64,000 nucleotides of DNA from Octopus bimaculoides (taxonomy: Eukaryota). The stretch lies in assembly GCF_001194135.2 (NCBI RefSeq), contig NC_068995.1:14396694-14460693 (forward strand). The letters run 5' to 3'. Positions 1 to 64,000 of the stretch are shown here, in pieces. Within the stretch, counting starts at the first letter, position 1. Each line of letters opens with the position of its first letter. The notes under the pieces are model-generated. The model worked only from the letters and a program-made list of their open reading frames with translations. It was not told where the DNA came from and searched no databases. The position numbers were made by a program, and so were the translations under genes.

Positions 1-9
1 CATCATTTT
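1..9 (-). CDS. PUS7: Start of probable PUS7 coding exon 12 (E-N-D...), truncated by the window edge
   Basis: Polypyrimidine tract plus TACAG acceptor at 10-45 on the minus strand. Phase 1 is compatible with the previous exon, but only 9 nt are visible. Confidence 0.5.
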
Positions 10-490
10 CTGTAAATATTTTAAAGAAATAAGAAACTATACGATTGTTAAATACGCAAAAATCTTTTCAGAGAAATTCACATGCAATGTTGTTTTAGGC
101 TTGAAAGTCAAGAGATGTTACAATGTGTTAGTCTTGATGTTTGATGTTCAAAGCTGAGCTTTTAACACAAAAGTGAGTGTGACACTGTAATAACTACCTA
201 AGAGAGATAACCCCTCCATAACTTGGATATTTTCCAAATGCTGCATTTAAAAAAATGTTACATTGAACATCATCATCACCATCATCACTTAATTTTCACT
301 TTTCTATACTTGCATGGGTCAGATGGAATTTGTTGAGGCAGATTTCAACCACAAGATGCCCTTCCTATCACCAAACTCCACTCATTTCCAAGTAAGGTAA
401 TGTTTTTCTAACAGTCAGATGTTTTCCACTTGGTCTAGGAATTGAAATCACGATCTAGTGATCATGCGTGCAACACCCTAACCATTAAGT

Positions 491-522
<32 letters not shown>

Positions 523-526
<4 letters not shown>

Positions 527-751
527 ATATAATATGTAACAATTATTCGGTTGCCATAATAAAACTCCGAGTTTCGAATGTTGGAGCGGAAATCTGCTCC
601 AGCATCTCGTCAGTTATTATCATTTGGATAATGTCCTTCCTTGAATTCAGGTCTTAATAACTGACAAGATGCCAGAGCAGATTTCCACCTCAACATCTGA
701 AACTTGGAGTTTTATTATGGCAACCAAATAATTATCACATATTATATTACA
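523..751. repeat. Foldback/hairpin MITE with ~100-bp arms in a PUS7 intron
   Basis: The left arm GGTTGCCATAATAAAACTCC...GTCAGTTATTA is the reverse complement of TAATAACTGAC...GGAGTTTTATTATGGCAACC. Loop is about 30 nt. Confidence 0.8.
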
Positions 752-820
752 GATAAATTCCTCTATTTACATAATATCGAGGTCTCATTCATTCTTTTGT
801 TAACAACCAATGAAACATAC

Positions 821-882
821 CTCCATCTCGTGGTTTTAGAATGAGTTCAACAGCTTCCTTCCAGTTGCTGTGTAGCAAAGCT
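821..882 (-). CDS. PUS7: PUS7 coding exon 11 (ALLHSNWKEAVELILKPRDG)
   Basis: CAG/GTATGT junctions. Contains the A.L...W.E...LILKPR motif. Confidence 0.93.
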
Positions 883-2123
883 CTGAAAACAACCATGAAA
901 AATACTTCACTGTATAACATATCATGCAATACATTTAAAGCAACAGAATTAACAGGTAGTAATTAACAGGTAGTAATAAACATTACAGTAGATTCTCACA
1001 GGTAAAAATATATCGTTAATACTTTAGCATTCAGATTATTCTGTCAAATCATCATCATTTAACGTCTGCTTTCCATGCTAGCATGGGTTGGACGATTTGA
1101 CTGGGGACTGGCGAACCAGATGGCTACACCAGACTCCAATCTGATCTGGCAGAGTTTCTACAGCTGGATGCCCTTCCTAACGCCAACCACTACGAGAGTG
1201 TAGTGGGTGCTTTTTATGTGTCACCGACACGAGGGCCAGTCCGGCTGTACTGGCAACAGACACGCTCAAATGGTGTTTTTTACGTGCCACCTGCACAGGA
1301 GTCAGTCCAATGTTTTGTTCACATGCCACCGGCACAAATGCCAGTAAGGCGAAGCTGGAAATGATTGTGCTATGTATTTATTCACATTCTTTTGAGTTAA
1401 TCATGTATTATCTCATAGCTTTGAGATTTTGATGACGTAATTGTTTATTTTAAGAATGACATTGTTTCACATAGGTGTGAAAGGCTGGATCTGACCAATT
1501 TGAACATAAAGGAGGAAGAATATTTGGGCTGGATATGGCCTGATTAAATGCTAAAAGGTTGAGTCACAGATACCAACTAATATAGAAGTATTTTCAGACA
1601 TGTAAGCATCTGACTGAATCACAAATATTGGTCTTTGACACTGACGCAAGGAAACAAATTTGTACAAGTTCAGTCCTTGTGGTTGTCTGATGACTTGTGC
1701 CCCTTAATGACCCTGAAAGTTATGCCCATGAAGTGCCAGCTCCTGGTAGGGCTTTTTATGATGGAAAGGTAAAAGATAGAGGCCAAACTAATATGAACCA
1801 CTTTGGTAGGATCTGAAGTCAGAATGTACAGTTGGAACAAATACAGCAAGGCATTTTTTTCTGCACTCTAATGATTCAGCCTGCTCACCATCTTAATAGT
1901 AGTAATAATGATAATGGTTTCAGATGTTGGTATAAGGGCAGCAGTTTTGGGGTACGGGGAAGTCAATTACATTGACTCCAGTACTCGACTGATACTTATT
2001 TTATCGACCCCAAAAGGATGAAGGTCAAAGTCGACTTTGGTGGAATTTGAACTCAGAATGTGAAGACAGATGAACTGCTGCTAAGCATTTTGCCTGGCGT
2101 GCTAACGATTCAGCCAGCTCACC

Positions 2124-2162
<39 letters not shown>

Positions 2163-2374
2163 CTTTTCTACTGAAAGCACAAGGCCTGAAATTTGTGGGG
2201 AGGGGACTAGTCAATTATATAGACCCCAATGTTTCACTGGTACTTAATTTATCAACCCCGAAAGAATGAAAGGCAAAGTCAACCTCGGTGGAGTTTGAAC
2301 TCAGAACGTAAAGATGGATGCAATGCCGCTAAGCATTTTGCCCAGCATGCTAACGATTCTGCCAGCCTGCTACC

Positions 2375-2406
<32 letters not shown>

Positions 2407-3047
2407 CTTTTCTATAATAGGCACAAGGCCTGAAATTTTGTAGGGAGAGTACATTAAACCCAGTGCTCAACTGGTACTTATTATATCGACCCTGAAAGGA
2501 TGAAAGGCAAAGTCAACCTTGGTGCGATCCCATGATCATTCATGACCTGAAGGGTGATATGTATGTATGTGTGTATATACATATATATATATACACACAT
2601 ACATATCACTATAGACATACTTCCATATACACACAGTTAATTACATAAACACACAAGCATAAAGTCAGATGAAATGCCACTAAGCATTTTGCCTGGTGTG
2701 TTAACAATTCTGCCAGCTCACCACCTTAACAACAACAGTTCCTTACTTAGGTACAAGGCCCAAAATTTGGAAGAAAAGGGATAAAATTTTGTGAATGAAG
2801 TAGCAGTACTTCACAGGTACAAAGAGGCCTAACTAAAAGATGAAATTAATAGTCCCTCAAACTGATTAACTCGTTAATTACAGCTTTTCTCAGACAATTA
2901 GACATTTAATACATCTGTACAAACTAGCAATAAAGTTATTTACATACAAATAGATAACTGAATGTATAATACTAAACCATAACAAAATACATTTACGAAC
3001 AAAACAAAACAAAAACAAAAGATGAAAAGAAATAACTGGTTACTGAC

Positions 3048-3173
3048 CGACCAATGTGGTATGTTGGGATGGATGTAGTGCCAAATCTTTGCATTCCGTA
3101 ATAATTTATAAATCCTCTTTCTTTCAGGGATTCCAAAGCTTGTTCAACATTGGGATCAGTTCCAGTGACATTC
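3048..3173 (-). CDS. PUS7: PUS7 coding exon 10 ([42 protein letters not shown])
   Basis: CAG/GTCAGT junctions. Contains the hallmark GFINYYG.QRFG motif. Confidence 0.96.
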
Positions 3174-4541
3174 CTGCAGAAAATAACAAACAGGAAAAAA
3201 TGGGTTAACTGCAGAAAATAATGAACAGGAAAAAATGGGTTAACTTCAGGCAAAGTCATAATTATTGTTGTTGTTTCATGTAGAAATATAGGCAAATGGG
3301 GGGGGGGGTCACAGTCACACAAAGATGAACAATGATTTAAATTTTTGGAGCCATTTATTTTCTTATTTCTTTATTGCCCACAAGGGGCTAAACACAGAGG
3401 GGACAAACAAGGACAAACAAAGGGATTAAGTCGATTACATCGAGCCCAGTGCGTAACTGGTATTTAATTTATCGACCCCAAAAGGAGGAAAGGCAAAGTC
3501 GACCTCGGCGGAATTTGAACTCAGAACGTAACGTCAGACGAAATACTGCTATACATTTCACCTGGTTTGCTAGCGATTCTGCCAGCTCACCGCCTTTTAT
3601 TTTCTACTCATATGTTACATCATGCAAGTGTAATGCATGTATATACAAGTGTACAGCAAGTGTATGCCCGCACGACGTAATGTATGAGTTGAAAATAAAT
3701 GGCTCAGCAACAGTAGAAAAAACTTTGTCAGCTCGTATATATAGAAGCAGCAGAAAATTGATCACACTGGTACAAAGTCATGTTTGCAGTAACATGAAAT
3801 AACCAAAATAGAGAACATTCAGGGATGACAGCAGGTTTTCTGAGATATAGATGGAGACAAAAGACACCACCAGTCTGTACGGAAACAAAGCAACCTCGAT
3901 CCCAGATACAAACCAGAAGTGACCCTCTTCCGACAAGTTGTGTAAACTAAGGCTAAATAGTAACACAATAAGCTTATCGTTGGAGATAAAAGTCACTATC
4001 ATCATCTAATGCTTGCTTTTTATGTTGGCATGGATGGGGCAGTTTGACAGGATCTGGTGAGTCACAGGGGTGCATCATGCTTGAATGTCTACTTTGGAAT
4101 TATGGTTTCAACAGCTGGATGCCCTTCCTGATGCCAACCACTTTACAGTGTGTACAGATGTATTGGGCGCTTTGGTGCTATGTGGAAAGCAATCATGTGA
4201 GCACTGCATAAGAGTTCTTGTGGCGGTGCCACATTAAAAGCACTCAGCACACTCTGTAAAGTGGTTGGCATTAGGAAGGGCATCCAGCTGTAGAAACCAA
4301 GCCAAGTCGGATGAGCCTGGTGCAGCTTTCCTGCTTGCAAGCTCTGGGTCAAATCATCCAACTTATGAACAATATGGAAAACATACATTAAATAATAATA
4401 ATAATGCTGCCACTGCAAAGGGCTTAACTGAATGAATGACATCAACAAATAAGACATAGGTACCCAGTGATATCACAAAAATAAAGTACCCTAATATAAA
4501 GGCAATGGGATAACAGAGGTAACAAATAAAAGGCGGGTTAC

Positions 4542-4604
4542 CTGAGGACAATGATGAACCTGTTTCCCAACAACTGGCCAAGCTTCAGACATTCATCAAC
4601 ATAG
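4542..4604 (-). CDS. PUS7: PUS7 coding exon 9 (YVDECLKLGQLLGNRFIIVLR)
   Basis: CAG/GTAAC junctions. Contains the TruD L.LG.L.GN.F.IVLR motif. Confidence 0.95.
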
Positions 4605-4684
4605 CTGAAACAATAGAAATATTAATCAGATTGATCTTTAATCTTTTTCCAATATATAGGGATGTTACTGGGAGTATGTCTTTA

Positions 4685-4736
<52 letters not shown>

Positions 4737-4738
<2 letters not shown>

Positions 4739-5612
4739 GGGTGCAATGGGTAAATTGTTACCATCTTATATTTTTGATTTTGTTGACTACATAGTATAGT
4801 AGGGGCAGTTGAGCACTGTCTGTGAGNNNNNNNNNNNNNNNNNNNNNNNNNNNNNNNNNNNNNNNNNNNNNNNNNNNNNNNNNNNNNNNNNNNNNNNNNN
4901 NNNNNNNNNNNNNNNNNNNNNNNNNNNNNNNNNNNNNNNNNNNNNNNNNNNNNNNNNNNNNNNNNNNNNNNNNNNNNNNNNNNNNNNNNNNNNNNNNNNN
5001 NNNNNNNNNNNNNNNNNNNNNNNNNNNNNNNNNNNNNNNNNNNNNNNNNNNNNNNNNNNNNNNNNNNNNNNNNNNNNNNNNNNNNNNNNNNNNNNNNNNN
5101 NNNNNNNNNNNNNNNNNNNNNNNNNNNNNNNNNNNNNNNNNNNNNNNNNNNNNNNNNNNNNNNNNNNNNNNNNNNNNNNNNNNNNNNNNNNNNNNNNNNN
5201 NNNNNNNNNNNNNNNNNNNNNNNNNNNNNNNNNNNNNNNNNNNNNNNNNNNNNNNNNNNNNNNNNNNNNNNNNNNNNNNNNNNNNNNNNNNNNNNNNNNN
5301 NNNNNNNNNNNNNNNNNNNNNNNNNNNNNNNNNNNNNNNNNNNNNNNNNNNNNNNNNNNNNNNNNNNNNNNNNNNNNNNNNNNNNNNNNNNNNNNNNNNN
5401 NNNNNNNNNNNNNNNNNNNNNNNNNNNNNNNNNNNNNNNNNNNNNNNNNNNNNNNNNNNNNNNNNNAATGGCAATTTTATTGAATAAATTTATTCTTTAG
5501 TATTTCAAGATATTTTTATGTAATTTTGGAAAATATATCTGTTAAAATGAGAGATGTCAGTGTTATTTTCATTTTCGCGCAATTTAGACGACAATTTATT
5601 CACCGCTCCCTG
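4737..5612 (+). mobile_element. Tc1/mariner-type element, interior mostly in an N-gap
   Basis: Imperfect TIRs CAGGGTGCAATGGGTAAATTGT and ACAATTTATTCACCGCTCCCTG beside a TA microsatellite. Same family as the copy at 36211. Confidence 0.65.
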
Positions 5613-6462
5613 TGCATATATATATATATGTATGTATATATGTAATAATTTAGAGAAAAACCACTATTAAATAATTCAATAATGAAGAATGTAATTCATA
5701 CTCTCTAGAAAATAAATATATCATAAAAACCTTATTATAAAAATAAGTAAAGTACATAAAAGAATAACTAGTAAATGGTATAGACCTCTTCAGTCATGTA
5801 TGACCATGGGATTGCATCTAGAAAGTTCCCTTCCAAGGCACAAATCTGGGCAAGATTGTTTATGCACACCAGCCTTCCCTCTCCATACCACCGATGTTAT
5901 CCAAGGGATGGCAAAGGCCAATACAGCTTTGCACCAGTTGTCTTGCTCAAAAGAACACAACAAAACCTGGTCCTGGAATTGAACTCACTACCCCATGATT
6001 GTGAGCTTGAAACTTTAACCACTGAGCCATGCACCTTCATATATGTTAAAAACATTTCTAGGAAGAATTCTTGATACAGTCAGAATATTTGAAGAAAGAT
6101 TCTGTTAAATTAAAAATTATTAGTTATGTAAAAAAATCTTAAAGAATGTTCCAAAAGATTTTATCATTTTGTTTTTTTAAGATTTTTTTAAATATAATAA
6201 TCTTTCAATAAAAAAATCTTTTTTTCAGTTACATACATATATACACATGCACATGCCCATACATACATGAATATACTTAAATATATATGTGATCATATAT
6301 TAAGCTAAAAACTTTAAAATAAATTGCCTTAACAATGAATCAGTTTTAATTAGCAATACCAATTAGATATGACAATTGATAATCATAATAACTCAGTCAC
6401 AAAACAATGATAATAATAATAATAACAATAATAATAATAATAACAATAACAATAACAATAAC

Positions 6463-6495
<33 letters not shown>

Positions 6496-6498
<3 letters not shown>

Positions 6499-6830
6499 CT
6501 AATTGATGTATCAATACCAGCAGATGACAACGTTTCTCGAAAAGAAATGGAAAAACTTTCAAAATACAAAGACCTGGAAATAGAGATAACTCGAATGTGG
6601 AGTCTAAAAACAGAAACAATTCCTATCATAGAAGGTGCCTTAAGTATAATAAAAAAATATTCAGACAAATACATAACAAAAACACCAGGACTTACAAATA
6701 TATATAACATACAGAAAATTGCACTACTGGGTACTGCACACATTCTACGCAAAACAGTTTCAATACAGTAAACATAAGAGCACCACAGCAAACCACAGCA
6801 CATACCCAAGGCGCACAGAGCTGCGCTCGG
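6496..6830 (+). mobile_element. 3' end of an R4/Dong-like non-LTR retrotransposon (restriction-like endonuclease tail)
   Basis: Translates as IDVSIP.D.NV..KE.EKL.KYKDL.IEI.RMW...PI..GAL...IQK.ALLGTAHILRK. Flanked by (AAT)n on the left and AAC/GAT/AAT repeats on the right. Confidence 0.75.
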
Positions 6831-6866
6831 TAGTGAAGTGAAAGCACGTTATAAAAATAAAACTAC

Positions 6867-6928
<62 letters not shown>

Positions 6929-6953
6929 AATAATAATAATAATGATGTCTCAC

Positions 6954-7019
6954 CTAAAGTTACCAAGGCATATATTTTTCAAAGCCTTATTTAATTCATA
7001 CAGACGTTCTCCTGTAGTT
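6954..7019 (-). CDS. PUS7: PUS7 coding exon 8 (TTGERLYELNKALKNICLGNF)
   Basis: TAG/GTGAG junctions, 66 nt, phase 2/2. Contains the RL..LNK.L.N..LGNF motif. Confidence 0.92.
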
Positions 7020-7133
7020 CTAGTGTAAAAAAAAAAGTTTGAAAATAGAGCATATTTTATACTTTTTTTGCATGAGAGTAGAATGAACAAATACATAAAA
7101 ATAAAACACATAAATAAATAGGTAGACAGACAT

Positions 7134-7174
<41 letters not shown>

Positions 7175-7834
7175 AACAGACAGATGTGAGCAATGGATTG
7201 TCACTTACAACACACAAACTACCACTTAAGAGGTTGAAGAATATTGGTATTCTTTTCTACTCTAGGCACAAAGCCTGAACATTTTGGGGACTGGTACTTA
7301 ATTTATTGACCCTGAAAGGATGAAAGCCGAAGTCGACCTCAGCAGAATTTGAACTCAGAACGTAAAGACAGAACGTAAATACCGCTAAGCATTTCGCCCG
7401 GCGTGCTAACATTTCTGCCAGCTCAATAATAATTTCTTTATTGTCCACAAGGATTGACGGAAAGGGTGAAGAGAATGGTATGAGTCTTCTACAATTGGAC
7501 AATATAGATGATTTTTACTCCAGTTGAAAATAGTCAAACCCAGTCTGGTGCCGTGTAAAAAGCACCAGTGCTGGTGGCACATAAAAAGCACTGGTGATGG
7601 TGCCATGCACAAAGCACCCAATACACTCTATAAAGTGGTTGGCATTAAGAAGGGCACCAAACTGTAGAAATCAAACCAAAACAGACAATGGAATCAGGGG
7701 CGGCCCCTGGCCTTGCCACCTCCTATCAAGCCGTCCAACCCATGCCAGGATGGAAAATGGATGCTAAATGATGATGATGATGATGATGATGATGATAAGT
7801 GATGATGAGAGAAAGTTAAGAAGCAATATGTCAC

Positions 7835-7912
7835 CTGAATATAGTTATTAACTGAGATGTTTTGGCTCGTCTGTCTTTTGTACCTGAATATTGGAACTGT
7901 CCAGGCTTTATT
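7835..7912 (-). CDS. PUS7: PUS7 coding exon 7 with catalytic GTKD motif (IKPGQFQYSGTKDRRAKTSQLITIFR)
   Basis: CAG/GTGAC junctions. GTKD(K/R)RA.T.Q is the catalytic aspartate motif of TruD/Pus7. Confidence 0.96.
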
Positions 7913-8467
7913 CTGAAATGATAAAACATGTGAAATATACTTGATATGAATCGATATAACATAATACACTTAACAATGAAAAGCATATGCTGATGCATCT
8001 TGGTGCCAAACAGACCAACATTTGGCATCATGATGTACTAAAAATATGAGAAGTAGCATGATGGGTACTGTTCCAAAAACACAGCTAAATGCCTGCCCTG
8101 GATTTGAACCTAAATAGCTGTGGTAGATTTTAATCTACCATAGCTATTTAGACATTTATCCAAAAGGACCTTATCAGTTAGGTGTACAATGCCATTTCAC
8201 TTCCATTGAAAATCAACCATCACTATCACCACCAAAACTACCATAACATGTTCACTACCAAAACAACTACTACTGTTACTACTATTACAACTGTTACTGC
8301 TATCACCACCACCAAAATTACTACTACTATTATTACTAGTTAAACAACTGCTGCCACTGCCACTGCCACTGCTGCCACCGCCACCACTAGCACTTTTCAT
8401 TATCGCCACTACAATTACACACCACCACCACTACCATCTTGAAATACTAGATAACAGTGTACTTTAC

Positions 8468-8582
8468 CTGAGTTTATTTGCAATAAAGTTGATGGCATCC
8501 ATAGTGTCTTTGTTCTCCTTATAAAGTACAAACTTACAATAGTTTCCTCTCTTCTGGGGCCAAGAACCACGAGCATTACGAC
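8468..8582 (-). CDS. PUS7: PUS7 coding exon 6 ([39 protein letters not shown])
   Basis: CAG/GTAAAG junctions. Contains the highly conserved [21 protein letters not shown] motif. Confidence 0.96.
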
Positions 8583-8833
8583 CTGCAAAGTAAAGGTATG
8601 ATAAAAAGACCCAGAAGATATTAATTGGTTGAGAAAGAAAATACTGAAACTCACCTGTCGTCAATATATATAGGTGTAGGAGTGACTTTGTGGTAAGAAG
8701 CTTGCTTTCCAACTACATGGTTGTACGTTCAATCTCACTGCGTGACACCTTGGGCAAGCATCTTCTACTATAGCCTCAGGCCAACCAAAGGCCTTGTGGT
8801 TGGATTTGGTAGATAGAAACTGAAAGAAGCCTG

Positions 8834-8874
<41 letters not shown>

Positions 8875-9133
8875 GTTAGGAATGGCATCCAGCTGTAGAA
8901 ACTCTGCCAAATTNNNNNNNNNNNNNNNNNNNNNNNNNNNNNNNNNNNNNNNNNNNNNNNNNNNNNNNNNNNNNNNNNNNNNNNNNNNNNNNNNNNNNNN
9001 NNNNNNNNNNNNNNNNNTGGTGTTGCCATCCGGTTTCACCAGTCTTCAGTCAAATCGGCCAACCCATGCTAGCATGGAAAGCGGACGTTAAACAATGATG
9101 ATGATGATGATGATAATATATATATATATATAT

Positions 9134-9275
9134 AGTGTTGGGCCTCATGGAGGTATAGTGGCTGAGTTCCTTTTGAGTGTTAGGCCTCATGGAGGCAAAG
9201 TGGCTGAGTTCTTTCCAAGTGTTGGGCCTCATGGAGGCGAGGTGGTTGAGTTCCTTTCAAGTGTTGGGCCTCACA
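9134..9275 (+). repeat. 42-bp tandem repeat, ~3.5 copies, fused to an RTE-derived tail
   Basis: Unit AGTGTTGGGCCTCATGGAGG....GTGGCTGAGTTC.TTT.. . Confidence 0.85.
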
Positions 9276-10089
9276 GAGTCAATGACCAAGACCTTTGGCA
9301 TTATGTCATGCTTGAGAAGAAGACCCATCAAGCCAAGCAAAATCGCAGTTGTGGCAGATACTGGTGTCACGTAAATGGCACCTGTGCCGGTAGCATGTAA
9401 AAGCACCTATTACACTTTCAGAGTGGTTGGCGTTAGGAAAATCATATCAAATCAGACTGGAGCCAGATGCAGCCTTCAGCGTGCCAGCCCAGTCAAATCA
9501 TCCAACCCATACTAGCATCAACAACGGACGTTAAATGATGATGATGATGACGATGATCTGTGTGCTAAGAAATTTTAAGCCTTCTGCTTATAGAAGAAAG
9601 GATTATCATGTGAAAAGCACTGCTGATGGTGCCAAGTAAAAAACACTGAGTACACTCTGTAAAGTGGTTGACATAAGGAAGGGTATTTAACTACAGAAAC
9701 AAAGCCAGCCCCCAGCCTTCTCAGCTCCTGTTAAGTCATCCAACCCATGCTAGCATGGAAAACGGATATTAAGTGATGATGATGATGTTCATAAAGACAT
9801 ATATATCTTTTACTTGTTTCATTCATTTGACTGTAACCATGCTGGGGCCACTGCTTTGAATTTTTAATTAAATGAATTGACCCCAGTACTTCTTTTTATT
9901 TTTAAGAAATGGTATTTATTCTATCAGTCTCTTTTGCAGAACCACTAAGTTACAGGGACAAAAACATACCAACACTGGTTGTCAAGCAATGGGAGGTGGG
10001 GACACACACAGACACAAAGACACACACACACACACACACATATATATACGACGGTTTTTTTCAGTTTCCATCAACCAAATCCAATGATC

Positions 10090-10420
10090 ATCATCATCAT
10101 CGTTTAACGTCCACTTTCCATGCTAGCATGGGTTGGACGATTTGACTGAGGACTGGTGAACCAGATGGCTACACCAGGCTCCAATCTGATTTGGCAGAGT
10201 TTCTACAGCTGGATGCCCTTCCTAACGCCAACCACTTTGAGAGTGTAGTGGGTGCTTTTTACATGCCACCGGCACGAGGGCCAGTCAGGCAGTACTGGCA
10301 ACGGCCACACTCAAAATGGTGTTTTACGTGCCACCTGCACAAGAGCCAGTCCAGCGGCACTGGCAACGACCTCGCTTGTATGTTTCCTAACATGCCAGTA
10401 AGGCGACACTGGTAACAATC
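10090..10420 (+). mobile_element. RTE-tail-type repeat (read on the minus strand), copies at 1050-1360, 35780-36190 and elsewhere
   Basis: Shared (CAT)n-TTTAACGTCC.CTTTCCATGCTAGCATGGGTTGGACG end and internal GTGCTTTTTA.GTGCCACCGGCAC tandem units. Confidence 0.75.
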
Positions 10421-10783
10421 ATGCTCAATATGCATATATGGGTACTGGACATCACAAACTGTGTAAACAACAAGAAATATGGAAACAAACAAGTTAAATA
10501 CGTAAACAACGAGAGAAAAAAAGGAAAACAGGACAAGTAAACACAGAGAAAGACCCTTCATCAGTTGTCGGCTGTCTATATATGATGGCTTCCTTTAGTT
10601 TCCATCTACCAAATCCACTCACAAGGCTTTGGTCAGTCCAAGGCTATAGTAGAAGACATTTGCCTGAGGTGCTACACAGTGGGACCAAACCTGGAACCAT
10701 GTGGCTGGGAAGCAAGCTTCTTACCACACAGCCACACCTGCACCTATGTATATTATGATGTTTGTAAAGATATGTGGGTTTAC

Positions 10784-10913
10784 CTTTTGAGCCCTGCAAA
10801 ACCACTTTGATGACTTTCTTGTTGTTAATCACTTCTGTAGTACTTTCTAAGCCAATAAAACCATCACGGATGGCTTGATGTATCTTAGTTCGCTCAGCTT
10901 TGTCGTCTCCAGC
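10784..10913 (-). CDS. PUS7: PUS7 coding exon 5 (AGDDKAERTKIHQAIRDGFIGLESTTEVINNKKVIKVVLQGSK)
   Basis: TAG acceptor and GTAAA donor. Contains the K..RT.IHQAI...F..LE motif of PUS7. Confidence 0.92.
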
Positions 10914-11836
10914 CTACAATCACAAATAGATTTCTAATTAAAAGTAAATGATAATAATAATAATAAATTATAGTCAATTCAACTCATTTTAATTAATGTG
11001 CTGGTAAGTTCCATATATTCCACCACAAGTTTCAGTCCTTATTGTGATGTGGTGGTTTGTATGCCTCAATGACCCTGAGAACTATATCAACAGAGCACAA
11101 ACTCCTGGTAGGGCCTCCCATACTGGGCAAGTCAAAGGATAAGGGCCAAATTAATTATGGACCACGTCTTCCCAGAAGTAAGAATGGGTTCACATAGGAC
11201 CAATACATCCCTACATAGAAAACAAGCAAAGTAACCGAAGCATCAATGATGATTCAAAACCAACAAGACCCGGGAGAAGAAGGCCTTCCCTCCAGGCGCA
11301 GAGTTGAGAACAGTGGAGAAAAGTTGTCAATGGCCTACGCTTCATAGGGAGGTGAAGAGCTTATGTAACTAAATAATGTTTTGTATAATACGTCGTCACA
11401 ATGACTTAACTGAAAGCTTTTTTTCTCTGTATAGTATATCTAAAATAAGCGGAGGAAAAGAATAAAATTCAACTGGAAAAATGCTGAGTTTTAAGCAAAG
11501 AACAAAGATTGCATTGTGACAGTGTAGAGAATGTGTAGAAGGGGCATTGTTGATAGGGACACAAGCTATAGTGAAAGAACTCTAACAAACTAGTTAATCA
11601 ATCAATTAATTAATTGGCTAATAAAACTGAAGTGAAATACAACCAGTGTATGTGCTTTAAATGGCGACATGACTAAGTACAACAATTTCTGTTTCAACAC
11701 ATGATTTCATATCAGGAATATTTGAAAGCAAAATACAAAAAGAAAAAAAATTTCTTAGGGGAAACAAAGAGGGGGGTGGAGAGAGAGAGAGTGTAGAATC
11801 AGCCTTTGAGGCTGAAGGTGCAAAACAAATATTTAC

Positions 11837-11935
11837 CTCAAGAATAACTGAAGAATTTTTATCCCGTTTTGTTGAGATCTCATTTAGTTTCTTAATATTT
11901 TCAGCAGAAAGACAATCACTAACATCAACAAGAAC
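11837..11935 (-). CDS. PUS7: PUS7 coding exon 4 (VLVDVSDCLSAENIKKLNEISTKRDKNSSVILE)
   Basis: AG acceptor after a T-rich tract, GTAAAT donor, 99 nt, phase 0/0. Resembles the eukaryotic PUS7 insertion region. Confidence 0.85.
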
Positions 11936-12544
11936 CTTTCAAATGGAAAAAAAAAATAGGGTTGTAGAGAATATGGAATTGTCATAATCATACAATCAAA
12001 TAGGGCTGATTTCCCAGTTTACATGGCACATATATTTCCCCTATGTACAGGACACTCGTCCGTCGCAGGGTCACTCATTTTTACCAGCTGAGTGGGCTGA
12101 AGCAACGTGAAATGAAGTGTTTTTCTCCAGAACACAATGCATTGCCCAGTCTAGGAGTTGAAACCACAATCTTATGATCATGAGTCCAACACTCTAACCA
12201 CTAAGCTACGCACCTCCTTTTTTTCCCGCCTCTTGACTGGAGGGTCCCCAAGATGATGGGACCCCCAAGCCTGCAATGTGCGTTTGAGATGTTCAGTGAG
12301 TCCTGCAATCTGCATTGTGTCTTTGTGTCAGTGTTTGTCCACTCACCCACTGCTTGACAACTGGTGTTGGTGTGTTTATGTCCCTGTAACTTAACAGTTC
12401 AGCAGAAGAGACTGACAAAATAAGTACCAGGCTTTAAAAAAAAGTGATAGGGTTGATTCATTTGATTAAAAATTTTTCAAGGCAGTGCTCCAGCAAGGCT
12501 GTAGTCAAATGAGTGAAAGAAGTAAAAGATACAAGATAATATAT

Positions 12545-12577
<33 letters not shown>

Positions 12578-12863
12578 CATGCATGATAGGGAGGGGGACT
12601 TCTTTCAATATTTGTCTACTAAATCTACTCTCAGTGCTTTGCCAGTCCAAGGCTATACTAGCAGACACTTGCACAAGGTGCCACACAGGGGACTGAACCC
12701 AAACTTATGTGGTTGGGAAGCAAACTTCTTAACCACACAGCCACAACTGTGTCTAAAATGCTAGCAGATAAAGCAAAACCAACACAACCACTTCATATCA
12801 AAAAGCAAAAAAAAAAAAACCCACCCCTCCCTCATAAAAATAGAAAAGAAATTGAATACATAC

Positions 12864-12951
12864 TTTTGTTGGGCTTTTTGGTTTTGAGATATCTGTTAAC
12901 TTGACAATCTCTCCTTTCATATCAATTTCATTTACAATAAAATCAGAAAAT
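12864..12951 (-). CDS. PUS7: PUS7 coding exon 3 (FSDFIVNEIDMKGEIVKLTDISKPKSPTK)
   Basis: CAG acceptor and GTATGT donor. Carries the TruD-family R(Y/F)SDF.V.EI motif and phases fit. Confidence 0.93.
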
Positions 12952-13087
12952 CTGAGGACCAGAAATAGAAGTTTAAAGTTAAAATTTTAATCATTGGATT
13001 TAATTAGATATTGTTGTTGTTGTTTAGTTCTCAGATCAGCTCCAATTGAGCAAACCAATGGTCACAGGTATTCCAGCCATGACAAGA

Positions 13088-13320
13088 GATAAGTCGCTGG
13101 TCAGTCAATATTGTGAATAGCCTTAATGGGCAAAGTAGAGCCCAGTCAACACTGCAAATAGAGCAAGGGACAAGTACTTGGTCAGCTGATGCTGTGAACA
13201 GAGCAATGGGTTAAGCTGCTGGTCAGTCAATACTCTGAATTAAGCAAGGTATAAGCTCTTGGTCAGTTGATATAATGAATAGAGTAAAAGGTATAAGATG
13301 CTGGTCAGTTGATGCTGTGA
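13088..13320 (+). repeat. Degenerate ~39-bp tandem repeat, ~6 copies
   Basis: Recurrent ATAAG..GCTGGTCAGT..AT.CTGTGAATAGAGCAA. Confidence 0.65.
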
Positions 13321-13351
13321 TCTGATTTTAATTTCAGGTTGCAAGTAATTT

Positions 13352-13650
13352 GGCGATCTTTCGATACCAGTACGAAATATCGGACTTTTCCGTAACACCT
13401 GCACGATCTTCACTAGGGAGTTAGGGTTAGGGTTAGGGTTTTAGTGTCAGGGTTAGGGTTTTAGGGTTAGGGTTAGTGTTTAGGGTTACGGTTACTGTTA
13501 GGGACGGAATTCCCTAACCCAAACCCTAACCCTTCAAAAGAAATCGTGCTCTCTGCTTCTCTTTCACTTTTACGATGTCGTTTCCCTCTTTCCCCCCCAA
13601 CACTTTTTACGGAAAAGACCAATATTTCATACTAGTATCGAAAGATCGCC
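13352..13650. mobile_element. 299-bp MITE with 44-bp TIRs, 8-bp TSD (AGTAATTT) and internal TTAGGG repeats; Merlin-like
   Basis: TIRs at 13352-13395 and 13607-13650 differ at 4 positions. TSD copies are at 13344-13351 and 13651-13658. The TIR starts GGCGA, which fits GGNRM. Confidence 0.8.
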
Positions 13651-14024
13651 AGTAATTTCCCTTTCCAATGTCATTCATGACTAAAAAAAGTGCATGGACA
13701 TCACAGCATCCCATTTCTAACACTCTTCAATTAGAAGGTCTTTGTGCTTTCTCAAAAAATAATAAATAAATAAATAAAAGCTACTGCAGCTGTTGTTGTT
13801 TAGCCCCAGGTCACCTCAAGTCAGATCCAGTGGACTGACAATCTAAAGCATTCTAGCCATAGCCATCCCGTCGTACATTTTAACAAAAAATGCATATCCA
13901 GGATTAGATTATCAAATGTAGCCTTCTGTTTTTAGGAGAGTAGGGTATGATTTTAAGGGAGAAAGGACCAATAATTTTGTTTAGGGAACATTTAGTCAGG
14001 ACACTGATTACATTGGATGGCTTA

Positions 14025-14242
14025 CTACTACTACCACAACCACTACTACAATGACTACTACTACTACTACCACAACCACTACTACTACGACTACTACTAC
14101 TACTACTACCACAACCACTACTACAATGACTACTACTACTACTATCACAACCACTACTACTACCACAACCACTACTACTACTACAACCACAACTACTACC
14201 ACAACCACCACCACTACTACTACTACTATTACTACTACCACA

Positions 14243-14280
<38 letters not shown>

Positions 14281-14281
14281 A
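14025..14281 (+). repeat. Compound (ACT/ACC/ACA)n trinucleotide microsatellite
   Basis: Pure ACN repeats with a recurring ACCACAACC spacer. Confidence 0.9.
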
Positions 14282-14722
14282 CATCATCTAAGCTAGTGGT
14301 TGTCAACTGGGATCGAAATGGCCCTTGGAGGTCCATGTAAGATTTTGTTGTTAAAATTTATCCGCAATAAACTGGTTTTACTCTTACAAAACACAAAACA
14401 TTTAAATAGTTTTTTTAAAAATACAATTCCTAATAATATTTGATCATAAAATTATAATAGGGAGTTTTTAGATGTTGAATGGTTATGAGGGTCCCACCCA
14501 TTGAGTAGAATAGGAATTGAAGAGGTCCATAGGTAAAGAAATGGTTGAGAAACACTGATTATCTAAGCAATGATAACGTTAAAAAAAAAACTCAACAAAG
14601 GTGTAAAATATATAAAGAATGATGATATTGATGATACTAATGGCAATGAGAAGGAGGAGGAGGAGGAAGAAGAAGAAAAGTGGGAGGAGAAGAGTGGGGT
14701 AAAATGGAGTCCAGTAGTTTAC

Positions 14723-14913
14723 CTCTGTTTAAAAATGGCATGGAATCCTTCGTGCTCTCCAATGTATTCTGTGATGCCAACATCTTTCTCAGTCAGTGAT
14801 TTTCTCTGGATGGTATCTTCAGCTGCCTCTACATCACCGTTAGGGTTAACATACTCTTCTTCAAGTGCTGGCGCCGATTCTTCTGTCTTTGGACTTACAT
14901 CTGTGACATCAGC
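14723..14913 (-). CDS. PUS7: PUS7 coding exon 2 (ADVTDV...LTEKDVGITEYIGEHEGFHAIFKQR)
   Basis: CAG acceptor and GTAAA donor. Matches the PUS7 N-terminal motif LTE.DVGIT.....H.GF..I.K.R. Confidence 0.93.
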
Positions 14914-14972
14914 CTGAAAAAACAGAATAAATCAGTGTTACATTATTTTATCTTAGAACTACTATACACAGT

Positions 14973-15350
14973 GGAGGCGCAATGGCCCAGTGGTTAGGGT
15001 AGCGGACTCGCGGTCATAGTATCGCGGTTTCGATTCCCAGACCGGGCGTTGTGAGTGTTTATTGAGCGAAAACACCTAAAGCTCCACGAGGCTCTGGCAG
15101 GGGATGGTGGCGAACCCTGCTGTACTCTTTCACCACAACTTTCTCTCACTCTTACTTCCTATTTCTGTTATGCCTGTAATTCGAAGGGCCAGCCTTGTCA
15201 CACTGAATATCCCCGAGAACTACGTTAAGGGTACACGTGTCTGTGGAGTGCTCAGCCACTTGCATGTTAATTTCACGAGCAAGCTGTTCCGTTGATCGGA
15301 TCAACTGGAACCCTCGACGTCGTAACCGACGGAGTGCCAACAACAACAAC
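14973..15350 (+). mobile_element. tRNA-derived SINE family C, near full length; further copies at 54631-55010 and 59480-59790
   Basis: Head with A box (TGGCCCAGTGG) and B box (GGTTTCGATTCCC), CAA tail, and a near-identical copy at 54631. Confidence 0.85.
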
Positions 15351-15800
15351 TATACATACACACACACAGAACATATATGGACAAAGAGAAAATATATATA
15401 CACACATTCACATATGTTTATAAATATGCATATATATTCTCTTTAGTTTTATTCATTTTTTGGTCATTTTTGATTATTAAATGCTTAAAACACGTTATCG
15501 TCGCAATGTTGACATTGTTTTGTCACGCATGGAATAACAGCTTCCAAATCCTGTTGTCTGACTGGGTAAAAATTATCAAACTTTAAACCTTGTAATTTAA
15601 AAAAAAAGATTTTTTCTGAAACAAATAAATCAAGTAATTTAGGCCCTGAGATTTAGCATGGAAAATTACATCAATAGACCAAATTTGAAAATTTTCACTC
15701 AAATTTAAAAAGTGTAGCCAAACAGAAAAGGTCCACATGCTGTAACAACTATGTGACTGTAAAGTTAACTTCAAACATTTTGCATCTTTCAGATACTCAC

Positions 15801-15890
15801 CTCTGTTGATATGGTTTCTAATTTCTGTTTTTTCACACTGTTTCCTTCATGTTCTTCCTCATTTACTCTTTTAGCATTGGTCTGTTCCAT
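15801..15890 (-). CDS. PUS7: PUS7 coding exon 1 (MEQTNAKRVNEEEHEGNSVKKQKLETISTE)
   Basis: ATG at 15890 directly after a polypyrimidine/AG acceptor, 90 nt, GTGAG donor. Phase 0 joins in frame to the next exon. Confidence 0.75.
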
Positions 15891-16246
15891 CTTATAGAAG
15901 CAATTTCACAGAGAAGTGTAGAGAAGAAAATATGAAAAAAAAACAAACAAACTGTTATAAATGGTGTTTTGGATCACTTGGTAATATTGGCACAAAATCT
16001 CAATATTCTTTTCTACCCTAGGCACAAGGCCTGAAATTTTGGAAAAAAATCTCAGTATTATAGGGGCAGATGTGGCTGAGTGATTAAGAAACATACTTTG
16101 CAACCATGTGGTTTCTGTAGTAAAGATTGACCTCAGGATTTTGAACCCCATGGAGGAAATGACAAAGGAACAAGATGACTGGTGATTCCCCATGCTCAAG
16201 AAGACTCATCTAAACCTTGGAGGAAATGAGGTCCTAAAACACACTT

Positions 16247-16470
16247 TACAAAGGGGTGCTGAAAAAAAGTTCCTGGCTTTAAGAGTATCACGAAAGGCCT
16301 GGTTGGAGGCCCAACCTTCCAAATTCTATTACAGAGCTTAGAAAAACTGCAGGACCACTGCAACCAGTGTGTGAATCTGAGAGGAGGATATGTTGAATAA
16401 AATCCTAATTAACTGATCCTCCTGTATTTTCTTTTACCTAAAGCTAGGAACATTTCAGCACTCCCTGGTA
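16247..16470 (+). mobile_element. Internally deleted mariner element
   Basis: TA-flanked TIRs (GGGGTGCTGAAA..AGTTCCTGGCTTTA and TAAAGCTAGGAAC.TTTCAGCACTCCC). Retains the mariner C-terminus LEKLQDHCNQCVNLRGGYVE*. Confidence 0.75.
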
Positions 16471-18369
16471 AGTCTATGTTCCAATACCAAATCTGTCCCT
16501 GTCAAGCATTTCCCACAACTCTTCTTCCTAACTGTCATCCCTTGGTCACTCTTCTGACTATGACACTACTCATTCAGCTGCAGTAATTATAAAACAGAAC
16601 TGCACATATTCCATCCTCTATTGTACTACCAGTTATCCCACTCTTTAGGACTACATTCTTTTATCACCTTTCCCACATTCTCAGTATTATCCATTCCCAT
16701 TTTATTTTATGGAGAATACTCCTTTTCCCTAAGCTACATATCTCATCCTTCCATATTTGCTATCATTCTCAACACCCTCTCAGATCTGCCACCTATGGTC
16801 TCTTCCCCTTTGTTACTCAGTGAGTATCCACCCCTAGCATAGCTAGAGGGGAATAGAGTGCATGGCACCACTTTTGGGTCTGCTGTAGACAATATGTATC
16901 TTGTAGGGGTCTGGGGGTGGCAAACTGAAAAGTTGTCTGGGTGCAGTAAACTGAAGGGCCACCTTGAGCAACACACTCTAGTTACGCTAGTGTACATACC
17001 TCTGATCTATCTCTTTCCTCCAGCACTTCACAGCTTTCTATTTCTCATTTATCTACAGTTTTATCATACTGCCACAACTTTTTGTTCTGTCACTTCTCCT
17101 TCTCCTCTCTGGTTAGGTTATGGTCAGTCTACATCACTCCGTAAGGAGCATAGGGCCAGTTTCCTGGTGTGTATATTCCTCCCTTGATGGGACGCTGGTC
17201 TGTTGCAGGATTACAATGCTGAGTGCATTGGAGCAACTTGAAATGAAGTGCTTTGCTCAAGTACACAATGCATCACCCAGTTCAGGAATTGAAACCATAA
17301 TCTTACAATTATGAGTGCAAAACATCCTAACCACTAAGTCATGTACCTTCACCTCCTCCTCTCTGACCCACTCCTATTTTCTTCATCCCCACCCACCTGA
17401 TATTTACCATCAACCTCTCCTTGCTCACCTTTCACTGCATTCATTTCTATCCTCATCTCTAATTCTGTCATTCTCCTCACTCGCCCTTCCCAGTCATCTG
17501 TCCCTTTTTTCTTTTATAATCATATTCTTGTACCTTGAGGGTCCACCCTAAAATCTCATCACTACCATCATTTCTCCCTTTCTAGCTGAATTAGCTGTTT
17601 GTTTACAGTAAACCACCTGTTTCTGTCCAGCTATTATAATTTAGCCTCTCAGCACTTGGAATACAGGTACCTCCCTAAGTAACACACTCCAACTCATTTG
17701 AGCTGTGTTGTCTTGTGAGTTACTTAGTGACCTCACTTGTGCTGGTGCCATGAAAAAAATGTACCCAGGATACATTAGAATGGGCATCCAACTTTAGAAA
17801 ACATAACAAAGCAGACACTGAAGCTTGAAGTAGTCCTCTGGCTCACCGGATCCAATCAAACCATCCAACGCATGTCAGCACAGAAGAGAAGCATTAATGA
17901 TAATGATGATGGGGTGTATGTGTGTGTTTGGATATATTCTTTTCTACTCTATGCACAAAGCCCGAAATTTTTGGGGGAGTAGGGTCAGTCGAATAGATTG
18001 ACCCAAATACACAACTGGTACTTAATTTATTGACCCCCAAAAGGATGAAAGGCAAAGCCGACCTCAGTGGAATTTGACTCAGAACGAAAAGAGAGACAAA
18101 ATATCACTAAGCATTTCACCTGGCATGCTAACGTTTCTTATTTCTTTATTGCCCACAAGGGGCTAAACATAGAGGGGACAAACAAGGACAGACAGAGGGA
18201 TTAAGTTGATTACATCGACACTAGTGCATAACTGGTACTTAATTTATTGACCCCAAAAGGATGAAAGGCAAAGTCAACCTCGGCGGAATTTGAACTCAGA
18301 ATGTAACGGCAGACAAAATACCGCTAAGCATTTTGCCCGGCGTGCTAACATTTCTGCCACCTCGCCGCC

Positions 18370-18579
18370 TTGTTTGGATATACATATTGTAAGACAATAT
18401 CTGGACTTAAAAGACATATGCTAGTTCACAAAAATATTCCTTCAGAATCAGATTCCAAAGGGCAAAGTTGTAGAAGAAACTTTAATAATATCTGTCCCAT
18501 GTGTTTTAAACCCTGTCAGACAGCAGCTGGTCTTAAAAGTCATCTAAGGGCTCATCAACGGAGTGCTTGTGCTGTGTGA
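18370..18579 (+). mobile_element. Probable LINE (RTE-like) 3' end with C2H2 zinc-finger remnants
   Basis: Translates as CKTISGLKRHMLVH and CPMCFKPCQTAAGLKSHLRAH*. No splice context, no TGEKP linkers, and it abuts a SINE end. Confidence 0.5.
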
Positions 18580-18862
18580 TGGAGTGGTAGATATTTAAAT
18601 ATACTTTCTTTAACTACATCTGTGTGTAATTCACTATTTATTTTCCTAACGACAGATGTCTATATATTTCTGTATACTATCATGGCAGCAGCTTTTTATA
18701 TATTATTATATTATATTCTTTCTTCAATACAAATACCAATATATCTCCACACGCTTTCACGTTTACAAGTGTAGCCTGGTGTTGCCATCCGGTTTCACCA
18801 GTCCTCAGTCAAATCGTCCAACCCATGCTAGCATGGAAAGCGGACGTTAAACGATGATGATG

Positions 18863-18904
<42 letters not shown>

Positions 18905-19807
18905 TCTTTCACTTGTTTTAGTCATTGGACTTGGGAAATGCTGGAGCACCATCTTGAAAAGTTTTAGTAGAATAGATCAACCCCAGTACGTTTACTGAAT
19001 CGATGTGTTATGAGGACCTAAACAAACTGACCAACACGTTTTTGTAAGTCAGAAAAAAAAAACCTTCCCCCAAACAGGTACTTACATATTATGAGAATAG
19101 CTGCTATGAGATTATATATTCTTATATTCAGCTGTCTGTATATCTTACTATGGATGGTGGTGGTGGGGCAAAATGAGTTCGATCTGATTTCTCATTATTT
19201 ACTCCTTGCTTGTTTGAATTTATTATGTTGCAAGTATTGCATCGTCATTTTGTATTGCTACATTATATTTAGGAGTAAAAATTGGTTAGCATAGAGAATC
19301 AGAAATATAGTCAGGTGGCAGGTCCTCTTTTGTCATGAAATTTTTCCTCAATTTTGAACCGATTGTAATTGAGGTTGCTTACAAAATATCTGGATAATTT
19401 TCGGTGTTTAACAAACAATATTCTTTTCTCCGCTGGATTCCAAGTCAATTTTTCCCACACTAATGTCTAATTTATTAATTTTCAAGTTTCAAAAAAATGA
19501 TGTCTAAAATAGGGTAAAATAAGTAATAACTAATTTCAATAATTTATTCTTTTTAACCTCATGGTGTGTTAATATATCATGAACAGAACCCTCCAGTTGA
19601 TCATGAAGAAGTTATAGAGAATATTTTATGTGGAGTTTTTTTTTTTTTATCTAGTCGAGTTTCGTTAATTACATATCGTGCCATTTTTCCCGGAACCTCT
19701 TTCATTTGACCTAAATTTTAGTTCTTGTCTTTGGCATTTCTGATGTCTAGAGATGGATGCTGATGTGTATGAGTCTGTTTTCTAGAGAACTGAAGTGGCA
19801 AATTTAC

Positions 19808-19865
19808 CTTATCTTGCTTTACTCATTTTGCCCCAGCCAAATTTCTCAATGAGAATGGCAATTTT
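19808..19865 (-). other. Candidate 5'UTR exon of PUS7
   Basis: TTTCAG acceptor and AAG|GTAAAT donor. PUS7 coding exon 1 begins at an acceptor, so an upstream exon is required. No transcript evidence. Confidence 0.35.
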
Positions 19866-20932
19866 CTGAAATAGTGATCAGGTTATATTACAATGCTTTT
19901 AATGTATTTAAACACCATTTGCTTAGGTGATATAGTTTTTGTAAGGCGATGGTCTTGCATGGCCACCGTCAAATGGCTGAAACAAAAGAATTTGTAAAAA
20001 ATATATTTTGTCCCAAAGTCAAAAATGCAGTAAAAACAACCCATTTCCCCCTCCCCCATACTTTAATCAACAAAAGGTAGCTATCGATCTCTATATGCAA
20101 CCCAGCGCGACCGTGTTTGCGTGTTACCGTGCGCGGCGTGCATCTCTGTGGTTTCGGAACCATAAGTGTTCATAAATCTACACACTATATACAGTCTAGA
20201 TTACTTGTTGCAATTTAAAAAATTGCCTTCAGTTATGATTTTTGTATTGACTAAGATACTTCTTCAACTTGCATGCAAAGGAATTATATCGAATTCCACC
20301 AATACTCTTGGTATAGATATTAAGGGCAATTTCTATGCGATTAACTTCGGTCGCACGTGTTACAGTGGCTAACCAAGAAAAAAACAAAAAACTCATTTAT
20401 AACATAAAATGAAAGATTTCATCAAAGGGAGATAATTAAAATACATCAACGCGAAGGAAGTATTTTGGCACTGTCATGGTATTTAGCTGTCAGAATTGAA
20501 AGTAGAACTGACAAGGACCGTTACTGCTGGTTTGAGTTGATTCTTTGGCTACTGACTAGCCGGAGCTATCTATCTGTCTGTCTATCTCACTATCTCTCTC
20601 TCTATATATATCTATCTATCACTCGTTCAATTCTGTTCGTGTCCGTAGAATTTATCAAATTAGAAAACGCAAATTTAATATAAAAATATATTTTCTGAAA
20701 TTGAAAATTATTTAAAATATAAAAATATAATTTTCAACAGAGAGAATTTATCAAAATAGAAAACAAATGAAGTTTGAAGTTTAAAAATAATAGGATCGAC
20801 CACTCACGACTAGCTAGCGCGGACGCGCGACTGCGCGTTCGGGACCACTCTGCTTTAGTAGTACCCTTATACTCTGTGTGTTTTCAAACGCATGGATATA
20901 GGTGTCAAATTTGTTCCAATAACTTTCGAGTG

Positions 20933-20963
<31 letters not shown>

Positions 20964-22437
20964 AACAGAGAGAGAGAGAGACAGACAGACAGATAGCTCG
21001 CTCCGGCCAGTCATTGTATTAGCTGTCAGTAGCCAAAGAATCAACTCAAACCAGCAGTAACGTTCCTTGTCAGATTCCTTTTTGTTTTTCACGTCGTTGA
21101 AATTCAGAAATGATAATAGAATGTTATAATTCTAAACTATGTCGATAATACGATGAATGGTGATGAATAAAAATAAAGCAAGAGAGATGAGACTACAATA
21201 CGAATTCCGTCAGATAGCAACTTCAGAAGATAAGAAAACGGAAGTTGTAAAACCTGTTCTTTTAGGTAAAAATAAACAATTGTAAATTTCCTCGGGAAAA
21301 AAAAATATTCTAAAAAATCAAAATATTTATGGGAAGATAGGAAATAAATGAGATTAACATTCATACCTTCCAACAGGCATTTAACGATGTATGTAATGTA
21401 AACTGTAAAGACAACAAACAATCGGGAATCGAAACCGAGACGTGAGCTCTGTTCTTAGAGAGTTTAACTCCTACACTAAACTACTACTACTTTCGCTAAA
21501 TAATATTAAATAATGAGTGTTAGGGAGCCTTTGACGACAATATAATCGTTTAGAAACCAGAAAGAGTTTTTTTATAGGTTAAAGCACGAATGAAATAGGA
21601 TTGTTTGTAATGGTAATAATGTCAACTTACTTGGGACGAGTCTCGTTAATGTAACCACCACGTTACTGGTTTACTAAACGGAACTTAAAACAACCATTTT
21701 ACCTCAAAGGGAGACAAATCCTACATAAAACTTCACCTCCACATTGTTGATCTCAGGTTCCATTTTTATTTTTTTATTTTCATTTATGTATTTATTTTTT
21801 AAGTAGGTTGGCTGCAGGAATCGTTAGTGCGCTGGATAAAATGCTTGGCGCCATCTCGTCTACCTTTACGTTCTGAGTTCAAATTCCACCAAGATCGAGT
21901 TTTCCTTTCGGGATCTTATAAAATAAGTATCAGTTGAACAACGGGGTCGAAAGTAATCAATTTACCCCCTCCCGCAAAATTTCAGCCTTTGTGCCTATAA
22001 TAGAAAAAGTTATTTTTATTTATTTATTATTTTTTTTTAATTTAAAAGGCTAGCTGCTAGAATCGTTAGCATGTCGGACAAAATGCTTAACGGTATTCCT
22101 TTCGAATATTATGATGTGAGTTCAAATTCCACTGAGATGATCGATAAAATAAGTACCAGTGGAGCACTGAGATCGATGTAACAGACTTGCACCCTCCCCC
22201 ACAATTGCTGGCCTTGTGCTAAAATTTGAAACCGTTATTATTATTATTATTATGATGGTGATGATGAAGGCGGCAAGCAGGCAGAATCGTTAGCACGCTG
22301 TTCTGAATTCAAATTCCGCCGATGTCGACTTTGCCTTTCATCCTTTCGAGATCGATAAATTATGTACCAGTCAAGTACTGTGTCGATGTGATCGATTTAC
22401 CCCCTCCCTACAAACTTCGAGCCTTGTGCAGCAGCAG

Positions 22438-22472
<35 letters not shown>

Positions 22473-22477
22473 CCACC

Positions 22478-22509
<32 letters not shown>

Positions 22510-23927
22510 TATTATTATCATTATTATTATTATTATTATTATGATAACGAAAGCGGAGAGCTGGCAGAATCGTTAGCACGTCGGCCGAAATGCTTAGCGG
22601 TATTTCGTCTGTCTTTATGTTCTGAGTTCAAATTCCGCCGAGGTCGACTTTGCCTTTCATCCTTTTGGAGTCGATAAAATAGGTATCAGTAGAGTACTGG
22701 GGTCGGTGTAATTGACTCATCCCTCCCACAAAATTTCAGGCTTTGTGCCTATAGTAGGAAGGATTATTGTTGTTGTTGTCTATACATAATCTACCACAGT
22801 GGTTACAATCGGGATCTATAGGGTCCCGAAGCGTCCATTTAATATTTTGGGGTATCAGCAATTTTATTTTGAGGGCTCCTGAAAAAAGTTTGCTTTAGAT
22901 GTATGTATTGGTATGTATTGCAAAAAAACAGCTAGATTTCTTTCACAAAAAACAAAATAGGAATTTTGAAAGAAGTTTCCATTTCACTAGTTTTTAAACA
23001 TGGAATGGCTATGGGGGTCTACCAGAATAAAATAGTAATGAAAGAGGTCCATAGATTTTTTTTAATGGTTGAGAACCCCTGATGTACTATATTTCGGTTT
23101 TATATTTAAGTACTAAAAGAAAGTTGGACCTGATGAACAGAATTCTATATTTTTCTGTTTTATAAAGTAACAAGTGAAGAAAAGTGCCGTTTAGATACAT
23201 GCCTCCTAACAGGTCAGTCACTTCTTTATCACATTAGGTTCTGGAGCCTACCTTTTTCCATAAATTGGTGCGACAAATTATCTCCAGGCAGAGGGGTGAG
23301 ACTTTTTCATCAAAGCAAGTTATGCCGATTCCCTGCCGTTTTTCACCAGAGAAGGAATAAAGTCTCACTGTTATTTTAAAATTTGCTTCTTTTGTTACTT
23401 ACACGAATTAACACGCAAAATTTATACAATATACAATGGCATGCATGATACAATAGTAAAACCAAGGGAGACTTTAGACTCATCGCAAAATGCTCTTAAG
23501 CACGACACTGTATTTCACGTCGCTCCAGTCCACTCAGCCGGGAAAAATGAGTTGTACCTGTAATTCAAAGGATCAACCTTGTTACATTCTGTACTACATT
23601 GAATCTCTCTTAGTTTCTTCTTTTTTTTTTTTTTTCTACCGAAAAGGCGTCTCCCATTGTTTTTAAGTGCGTTGTGAAAAAAGAAAAAGGGACAAAATCG
23701 GTCCTGAAGCCGGGTGGGGGTAGGGGGATTCATAAATTTCCAAAATTTTTTTTTTCATAAAGAACTTCCCATCATTTGCAAGGGTGTAGTTAAAAAAGAA
23801 AATAATGAAAAATCCCCGTCAAAACGAAGAAAATCCAACTTATGTGGCTGTGCTATTTCGAAAGTCCGCCAAAGCATTCTATTGTGAAAATTACCAGGCA
23901 ACGACAGGATACTCAGCTAGTGTGTAT

Positions 23928-23977
<50 letters not shown>

Positions 23978-23988
23978 GTATCTGTCTG

Positions 23989-24024
<36 letters not shown>

Positions 24025-27000
24025 GTCAACAGGTAATATCCAGAGATATGCAATATAGAAAACACATGGTAGCGCTCAAATGATTTGAACTTACACTCCA
24101 AAATCCTTATCGAGGACTAAGTCCGCGAGATAAAGAGTGGCTATAAGAGAAATCCAGGTGAGCTGATATGGAGATAGAGATGCAGATAAACACATTTGGA
24201 CTTGATATATAAAACATACATACATACCTGCATACATGTAAATATATACAGGAGAAACAAAATCTGAAAATATTCAGACGATGAACAATCGTGTAAAAAA
24301 AATTAGGTATCTAAATATTTATAAAACAAATTTATATGAAGTACAAAGAATATTGAAAATTAAGGGAGAGAAAGCATGGCAATTCAAGCTCGGCAGCTGT
24401 TTCTGGGGGTTCTGAATTGCGTAATAGTTATCATGTTCATAATTGGCGGCTGGAGTGCGCAGAAAGTCAAGGATATGCATATCAACACTACCGTAAAACT
24501 AGCCTCCTTCATCAGGGTGGAAAGATCGGCAAAATAACAATTCACATCATATTGGACTTCAATTCCCATGCCTTCTCTTCTTAGTCTTATGTATTCTTTG
24601 TACTCCATGTAAATTAGTTTTGTAAATATATAAATATATATATATGTGTCTGTCATACCGGCCATAACGAAGGGAAATAGCCCTGAAACTCGAGTCGCCT
24701 TTATATATTTATATTTATATATTTGATCCTTTATATTGAACACTCAATATTTCATCTACATTCAATACTTTATTTCATGGTGCCATCCATTTTTATTTTA
24801 CTTTATTTTATATTATATATTGTATATTATATTATATATTGTATATTCCATATTCTATACCCCACATTGGTTCTGCAGGAATATAAATAAAACATAAAAA
24901 ACAGACAGTGTTGGAACTCTTTTAAACAAAATAATATATANNNNNNNNNNNNNNNNNNNNNNNNNNNNNNNNNNNNNNNNNNNNNNNNNNNNNNNNNNNN
25001 NNNNNNNNNNNNNNNNNNNNNNNNNNNNNNNNNNNNNNNNNNNNNNNNNNNNNNNNNNNNNNNNNNNNNNNNNNNNNNNNNNNNNNNNNNNNNNNNNNNN
25101 NNNNNNNNNNNNNNNNNNNNNNNNNNNNNNNNNNNNNNNNNNNNNNNNNNNNNNNNNNNNNNNNNNNNNNNNNNNNNNNNNNNNNNNNNNNNNNNNNNNN
25201 NNNNNNNNNNNNNNNNNNNNNNNNNNNNNNNNNNNNNNNNNNNNNNNNNNNNNNNNNNNNNNNNNNNNNNNNNNNNNNNNNNNNNNNNNNNNNNNNNNNN
25301 NNNNNNNNNNNNNNNNNNNNNNNNNNNNNNNNNNNNNNNNNNNNNNNNNNNNNNNNNNNNNNNNNNNNNNNNNNNNNNNNNNNNNNNNNNNNNNNNNNNN
25401 NNNNNNNNNNNNNNNNNNNNNNNNNNNNNNNNNNNNNNNNNNNNNNNNNNNNNNNNNNNNNNNNNNNNNNNNNNNNNNNNNNNNNNNNNNNNNNNNNNNN
25501 NNNNNNNNNNNNNNNNNNNNNNNNNNNNNNNNNNNNNNNNNNNNNNNNNNNNNNNNNNNNNNNNNNNNNNNNNNNNNNNNNNNNNNNNNNNNNNNNNNNN
25601 NNNNNNNNNNNNNNNNNNNNNNNNNNNNNNNNNNNNNNNNNNNNNNNNNNNNNNNNNNNNNNNNNNNNNNNNNNNNNNNNNNNNNNNNNNNNNNNNNNNN
25701 NNNNNNNNNNNNNNNNNNNNNNNNNNNNNNNNNNNNNNNNNNNNNNNNNNNNNNNNNNNNNNNNNNNNNNNNNNNNNNNNNNNNNNNNNNNNNNNNNNNN
25801 NNNNNNNNNNNNNNNNNNNNNNNNNNNNNNNNNNNNNNNNNNAACAACATAAAGAACGACCCTTCACCAGTTGTTGGCTGTTTCTCTAGTCTCGTATTTC
25901 GAGCATTTAACAACAATATACGCTTTCGATAAAACAGTTGCTCCTGCAAAGCAAATTAAATAAAATTTAGGACTTTGCGGAGGGTCAAAATAGGTAACAC
26001 AAAGAGGACAATGAAAACAAACAAGAAGGGCTGCTAAGCCTAAACGAGGTTGTGGTGGCGAACGCGTAAATCAAGCTAGGATAGCAGACAAACAAGAACA
26101 CGTCTTCCTTGTTCCAGCTACAACGGAGAGAAAGAAAGACGGCCGATGGTCACGCGGGAGCCATGTGAGCAAGGGAGGAGGAGCGAGGGAGAGAGTGTGA
26201 CAGATAGGATAAGATAGTGGGAAAGAGGAGGTAAAAGAATAAGAAAGAGTAAAAAGAGAGAAAAAGGAAAGAGTAAAAAGATCGTATAGAGTGCACATCA
26301 GAATTATTAAGATAAAACTTACTTAGAAGAGGATGCGTGGCTTTCAATCATATAATAATATAAATAATATATACGCATATATACATATGTATATTTACAT
26401 GTATATATGTAAGTATGTATATTCCCTCTCTCTGTATACACACACACACACACAGAATGTATGAAAAGTAAAGATTTCTAAAGTTACGAGGAAGACGAAA
26501 TAAAAGTGTTGAGAGAAATATTTGTAGTATAGAAATCAACTCAACAAGCTATTCTTCCCGTTGTTTGTTCTAAAGATTAATTATCGAACGCGACGGTTCA
26601 GCAGGTTTACTTCGCAAATGATTGATTTTTTTTTTCTAAACGCTAGAAAGATTCTAATAGGTCAATGACTGATTGTACGTTGTACGCTGAAGTAGCTGCA
26701 ATTGTATTAGTGAAGTTGGTGGAACTGGTGATGATGGTAGCGTAGGAAAACCTAAGTTTTTTTTTTTTTCTAAGTTTGAAGATGGTATCTTACCAGCGGT
26801 TCGATGAAACTATTAAACCATCTGATGAGAACGATAGCTATTGGGAGATAAATTATTTTCTCCGAGAGATCTATGAGGAATATTAGTTAATTTTGTCTGT
26901 TAAGTGACATACTTTTTAAAAATTTTATTTTGGTACTTGTTTTATCAAGCCCCAGAAAGATGAAACGCAAAATCGACCTCAGCGGAATTTGAATTCAAAA

Positions 27001-27587
27001 CGCAAAGAGCCAGGATAAATGCCATGAAATATGACCTTACTACGATTGAGCCAGTATTCTGATCGAGTCTTGTACTCTTCTTCATCGACTCTAGAAGAAT
27101 GAAAGGCAAATTTGACAGCGGCGAGATTTGAACCCGGAACGCAAGAAACCGGAATAAATATCACACAGTATTTCGTCCGATGCTCTAACGGTTCATATGA
27201 TTCCTCATTTTTAAAGATGGTAAGGTGTGATTTGAGGGAGATTTTGCAGCTATTTCATGCACGTCGACCGACTAAATAGCATCTCCTTCGTTAAATTCTA
27301 AAATAAGTAAATAGATAAATGTGTTTGGCACAATACTGTCTGCTCTGTTTATTGTTTGCAAAGGAACAAATATTTTCACGTGTCAATAGAATGACTTGTC
27401 AAACTTTGACAAGCTATCAACGTAAAAACTTCCATTGTCTTGTCTTTATATCGCTTTTTTTCTCTCGTTTCATTTTTGTACAACGATGGCGAAAGGGTGT
27501 TGGACCATCAGATTCGTTTGAGCGGTAATCGTAACAGATGTGCCATGGGCTACAAAGGCGTCACTGGGATTAGGGCCTCAGAACTTG

Positions 27588-27621
<34 letters not shown>

Positions 27622-28612
27622 TATATATTTCGTAAAAATGAGATTAATATCAATAGCTTTGGGAGAGTCTCTCATTCTTTCTTTAAATGTTCTTTATGCC
27701 CAAAAGTCTGCATATCTCTCGCTGGTATGAAATCGGACTAGCATGCATATGTGGGTAAGGTATAGGTGAGGTATTGAAATTTCATTTCAGATGACCATTT
27801 TGTATGCAATGTCTATCAAAAACCTGCAAGTGACGCGGAAGATTGAAGCGGTACTTGAACATAAATTAAGTACCAGTTGCGTACTGAGGTCGATCTAATC
27901 GACTGGCCCCCTCCGCCAAAACTTCGGGCCTTGTGCTTAGAGTAGAAAAGATTCTTTTACTCGTTTCGGTCATTTGACTACGGCCATGCTGGAGCACCGC
28001 CTTAAAAGGTTTTTAGTTGAAGAAATCGACCCCCAGAACTTATTCTGTGTAAGCCTAGTACTTATTGTATCAGGCTCTTTGGCCGAACTAGTAAGTTACG
28101 GGAACGTAAACACACCAACATCGGTTGTCAAGCGATCGTGGGGTGGGAGAACAAACACAGACACACATAAATTTATATATANNNNNNNNNNNNNNNNNNN
28201 NNNNNNNNNNNNNNNNNNNNNNNNNNNNNNNNNNNNNNNNNNNNNNNNNNNNNNNNNNNNNNNNNNNNNNNNNNNNNNNNNNNNNNNNNNNNNNNNNNNN
28301 NNNNNNNNNNNNNNNNNNNNNNNNNNNNNNNNNNNNNNNNNNNNNNNNNNNNNNNNNNNNNNNNNNNNNNNNNNNNNNNATATCGGGCTTCTTTCAGTTT
28401 CCTTCTACCAAATCAACTTACAAGGCTTTGGTCGGCCTGAGGCTATAGTAGAAGACACTTACCCAAGGTGCTATGCCGTGGGACTGAACTCGGAACCATG
28501 TGGTTGGAACGCCAGTTTCTTACCAAACAACCATGCCTACGTTTATATATATAAAATAGAACGAAAGTATGAACAGGCAAACAACTGGTATGATATATTA
28601 TGACACTTTATA

Positions 28613-29118
28613 CAGTAATCCCTCGACTATCGCGGGTGTTATGTTCCAAAACTCCACGCGATAGGTGAAAATCCGCGAAGTAGAAACAGTACTGTATATT
28701 TTTAGAAGGTGCAGAATGTTTGACGATACTGTAGAGCTTGAAATATATTCACAATTTTACACACAAGTGCAAAACAACACCACACACTCGCCTCCCGAGT
28801 TTCGTTTCCCATACAGTATGTGCGATTCTTTGTTTACTCATCTACGGTACACTACGTATTTTTAAAAAATATATTTTAGTTAATGTGTTATACAGTGCAG
28901 TACTGCACTGTATTTTTATTCATTAATTCTTAGGTGCGAAAATGCTTATTTTACCACAGAAATAATTAAAATCTAAAAAAAAAATAAATATCTATCGGCC
29001 GTAGAAACCCACAATATACTAAGGAATCCGAGACATAAATTTACATATATTAGCCAGAAAAATACGCGATGTACTGAGGACGTGATAGATGAACCGCGAT
29101 ATGGCGAGTGATTTACTG
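28613..29118. mobile_element. pogo/Tigger-like MITE
   Basis: TA|CAGTAATCCCTCGACTATCGCGG at the left end and CCGCGATATGGCGAGTGATTTACTG at the right, i.e. Tigger-type TIRs. Confidence 0.75.
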
Positions 29119-29578
29119 TTTATGTAAACACGAGAGTTTAGTTATTACAAGGATATCTATTCACGAAATAGTTGTAAGAGACTCTCTGAACAACTAATTA
29201 CTTACTTCTTCGTGATGATCTATACTCATGTAACAACACATGGTTGTTTATATATGTATAGGAAAGTGGGTTATACATCATTAGATGTATACCTGACTTT
29301 CCTATATAAAATTAAGAATTATAACGGAACGCTGAACTCCAGACTATCAACATAACAACATTTATTTAAGGTGGAATATATATACATCTTTAGCTCCTGT
29401 TTGTTGTTACAGCTTCTGTGTGTGTGAGTATGGTTGTTGGGACGTTGGTGTGTAGATGTGAGCGAGCTGTCAAGCGTAAGTTCGAAAGATGGAGAGAGAC
29501 AACTAAACACGTCCTTGCTCAATCGCTGGCCAGCAAGAAAGAGACAGAATGAAGCGGGAAAGCTTGGTTGTTGAATTC

Positions 29579-29606
29579 CACGCATGCGTGAGACTACGCA
29601 TGCGCA
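29579..29606. promoter_or_regulatory. Tandem NRF1-like palindromic sites
   Basis: A perfect 12-bp palindrome CACGCATGCGTG followed by TACGCATGCGCA. The NRF1 consensus is YGCGCAYGCGCR. Confidence 0.4.
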
Positions 29607-29831
29607 CGGCGTTACTACATATGTATGTCATAATGTAACATGACACCATTTCTTTAGCTGTTTATATTTGATTCTATCTTTTATGTTGCTTGCGTGGTAA
29701 GAAGTTTGCTTCTTAACCACATGGTTCAGTCCCACTCTGAAGCGTCTTGGACAAGTGTCTTCTACTAAAGCCTCGGGCCGACCAAAGCCTTGCGAGTGGA
29801 TTTGGTAGACGGAATATGAAAGAAGCCTGTC

Positions 29832-29876
<45 letters not shown>

Positions 29877-30210
29877 NNNNNNNNNNNNNNNNNNNNNNNN
29901 NNNNNNNNNNNNNNNNNNNNNNNNNNNNNNNNNNNNNNNNNNNNNNNNNNNNNNNNNNNNNNNNNNNNNNNNNNNNNNNNNNNNNNNNNNNNNNNNNNNN
30001 NNNNNNNNNNNNNNNNNNNNNNNNNNNNNNNNNNNNNNNNNNNNNNNNNNNNNNNNNNNNNNNNNNNNNNNNNNNNNNNNNNNNNNNNNNNNNNNNNNNN
30101 NNNNNNNNNNNNNNNNNNNNNNNNNNNNNNNNNNNNNNNNNNNNNNNNNNNNNNNNNNNAGTATGGCCGCAGTCAAATGACTGAAACAATATATATATAT
30201 ATATATATAT

Positions 30211-30259
<49 letters not shown>

Positions 30260-31109
30260 TATATACACATACATATATATCACGTGATTGTCAAGACTAT
30301 CGAATGTCGTTATACATCGCTGACCACAACGCGCTTTGTATCGTTTTAGCTTTCGAATGATGCCACCCCGCTTAGCTAAGTGAGGAGGCCAACTCTTGTT
30401 CTGGTCGGAAGAATAGTCCATCGCAGGGTTATCCATTTATAGCTGAAAAGACTGGAGCAACGTTAAAAGAAGTGCTATGTTCATGAACACAAGGCGCCGC
30501 TTGGCCGGGAATCAAACCCACGATCTAGCAATCGTGAGTGCAACACCATAACCACTCTACACACACATATATATTTATATCTGGTGTTGGTTTATTTGTC
30601 CGCGTGACTAAGCGGTTCGGCTAAAATGTCCGATAGAATAAGTAGCAGGCTTAAAAAAAAACAAAAACTAATAAATACTGGGATCGATTTGCTCGACTAA
30701 ATCATTCAAGGAGTGCCCCAGCATGGCCGCTGTCCAATGGTTGCAACAAGTGGAAGATAAAAGATATGCATACACACAATAGCAATTATGAAAACAACGC
30801 GGAAAAAAAATGTTATAACGCTAACAAGCATATCAAGTTATTTATTTATATGCCGATGCGACGATGACTAATGTGTGTGCTAGTTCTTTTGTCCATATCG
30901 TCAGTTGAAAAATCGCCTTAAGCAACATGCAAAGCGAGCATATAGTATTGCGTCTTACAGCTTTGCCAACAATTTGCTTATGTCGATGAGAGAGCAAGAG
31001 AGAGGAAAAGAGAGAGAGAGAGGAAAAGAGAAAGAGAGAGATTACACTGTAAACTGTCAGTTAGTCAGACAGCACAACGAATGTCATATCTTCAACAACT
31101 GACAGCTTA

Positions 31110-31360
31110 CAGGACAGGCGCCATTTTGACGGTCAACCACCGTCGTTATTATACTCTATAGTAGTATGAGCTACTGAAAGTGGTGTTCTGATATATCTCG
31201 CTCTCTATTTTCTTGACAATAGTCATTCTCATTGCTTTTTTGTTCTTTTCTTTTTTCAACAAGTTTTTAATATCTCAGTAACGATTAAATACGTAACCCA
31301 TCAAACATTTCATGAAACTAATCTTATAGTTATATTTGAAGAGTTCTATTTTTTGACACA
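31110..31360 (+). promoter_or_regulatory. Candidate TSS and non-coding first exon of the plus-strand gene, with a YY1-type motif
   Basis: GCGCCATTTTG (YY1 consensus CGCCATNTT) at 31118-31128 in CpG-containing sequence, and a strong ACAG|GTAAGT donor at 31361. The exon at 37428 needs an upstream donor. Confidence 0.45.
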
Positions 31361-34300
31361 GGTAAGTTTATTTGAAAGCCATTTAGTTTAAAAACCTTAT
31401 CGTAATTGTTTGTTAATTTACACGAAATAATTTTTTTCTTAATTTGCTAAACAAAAAAATATTGATGAAAATTTACTCCAATTGTGGAGCATTGTATCGT
31501 TATCATAATTGACTATTTCGAGGTCGCCCATTTTCACCTCGTTTGACCAGTTGACGTCGGCGAACCTGTTTCTTCGTTTGACATAATCCAAATAAATGAC
31601 CGGGAAAATGTCGTAATTTACTTCCTCTTCTCTATTTATATCCACCTTACCTTTTGTATCTCGTGTGTTTTAGTTTATTTCATACGAAGAAAATATTCCG
31701 TCATTTTTGTCAACTTCGCATGCAAACTATAAGGAACCATATTATTGTAGCAGCAGTAGGTTCATTTTATTACTTTTAATACAATCGCATTTTTATATCG
31801 AAAAATTACCTAAAAATTATGAATGAATAAATAAATATTCAATACTGTAAATATTGACAATTTCCTTCGTTTTTGCCAAACATTTAGAATTTGACTACAC
31901 TGAAATCTATCTAGTTGGCTGTACCCGTCCCCCTCATAAGTGTGGCTTTTTATTTCCAAAAGGAATAATATAGAACAATACAGATGCATTTGGAACAGGC
32001 ATGGAAGTCACAACATCTTCTCCCCATAATACAGCAGCATCAAACCTATGCACGAAACAATAGTAATAACAGATCTTGGTAGAAGTGTATTCCTAAATTT
32101 TCTCATAAAACTATAAAAAAAAAGGATAATTAGTTGGCGTGCAGTTAGTTTTCCCTTGCATAAATATAAGGATTATGTCTGATGACCGTTTTTAAAAATA
32201 TTATTTTTCATGGATATTTACGATTGTTTACGTTTACATTCAAATTTTTCTGGGACAAGCCACCCGACCAAATTATGAAAGAATAACAAATGTTTATATG
32301 TTTAAATTTTAATTACTTTTCTAAATACATCTAGGCATTCCTTCGGTATTGGTCAAGAGAGTTTAGGATATCGAAGTAGCTAAGACATAATTATTTTATT
32401 AATAATCCTAAAAAAGATATACGAAAAGAAAAAGAAGTGAGGTTTAGTAGTAACCGAGGGACATGTGTAAGAAGCACGGCGTGTTTCCGAGGAGGTGTGT
32501 ATTTGAAACAAGGATTACGAGAAATATTGAAGACGAAAACCAAATGTTTACATTCAATTTGAGAGAGAGAGAGAGAGAAAAAACAAACTAAAAACACATT
32601 TAGGTAACTTATAAGTATTTATTTAGGAACAACATTGAAAACATTGATTTTAATGATGTGAACGAGAACCTTAAAAGCTTTGAAAACAACATTGATGTTG
32701 TATTGATGTATAAGAGGCAATACATATGAGGTCATTTTAAAACCATGCTTATTACGAGGGAATAAAAACACGTAATTACCACATTAATTATAAGATGTTG
32801 CAGAAATTTGGGAACAATGCAATTTCCTGGCTCTCATTTCATTTAATCACATCACAGACATTCGAAACATAAATGAAAATATATTAGCTCGAGAACAATA
32901 TGATACATAAACACAATATTGAATGTTTATGGAATCGCCACGGAAAGAAAATTTAAAAGAATGCCACGTGGTACTTGGGACGTTTTCGAATATCTGTGGC
33001 GTGACGAAATGAAGCAAGTTTCTGATGATTCTTTTACAGAATCACATTCTAAAATTAATGTTGTTTCTAATTAAATGAAAGTACACAATGTTTGGTTTCC
33101 GTTTCGGTATTTCATGTAAGCTTTGATGTTTGTTTTTTTTTTACACTCCTCGTCTCCTCTGCATTTACCATAACGGAGAGTGAAATATAACAGTAAAGTA
33201 ACAAGTGACTTCGAAGACTGACTGTTTGAATAACAAACGTGTATATCGGCCCTCACCTTTCTCACTATATTTACGGACAATAAACATGTAAACGGTGTCT
33301 ACTCATATATGTCCCTATTTGAATAATCATCCCTGCCATTTCCTCCCACCCGAATCTGGCTCATGACTTGTTGAGCAGGCTTGTTGTAATTAAAGGCATA
33401 CCAGCAGTAACCATCCCTCATTTTTTGCCTGTGCCCTTGCTCTATTTAAGACAGTTAGATGTTATTTGAAAAGAAATTTGACAGCTTTTTCAAGCAAGTG
33501 TAGAGATGACGTACGGATTTCTACTTGGACCGTTGTCGCCTTTATCATCCACGCTACTAAACTTACAATGTCTCATACATAAATATGGAACTCATAACAA
33601 GTAGCTTCTAAGCCTGTGGTTTTTAAGTGAGGTGTAGTTTGTAAAGGATGTCACAAGATTTTACAAAATTTTATATTTAAATGACACTATTGACAAAAAA
33701 AAAAAACGTCAATAAAGGTGTCACTATATTCTAAGGCATAAGGAGATAGGGTGATATCACGGGGATGTTGAAAACCACGGCTGTTGCACCAATTGCTAGA
33801 AATAGCAACCACATTTTTCAGTCATACTTGAGGCAAGCGTTGGCAACCTCTTTCGAGAAGCGGGCCGCATTATTAAAAAAAAAGAAAGAAAAAGAAAAAC
33901 TCGGTAATTTTTCGTTAGGCGTGCCATTCAAGAAGTCCTGCAGATTGCCTATGCCTGTTTTAGGGGTTGACGTGTTGCTATCACGCAACATCCCACCTTT
34001 TTTTTTCTCTCCTTCAAAATTTCTTCGTCGTGTTGTTTTCAACAACAGATATTTCAATTTTGCGCCCCCAACACCCAAGAAAAAAAAAACAGCTTTTCAA
34101 AATTTCAGTTTCGGTAAATTGGGTATATCCTGGCCCCAAATTTTGTTTTCCCTTTCTCGGTGGTGCTTGAGGGATGATTTCATTCGGAAAGATATGGGTT
34201 TACAAGCAATTTAATCAACTAAAAAAGTGAAAATAAATTGTAGTGAAATCCCATGATTTTATTTATCTTTGTCTCTTGTTTCAATCATTTGACTGCGGCC

Positions 34301-34943
34301 ATGCTGGGGCATCGTCAGAAAGAATCAATGTAAATATTTTGGTTTCTATTATTGATGTAAATTTGTTAAAAAATGGTTTATCCCTTATGCCTGAAGTCTA
34401 TGCATTCATCTGATGGGAACGGTTTCTTTCAAATTGTTGTAATCATCATAATCATTTAACATCCACTTTCCCTGCTGGCATGGGTTAGACGGTTTGACAT
34501 GGAGGTGGCTAGCAGGGAGCTGTCTAGACTCCAACTTTCTATGGCTGGATACCCTTCCTAACACCAACCACTTAACAGAGTGTGCTGGGTGCTTTTTTAT
34601 ATGCCACCTGCATGGGTGCGATTCCGTACAATACCATCTAGGTAACGCTAAACAATTTCTTCACATACATTATATAACCTATGGACTATAGGATTTATAT
34701 GATGTGGGTCCTTTTGATATCCGTTTTGTCAACAAAGATAAACATCCTGTTAGTACACCTAATAAGAAGAATGAAAAATGTTGGAAAATGTATCCTATAT
34801 GCTTTCTCTGTTCCATCCTGTGAACAGAGGAATCATACGACATTGCAGTTCTCCGAATAGATCAAATTACAAATGTATAAAGGAGACCTTTCGTTTTTAT
34901 TAGAAATTGAAAATATTTTTCTTCTGGGTACAAGAGGCACCAG

Positions 34944-35165
34944 ATATTGTGTGCAAGAGAGAAGAATCTGCTGGTTTGGTCATGTGATGCGTATAGATGA
35001 AGACAGTTGCATAAAGAAGTGCCAAGCTCTAATTGTGGAGAGTACCTGTGGAAGGGGTAGACGAAGTGGTGAGAAAGGATCTTTGCATGATGGGCCTCAC
35101 TGAGGAAATGACAAAGGACTGGGAGATGCGGCGATTTATTGTACTTGATAAAATGCATCAAGCTA
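34944..35165 (+). mobile_element. RTE-clade LINE 3' fragment
   Basis: Translates as RRICWFGHVMRIDEDSCIKKCQALIVESTCGRGR, the RTE ORF C-terminal motif. Confidence 0.75.
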
Positions 35166-36210
35166 AGTAAAATGGCTGTCTTCTACATATACAGGTGTCG
35201 GTGCCATTTAAAAACCATCCGTTCTGGTACTGCGTAAACGCACGTAATATTTTCATCAATCAATTAAATGGAGCGACTTGAAACGGCCGTAATGAATTGA
35301 CACCTGTACATCTTTGTTACTTATTCATATTCTACATATATATATATATATATATTCTTTCTTTTATTCTTTTACTTGTTTCAGTCATTTGACTGTGGCC
35401 ATGCTGGAGCACTGCCTTAAAGGGTGTTAGTCGAAGAAATTGACCCCACGATTAGGCTTCTTTCAGTTTCCGTTTATGAAATCCACTTGCAAGGGTTTAG
35501 CTTGCCTGAGCCTATAGTAGAAAACACTTGGCCAAGGTGCCACGCAGTGGGACAGAACTTGGAACCATGTGGTTCCAAAGCAAACATCTTACAACACAAC
35601 CACACCTGCACCTTTTTAAATAGCATGAAGATGATATCTACAATGTGCAGTATGTTTGTTCTATGTGGTTGAGTAGCCTGCTTTGCAATGACACGGTGTC
35701 AGGTTCAGCTTTGGGCTGACCAATGCCTTGTGTGTGAATTTGGTAGACGAAACTGTGTGGGAGCCCGTTATCATTGTCATCATCATCGTCGTTTAACGTC
35801 CGCTTTCTATGCTAGCATGGGTTGGACGATTTGACTGAGGACTGGTGAACCAGATGGCTACACCAGGCTCCAATCTGATTTGGCAGAGTTTCTACAGCTG
35901 GATGCCTTTCCTAACGCCAACCACTCCAAGAGTGTAGTGGGTGCTTTTACGTGCCACCGGCATGAAGGCCAGTCAGGAGGTACTGGCAATGGCCATGCTC
36001 AAAGTGGTGTATTTTACGTGCCACCTGCACAGGAGCCAGCCCAGCGCTACTGGCAACGAACTCGCTTGAATGTCTTTTCACATGCCACCGGCACAAGTGC
36101 CAGGAAGGCGACGTTGGTAACGATCACGCTCAAATGGTGCTATTTACGTCCCACCGGCACGGAAGCCAGACAATGATCACGCTCAGACGGTGTTCTTAGT
36201 GATCTACTGG

Positions 36211-36516
36211 TACAAGGATGTGATGGATAAATTGTTGCCTATTTATATTCTTTTTAATTTCATGCATGCGCAATGTTTGTTTTTGATTTTGTCAACTACA
36301 CAGTATAGTAGGGTCAGCTGGGCACTGTCTTTGAGAAAAACAGCACCATGACGCAATTCACTCTGCCAGAAATCTGGTAATGACATTCTGTACTGCTTGG
36401 CATTTGCAACGGAAGCTCCAATATGAACATTTCAGAGTGTTTGGGTGCCAATCTGAGGACAGTACAGAGGATTCGGAAAGAGCTGGATGAGTCTAATGGT
36501 GATTATAAAGGTACAG
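36211..36516 (+). mobile_element. 5' fragment of a Tc1/mariner element with decayed HTH (MTQFTLPEIW*..LLGICNGSSNMNISECLGANLRTVQRIRKEL)
   Basis: The TA-flanked end is homologous to 4737-4826. The HTH-like RTVQRIRK is interrupted by a stop. Confidence 0.7.
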
Positions 36517-36761
36517 TATTTCGTCCGATGCTCTAACGGTTCATATGATTCTTCATTTTTAAAGATGATAAGGTGTGATTTGAGGGAGATTTTGCAGCTA
36601 TTTCATGCACGTCGACCGACTAAATAGCATCTCTTTCGTTAAATTCTAAAATAAGTAAATAGATAAATGTGTTTGATACAATACCGTCTGCTCTGTTTAT
36701 ATATTATTCATATTATTATATGATTGAATGCCACGCATCCTCTTCTAAGTAAGTATGTATG

Positions 36762-36799
<38 letters not shown>

Positions 36800-36800
<1 letters not shown>

Positions 36801-37130
36801 CATCTTGGCTTAACAGCCCTCACCATTTGTTTTTACTGTTTTCTTCTCACTGTCCTGTTTTTATTACCACTTTCACCCTCCGCAATAAATTCCAAATTTT
36901 ATCTAATTTGCTTTGCGGGAAGGACTGTTTTAACAAAGTCGCGTCTTGTCCCTACCTTCGAAACATAGAGAAAATAAAACAGGGGACAACTGATGAAGGG
37001 AATGTTTTTTTATGTTACTTGTTTCGTTTCTCTGTTTGTTTCTTTCGTTGTTCGAAAAAAAGTTCGTTTTCTATGTTTTTGTTTCTTATGTTCTCCTTTC
37101 TCAGTTTTTCTACGTTTTGTTGATGTCCTG
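36800..37130 (+). mobile_element. Penelope-like terminal repeat family; related copies at 25843-26050 and 10440-10575 (minus strand) and a similar end at 24640-24700
   Basis: Shared CCCTCCGC..AAATTTTAT.TAATTTGCTTTGC and CAACTGATGAAGGG motifs. The Penelope assignment is inferred from the CTGATGAAG motif. Confidence 0.45.
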
Positions 37131-37443
37131 TACCCATATATGCATGTATATATACATATATATGTAGGTATGTACGTATATATGCATATATTTATATATC
37201 ATTTATATTATTACGTTGACCCCAGTGCTTGAATGGTACTATTTCATCAACCCTGAAAGGATGAAAAGTAAAGTCACCCTTGGCAGAATTTGAACCCAGG
37301 ACTTAAAAATAGACAAAATGCCACTAAGCATTTTGTAAGACATCCTAACAATTCTGCCACCTAGCCACCTTACAGATTTATAATATATAAAATATAACTT
37401 ATAATAATATTTGCTTTAATTTTTCAGGAATTCCATTGGCATA

Positions 37444-37648
37444 ATGGCTTCAGAATGTTTAGACCCCTTGGAAGAATGCATTTCAAAAGCCTTACCAACA
37501 CAGCCTATTTCAGGCGTAAAAACTCTTGCAAAAACCCTGAGGGACATTGGCGTGGAAACTCTTGAGGACCTGCAGTATGTTGAAGCTTCAGATCTTTCAT
37601 CAGTTCTGAAACCAATCCAGATACGCAAACTTCTTCAACAAACCAAAC
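37444..37648 (+). CDS. Fusion gene coding exon 1: SAM-like domain (MASECLDPLEECISKALP...LRDIGVETLEDLQYVEASDLSSVLKPIQIRKLLQQTK)
   Basis: TTTTCAG acceptor at 37427, ATG at 37444, GTAAAT donor at 37649, phase 1. The L..IGVETLEDL.Y....DL...LKPIQ.RKLL pattern is SAM-like. Confidence 0.82.
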
Positions 37649-39940
37649 GTAAATATGTTTATATTGTTTTTAAGCAAATAAGCTCTGTATTCGTGTCATG
37701 TTATTGTTGTTTTTTGTTTAGAAAACTTATGATCAAAAGCATTCCAACTATGATGAACCTATCTCTTATTTTAGTATTGAAGCATTGTATATAAGTTGGG
37801 TCCTTGTTGCTGTGTGGTGGCTTAACCATTTAACATTCAGATTACTTTGTCAAATGTAATCCTTATTTATTCATACGGTTTTGAATTTAGCATACATTGT
37901 CTTGAAGTTATGAGATTTCAATGATGTGATTGTATAATTTTAGAATGACATTGTAAGGTAGGTGTGAGAGGCCTGATTTGGTCAGTTTGAACATAAAACA
38001 GGTAAAATATTTGGGCCTGATATGGCCAGTTTAAATGCTAAATGGTAAAGTGCCTCAGTGACTCTGAGAGCTATGTCAGAGGAACACAAGCTTCTGATTG
38101 AGCCTTCCATGCTGGACATGTCGAAGGATAGGGGCCAAACTAATATAGACTACCTTTTCCCCAGAGGTAAAAATGGGTTTGCTTAAGGCCAACACCCCTA
38201 CCTAAAGAAACACAAAGTCACAGAAATATCAAATGACAGTTCAAACCCAGCAAGATCTGGGAGAAGAATCTTGTTTCTTTCAGTAATCAGTGGATTCAGT
38301 GCTTTTGATAAAGCAGGGATCCAGCTGGAGAGAAGCAGAAAAGACAGCCTAGAGGTAAAACCGTTGGAGAGAAAGTCATTGATGGCAGTGGAAGGCTTAA
38401 AGCTAAAGCTAATGGGTGTGGGTTCAATCCATGCGTTTGTTGAAACAATACATAACAAAACAAACTCTAATTCTAGTGGAATAAATAAGTGACATCACAA
38501 GTAGAAAAACAACTTGAATGAGAGAATGTCCTTGGAATGGACAAAGAAATGAGAACAGTCTGCCAGTGGATTTTATAAAGGATTTTGTTCAAAATTCTGC
38601 AAATATTACCAAACTGGGCAAGCATCTGAAGAAGATTGGGGTTTAAAATGGCTGAAACATTGTAACTATAACAACCAAATTGAAGATACCAGTCTCAATA
38701 TTTCAATCATTGTCCTCATAATTTAATGTCCACTTTTCGATGCTTGCATGGGTCAGATGAAGTTTGCTGAGGCAAATTTTCTTTAACTAGATGCCCTTCC
38801 AGTCATCAAGCATCACTTGTTTCTAAGCAAAGAAATATTTCCCTTTGACTAGTCATGTTTGTCACAGAAGTCTGGAAACAAACAACCTCTCTTGCATCAT
38901 GATGATATTCATTTACAACCATCATGTGATATATAGACAAGGGTACACACACACACACATGCATATATTTACTACAAGCTGCTTTCAGTTTCATCTGCCA
39001 AATCCATTCACATAATCCAGGGCTACAGTGGGATTGAATCCAATTATGTCCATATATATATATATATTTGTGTTTCATAAAAGTGTGTCAGTTAATATTT
39101 TCTATCATTAAACCTTTCATGACTATATATATTTGCAATGAAATTCACAGCCTAATTTGGAAAATAATCTTGAAATTTGGAAGAATTTAGTAAACATATC
39201 TTTTTCATGAAGCTGATGTTTCATGTAATATGACTTAAAAAAATTATACTTATATAATAATAGTTTCACATTTTGGCACAAGGCCAGCAAATTCAGGGAA
39301 GGGGTAAGTCAGTTACATCACCCCCAGTGCTCAACTGGTATTTATTTTATTGACCCCGTAAAGATGAAAGGCAAAGTCAACCTTGGTAGAATTTGAACTC
39401 AGAATGTGAAGACAGACAAAATGTTGCTCAGTATTTTGTCTCGTGTGCTAATGATTCTGCCAGCTCACTGCCTTATATATAGTATTAAGATGAAAAGATT
39501 TAATTTAATTTAAGAATAAACATTTTAAAATTAGAGAAACAGAAGCCTTCTTGGGTGGTCTCAGATGAGTATCAAATGAATTAATATAATTAGAGGCAGT
39601 AAGGTGGAAAGCTGGTAGAATCATTATTACACGGGGCAAAATGCTTAGTGGTATTTCATCTGTTTTTTCATTCTGAGTTCAAATTTTGTGCAGGTCAACT
39701 TTGCCTTTCATCCTTTTGGGGTCGATAAAATAAGTACAAATTGAGCACAGGGGTCGATGTAATCGCCTTACCCCCACCCAGAATTGATGGCCTTGTGCCA
39801 AAATTTAAACCCAATGTAATTAGAGGCAATTTTAGGAGTGGGGGTAGTCTCAGGTGAGTTTGTATGAGAAGAATTAATGTAAATTAATATTTTGTATCCT
39901 TCATCATACAACTAATATCTGACCTTTTATTTTCTTTTAG

Positions 39941-41784
39941 TTGACTTGAACCAAACACCAACTACTCTGTACTCTTTACCTGGTCAAATACAGAATATGA
40001 TATCAAAGATTGGAGCACCTTTCCAGAATAACAACTTACAACAACCTGTGATAGGAAACCTACATAGTTCATTGCCAACTTCAGGAGTTTGTGTTCAACT
40101 TCCCCTACCTAAAATGACCACGTCAAATGTATCAAAACAAGCTATTGTAGAAAACTCACACAACTCCATCATGTATCCACATAATAACACTTCACCTCTT
40201 CTCTCTCTCAGTATGTCTGGCTCATCTCCTACCAATCAGTCCAGTCCTCAGCTGTCTAATGTAACTCATTATCAGAACCGCAACATACCACAGTACAGTA
40301 ATATGAACAATGTTATTCTGCCATCGACTCAGGTTGTTGAAGTGGCCCCAAACCTCCCTGCAGGTAATAATTCTGTGAAAGATATTTCTTCTGGTGTCAA
40401 CAGAGTAAGGGTAAGGAGTCAGTCGAAACGGGACAAACTTTCTCTGATGGCATCATCGCTTGAAAGAGATGATAACAGTTCTAAAGGCATCAGTCCTAGC
40501 TTGTCTTCTCTCACTCGTCTATGTTCAGTTTATGGCGGAGACAGAAAAGAAGTAGTTGAGATATCACCACAGCCTACAATCGATAATGCTGGATGGAATA
40601 CGGAAAACACTGAACCAAAATTGTCTGCAGCTGATCCTATTATTGTTAGTGATGATAGCAACTGTTCAACTACATCAGAGACTTTGAATTCTAAAAGTTT
40701 TGACAAGATGTCAGACAACAGTCTGATGACCCACACATCTGAATTATTACCTCTAGCAAATATAAACAATGATAAACAGCAGCAGCAACAACAACCCATG
40801 GATGTGTTTTCAGTTAATTCACCTCTTGGATTATATCCTGACAACAATTCCAATATGTTTGCTGATGAAAATTCAGAATGGGTCCAAAATTTTCAGATCC
40901 CCATTGATAAAATGCCTCCAGCCCTTATTCACGCTTTGAAGAACAAACAACGCCCAGAATCAAACCTTCGTCGAGAGATGATTCGTGTTGTTGTTGCAGA
41001 GGCAATAAAATTCTGTGCGAGACCAAACCGAAGACAGTTGTTTTTCATTGCACATAAAATGGTGAACGAATACCCTGAATCCTTGATGGACGATGCACTA
41101 AATTCCAATGGTAGACAAACTGGTTTTGACGCCATTTTGAAACAGTTGCAATCTCGTGTTGAAAATATCAATCGGTTTGACCGAGGACAGTTCCTTTACC
41201 AAAAGAAGTTAATGTCTTGGACTAAGACTCAGCAAAAATCTGATGCTGGCAATCAGAAATCAAGTAAGTTATTGAATAACTATGGCTGCATTAATTGGCA
41301 GCCACTAAAATTACCCGCAAACGAAACAAAATGGAGCCTGAGAATGAAACAGGATTTACTACGGAGCATCTACAACACAAAGTGGGATGTTGAATTTGTG
41401 GAAAAAGACATGATAACTACTTTCTTTTTCCAGAGAAAAGACATCAATAATGGTGCTTCCATCACCACATTACACAAAGACTGGCCTTTTCTCTTTGAAG
41501 AAATTGGGCTAATGGTTCATTTCAAAGAACTGACCACAATCGACATGAAAAGTGTTATGAGTGACTTTCTCAACAATAGTAAAGTGGAAACAATAATTAA
41601 TGTAATGAAATCACTTTTTTTAATGACTAACATAACCGATATAGAACAGATTCTCCAAACAGCTGCCAACTACAAGAAATGTGAGAAACAAAACTCTGAG
41701 AATGATATCAATGTTGCATTAATGATGCAACTTATAATGGTATATCTCGGTGAAGATATACAACATCTATTTCCTCTTGTACCA
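39941..41784 (+). CDS. Fusion gene coding exon 2 (1844 nt): S/N/P/Q-rich linker then SAMD3-like domain (FQIPIDKMP...GCINWQP...FQRKDIN...WPFLF...HFKELT)
   Basis: The only long ORF in the window. TTTTAG acceptor in phase 1 matches exon 1, and a GTTAGT donor follows in phase 0. The motifs resemble the widespread SAMD3-like uncharacterised protein family (recalled, not searched). Confidence 0.9.
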
Positions 41785-42194
41785 GTTAGTATTGTATTTT
41801 TATTCTATTCCTGTTGTTCTTTTATTCTTTTATTGGTGTCAGTCATTGGACTGTGACTATGCTGTGGCATCATCTTCAAAGGTTTTTAATTCATTATATC
41901 AACCACCCCTTCCAATACCAGTTAGGTAATATATTTTATTGTTCTGTACTGTTATTGTTCTGTACTGTTACAGAACTTAAAGTTGGTTGTAAGGGTTTAC
42001 AATACAGTGTGTTGTTGTTGGTGTTTAGCTTTAAGACAATCCTGATTGAGCAGACCCATATATGAATGTTTATATGTACAGGGCAGAAAGAATGGACGTT
42101 TTTGAAATATCTATTACTCAGCCCCAGGGAAAGAGACATATGTTTGACAGGTACCATTTGGTCCATGGTGTCTTTACATTTTTTTTCTTTTCAG

Positions 42195-42750
42195 GTGAAG
42201 CTATGGTGCTGTGGATGATAGAGAATTGTGTGTTTGCCTATGACAGTTACATGAAGAATGATGAGTGTCAGAGCAGTTCAGCGTGAGTTTCAGCACCACT
42301 TCAATATTCACCAAAACCAGGCTGTTCCCACCTATAACACAATCCTACATTTGGTGAATGCATTTCGTACATGAGGCACACTAATGAATAGGAGACTGGT
42401 GGGGGTGCCACAAATGGTACGAACCCTGGAAAATGTGGAATGTGTCAGACAAGCTTTGATACAGAGTCCGAATCACTCTGCTTGGAGACATTCCAATAAA
42501 CTTCACATTGATAATTGATCAGTAAGGCGTATTTTGCATGAGGACCTGAATTTCTACCCATACAAATTGGTCATTGGGTAACAGTTGAAACCATGGGGCT
42601 ATGCACAGTGGCTTAACTTCGCATGTCAGATGGATGCAAATTTAGAGACAAATGACAACCCCTTTTTGTTAATGACTGATGAAGCTTATTTTCATCTCAG
42701 TGGCATGGTGAATCAACAGAGCTGTCATTATTGGGCTCCTGAAAATCCAA
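42195..42750 (+). mobile_element. Decayed Tc1/mariner transposase (rosa/DD41D-like)
   Basis: Across stops it reads VQREFQHHF..P.YNTI...VNAFRT.G...R..ENVECVRQA...SP.HS..R...SVRRILHEDL.FYPYK...TDEAYFHLSG.VNQQSCHYWAPENP. Confidence 0.8.
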
Positions 42751-43027
42751 GCAGAAGTAACAGAGTGACTCAAGGTTTGAGAGTTTTGTGCACTGACACT
42801 TAAAGTACCAAGGCATGAAACTCTTGGACCTTGAATTAATAATCTATACATATATATTTGTCCGATCCATGTCAGTGTGGAAAATGGATATTAAATGATG
42901 ACGATGATATCTACATATGTTTGCATGTGTGTGTGCAAAAATATGCACACACACACACACATATATTAATATATATATTATTCATATTGTGTTTATTTAT
43001 CTTTTCCTTCTTTGTTCTCTTACATAG

Positions 43028-43094
43028 GTGAATTATACTGTAACCGACTTAGAATCCTCCAACATTCCCGAAACTCCATGTCTCATTGCCTGCG
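43028..43094 (+). CDS. Fusion gene coding exon 3 (VNYTVTDLESSNIPETPCLIAC)
   Basis: TAG/GTATGT junctions, phase 0/1. Has the P.TPCLI..G motif of the SAMD3-like C-terminal region. Confidence 0.85.
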
Positions 43095-43863
43095 GTATGT
43101 ATGTTCTTACATATTTATAATTAAAATTATATTAATCATGTATTTTTTTATATGATGTCTTTTAACTATCCATGAGTATTTTTTTTGTTATTATTCCTTG
43201 GTTTTCTTTAACTGCATTAGTTTGTTTGTTATATATCTACTGTTCATTCATATAAACACTTATGTTTGGTCTGTGTGTGTGTATATATATATGTGCACAT
43301 CTATATGCATTTGTGTGTCTGTATGCACATGTATGCTTGAATGATTAATATATATATATATATATATATATGCACATGTGTGGTTGTTCAGTCAAAATGT
43401 TTACTTCTCAACCACAAGGTTTTAGGTCCAATCCCATAGCACAAAACCTTCAGCAAGTGTCCTTTACTATGGCCTCAGACCAACGAAAGCCTTGACAGTG
43501 TGTGTGTGTCTCTCTCTCTCTCTATATATATATAATGTGGGCGTGTATGTTTTGTATCTCCTTGTTTAAACATCATGTGACAGTTGTAATTGATTGTCAG
43601 TGTCACACAAGCAATGTCATTCATTTCCAATATTCTACAAAAACATGTCTAGTTATGGGGGAAATATTGCCTTGCCTAGAAACAGATGAGGGTTGGTGAC
43701 AGGAAGAGCATCTAACTGTGGAAAATCAGCCTCAATGACGACAATGACAACAACGATTAACAATGATTTTAGAGTTGAATATTTTACTTTATTACATGTT
43801 TATCATATGTGTTATTTGTTTACTTTTTAGTTTATTTATTGTTTGTTTGTTTTTCAATTTTAG

Positions 43864-44032
43864 GTGATTCATTGTTGAATTCCTGTAAGTTTCTGCTTTG
43901 TGTTGATGGTACTGTTGTCAATGAACAGATCACTAGTTTCGTAACTGGTCTCTGTATGATGTTCGCATCTTACTACTGCTTCAACATCTGCTACAATCAA
44001 GAGGCACCTTCAACACTGGAATTTGTTCAAAG
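43864..44032 (+). CDS. Fusion gene coding exon 4 (GDSLLNSCKFLLCVDG...FASYYCFNICYNQEAPSTLEFVQR)
   Basis: TAG/GTTTGT junctions, phase 1/2. Contains the family hallmark F..YY.FN..Y...A..TLEF.QR. Confidence 0.9.
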
Positions 44033-44710
44033 GTTTGTTACCAACTTCTTAACAATAAGAGATACTAAGAAACTGCTTTTCATTGTTGCTTATGCATGTG
44101 AAGTGTCAAAACATTTACTGGATCATATATTAATACATGGATGGCATGCATCTGTTGTTACTGACAATGTGATCCAACAAAACTGATTGAAGCCACATTA
44201 GGTGGTCCTTCTGGGTATGTGGGTATTAGAAAATGCCTCACAGAGTGATGACTATGCCTTGCATAGTTACAGGGTGCCCTTTAGCAAGGCATGATAATCA
44301 TTCAGCCACCCTGCCAGGGATATGGTGAAATCATGGGACTACAAGTATGGCAGATTGGGAAGAGATAACAGAAGAGCTCAACTGAGCCAATGGGGCTTCT
44401 TACATTGATGCTGAGCAGAGGAATCCAAGATCAATGGTCAGGGTCACTAAGCTCTATCAAGAGAGTAGTTGCAACACAACCATAGAAGTGGTGTCCATGG
44501 TTGTGTAATCAGCTAATGAAAGATTCTCTGTGACTCAAGCTCTCAATTCAAATTCATAATAATGGAATTGGATGATAACAGAAAGTCATGGGAATCTGTG
44601 AAAGCAACAGGAAAAAAACAATGGTGGTTCTTACTTGGTTCTACCTGGGTTGGAGGAAAGGCAAGGCCAATATTTCTTGGCAATAAAGTGTAGGAGTTGC
44701 CAAGAGAGTA

Positions 44711-45128
44711 GGCGCAGAAGTGGCTGTGCGGTAAGTAGCTTGCTTACGAACCACATGGTTCTGGGTTCAGTCCCACTGTGTGGCACCTTGGGCAAGTGTC
44801 TTCTACTATAGCTTCGGGCCGACCAAAGCCATGTGAGTGGATTTGGTAGACGGAAACTGAAAGAAGCCCGTCGTATATATGTATGTGTGTGTGTGTGTAT
44901 ATGTTTGTGTGCCTGTGTTTGTCCCCCCAACATCGCTTGACAACCGATGCTGGTGTGTTTACGGCCCCCGTAACTTAGCAGTTCGGCAAAAGAAACCGAT
45001 AGAATAAGTACTAGGCTTCCCAAGAATAAGTCTTGGGGTCGATTTGCTCGACTAAAGGCGGTGCTCCAGCATGGCCACAGTCAAATGACTGAAACAAGTA
45101 AAAGAGTAAATGAGAGTAAAGAGTAAGC
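44711..45128 (+). mobile_element. tRNA-derived SINE family B (CORE-like), full length; many other copies (e.g. 8678-8840, 9820-10075, 12460-12745, 27950-28540, 29690-29835, 35380-35610, 54040-54415, 58680-59360)
   Basis: GTGGCTGTG.GGTAAG head, GGTTCAGTCCCACTG.GTGGCACCTTGGGCAAGTG core, internal (TA/TG)n, GAGTAAA tail. Confidence 0.85.
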
Positions 45129-45427
45129 AATGCTAAACTCGAAAACCTCAAATCAAACCATATTGTCCTAAAAGAGACAGAACACTTTAAATAAATTGGT
45201 CTTGGATAGTTCACAGTTGGAAACATCATTGTTGGTGTGGAGAGGGGAGTCTGGTATGCATGGGCGACTGCTGCACTTCCACAAACAACCTTGCCAGGAC
45301 TTGTGCCTCAGAGGGGCACAAGTCTGGGCAAGGACTTATTCTAAATTCAAGGGGTCATATTATTCATTTCAGATCTAACAGGCTAAAAAATATCACTAAA
45401 TTACAATTTTTGTTTCTTCTTTGATAG

Positions 45428-45554
45428 GTGTTTGTTTGATATTAATCCTATGAAAGGCTCCAAATTTGATCACCAGAAATTCAATAACAAACATTTTGTT
45501 GTTCATCCTAAGATCAATACACTCTTGAAATCTTTGATTGATTTAGGCTTTCAG
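45428..45554 (+). CDS. Fusion gene coding exon 5 (CLFDINPMKGSKFDHQKFNNKHFVVHPKINTLLKSLIDLGFQ)
   Basis: TAG/GTAAGA junctions, phase 2/0. Has the C...INP.KGSK....V.P.V..LL..L.DF motif and ends in a strong donor rather than a stop. Confidence 0.88.
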
Positions 45555-46083
45555 GTAAGACTATTTGTTTGTCACCTGTCTTTTCTTGTTTCTTTTTTCA
45601 GTGTATCTGTGTGTGTATGAATGTATGTAACTATGTATATATGAGTGTGTGTGTGTGTCCCTGTGTCGTATGTGATGGTTGTAAACGAACATCCCCATCA
45701 TACAACTAATGTTATTCATTTCTAATCTTCCATGAAAAACATGTCTGGCCACAGGAAAATATTACCTTGTTTGGAAGCAGGTGAGGCTTGGTAACAAGGG
45801 CATCTGGTTGTAGAAAATCTCCCTCACCAAATTCCGTCTGACCCATCAAGTATGAAAAAGTGGACATTAAATGATCATGATCTACATTATATATATGTAT
45901 ATATATAATATTTATATCAATATAAGGAACCTGATGTAGACTCTGGCCTTGCCTGTTCCTGTCGAGCCATCTAATTCATGCCAGCATGGAAAACAGGTTT
46001 CCGTTTTCCATGCTGTCATGGGTTAGACAGCTCAACAGGAACTGGCAAGGCCAGGATCTACACCAGGTTCCTTACAATAATAC

Positions 46084-46159
<76 letters not shown>

Positions 46160-46811
46160 TATATATATATTTATAAAAAAGAAGTTTGAAAACGCCAATA
46201 TATAAAAGATGAATTTTAATTTATAATTTTGTCAGATATTTTTAACATGTTTCGGTTCTTGAAAAAACGAACCTTATCAAAAATACATATTTAAAAAAAT
46301 GAAATTAAATGAAAAGTTCATAATTGTTCCTTACTGGTGTCAACAGTCCACGTGGGAGCATTTTTTGTTGGTTGTTGTAGTAGTAGTGACCGTGTTGGTA
46401 ATGGTAAATGGCAGTGACCTTATACATATATATCATTTAATGTCCACTTTTTCATGCTTGATGGGTCAGACGGAATTTGTTGAGGGAAATTTTCTAACAC
46501 CAGGTCATTTTGCCTTGTGTAGTGGGCACATTATATTTTGGCACCAGCACTAGAGAAGTCATTATGTCATCTGCAAGACTAAAGATTTGTTTCTCTTCTA
46601 TATTAGTGCCATGTAAAAAGGTAGCCTGTACACTTTGTAAGACAGTTGGCATTGGGAAGGGCATCCAGCTGTAGAAACCAAGCCAAAGCAAACTATGGAA
46701 CTTGGTGCTGCCCCTGGCCTTGCCAGTTCAGTTCCTGTCAAGCCGTCCAACCCATGCCAGCATAGAAAATGGACGTTTAATATTAATGATGACGCACATT
46801 GGTCACCATTT

Positions 46812-46982
46812 AAATAGAGGTACCGATGTATCTACGTAACGATATAGAGGGGAGGTAATCTAGTTTTACCAAAACTAGTGACTTCCCATAGCCCTAACCT
46901 TAAAACATTAACAGTAGTTTTGGTAAAACTAGATTACCTCCCCTTCATATCGCTACGTAGATTCATCGGGACCTCTGTATTT
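46812..46982. repeat. Hairpin MITE with ~65-bp arms
   Basis: GAGGTACCGATGTATCTACGTA...GGGAGGTAATCTAGTTTTACCAAAACTA pairs with TAGTTTTGGTAAAACTAGATTACCTCCC...TACGTAGATTCATCGGGACCTC. The loop contains CCCTAACC. Confidence 0.8.
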
Positions 46983-47510
46983 AAGTAGTGTTGATGATTG
47001 TTTTTGTTTGTTTAATAACCATTTTATGAAGTACATTAGGTGCATTTTAATTGGGTACCAGCACATCTGAAGCCGCCTTGTCGTCTATAGAACTACAGAA
47101 TCTTCTCTTTTCTCTGTTGTTTCTCTTCGTTCAATGCAAATGTAACGAAGAGGGTGAGTAGAATAGGCAGTGATTATCAAGTGTGTGGAATAAGTGAGAG
47201 CGTGAGTATGAGTGGGGAAATAGTGATAGAAGCAAAGAGGAAGGTAAAGCGGAGGAAGTAGTGAAAGAGAGAGACAATAAAAATTACGTTGGTTTCTTTC
47301 AGGGAGATTGACTAGAGAAAGTGCATGAATTGTTGCGATTGTAGGAGAGGATGCGGAGTGAATCAGTGAGAGTGACATGGGAATAGAAGAGAAAGTGTAT
47401 GGGTGGTGTTAGGAAAGACTGGATGTAGATAAATCTGATGTCGTCCTTCATTAATCAGGTGTCATGATAAATGATGTTGATGGACGGTATTGGATATGGA
47501 CAGAACGGTA

Positions 47511-47963
47511 GACTATATGTAATCTGAACCTCCCCCCCGCCTTATTTATTAATTTTTTTTTACGGAATCCCACGTTTTAGGCTATGGAGATTCCGATTCT
47601 GAAAAAAAATTGTTTGAAAAATTTCAATTACCCCACCACCACCACCAAGCAGGCTATTTACATGCTAGAAATAACAGCCAAATCTCACAAAACTAGTGTT
47701 AGGTTTAGGGTTAGGGTTAGGGTTTGAGTTAGGGTTAGGTTTACCCTGTGGATCTATATAANNNNNNNNNNNNNNNNNNNNNNNNNNNNNNNNNNNNNNN
47801 NNNNNNNNNNNNNNNNNNNNNNNNNNNNNNGAAATCGAAATTTTGAAATTGAGAGTTTTGAAATTTTTTTTTTCAGAATCGTAATCTCCATAGCCTAAAA
47901 CGTGGGATTCCGTAAAAAAAAAAAAAATAAATAAGTGGGGAAAGGTTCAGATTACATATAGTC
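47511..47963. repeat. Inverted-repeat element (~120-bp arms) around TTAGGG-like repeats and an N-gap
   Basis: GACTATATGTAATCTGAACC...TTACGGAATCCCACGTTTTAGGCTATGGAGATT mirrors 47845-47963. TTAGGG variants lie at 47698-47745. Confidence 0.75.
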
Positions 47964-48072
47964 CATCTGGACCGACAGATCATATGTCGTATCTTGTTAC
48001 AAGGGCGATATGTTACGGGTGAATATGAAAAAGGTGGATGAAAAATGAAGACTTTAAATATAATGAGCTAAA

Positions 48073-48165
48073 TGGCGAAGGTAAAGAATACACACACCCG
48101 GTGTTTAGGTTTAGGGCTAAGGTTACGCCGAAAACGGGTGGTGTGCGTATTCTTTACCTCCGCCA
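48073..48165. repeat. 93-bp hairpin with a TTAGG(G)-like loop
   Basis: TGGCGAAGGTAAAGAATACACACACCCG pairs with CGGGTGGTGTGCGTATTCTTTACCTCCGCCA. The loop includes TTTAGGTTTAGGG. Confidence 0.7.
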
Positions 48166-49985
48166 GATGAATATAATGATGATAGATATAAAGGAAGCCT
48201 AGACTGAAAATATATAAATACTTAACTGGAATGTAATGGGTTAGAAACCATTCTATATAATAAATTTATGATTGTACCTTCAAATTCATATATTACAGGA
48301 CGTTGTATTTTCTCTAGGTTCACGAAACAAGTTAGGTTACTTTAAATGAAATATATTGGTTGAACATAATTACCTCCCCTTTTGTACGTTCTTTCTGAAG
48401 AATAATTTTTAACCCATAAAATGCTGCAATTTGCACTTACATAGCATGGACTGCTGAGCACATTTTATGAAAATGAGACTACTATTCACACATAAATAAC
48501 AAAAAATAGCTAAAATATTGGATCTTTTCCTTTTGGCCGGCACATTGAAAAAATAATTTTTTGTTACTAAACACTTTCAAATTTCATATACTGGTAGAAT
48601 GTGCCATTTAAAACATCATTTACTCTTGGCGTTTTTAAGAAAAAAATTTTATTTTCGAAGTTATTTCGTGTTAAAGTTGTCGTATTTCGGTAATTTCAGC
48701 CAATCAATTACGTCTATTGAGGTGAAAACAATTACTGCTGTGGTTTGTCAACTAGATGTTCTGGCGGTGTAAATTTACTTTGTCACTGATATTTCTGATA
48801 TATTTACATTTGAGATACACGTGTATATAGTTTAATCAATTCAGTTATTAGTTATTTAAAAAAAAATTTCAGTCTATTTTGTTTGTGGAAGTATTTTCAT
48901 TTTGTTTTAGCATTTTCGAATTTGCCAATTTTAGGGTCTTTTCCCATGAATAAAATTACTGCCGTTGTTTGTCACCAACAACTATCGGCGGTATATATTT
49001 CGTTTGTCACTGTTATTTATGACATCGTTTGTGCGTTTCTACTGGTTTTAGCTTTGGGGTTTTAGGGTTTTAGAGTTAGGGTTTTAGGGTCAGCGTTAGA
49101 GTTTTAGGGAAAAAGCTATCCTAAAGCGACTCAAGTTTTTTGTCATTATGGTATTTGTACATTCTCCCTACAAAGGATGTCCATGTGTATGTGTGTGTAG
49201 TACGTATACATTTCTACAGTTTTCAACCGATTTTCACCAAACTTTGTACACACATTACTTATGTGCCAAGGATGGTCATACACTATAACATTTTGCCCAG
49301 ATCTTCTGCTTAAAGTGAGAGACCGTGACAAACAGTGTTTTACAACAAGGCTGCATAATAATCTGTTCTATTATAGACACAAGGCTTGAAGTTTGGGAGA
49401 GGGGACTATTAGATTACTTTGACCCTACTGCTTAACTGCCACTCATCTTATCAACCCTGAAAGGTTGAAAGTCAAAGTCAACCTTGGTGGAGTTTGAACT
49501 CAGAATGAAAAGACAAATGAAATGCCGCTAAACATTTTGTTTGCATGTTAACAATTCTGCCAGATCGCCACCTTCAACTTGATTAAAAAGAGTAATTAAC
49601 TAATCTCCCTCCCCACACTCTATAATTATTTCTAGTTAACTTTTTAATTCTCCTAACATTGGATATAATAAGATTAAAAATAAAAATCCAATATATGCTC
49701 CAGAAGCAGTATTAGATTAAGATAGCCCTCTATGTATCATACTTAATGTAAATACATTGTGAAAGGAAAGTTTACTGTGGTATTCATCTGGAGATATATC
49801 TCATGGATTTGTGTTATAATGTGCCTTGAAACATAACCTGTCTATAAGAGATATTATCTCTGGACAAATACTGCAGTAAATTGCCTTTCATGATGTTTTT
49901 ACATTAAGAATGATACACAGATAGCTATTTAAACTTAACACACACACACATTGATAAATCAATTTACTTACATTTCTTAATTTAG

Positions 49986-50179
49986 GTGTCTCCAGAACTC
50001 AGTGGCTGTGTATCGAACAGGAAATCAAGAACTCCTGATTCCTCAGATATCTCAAGATGGTCTTTGGAAACGACAAACAATTCCAATGATTCTGATCTTC
50101 CAGCTTTATCTTCTCTTTGTCCAACAACAACAGCAGCAGACAACACTCAGAATTTCCCATCTTTAACAGATAAACCAAG
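49986..50179 (+). CDS. Fusion gene coding exon 6 (VSPELSGCVSNRKSRTPDSS...PSLTDKP)
   Basis: TTTAG/GTATTT junctions, phase 0/2, open S/T-rich frame. Support comes from phase consistency only. Confidence 0.65.
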
Positions 50180-52689
50180 GTATTTCCTATTTATACTCTT
50201 AGACATTCTTCCATTACACTGTGTAACAAAAATTTTTTTTGTCTTTGGTCAGTAAATATTATTTCCTATTTGCTTCTATCTAGAAATCAAAGGAAGAGAC
50301 TACTATTCCCTTCAAACTTTGCACTCGTGACCTGGACATCAATGTTTTGAAACTGACCTATTTTGCCATTACATTTCAGATAAATTCAGGACTGAGTTGC
50401 TGAAGCAGAAATATTCAATACCACAGATTTGCTTATCAGTTGCTTGACTTTAACCACTTGAGCATCTCTAATCATGAGCAGGAGTAGTGGAGAAGCCATG
50501 TGTTGAGAGGGATTCTTTGGGGTGTGAATAAATGTAACAAAAGTAAAGTTTGAAGGAAATATTAGCCATTTTCCATAATTTGTTGGGGTCAGCAAAGAGG
50601 AAATAACAGTTGCTACCCAAGGGCAAAAATTGTATTACACAGGGTCATTGTTGTAGTTGTCTGGCCTCAGGTTATCACCTGACTCAGCAGACCTGTCATC
50701 AAGGATGATCCAGCAATGGCCATCTGGTCTTTCTTTTGGATATTCCATATTTTATACTACATTATTTATTGTGTTCTCCAAAGCTATCCCCTCTCTACTG
50801 AAACCTCACTCAGTCAAAGTTGATTTTCATCTTGCAAGCTTCATGGCAACCTCACTGGTGCTTGTGCCACAGTAAAAAAAGCACCCAGTACACTCCATCA
50901 AATGGCTGACACAAGGAAGGCCATCCAGATGTAGAAGTCATGACAAAGCAGACATTGGAGTATGATGTAGTCCCTGGATCTGTCAAATATTGTCAAACTA
51001 TTCAACCCCTCCTTGCATGGAAGATGGATAAGATGATATTGCTGATAATGATGATGATTTAGGGTGTAATTTGAGGATATTTAGCTACAATTTCTTGTAA
51101 CGCAAATGATTATATAAAGCAGTTTTTCCCAATCTGATGTGCTAAAATTTATTTCATTTGGGTGCTGGAAATTCAAATTAAACTTCAATTGTTTTTGACT
51201 ACCACCACTACTGAGCATATAAGGAGGGTTTGTACCAGTTGAGTTGATTAGGCATTGAAGAAAGGTTGGATTAATAAAAAGTTAGGAAACACAAATGTAG
51301 AAGTTCCTTGTTTGGCTCAAGCTAAACAATGTTTTGTGTGTTGAGTTTGGGAATCTGTGTCAATGGTACACAAACTAGTTACATCTTTGGGTATGTACTA
51401 AATTATGAGTGTGAAGTATCTTGCCCACCTCAAAGTGCAGCTCTTGTTGCAGTGTTGTGGTTTCTATGCCTCAATGACCCTGAGAGCTATGTCATTGGAA
51501 TGCAAGCTCCTTGTTGGTCAGCCCATGCTAGACAAGTCAAAGGATAGAGGCCAGATTAATATGGATCACTGCTTCCTAGAGGTAAAAGTAGGTTTGCATA
51601 GGGCCAACACATCTACCTAGAAAAAAGCAAAGTTAGAGAAGCATCGATAATATTTCAAAACCAACAAGACCTGGGAGAGGACATCCACATTTGATGCCCC
51701 AAAGTTAAGAACAGTGAAGGAAAGTTGTCAATGGCCTATGCTCTAGAGGGAAGAAAGTGCTTAAGGAAGAAATACTTGTGCTATATTATTAGGGCAGTAG
51801 TAATTGTAATTAATGCATGCTGCTTCTGCTTGCCACACTTTTGCTTTCATCTACAGTTACCAGCTAGTCCAATTTATTGGAGTGAAAGAAGAACTGAGTA
51901 CATAAATATTTGGCTGATATGCAATCTCTCTACCATCAAGACATAACATCTGCACACAAGGTAACTGGGTACCTTGCAGTCCCAGGTTAAACTGTGAAGT
52001 ATCTTGAAACAGCAGTGAGCCTAAGAGAGGTGTGTAGGTTCACTACCTTGGTATCACTCAACCACTGTTCCAGTTATTGATGTATATAGAATATCCAGGG
52101 CAGATGGGGCTCAACTAGAATGGCAACCTATTAAGAAAAAGGTCATTCTGTTGCTGCTCTGTATTGGATGTCACCTGAAAATCCTTCTGGAGGACTGAGA
52201 TGGTTGGAGGTGCCACTGGAGGACTCCTCTGAAGACAACATAAATAAAAGCTAGCAATTTTGAGGAGTGGGGTTTAGTTGACCCCCAATATAAGACTGCT
52301 ATTTATTAAAAATTTTGGCACTAGGCCAGCAATAGTAAATTTCATCAAAAATTACCCATTTTTCTGAAAATTATGAGTAAAGAACTATGTCTCATGTGAA
52401 TTTTTTGGAACTCCTCACCCCACTCTCGGGAAAATTTTTTCACCACATATATTCCGATACAAACGGAATCTACACTATCTGACACGAATTTGTAGGAAAT
52501 TCCATTAAAAAATATCCATTTTTCTGGACGTTATGAGGAAACAGTTGAGGGCACACATGTGTAGGAATGCCAAATTTTGTCGTAACTAGCATAAAAATAA
52601 ATATTTATATGTGTGTGTGTGCGTGCACGCGTGAGTGCGTGTGTTGGCGATCTTCGGATGTAAATACAAATTTTTGCAAGATCGATAAT

Positions 52690-52995
52690 AAAACGAAAAC
52701 AATCTGAAAAAATACGAAAATATACTTTGGTATCCCAAGTAAGCGAAAGGAATATGCAAATGTTTAAAAGTCTCTTATTAAATCATTATTACAGATAATA
52801 TTTTTAATTACGGAACAGCTTAATTTTCTGCACTTTATGCTGGCATCGTAAAAAAAGAAAATTTCATTGTTTTGCTTTCAATCTACGGAGAAATCTGTAA
52901 TAATGACATTTAATGTGACAAACTTTTTCATTTTCGTTTCGCTTATTCGGGATACCCAAGAGCATTTTTATATTTTCCTGGATTGTTTTGATTTT
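52690..52995. repeat. Degenerate foldback element (~105-bp arms)
   Basis: GGTATCCCAAGTAAGCGAAA...TCATTATTACAGAT mirrors ATCTGTAATAATGA...TTTCGCTTATTCGGGATACC. Confidence 0.65.
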
Positions 52996-53255
52996 TAGCC
53001 TATATAGCGAATTAAATATGTGTGTGTGTTTATTATTTACTTATTTATTTACTTAGTGGGGTAAGCCCTTTAAATTTGTCATTTTCAACCTCATAATTAT
53101 TCTCAATCTTACCGTTAATCTCGATCACTGTCTCTCGATTACGTCATTGTCAACTTTAATTTCGTCACCGTCAACTTCGATTACGCCGTTGACTTGAAAT
53201 TTGCTATTGTCAACTTAAATTTAGTGTTTATTCGCCTCATTGTTCACCATCCATT

Positions 53256-53885
53256 ATGGTCAACGAGAAGAAGAAAATTTCAAATGATGTTAGAAGATTA
53301 ATCGTGTCAAATTATAATGAAGGTCGTACTGTAACTGAAATCGCTTCCAACTTAGTTATTCCTCGGACCAGTGTTCAAACTGTTGTTCAAATATATAAAC
53401 AGGAAGGACGTATCGAGCAAAAAAATCGAGGATGTTGTCAAAGAACTAAAATTTCGGAAGAAATGAAAAACTTCATGCGAACCTCAGTAGACAAAAAACG
53501 TCATATATCTTTAAGAATGCTGTCTAATATGGTTTTTGAACATTTTAATGTGAGTTTGTCAAAAACAAGCGTTGATAAGTGCCTTAAAAGTCTCAATTAC
53601 ACATTCAAAAGGTCTAATGGGATTTCTGAAAGAGCTTTAACTTCAGAAAACTTTACACAGAGAAATAATTATACAAGAAAACGTCAAAATCATTTGACAG
53701 AAAAGTGTTGGAGTAAAAATGCTCTTATTGATGAAGTTGGGTTCAACACTTACGCGAGATCTAAAAACGGTGGACGAAAAACTGGACAGTCTCCTGTGCA
53801 GAGAGTACATAGGTTGTGTACCCGAAATACAAGAGTATGTTGCACCACAAACAAAAATCAAGAAATAAAGAAAAGGTTACTCTGA
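53256..53885 (+). mobile_element. IS630/Tc1-like transposase N-terminal part (paired HTH plus first catalytic Asp), truncated
   Basis: 209-codon ORF: R.LIV..Y.EG.T..EIA..L.IPRTSV..VV..YK.EG.I, SL..L...V...FNV.LS.TSV...LK.L.YT.KR, IDEVGFN. No later D/E residues are visible. Confidence 0.8.
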
Positions 53886-55241
53886 TGTTATTTATTTTAA
53901 TCTTTGTCTAATTGTATAAATTGTCCAGTATGTAGTTTTTCATCTAATGAACTAAATATAGTATATATAGTTACAGTAATGTAAGATGTGGCAATTTTTA
54001 TTATGCAAAACCTGTAATTTTTTACTTTTTTTAAAACTTTTTTACTTGTTTCAGTCATTAGACTGTGGCCATGCTGGGGCACTGCTCAGAAGAATTTTTA
54101 GTTGAATGAATCAACTCCAGTACTTTTATTTTAAGCTTGCTACATATTTCATCAAACTCTTTTGCTGAACTGGCGAGTTATAGGGACATAAACAGACCAA
54201 CACCAGATGTCAAGCAGTGGTTGACTGAGATACAAACACACACACACACACATATGATGGGTTTCTTTTCAGTTTCTATCTGCCAAATCCACTCACAAAG
54301 CTTTGGTGAGCCCGAGGCTATGGTAAAAGACACTTGCCCAAGGTGCCACACAGTGAGACTGAACCTGGAACCATGTGGTTGGGAAGCAAGCTTCTCAACC
54401 ACATAGTCACACTTGTGTTACACTAAACTTTTTCATGTTTATGTTTTTCTTTTTCTCAATTAATTCTGTGACAAGTAATCACCGATAATAATGTTTGTTT
54501 ATAAAAATGAATTTGCTCCATTCTATGTTGACAATGATGAATTTGAAGTTGACATCGATGAGAACAAGATTAAAACTGTCTAATTTGGTGGTGATGGTGG
54601 TGGGGTCTTTATATATGTATGTGTGTATGGTGGAGGCGCAGTGGCCCAGTGGTTAGGGCAGTGGACTCGCAGTCATAGGATCGCGGTTTCGATTCCCAGA
54701 CCGGGCGTTGTGAGTGTTTATTGAGCGAAAACACCTAAAGCTCCACGAGGCTCCGGCAGGGGATGGTGGCAAACCCTGCTGTACTCTTTCGCCACAACTT
54801 TCTCTCACTCTTACTTCCTGTTTTTGTTGTGCCTGTAATTCAAAGGGTCAACCTTGTCACACTGTGTCACGCTGAATATCCCCGAGAACTACGTTAAGGG
54901 TACACGTGTCTGTGGAGTGCTCAGCCACTTGCACGTTAATTTCATGAGCAGGCTGTTCCGTTTATCGGATCAACTGGAACCCTCGACGTTGTAAGCGACG
55001 GAGTGCCATCACATGTGTATATTAATATATATGTATGTATACACACAAACACACATATAGATATATGTTGGGGTATTTGTATATTCATGTATATGAATAT
55101 AGATATGTATATGTACATATGTGTGTGTGTGTGTGTACATATATATATATGTATTTGTATATGTGTATGCATGTAGGAATTGTAATTGTTTAAAGAAGCT
55201 TCTTTCTGAATGTGTTTCTATGTTTCCATTATTTTCTTAAG

Positions 55242-55478
55242 TGATGAAAACGAACTTGTAACAAATCCTTCAATTAGCATCGAACGTAATGAAATAACCA
55301 GTCAAGGCTTATCAGAAGACCAACAGCAGCAACAACAACAGCATCAACAACAGCAACAGCAAGAACACCAACAGCAACAACTTACCTCTGCCAATATCAG
55401 CAATATGCCAGCATCCAGTGAAGCACCTCTTGTAATTTCGGTGGAAGAAGTTCAGGATTTTGAACTCCCAGATCAAAA
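55242..55478 (+). CDS. Fusion gene coding exon 7 with polyQ tract (DENELVTNPS...QQQQQQQHQQQQQQEHQQQQ...DFELPDQ)
   Basis: TTCTTAAG/GTAAAG junctions, phase 2/2. The Gln run mixes CAA and CAG codons. Confidence 0.7.
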
Positions 55479-55645
55479 GTAAAGTATTGTTGCTAACAAT
55501 TTTAATTTCTGTTTCTCTTGTTTTAACCAGAATCTTCTGTCCAGATGACTTTATCTCATCACCATCTCTGGTATTTGAAGATTTGCAGATACCAGGCACC
55601 AATATCTCTGAAGATATCTGAAGATTTGCAGTGTAGCATTATGTC

Positions 55646-55895
55646 CAAACTCCAGTATCATTGGTGTGTTGAAGACATGGAGTGGAGTGTGATATCAGAC
55701 TCCAGTATCATTGGTGTGTTGAAGATATTAAGTGGAGTGTGATATCAAATTTTAGTATCTCTGGTGTGTTGAAGATATGGAGTGGAGTGTGATATCAGAT
55801 TTTAGTATCTCTGGTGTGTTGAAGATATTAAGTGGAGTCTGACATCAGACTCCAATATCTCTGGTGTGTAGAAGGTATTGGGTGGAGTGTTATAT
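55646..55895 (+). repeat. 50-bp minisatellite, 5 copies
   Basis: Unit A(A/G)A(CTCC/TTTT)AGTATC..TGGTGTGTTGAAGA..T..AGTGGAGTGTGATATC. Confidence 0.9.
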
Positions 55896-56641
55896 CATCT
55901 GTTTGATGAAATGCTAAGTTACAAGGATGTAAACAAACCAACACTGATAGTCAAGTGGCGGTGGTGGTGGGGCAAGCACAAGTACAACCAGACATACATG
56001 CACACATGCATATATACAATAGGCTTCCACACAGTTTCATCTGCCAAAATCACTCACCAGGCATTGGTCAGTCTGGGGCTGTTGTAGAATACACTTACCC
56101 AAGGTGCTGAGCAGTGGGACTGAACCCAAAAACTACATGTTTGCAATGCAGGTTTCTTAATCACACAACTATACTTACACCTATGTTGATATATACATAT
56201 TATATATTCCCTCCTCTCTTAGGAGGTACAAGCACTTATACATGTACATATACGACCAAAACTTCCACCTACCAAATTCACTCATATGGCTTCGGTTGGC
56301 CCGAGGCTGTAGCAGAAGACACTTGCCCAAGGTGCCACACAGTGGGACTGAACCCGAAAACCATGTGGCCGGGAAGTAAGCTTCCTAACCACACAGCCAT
56401 GTTTGCAACGTATTGATTTCAAATTTTGGCACAAGGCCAGCAGTTTCAATGGAGGTGGGTAAGTTGATTACATCAACCCCACTACTCAACTGGTACTTAT
56501 TTTATCGACCCCGAAAGGATGAAAGGCAAAGTCAACCCCGGCAGAATTTGAACTCAGAATGTAAAGATAGATGAAATGCCACTAAGCATTTTGCCTGGTA
56601 TGCTAGTGATTCTGCCAGCTCACCGTCTCATATTATATATA

Positions 56642-56808
56642 CAGTTGTGGCCAAAAGTTTGGAACATCTTTTTTTAAAATTAAAATTGTTATGCCCAAGT
56701 ACAATTCAATCCAAATATATACAACATAGAGAGATACTTACCTAATAACTGATCCAGTGGCTCAATTCTAATTTTCACACCTATGTTCCAAACTTTTGGC
56801 CACGACTG
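56642..56808. mobile_element. Tc1-like MITE, 167 bp
   Basis: TA|CAGTTGTGGCCAAAAGTTTGGAACAT at the left and ATGTTCCAAACTTTTGGCCACGACTG|TA at the right. 26-bp TIRs with TA TSD. Confidence 0.85.
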
Positions 56809-56864
56809 TAGATATTATATATTTCTGTTGCTCTTATTTTGATTAATAATTATCTTAGTTTCAG

Positions 56865-56936
56865 GTACAATATTATGAATACTACAAATGAGCTGCAAGA
56901 AAACCCAACCAAGTTTGTTCCGAAAATCAAAACAAG
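56865..56936 (+). CDS. Fusion gene coding exon 8 (YNIMNTTNELQENPTKFVPKIKT)
   Basis: TTTCAG/GTGAGT strong junctions, 72 nt, phase 2/2. Confidence 0.7.
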
Positions 56937-57837
56937 GTGAGTAACTTCCATTGCTTTTTTTTCATCTTCACATTTTCTGTTGTTGCTGTCAAAAAAAAAC
57001 AAAACAAAAAGAACAACAACAAAAAAACATTGAGTGGTATTTATTATGGATTAAGAAGGGCATCCAGCCGTAGAAACCCTGCCACAACAGACAGTTAGTG
57101 TCTGCACAGCTCCCTGCTAGCCAGCTCCATGTCAAACTGTCCAACCCATACCAGCATGGAAAGTGGATGTTAAACAATGGTGATGATGATGATGACAGTG
57201 CTTTAAAAATGAAGCCAACATCATTGACTATGGTCATTGTTCTGCCACTAGGTCCAGTCCTTGTGTGGTGGCTTGCATGCCTCAACGACCCTAAGAGAAT
57301 TTCAGAATGTAAGTAGTCGTCTGAGTGACTAGGTGTGACTCATAGATCTGTTGAACAGGATATCCTATGCTTCTACTAGATGGAGGGCCACAACTTTACA
57401 CCCCACCATTCAGATATGAATAATGTAGAGTCCTGTTTTCCAGTTTGGACATATTATGTTCTCTCCACTGTTCAGTCTATATCAATGGCTAGCCCACATT
57501 ACCCTGTAAGGAGCATAGAGCAGGTTTCCTGTTTTTTCTGGCATATATATTCCTTCCTGGATAGGATGCTGCTCCATCGCAGGATGACTCATTTTTCACC
57601 AGCTGAGTGGACTGGAGCAATGTGTAATGAAGTGTTTTGCTCAAGAACACAATGCATTGCTCGGTCCAGGAATTGAAACCACAATCTTACGATCATGAGT
57701 GCAACACCCTAACCACTTAGCCATGTACCTCCACAGTTTATATCTATATATCTGTATATTTTGGTTGTTGCCACAGTAAAGATGGATATGGTAGGCTTAA
57801 TCAGAGCTCTTCATCTGCACACATATTGTTGATCATA

Positions 57838-58045
57838 GGCGGCGATCTAGCAGAAACGTTAGCACGCCAGGCAAAATGCTTAGCAGTATTTCATCTGCCG
57901 TTACGTTCTGAGTTCAAATTCCGCCAAGGTCGACTTTGCCTTTCATCCTTTTGAGGTCGATAAATTAAGTACCAGTAACGCACTGGGGTTGATGTAATCC
58001 ACTTAATCCCTTTGTCTGTCCTTGTTTGTCCCCTCTACGTTTAGC
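57838..58045 (+). mobile_element. tRNA-derived SINE family A; more than 15 copies in both orientations (e.g. 1900-2740, 3370-3595, 7265-7425, 17945-18365, 21830-22750, 39290-39805, 49375-49575, 56425-56625, 58865-59087, 62918-63410)
   Basis: Shared GGCGGCGAGCTGGCAGAAACGTTAGCAC head, GAGTTCAAATTCC B box and GCCTTTCATCCTTT.GGGGTCGATAAA core. Confidence 0.85.
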
Positions 58046-59974
58046 CCTTTGTGGGCAATAAAAAAAAAAAAAAAGAATGTTTGTTATTGTTCTGGTTTAG
58101 CCCGAAGTAGGCTTGATTTAACTGACCTATGATCAAAGACATTCCAGCCATGACCATTTTGTTTTCCCTTTTTTTTTTCATATTTCATCTAGGACTTCAT
58201 TATCCTGCATGTCTTTTCTTTTAATGATGATAGAGTGTGACTTGAGAGAATTTGGTTACTATTTCTAGTAGATTGAGCAACCTCATAGGGACTTTATAAG
58301 GTCCTGGTGAACTGAGTCTGTAACCTGACTTTAATTCCTGGTTGTTACCATTTCATTTAAATTTTACTCCTATTTCTTCCTAAGTCTGTTATGCGCCCTA
58401 GGACTCATAAGACCAGACCCAGTTGCCATGGCATATAATTAACTGAGATTACAACATTCACCCCAGAAGGGTTAATTTCCCATATATTGCTCGAACTCAC
58501 ATTACTGAGTAGGCCAGAGCAATGTGAAACGATTTACTCAAGAACAAAATGCATTACCCAGTCTGTGAATCAAAAGTACATCTTCCAGTTGTGAGAGTAA
58601 CACCCTCACTGTATGCCTTCCTTATTCCTACTGCCTTAGAAAAGACAAAACTTTAAAATCATGTAGAGTATATAAGCACAGTCATGACTGTGTGGTAAGA
58701 AGCTTGCTTCCCAACCATATGGTTCAGGTTTCAGTCCCACTGTGTGGCATCTTGGGCAAGTGTCTTCTACTATAACCTCAGACTGACCAAAGTCATGTGA
58801 GTGAATTGGGTAGACATAAACTGAAAGAAGCCCATCATGTATATATATGTGTGTTATTTCTTTACTACCCACAAGGGGCTACACACAGAGGGGACAAACA
58901 AGGACAGACAAACAGATTAAGTCAATTATATCGACCCCAGTGCGTAACTGGTACTTATTTAATCGACCCCGAAAGGATGAAAGGCAAAGTCAACCTCAGT
59001 GGAATTTGAACTCAGAATGTAGCGGCAGACGAAATACCGCTAAGCATTTCGCCCGGTGTGCTAACGTTTCTACCAGCTCGCCGCCTTAAATGTATATATA
59101 TATGTCATGTATATGTGTGTGTGTGTGTGTATGTATATATCTATGTGTGTCTTTGTGTCTGTGTTTGTCCCCACTCATGATTGCTTGACAACTCGTGCTG
59201 GTGTGTTTACATCCCTGTAACTTAGTGGTTCAGCATAAGAGACTGATAGAATAAGGTCTGGGCTTAAAAAGTGAGTCCTGTGGTTGATTGTTCAACTAAA
59301 ACCTTTCAAGGCAGTGCTCCAGCATGGCCACAATCATATGACTGGAACGAGTAAAAGAGTGAAAGAATATCTTCATATCTAACATAACATGGATGCCTTG
59401 TCAGAACAGTGAATACTTCGTTATCTTTTGGTATTAATACTGCTTCTGTAGCTAATAATCAATTATGTAGAGTATATTTAGTGAAGGCATATGGCTTAGT
59501 GGGTAGGCACATTCGGCTCACAATCATAAGGGCATGAGTTCAATTCCTGGTGGCATGTTGTGTCCTTGAGCAAGACACTTTATTTCACATTGCTTCAGTC
59601 CATCCAATAGGCAAAAATCAGTTGTACCTGTATTTCAAAGGGCCAGCCTTGTCCCACTCTGATTCACGCTGAATCTCTTTGAGAACTATGTTAAGGGTAC
59701 ACATGTCTGTGGAGTGCTCAGCCACTTGCACGTTAATTTCATGAGCAAACTGTTCTGTTGATCGGATCAACTGGAACACTCGTTATCATAAGTAATTGAG
59801 TCCCAGTTAGTTATATTAAGTATTGCACTCTGCTTCCCCCAACTGCTCTTAATTCTTAGATTTTTTAAAACATTGTAATCACAATGAATCTTCAGGCATC
59901 TTGTTGACAAATTCATAGCTGGGTGAAAACTGAATTTGACTTTATATATATTATTTTTTATTTGATTTTTAAAG

Positions 59975-60205
59975 GTTAAAGCATTGCCGAAGTGTTCGTG
60001 GACATGGCACTAATAAAAAGCCCAAAGAATGGATGAGAGAATATTGGCGCATTAAAAAGAGGGAATCTCGAGCTCGTCAAGATTATTGGAGAAAGCGTGT
60101 ATTACATGAGTCCATTCCAGGACAAGCAAGCACCACTGTTCCGACTGGAGAACCCATTTGTAACCAGGCTTTTGATATCAATACAAATATACCTTGTGAT
60201 GATGG
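59975..60205 (+). CDS. Fusion gene coding exon 9 with basic helix (LKHCRSVRGHGTNKKPKEWMREYWRIKKRESRARQDYWRKRVLHES...)
   Basis: T-rich AAG acceptor, GTAAGT donor, phase 2/2, 231 nt open. Confidence 0.8.
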
Positions 60206-60288
60206 GTAAGTAAGAAAAGTTACTTTTCACCTGTATAGTTCTGTATTAATTTAAACAAAGGTATTAATGATGAATGTTCCATTTACAG

Positions 60289-60505
60289 TCAACCAAACAA
60301 GAAAAATGTTCAGTTACATTCGCCACCAGCCTTGGTTCAACCACAGGCTTCTGTGGTGCCAACACCATCTCCAGTTCCAAAGCTACCAACCTACAAATTC
60401 CAGATGCAGCATCATCAGAGTTGTGTAATGACCCAACTTTATCAGATGTGGAAATCAAGGTTATTTTGCAATGCAGCAATTAGTAATGGAACTCATACAA
60501 TCTTA
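60289..60505 (+). CDS. Fusion gene coding exon 10: Pro-rich linker and BTB N-terminus (YKFQMQHHQSCVMTQLYQMWKSRLFCNAAISNGTHTIL)
   Basis: TACAG/GTAAGT junctions, phase 2/0. H...V...L..MW..R.FC(D/N) is the typical BTB/POZ entry motif. Confidence 0.85.
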
Positions 60506-61098
60506 GTAAGTTGTCAATTAGTTTTTAATTCTTATTTATGGGCCAAATAGAGTGATATAAATATCTTTCTCTATCATTTATTATCTTTTCTTCGTTACTG
60601 TCTTTGCTTATCTATTTGTGTCTTCTGTTGTATGTATTTTTCTCCATTTTCCTCATAACTCATCGTTATTTACTGTTTGGTCTAGAGACCTTATCATGTC
60701 TTGTTATTTGCAGTTGTTTATCATGTCTGCTCAGTTATACAGTAGTAGCCTATGGTGCTGACACTGCTGTGCTGACAAATTGTAGTGATATTTGGCCAAT
60801 AGATGATGATGGGGTTGAGCATATTTCATGTTCATCATGTGTTTTTTTTCCTGTCTTTCCATATGCTCCTTTGTCATATTCCTGTGACACATTTAATTTT
60901 CTGAATCTAGCAGCACATGAACAATATGTTATATGTATATATATATCCTCACACACATACATGTGTGTGTGTGTGCATACTTGTATACATATATGTTTAT
61001 TTTGCTGAATAGAAATAATGGTGCGATACCTTTCAGATAACACACCCTGCCTTCTCAAATAAACAATATGTTTCATGAGATAATGAGGACCTCTACGT

Positions 61099-61390
61099 GG
61101 TGCTTTTTATGTGCTACCAGCACAGGAGCCAGTCAGGTGGGCCTGGCATCGATCACATTCAGATAGTGCTTTTTATGTGCCACCGGCACAGGAACCAGTC
61201 AAGGGGCCCTGACATTGGCCACATTCAGATGGTTCTTATTACATACCACCGGCATGAGAGCCAATCAGGTGGCCCTGGCATCGATCACGTTCAGATAGTG
61301 CTTTTTACATGCCACTGGTACAGGAGCCAGTCAGAGGGCACTGGCATTGGCCACGTTTGGATGGTGCTTCTTATGTGCCACCGGGGCACT
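61099..61390 (+). repeat. 66-bp tandem repeat, ~4.4 copies, derived from the RTE-tail internal unit
   Basis: Unit GTGCTTTTTA.GTGCCACC.GCACAGGAGCCAGTCAG..GG.CCTGGCAT.G..CAC.TTCAGAT. Confidence 0.85.
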
Positions 61391-61546
61391 ACAAAAATGG
61401 TGAAGAATCATTGATATAGAGGATTCTTTATTTTGGTTTGTCTTGTACAGAATTGTGGCTTTATGCCTGTATGAAAAAAGATACAAAAAAAAAAAATCAT
61501 TATTTTCTTTGAAAGTAATTAATATCTCATATAATATCTCTTTCAG

Positions 61547-62305
61547 GTTCATCGAGATCTTCTTATTGCTACTTGTACCAAACTTCTGGAAATTCCAAAT
61601 ACTGATGCACTGAAAGGTGATTACCTACAGTTAACTTTTACCCCTGACATTCAAGAGGAAGCTCTCTGGGCCTTTTGTACCTATATGTACGAAGGAGTCC
61701 TGGTTTTAAATTCAGATATTCTATATAACATGGAGTGCATTGCTAAGATCCTTGGTGTATACAATATCTTGAGCCTTGTGGATCGATATAAACAATGTAC
61801 AATGGAAAACCAATCCAACACACCTTTGAAATCTTCAAATGAAGAACAGATAGATATATATTTTAACTACCAAATAACAAACAGATTTCAGATTGACAAC
61901 GACTGTGATGGAGGACCTAGCCAGCCAGGAATAAAGGTGAAACAAGAAACAGACCCGACTTCCTGTTCTTCGCAAAATACCGTAGCAGAGTCTCAGAATA
62001 ATTTAAACAAATCAGATTCTTTCCTGAACTACGAACATGTTGATAACAAAATGACATTAACGGGACTTCAATATCAGAAGACCATCTGTAATTTGTCACA
62101 AATGATAACGGGTATGATTAGTCACAATCAACCAGACTACAGTACGTCAATTGTGATTGAGGTGGAAGTTGATTCCATCATGTCCAACAGCTGTCCGAAC
62201 ATAAACACTCAATCAAACACTACTCTTTCTCCAGTCAGTTTGACAACAGTTTCTGGGGAACAGCTCCCCCTTGATTTACCACATACACAAATAAAAACTG
62301 AATAA
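61547..62305 (+). CDS. Fusion gene coding exon 11: BTB/POZ core (VHRDLLIATCTKLL...ALWAFCTYMYEGVLVL...IAKILGVYNILSLVDRYKQC) plus low-complexity tail and TAA stop
   Basis: TTTCAG acceptor, phase 0. The VHR..L.A.C, Y.Y.G.L.L and A..L.V..L BTB motifs are present. The stop overlaps AATAAA. Confidence 0.87.
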   Translation, partial: VHRDLLIATCTKLLEIPNTDALKGDYLQLTFTPDIQEEALWAFCTYMYEGVLVLNSDILYNMECIAKILGVYNILSLVDRYKQCTMENQSNTPLKSSNEEQIDIYFNYQITNRFQIDNDCDGGPSQPGIKVKQETDPTSCSSQNTVAESQNNLNKSDSFLNYEHVDNKMTLTGLQYQKTICNLSQMITGMISHNQPDYSTSIVIEVEVDSIMSNSCPNINTQSNTTLSPVSLTTVSGEQLPLDLPHTQIKTE

Positions 62306-63711
62306 ATGTTAAAGTGTTCTTGTTTGATGTATAAATAAGTTATAACTGAGATGAGCCAACTTTAAGTCAATACCACCACCACTGCAATTGTCAGCATTGT
62401 TTCTACCAATATCACCATCATCACTGCAATCAGCATAATCATCATCATCATCATGACCACCACCACCACCATTGCAATTGCCACAATCCTCCTTTTCCCT
62501 TCCTCCTCCTTTGCCCTCCTCCTCCTCCTTTGTCCTCCTCCTCCTCCTTTGTCCTCCTCCTCCTCCTCCTCCTCCTCCTCCTCCTCATCATCATCATCAT
62601 CATAATCATCGTCACACACAGGCTGAGTAGAAAAGAATGGGTGGGGAGGTAGACAGCTAGAAAAAAAAAACAGGTAAGGTTAAGGGGTTGAGACAAGAAC
62701 TATGAGCTGAGGAAGATAGGAAGATGCAGATGAGGGGCATGCAGCAAGAATAAAAGGGGTAAAGACCCCCTTTCGGTCATAAATGACCATGGGATTTCAC
62801 CTAGAAAGTTACCTTCCGAGCAGTTGGAGCTGCAAGAGATAGATAATGGCGATGTGGTGGCCCTCACAAGGCACAGGCTGGGTAGGAGAATGATAGCGAT
62901 ATCAATATTTTGTACAATGAAGGCTGTAAACTGGCAGAAACGTTAGCACACCGGGCGAAATGCTTAGCGGTATTTCGTCTGCTGCTACGTTCTACGTTCA
63001 AATTCCGCCAAGGTCGACNNNNNNNNNNTAGCGGTATTTCGTCTGCTGCTACGTTCTACGTTCAAATTCCGCCAAGGTCGACTTTGCCTTTCATCTTTTC
63101 GGGGTCGATAAATTAGGTACCAATTGAACACTAGGGTCGATGTAATCGACTTAATCCCTTTGTCCCTGTTTGTCCTCTCTATGTTTAGCTCCTTGTGGGC
63201 AATAAAGAAATAAGAAACGTTTGCACGCCGGGCGTAATGCTTAGTGGTATTTCGTCTGTCTTTACATTCTGAGTTCAAATTCCGCCGAGGTTGACTTTGC
63301 CTTTCATCCTTTTGGGGTCGATAAATTAATTACCAGTTGCGTATTGGGGTCGATCTTATCGACTGGCCCCCTCCTGCAAAATTTCGGCCCTTGTGTCTAG
63401 AGTAGAAAAGACAGTTCCCAGGTTGTTTGTAAGTATGTGGTTGACTTCGTGCATACATATATGTAGGTTTATGCATCTGCACTTATACTTCTGTGTGTGT
63501 GTGTGTGTGTGTGTCTGTGATTACTTTTTATTTTAAGAATCTCTGATGAAGAATCTCAGGTATGTCTCATAAATTTTCACTGGTGTATGTGTGTGTGTGT
63601 GATTACTTTTTACATATTCTCCTTTGTAGGTGCCCACAACAAAGTGGGTACATACATTCATTTAAGGGTCTCAGATGAAGAATCTCAGGTATGTCTCATT
63701 AATTTTCTCTG

Positions 63712-63757
<46 letters not shown>

Positions 63758-64000
63758 CAGTAAAGAATGCAAAACGACACACGAACAGTCAAAGAACCAT
63801 TCGCAGATTCTACGTTTGCCCAAAGCAAAGAAATAATAGAGGTGAACAAGTAATACATTACTAGTTCCATTATGGATTATGCCATGCCTAAATGGCTCAT
63901 ACAAACTGCGAAAAGCACAAGTCAGTCAAGTACACTTCATATCACTACACGTTGCACACACAGACCACATCCTGAGACACCTACACAAGCCACGCCTATA

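Follow-up and report, generated by a model that had tools for sequence, protein, structure and literature searches.

We propose, with a probability of roughly 0.72, that LOC106873627 of Octopus bimaculoides (~1375 aa) represents the fusion of a domesticated transposon gene with a BTB chromatin/transcription regulator. In the window, by which we mean the whole 64,000-nt stretch of DNA analysed, the 11 exons rebuilt from the raw sequence give a single stop-free frame of 4122 nt, encoding 1373 aa followed by TAA, with intron phases 1,0,1,2,0,2,2,2,2,0 and GT-AG borders at all 10 introns, far beyond what chance would give; this reproduces exactly the chain, lengths, phases and splice sites that an earlier sequence-only reading had given. 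The chain is that of RefSeq XP_014776561.1 / XP_052829144.1 (1375 aa), with the same 11 exons, start and stop, and the window agrees fully with chromosome CM046615.1. The two products differ at the junction of exons 7 and 8 alone (two more residues and one substitution in RefSeq), because RefSeq takes the acceptor at 56859 and the sequence-only reading took the one 6 nt downstream at 56865. That reading had also described the gene as hidden and its architecture as unrecorded; neither description holds, because RefSeq and GenBank already list the same model, with the same architecture, for O. bimaculoides, O. sinensis and O. vulgaris. None of the entries bears a name beyond “uncharacterized protein” or “BTB domain-containing protein”, and a literature search found no paper mentioning LOC106873627 or the orthologue entries. 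The gene and the two transposon sequences in its introns are laid out as follows.

Exon 1, 37444..37648, plus strand: aa 1-69, carrying the start codon and a SAM-like domain; the N-terminal ends of P0001-P0003 align here (P0001 is the cod relative discussed below); 202/205 nt identical in O. sinensis.
Exon 2, 39941..41784, plus strand: aa 69-683, a linker rich in S/T/N/Q that includes a short polyQ, then most of the core, this core portion being common to the cod P0001 family.
Exon 3, 43028..43094, plus strand: aa 684-706, the best-scoring phase-compatible candidate; its IPETPCLIAC pairs with VPPTPCLIVC of P0001, and the exon is kept in O. sinensis.
Exon 4, 43864..44032, plus strand: aa 706-762, placed by the chain, the P0001 alignment and conservation in O. 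sinensis.
Exon 5, 45428..45554, plus strand: aa 762-804, where the P0001-like module ends.
Transposon insertion, 47505..47973, no strand assigned: TIR element specific to O. bimaculoides, in intron 5, containing the assembly gap 47762-47830.
Exon 6, 49986..50179, plus strand: aa 805-869, S/T/N-rich bridging exon lacking an in-frame ATG.
Transposase remnant, 53256..53885, plus strand: Tc1/Sleeping-Beauty-like HTH (Pfam HTH_SB), in intron 6.
Exon 7, 55242..55478, plus strand: aa 869-948, polyQ/H tract of species-variable length, with a 27-nt in-frame indel relative to O. sinensis.
Exon 8, 56859..56936, plus strand: given here with the RefSeq acceptor; the tandem acceptor AGs lie 6 nt apart and either preserves the frame.
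Exon 9, 59975..60205, plus strand: aa 972-1049, highly basic helix KKPKEWMREYWRIKKRESRARQDYWRKRV.
Exon 10, 60289..60505, plus strand: aa 1049-1121, a spacer rich in proline, followed by the N-terminal half of the BTB.
Exon 11, 61547..62305, plus strand: aa 1122-1373, the C-terminal half of the BTB, S/T/N-rich tail with SUMO-type psi-K-x-E motifs (VKQE, IKTE), TAA stop.

The polyQ tract and the basic helix reported from the sequence are both plainly present in the rebuilt product, and no exon among the 11 overlaps an interspersed repeat. An acceptor (ttttcag/GAATTCC) lies 16 nt upstream of exon 1, which points to at least one more 5' exon, and the O. vulgaris isoform P0105 continues upstream past that acceptor. 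The assembly gap is flanked by the inverted repeats of the intron 5 insertion (120 nt, 47511-47629 and 47847-47963, 87.5% identical); 47505-47973 has no counterpart in the gap-free O. sinensis intron, in which the flanking sequences are directly joined, and the window shows a GACAGA target-site duplication. Since the gap lies within this transposon, it conceals no coding sequence and frame continuity is not at issue.

The separate annotations of O. sinensis (LOC115220330 / XP_029646290.1) and O. vulgaris (CAI9733694.1 / CAI9733695.1) contain orthologues of 1384-1402 aa in which the parts follow in the same order. At the gap-free O. sinensis locus 11/11 exons, 10/10 donors and 10/10 acceptors are kept in an open frame of 4155 nt, the exons being ~95% identical without frameshifts as compared to 85-93% and many indels for the introns. 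The dN/dS is 0.14 for the whole coding sequence, and by part 0.10 (core), 0.23 (linker), 0.15 (exons 6-8), 0.02 (exon 9), 0.10 (BTB) and 0.15 (tail), against 0.74 for the intronic transposase ORF used as a control; exon 9, with 12 synonymous changes and one non-synonymous change, is under the strongest constraint of any part of the gene. In another octopod (L001/L002) the BTB part of exon 11 is 95% identical, where the intron next to it reaches 82% and the 3' flank 78%; there is a single indel, of 3 nt, and the stop is conserved. Every segment of the gene is thus shown to be under purifying selection, and the locus holds one protein-coding gene conserved in Octopus. That a SAM-like domain, a core of ~430 aa and a C-terminal BTB belong to one gene, as first read from the letters, is borne out by the frame and splice sites kept in O. 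sinensis and by the agreement of the models; the suggestion that the combination is lineage-specific also stands, in that the front module and the BTB were found together in Octopus only in the searches made.

The front half has its relatives in the cod P0001 family (CAL8361427.1, XP_059896493.1 and others), the “SAMD3-like” proteins of the sequence-only reading. Octopus and cod proteins have in common a SAM-like N-terminus, a phase-1 intron after it, the full-length core (36-39% identity over its whole length, E 5e-48) and the C-terminal end (...FQ). The SAM-like call itself is borderline: the Pfam SAM_TNK match is near, at 24.5 bits, and below the cut-off of 25. Structure prediction for the core reached a pLDDT of 52 and Foldseek found no match to that model, and so there is no ground for assigning the core a biochemical activity. 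P0001 is a stand-alone protein of 528 aa from a multi-copy gene within an 11.4-kb TIR-bounded unit. It lies 40 nt downstream of a zinc-finger plus large, putative transposase ORF, and this ORF shares 44% identity (E 2e-141) with the one immediately preceding P0002 on an unrelated contig. The cod gene pair is flanked by TIRs of 0.8-0.9 kb, and copies at least 90% identical lie on five chromosomes. A weak tnp2 match (E 0.012) was obtained for one copy of the neighbouring ORF, and none for the cod copy. The octopus copy differs in being single in the window, with no zinc-finger/transposase neighbour, two to three extra introns and a linker insert of 300 aa. That these relatives sit in a TIR-bounded multi-copy mobile element was absent from the sequence-only reading. 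On the basis of two loci and one multi-copy cluster, the front half probably derives from a transposon-borne gene; the reverse direction, in which a transposon captured a host gene, could also apply. Host-transposase fusion genes are known to form by exon capture (10.1101/2020.05.07.082677). The octopus gene resembles them in that a coding module of apparent transposon origin is spliced to a host regulatory domain and then held by purifying selection, but here the captured part appears to be the second (accessory) gene of the element and not the DNA-binding domain of its transposase.

The claim of a C-terminal BTB is upheld by profile search, AlphaFold2 and Foldseek alike. Alone, the BTB of the window scores 14 bits against the Pfam cut-off of 20.5, while its paralogues pass PF00651; a subfamily profile matches ZBTB17, BCL6, NACC1 and ZBTB18 (E 3e-25 to 1e-12). 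The AlphaFold2 model (pLDDT 84, pTM 0.79) matches BCL6, NS1-BP, ZBTB8A and ZBTB9 in Foldseek with probability 1.0 and TM 0.75-0.82, at only 16-22% identity to the solved structures. By profile and predicted fold, which match those of BCL6, ZBTB17/Miz-1, ZBTB18, myoneurin and the bivalve multi-isoform “BCL6-like” loci, the BTB is of BCL6/ZBTB type, and the model agrees as well in the strand and helix found at the N-terminus of the long-form dimeric BTB of vertebrate and bivalve zinc-finger factors. Unlike those factors, the octopus protein has no zinc fingers and carries its BTB at the C-terminus instead of the N-terminus.

Within cephalopods, the BTB belongs to a subfamily routinely placed behind transposon-derived N-terminal modules: paralogues put THAP, CENP-B_N plus HTH_Tnp_Tc5, DDE_3 or DUF3504 before it, at pairwise domain E values of 1e-31 to 1e-21, and share with the octopus gene the motif HQ..VM..L..LWK...CDA.I.NG....VH. 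In Octopus, most CENPB and THAP proteins are reported to contain a BTB (PMC10027918). This setting was another point absent from the sequence-only reading. As in the paralogues, the BTB is mid- or C-terminal, after a variable N-terminal module and before an S/T-rich tail. Unlike in the paralogues, that module is not a recognised DNA-binding domain but the SAM-like part with its 430-aa core, and exons 6-9 (polyQ, basic helix) have no paralogue counterpart apart from a slight resemblance to the basic repeats of P0013.

It is distinctly unlikely that two neighbouring genes, one of them a SAM-like/core gene ending after exon 5 and the other a downstream BTB gene, have been chained by prediction pipelines through a chance fit of phases, or are joined in rare read-through transcripts only. 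Proteins related to the front half are complete in themselves and terminate at precisely the position of the exon 5 end, as the sequence-only reading had stated (...TFQ and stop in cod, ...GFQ/gtaaga in octopus), and the phase-0 donor CAG/gtaaga occupies the position of the cod TGA; the octopus exon itself ends without a stop, however, and its consensus donor is kept in O. sinensis, while unspliced read-through would add 21 unconserved hydrophobic codons before a stop. CpG depletion lapses at ~46-49 kb (observed/expected up to 1.09), climbing to ~1.0 at 47.8-49.0 kb between the halves, and this could be the mark of an internal promoter, but the CpG-rich stretch overlaps a lineage-specific transposon and is less conserved than nearby intron. 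A separate start for the BTB half might be seen in ATG 55210, which is in frame with exon 7 when the region is left unspliced, and in UniProt A0A0L8H0C3, a BTB-only product that takes the Tc1-like HTH remnant as its first exon; this alternative first exon evolves nearly neutrally, and the remnant (CpG observed/expected 1.26) probably lies outside the gene. The first in-frame ATG of exons 6-11 comes late in exon 7. Exon 6 has none, yet it is open and free of indels in O. sinensis (188/194 nt identical) with both splice sites kept, and exons 6-8 show their dN/dS of 0.15 in the frame set by exon 5. Exon 6 and its junction with exon 5 are part of the models of RefSeq (in two species and two releases), of the O. 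vulgaris project and of the 2015 UniProt set, the 2015 partial model A0A0L8H0C4 running from exon 4 through exons 5 and 6 to exon 11; the junctions thus have database gene models and evolutionary signatures as their basis, and the annotations may share evidence or methods.

Alternatively, one fused gene might encode a Cullin-3 substrate adaptor and not a transcription/chromatin factor, the BTB binding Cul3 and the SAM-like/core part binding substrates, which we consider unlikely. Significant matches do include the BTBs of KLHL3, gigaxonin, KBTBD4 and NS1-BP, and a BTB C-terminal to a substrate-binding module resembles the layout of MATH-BTB proteins, in which the BTB lies in that position. The top profile and structure matches are nonetheless ZBTB17, BCL6, NACC1, ZBTB18, ZBTB5, ZBTB8A, ZBTB9, myoneurin and BACH1, the nearest relatives outside cephalopods are bivalve BTB zinc-finger loci, and the paralogues couple the same BTB with DNA-binding modules. 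Pfam finds neither a BACK domain nor a 3-box, and the protein has a basic helix, a polyQ tract and psi-K-x-E motifs, which are typical of nuclear regulators. The sequence-only reading had suggested a nuclear scaffold, a repressor or an E3 adaptor as possible roles; the type of BTB favours the transcription-factor reading over the adaptor. It is highly improbable that the 1375-aa protein is one isoform among several in which alternative 5' modules, for instance the transposase HTH of A0A0L8H0C3, are spliced to common BTB exons. Paralogous loci do have many RefSeq isoforms; the CENP-B-type P0008 of O. bimaculoides and the THAP-type P0009 of Argonauta have a near-identical middle and BTB with different N-termini; exons 7-9 enter and leave in phase 2 and are therefore modular; and the Tc1-like ORF is open in both O. 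bimaculoides and O. sinensis. That ORF, however, has the dN/dS of 0.74 and the undepleted CpG expected of non-functional transposon sequence, and among the cluster members seen RefSeq gives a single product for this gene.

As to the origin of the fusion, we propose that a SAM-like and ~430-aa helical core gene, the nearest detectable relatives of which ride a TIR-bounded multi-copy DNA element beside a zinc-finger/putative transposase ORF, was joined at the exon level to the 3' part of a gene of the cephalopod-expanded BTB family. Where the ancestral front gene would have ended (...FQ-stop), octopus carries a phase-0 GT donor, which splices via three low-complexity exons (S/T/N-rich, polyQ) to the basic helix, the BTB and the tail with its SUMO-type psi-K-x-E motifs. 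The protein would be nuclear, with the basic helix serving as a nuclear localization signal and/or nucleic-acid contact, and the BTB may homodimerise or oligomerise and recruit partners in the manner of BTB transcription factors. The SAM-like part and core would then replace the THAP, CENP-B/Tc5 HTH or other transposon-derived targeting modules of the paralogues.

We speculate that the "SAMD3-like" module of this gene derives from an unclassified family of DNA transposons with two ORFs and long terminal inverted repeats (TIRs), in which it would be the second, accessory gene. The family would occur in animals as far apart as teleosts and a low-GC invertebrate, and one octopus copy would have been domesticated, its stop position becoming a splice donor that wired it to a BTB regulator; we put the probability of this whole scenario at roughly 0.35. 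The gene is a conserved single ORF. Its product combines a SAM-like domain and core with a linker that is long and disordered, and it also has a polyQ tract, a basic helix (9-10 K/R per 20 residues, under extreme constraint), a BTB of ZBTB type and psi-K-x-E motifs in its tail.

The 11-exon GT-AG chain proposed by the sequence-only reading was rebuilt identically when stop-free stretches and splice sites were enumerated from the window alone (37444-62305, 4122 nt, 1373 aa, phases 1,0,1,2,0,2,2,2,2,0). The true frame of exon 10 reads ...QSCVMTQLYQMWKSRLFCNAAISNGTHTIL, a longer ORF in another frame not being the coding one, and the BTB coding sequence straddles the exon 10/11 junction. No overlap was found between the 11 exons and the abundant intronic interspersed repeats. 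A SINE-like repeat (translation ...CPRCHTVGLNPEPCGWEASF...) has many copies across introns and flanks. Neither half of the gene has a second copy or paralogue elsewhere in the window, and no Rfam family or tRNA was detected when the window was scanned end to end.

When the C-terminal 569 aa were searched exhaustively, they matched a 1385-aa protein over its residues 806-1385. The cluster of this protein contains five entries from O. bimaculoides, O. sinensis, O. vulgaris and UniProt.

Public entries for the gene and its orthologues
XP_014776561.1 / XP_052829144.1: "uncharacterized protein LOC106873627 [Octopus bimaculoides]", 1375 aa
XP_029646290.1: LOC115220330, O. sinensis, 1384 aa
O. vulgaris cluster members: two proteins, 1385 and 1402 aa
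UniProt A0A0L8H0C4: 2015 annotation, 639 aa

Contrary to what had been supposed, the gene was thus not hidden, since the RefSeq and O. vulgaris entries already give the same model and the UniProt entry a part of it. The window sequence is identical to CM046615.1 of GCA_001194135.2, and the rebuilt protein matches RefSeq except at the exon 7/8 junction (...DQKYN... vs ...DQNFRYN... in RefSeq). For exon 8 there are two acceptors in tandem, at 56859 and 56865 with a spacing of 6 nt (cttag/TTTCAG/GTACAA, slashes marking the splice boundaries), both in frame and differing by 2 aa; RefSeq takes the upstream and the sequence-only reading the downstream one, and the two may be used alternatively. A0A0L8H0C4 has its start at a Met within exon 4, continues through exons 5, 6 and on to 11, and therefore spans the critical 45554^49986 junction. 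An acceptor of good consensus, ttttcag/GAATTCCATTGGCATA, lies at 37427-37443, immediately before the ATG, and in the O. vulgaris isoform CAI9733694.1 an upstream coding exon continues through it, so at least one further 5' exon exists upstream of 37444. Word-indexed protein searches (with exon 2, E9-E11 and E3-E10) yielded no more than five proteins, and the full-length orthologues were not among them; their cluster (P0006, P0103 and P0104, members 95-100% identical to the queries) was recovered only by the exhaustive representative search. Word-indexed searching thus has poor recall for this gene and its negatives are not equal to absence.

Whether the two halves form one gene or two was addressed by comparison with the O. 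sinensis locus, with dN/dS calculated by the Nei-Gojobori method. All 11 exons are colinear there, all donors and acceptors (10/10 of each) are kept and the reading frame is open over 4155 nt, the sole coding indel being a 27-nt change in polyQ length; identity is ~95% in exons against 85-93%, with abundant indels, in introns. The dN/dS is 0.14 for the whole coding sequence; by segment it is lowest in exon 9 (0.02), followed by the core and the BTB (0.10 each) and then by exons 6-8 and the tail (0.15 each), compared with 0.74 for an internal control, an intronic Tc1-like ORF open in both species. Exon 6 is without an in-frame ATG, its frame being set by exon 5, and what stands at the end of exon 5 is not a stop but a consensus donor, kept in both species; read-through would add 21 unconserved hydrophobic codons. 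In contigs from another octopod (L001/L002, Logan), exon 11 retains its acceptor, reading frame and stop, and identity is 95% in the BTB part vs 82% in the intron and 78% in the 3' flank.

Two separate genes in place of one fusion would be an improbable reading of this locus, given that splice sites, frame and purifying selection are all kept across the exon 5/6 boundary and the bridging exons 6-8. The only observation in that direction comes from CpG observed/expected values across 30000-64000 of the window, which fall from ~0.83 upstream of the ATG to ~0.3 over the gene body, a profile that fits presumptive gene-body methylation beginning near exon 1; this depletion lapses at ~46-49 kb. That stretch, however, is poorly conserved and holds the lineage-specific transposon, and a second CpG-rich patch corresponds to the Tc1-like insert; values return to ~1 only over these young insertions (47.8-49.0 kb and 52.5-53.9 kb). 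As a gene-body marker for telling one gene from two, CpG depletion is confounded by such insertions.

Intron 5 (45555-49985) also contains an assembly gap, 47762-47830, which is present in the chromosome-level assembly as well. Inverted repeats of 120 nt, 87.5% identical, lie on either side of it (47511-47629 and 47847-47963). The O. sinensis locus (L004) has no gap: its 21524-21606 aligns with 47422-47504 of the window and its 21601-22150 with 47974-48518, so the whole 47505-47973 segment is missing and O. sinensis has an empty site. In the window GACAGA is duplicated on either side of the segment, as a target-site duplication. Judged from these alignments, the gap is inside an O. bimaculoides-specific TIR transposon at 47505-47973. 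No exon is concealed by the gap, because splicing of exon 5 to exon 6 in O. sinensis needs no such sequence. Between the imperfect 120-nt TIRs of the element lies a telomere-like run of (TTAGGG)n type, at ~47700-47750.

Other intronic elements were noted. Intron 2 holds a mariner/Tc1-like transposase fragment at 42375-42800 (...HYWAPENP...). The Tc1-like control ORF is a Sleeping-Beauty-like HTH ORF of 209 aa in intron 6 (53256-53885), which forms the first exon of UniProt A0A0L8H0C3 (2015); in O. sinensis it is also open, with in-frame indels, and its CpG is undepleted. As a genuine alternative first exon it was rejected as the main reading, its dN/dS being 0.74, and the first exon of A0A0L8H0C3 is probably an annotation artefact.

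The relatives of the front half (exons 1-5) may point to a mobile element. Its N-terminal 69 aa give a borderline match to PF22931 SAM_TNK (E 2.8e-5, 24.5 bits against a cut-off of 25) over the second half of the profile only, and Pfam returned no match on exons 2-9. Residues ~376-804 align with a cod protein, P0001 (528 aa), at 36-39% identity (E 5e-48) over all of P0001 past its SAM-like part. We use "SAMD3-like" for the front half as an assumed label, taken from the sequence-only reading, homology being established just to P0001 and to the further homologues P0002/P0003 (E 5e-48 to 2e-18; two are Logan proteins); their source labels are "unnamed" or "uncharacterized". The claim that front-half relatives stop where exon 5 has its donor proved accurate: P0001 ends ...HEWTFQ-stop where the octopus protein reads ...DLGFQ, and the DNA at that point is TTC CAG TGA in cod vs TTT CAG/GTAAGA in octopus. 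The first intron is in phase 1 and at an equivalent position in both.

In Arctogadus glacialis (L006) P0001 lies 40 nt downstream of, and on the same strand as, ORF1, a large ORF with a C2H2 zinc finger that may encode a transposase. Cod ORF1 is 44% identical (E 2e-141) to an 882-aa ORF directly upstream of P0002, the latter pair occupying 515-5045 of L005, an unrelated contig of 27.8% GC; the linkage of ORF1 to a front-half homologue is therefore kept in two distant taxa. The cod pair is bounded by TIRs of 0.8-0.9 kb (L006 4798-5622 and 15281-16208, 93-100% complementary), giving a unit of ~11.4 kb (4798-16208), and five Arctogadus chromosomes carry copies at least 90% identical, as do other gadids. 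The cod unit looks like an unclassified two-gene DNA transposon, but Pfam classification of ORF1, run on the cod and the invertebrate copies, gave a weak tnp2 match only (Transposase_21, E 0.012), in one copy and not in the cod one. No ORF1 homologue was found in the octopus window. The octopus copy behaves as a resident host gene: its locus is colinear with the orthologous one in O. sinensis, as for a copy that does not move, and the low dN/dS of the core shows purifying selection. On these sequence comparisons the N-terminal module is probably the accessory gene of a transposon, since domesticated. For the 425-aa core, AlphaFold2 (four-sequence alignment) gave a pLDDT of 52, confident in the first ~70 residues only, and Foldseek with this model returned no match below E 3.5.

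The C-terminal BTB/POZ was borne out by a subfamily profile, paralogues, an AlphaFold2 model and Foldseek. Alone, the domain scores 14 bits against Pfam PF00651, below the cut-off of 20.5 (positions 2-102 of 110), and its top PDB match is NS1-BP (E 6e-4). Approximately 20 cephalopod proteins match aa ~1050-1215 with domain E-values of 1e-31 to 1e-21, and all 10 paralogues tested pass PF00651. The subfamily profile (12 sequences, the octopus protein in the first row) matches PDB BTB domains over the whole domain at E 3e-25 to 1e-8, including ZBTB17, BCL6, NACC1, ZBTB18, ZBTB5, myoneurin and BACH1 at 3e-25 to 1e-10. With the subfamily alignment, AlphaFold2 modelled aa 1075-1225 at pLDDT 84.3 and pTM 0.79 (strands 10-13, 37-40, 45-48, 74-77 and 98-101; helices 19-30, 50-56, 84-96, 103-116 and 119-137), and Foldseek matched the model to BCL6, NS1-BP, ZBTB8A, ZBTB9 and myoneurin (probability 1.0, TM 0.75-0.82). 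The predicted structure has the BTB core fold, a three-stranded sheet on a helical cluster, and is extended at its N-terminus by the strand and helix of long-form dimeric BTBs.

Beyond the cephalopods, the closest relatives come from bivalves, at BTB zinc-finger loci that each have dozens of isoforms. Cephalopod paralogues have their BTB at an internal or C-terminal position, and the N-termini before it carry THAP; CENP-B_N with HTH_Tnp_Tc5; THAP with DDE_3; DUF3504 (Crypton-type); or basic repeats. A BTB/POZ domain is already reported for most CENPB and THAP proteins of Octopus (PMC10027918). Only the BTB is common to the gene and its paralogues, exons 6-9 being private to this gene. The layout differs from that of ZBTB transcription factors, which have an N-terminal BTB and C-terminal C2H2 fingers, whereas the octopus BTB lies at aa ~1086-1210 of 1373; a Pfam scan detected no zinc finger in either half. 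We also observed that two BTB paralogues, P0008 (O. bimaculoides LOC106877732) and P0009 (Argonauta hians), have a near-identical middle and BTB with differing start modules, a CENP-B/Tc5 HTH and a THAP respectively, at loci that both have many isoforms. This pattern suggests alternative 5' modules spliced to common BTB exons, resembling lola/mod(mdg4) with the order of parts reversed.

As for function, the protein might enter the nucleus through its basic helix, self-associate through the BTB and possibly the SAM-like domain too, and recruit partners, with the transposon-derived front module occupying the "targeting" position; we infer these steps from known BTB transcription factors and the paralogue architectures. 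Alternatively, the protein might act as a Cullin-3 substrate adaptor, the main functional rival, which we consider unlikely: Pfam finds no BACK, Kelch or MATH domain, and KLHL-type BTBs match more weakly than ZBTB-type ones.

The gene model itself is no addition to what is public, being present in RefSeq and GenBank for three species of Octopus. Literature searches on the LOC and XP identifiers found no paper naming them, and searches on SAMD3 joined to BTB or to transposase found nothing relevant; relative to this literature, what is new is a BTB family member with a probable transposon accessory module, fused by a change from stop position to donor. The gene is a variant of kinds already described, namely host-transposon fusion genes (10.1101/2020.05.07.082677) and octopus transposon-module-BTB proteins. 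Those concerned with cephalopod genome innovation and transposon domestication are a possible audience, and no long-standing question is opened by it.

The analysis describes a strongly constrained, uncharacterised octopus-lineage protein that joins a transcription-factor-type BTB to a large module with mobile-element-borne relatives. It would extend the octopus THAP-BTB and CENPB-BTB pattern to a non-DNA-binding transposon gene, would offer a clean example of fusion through a stop position converted to a splice donor, and gives a first hint on the origin of the poorly understood SAM-like plus core proteins. If the proposed origin is true, the SAM-like plus core proteins invoked in the sequence-only reading would be transposon-derived, possibly including vertebrate SAMD3, and the cephalopod BTB family would capture transposon accessory proteins besides transposase DNA-binding domains.
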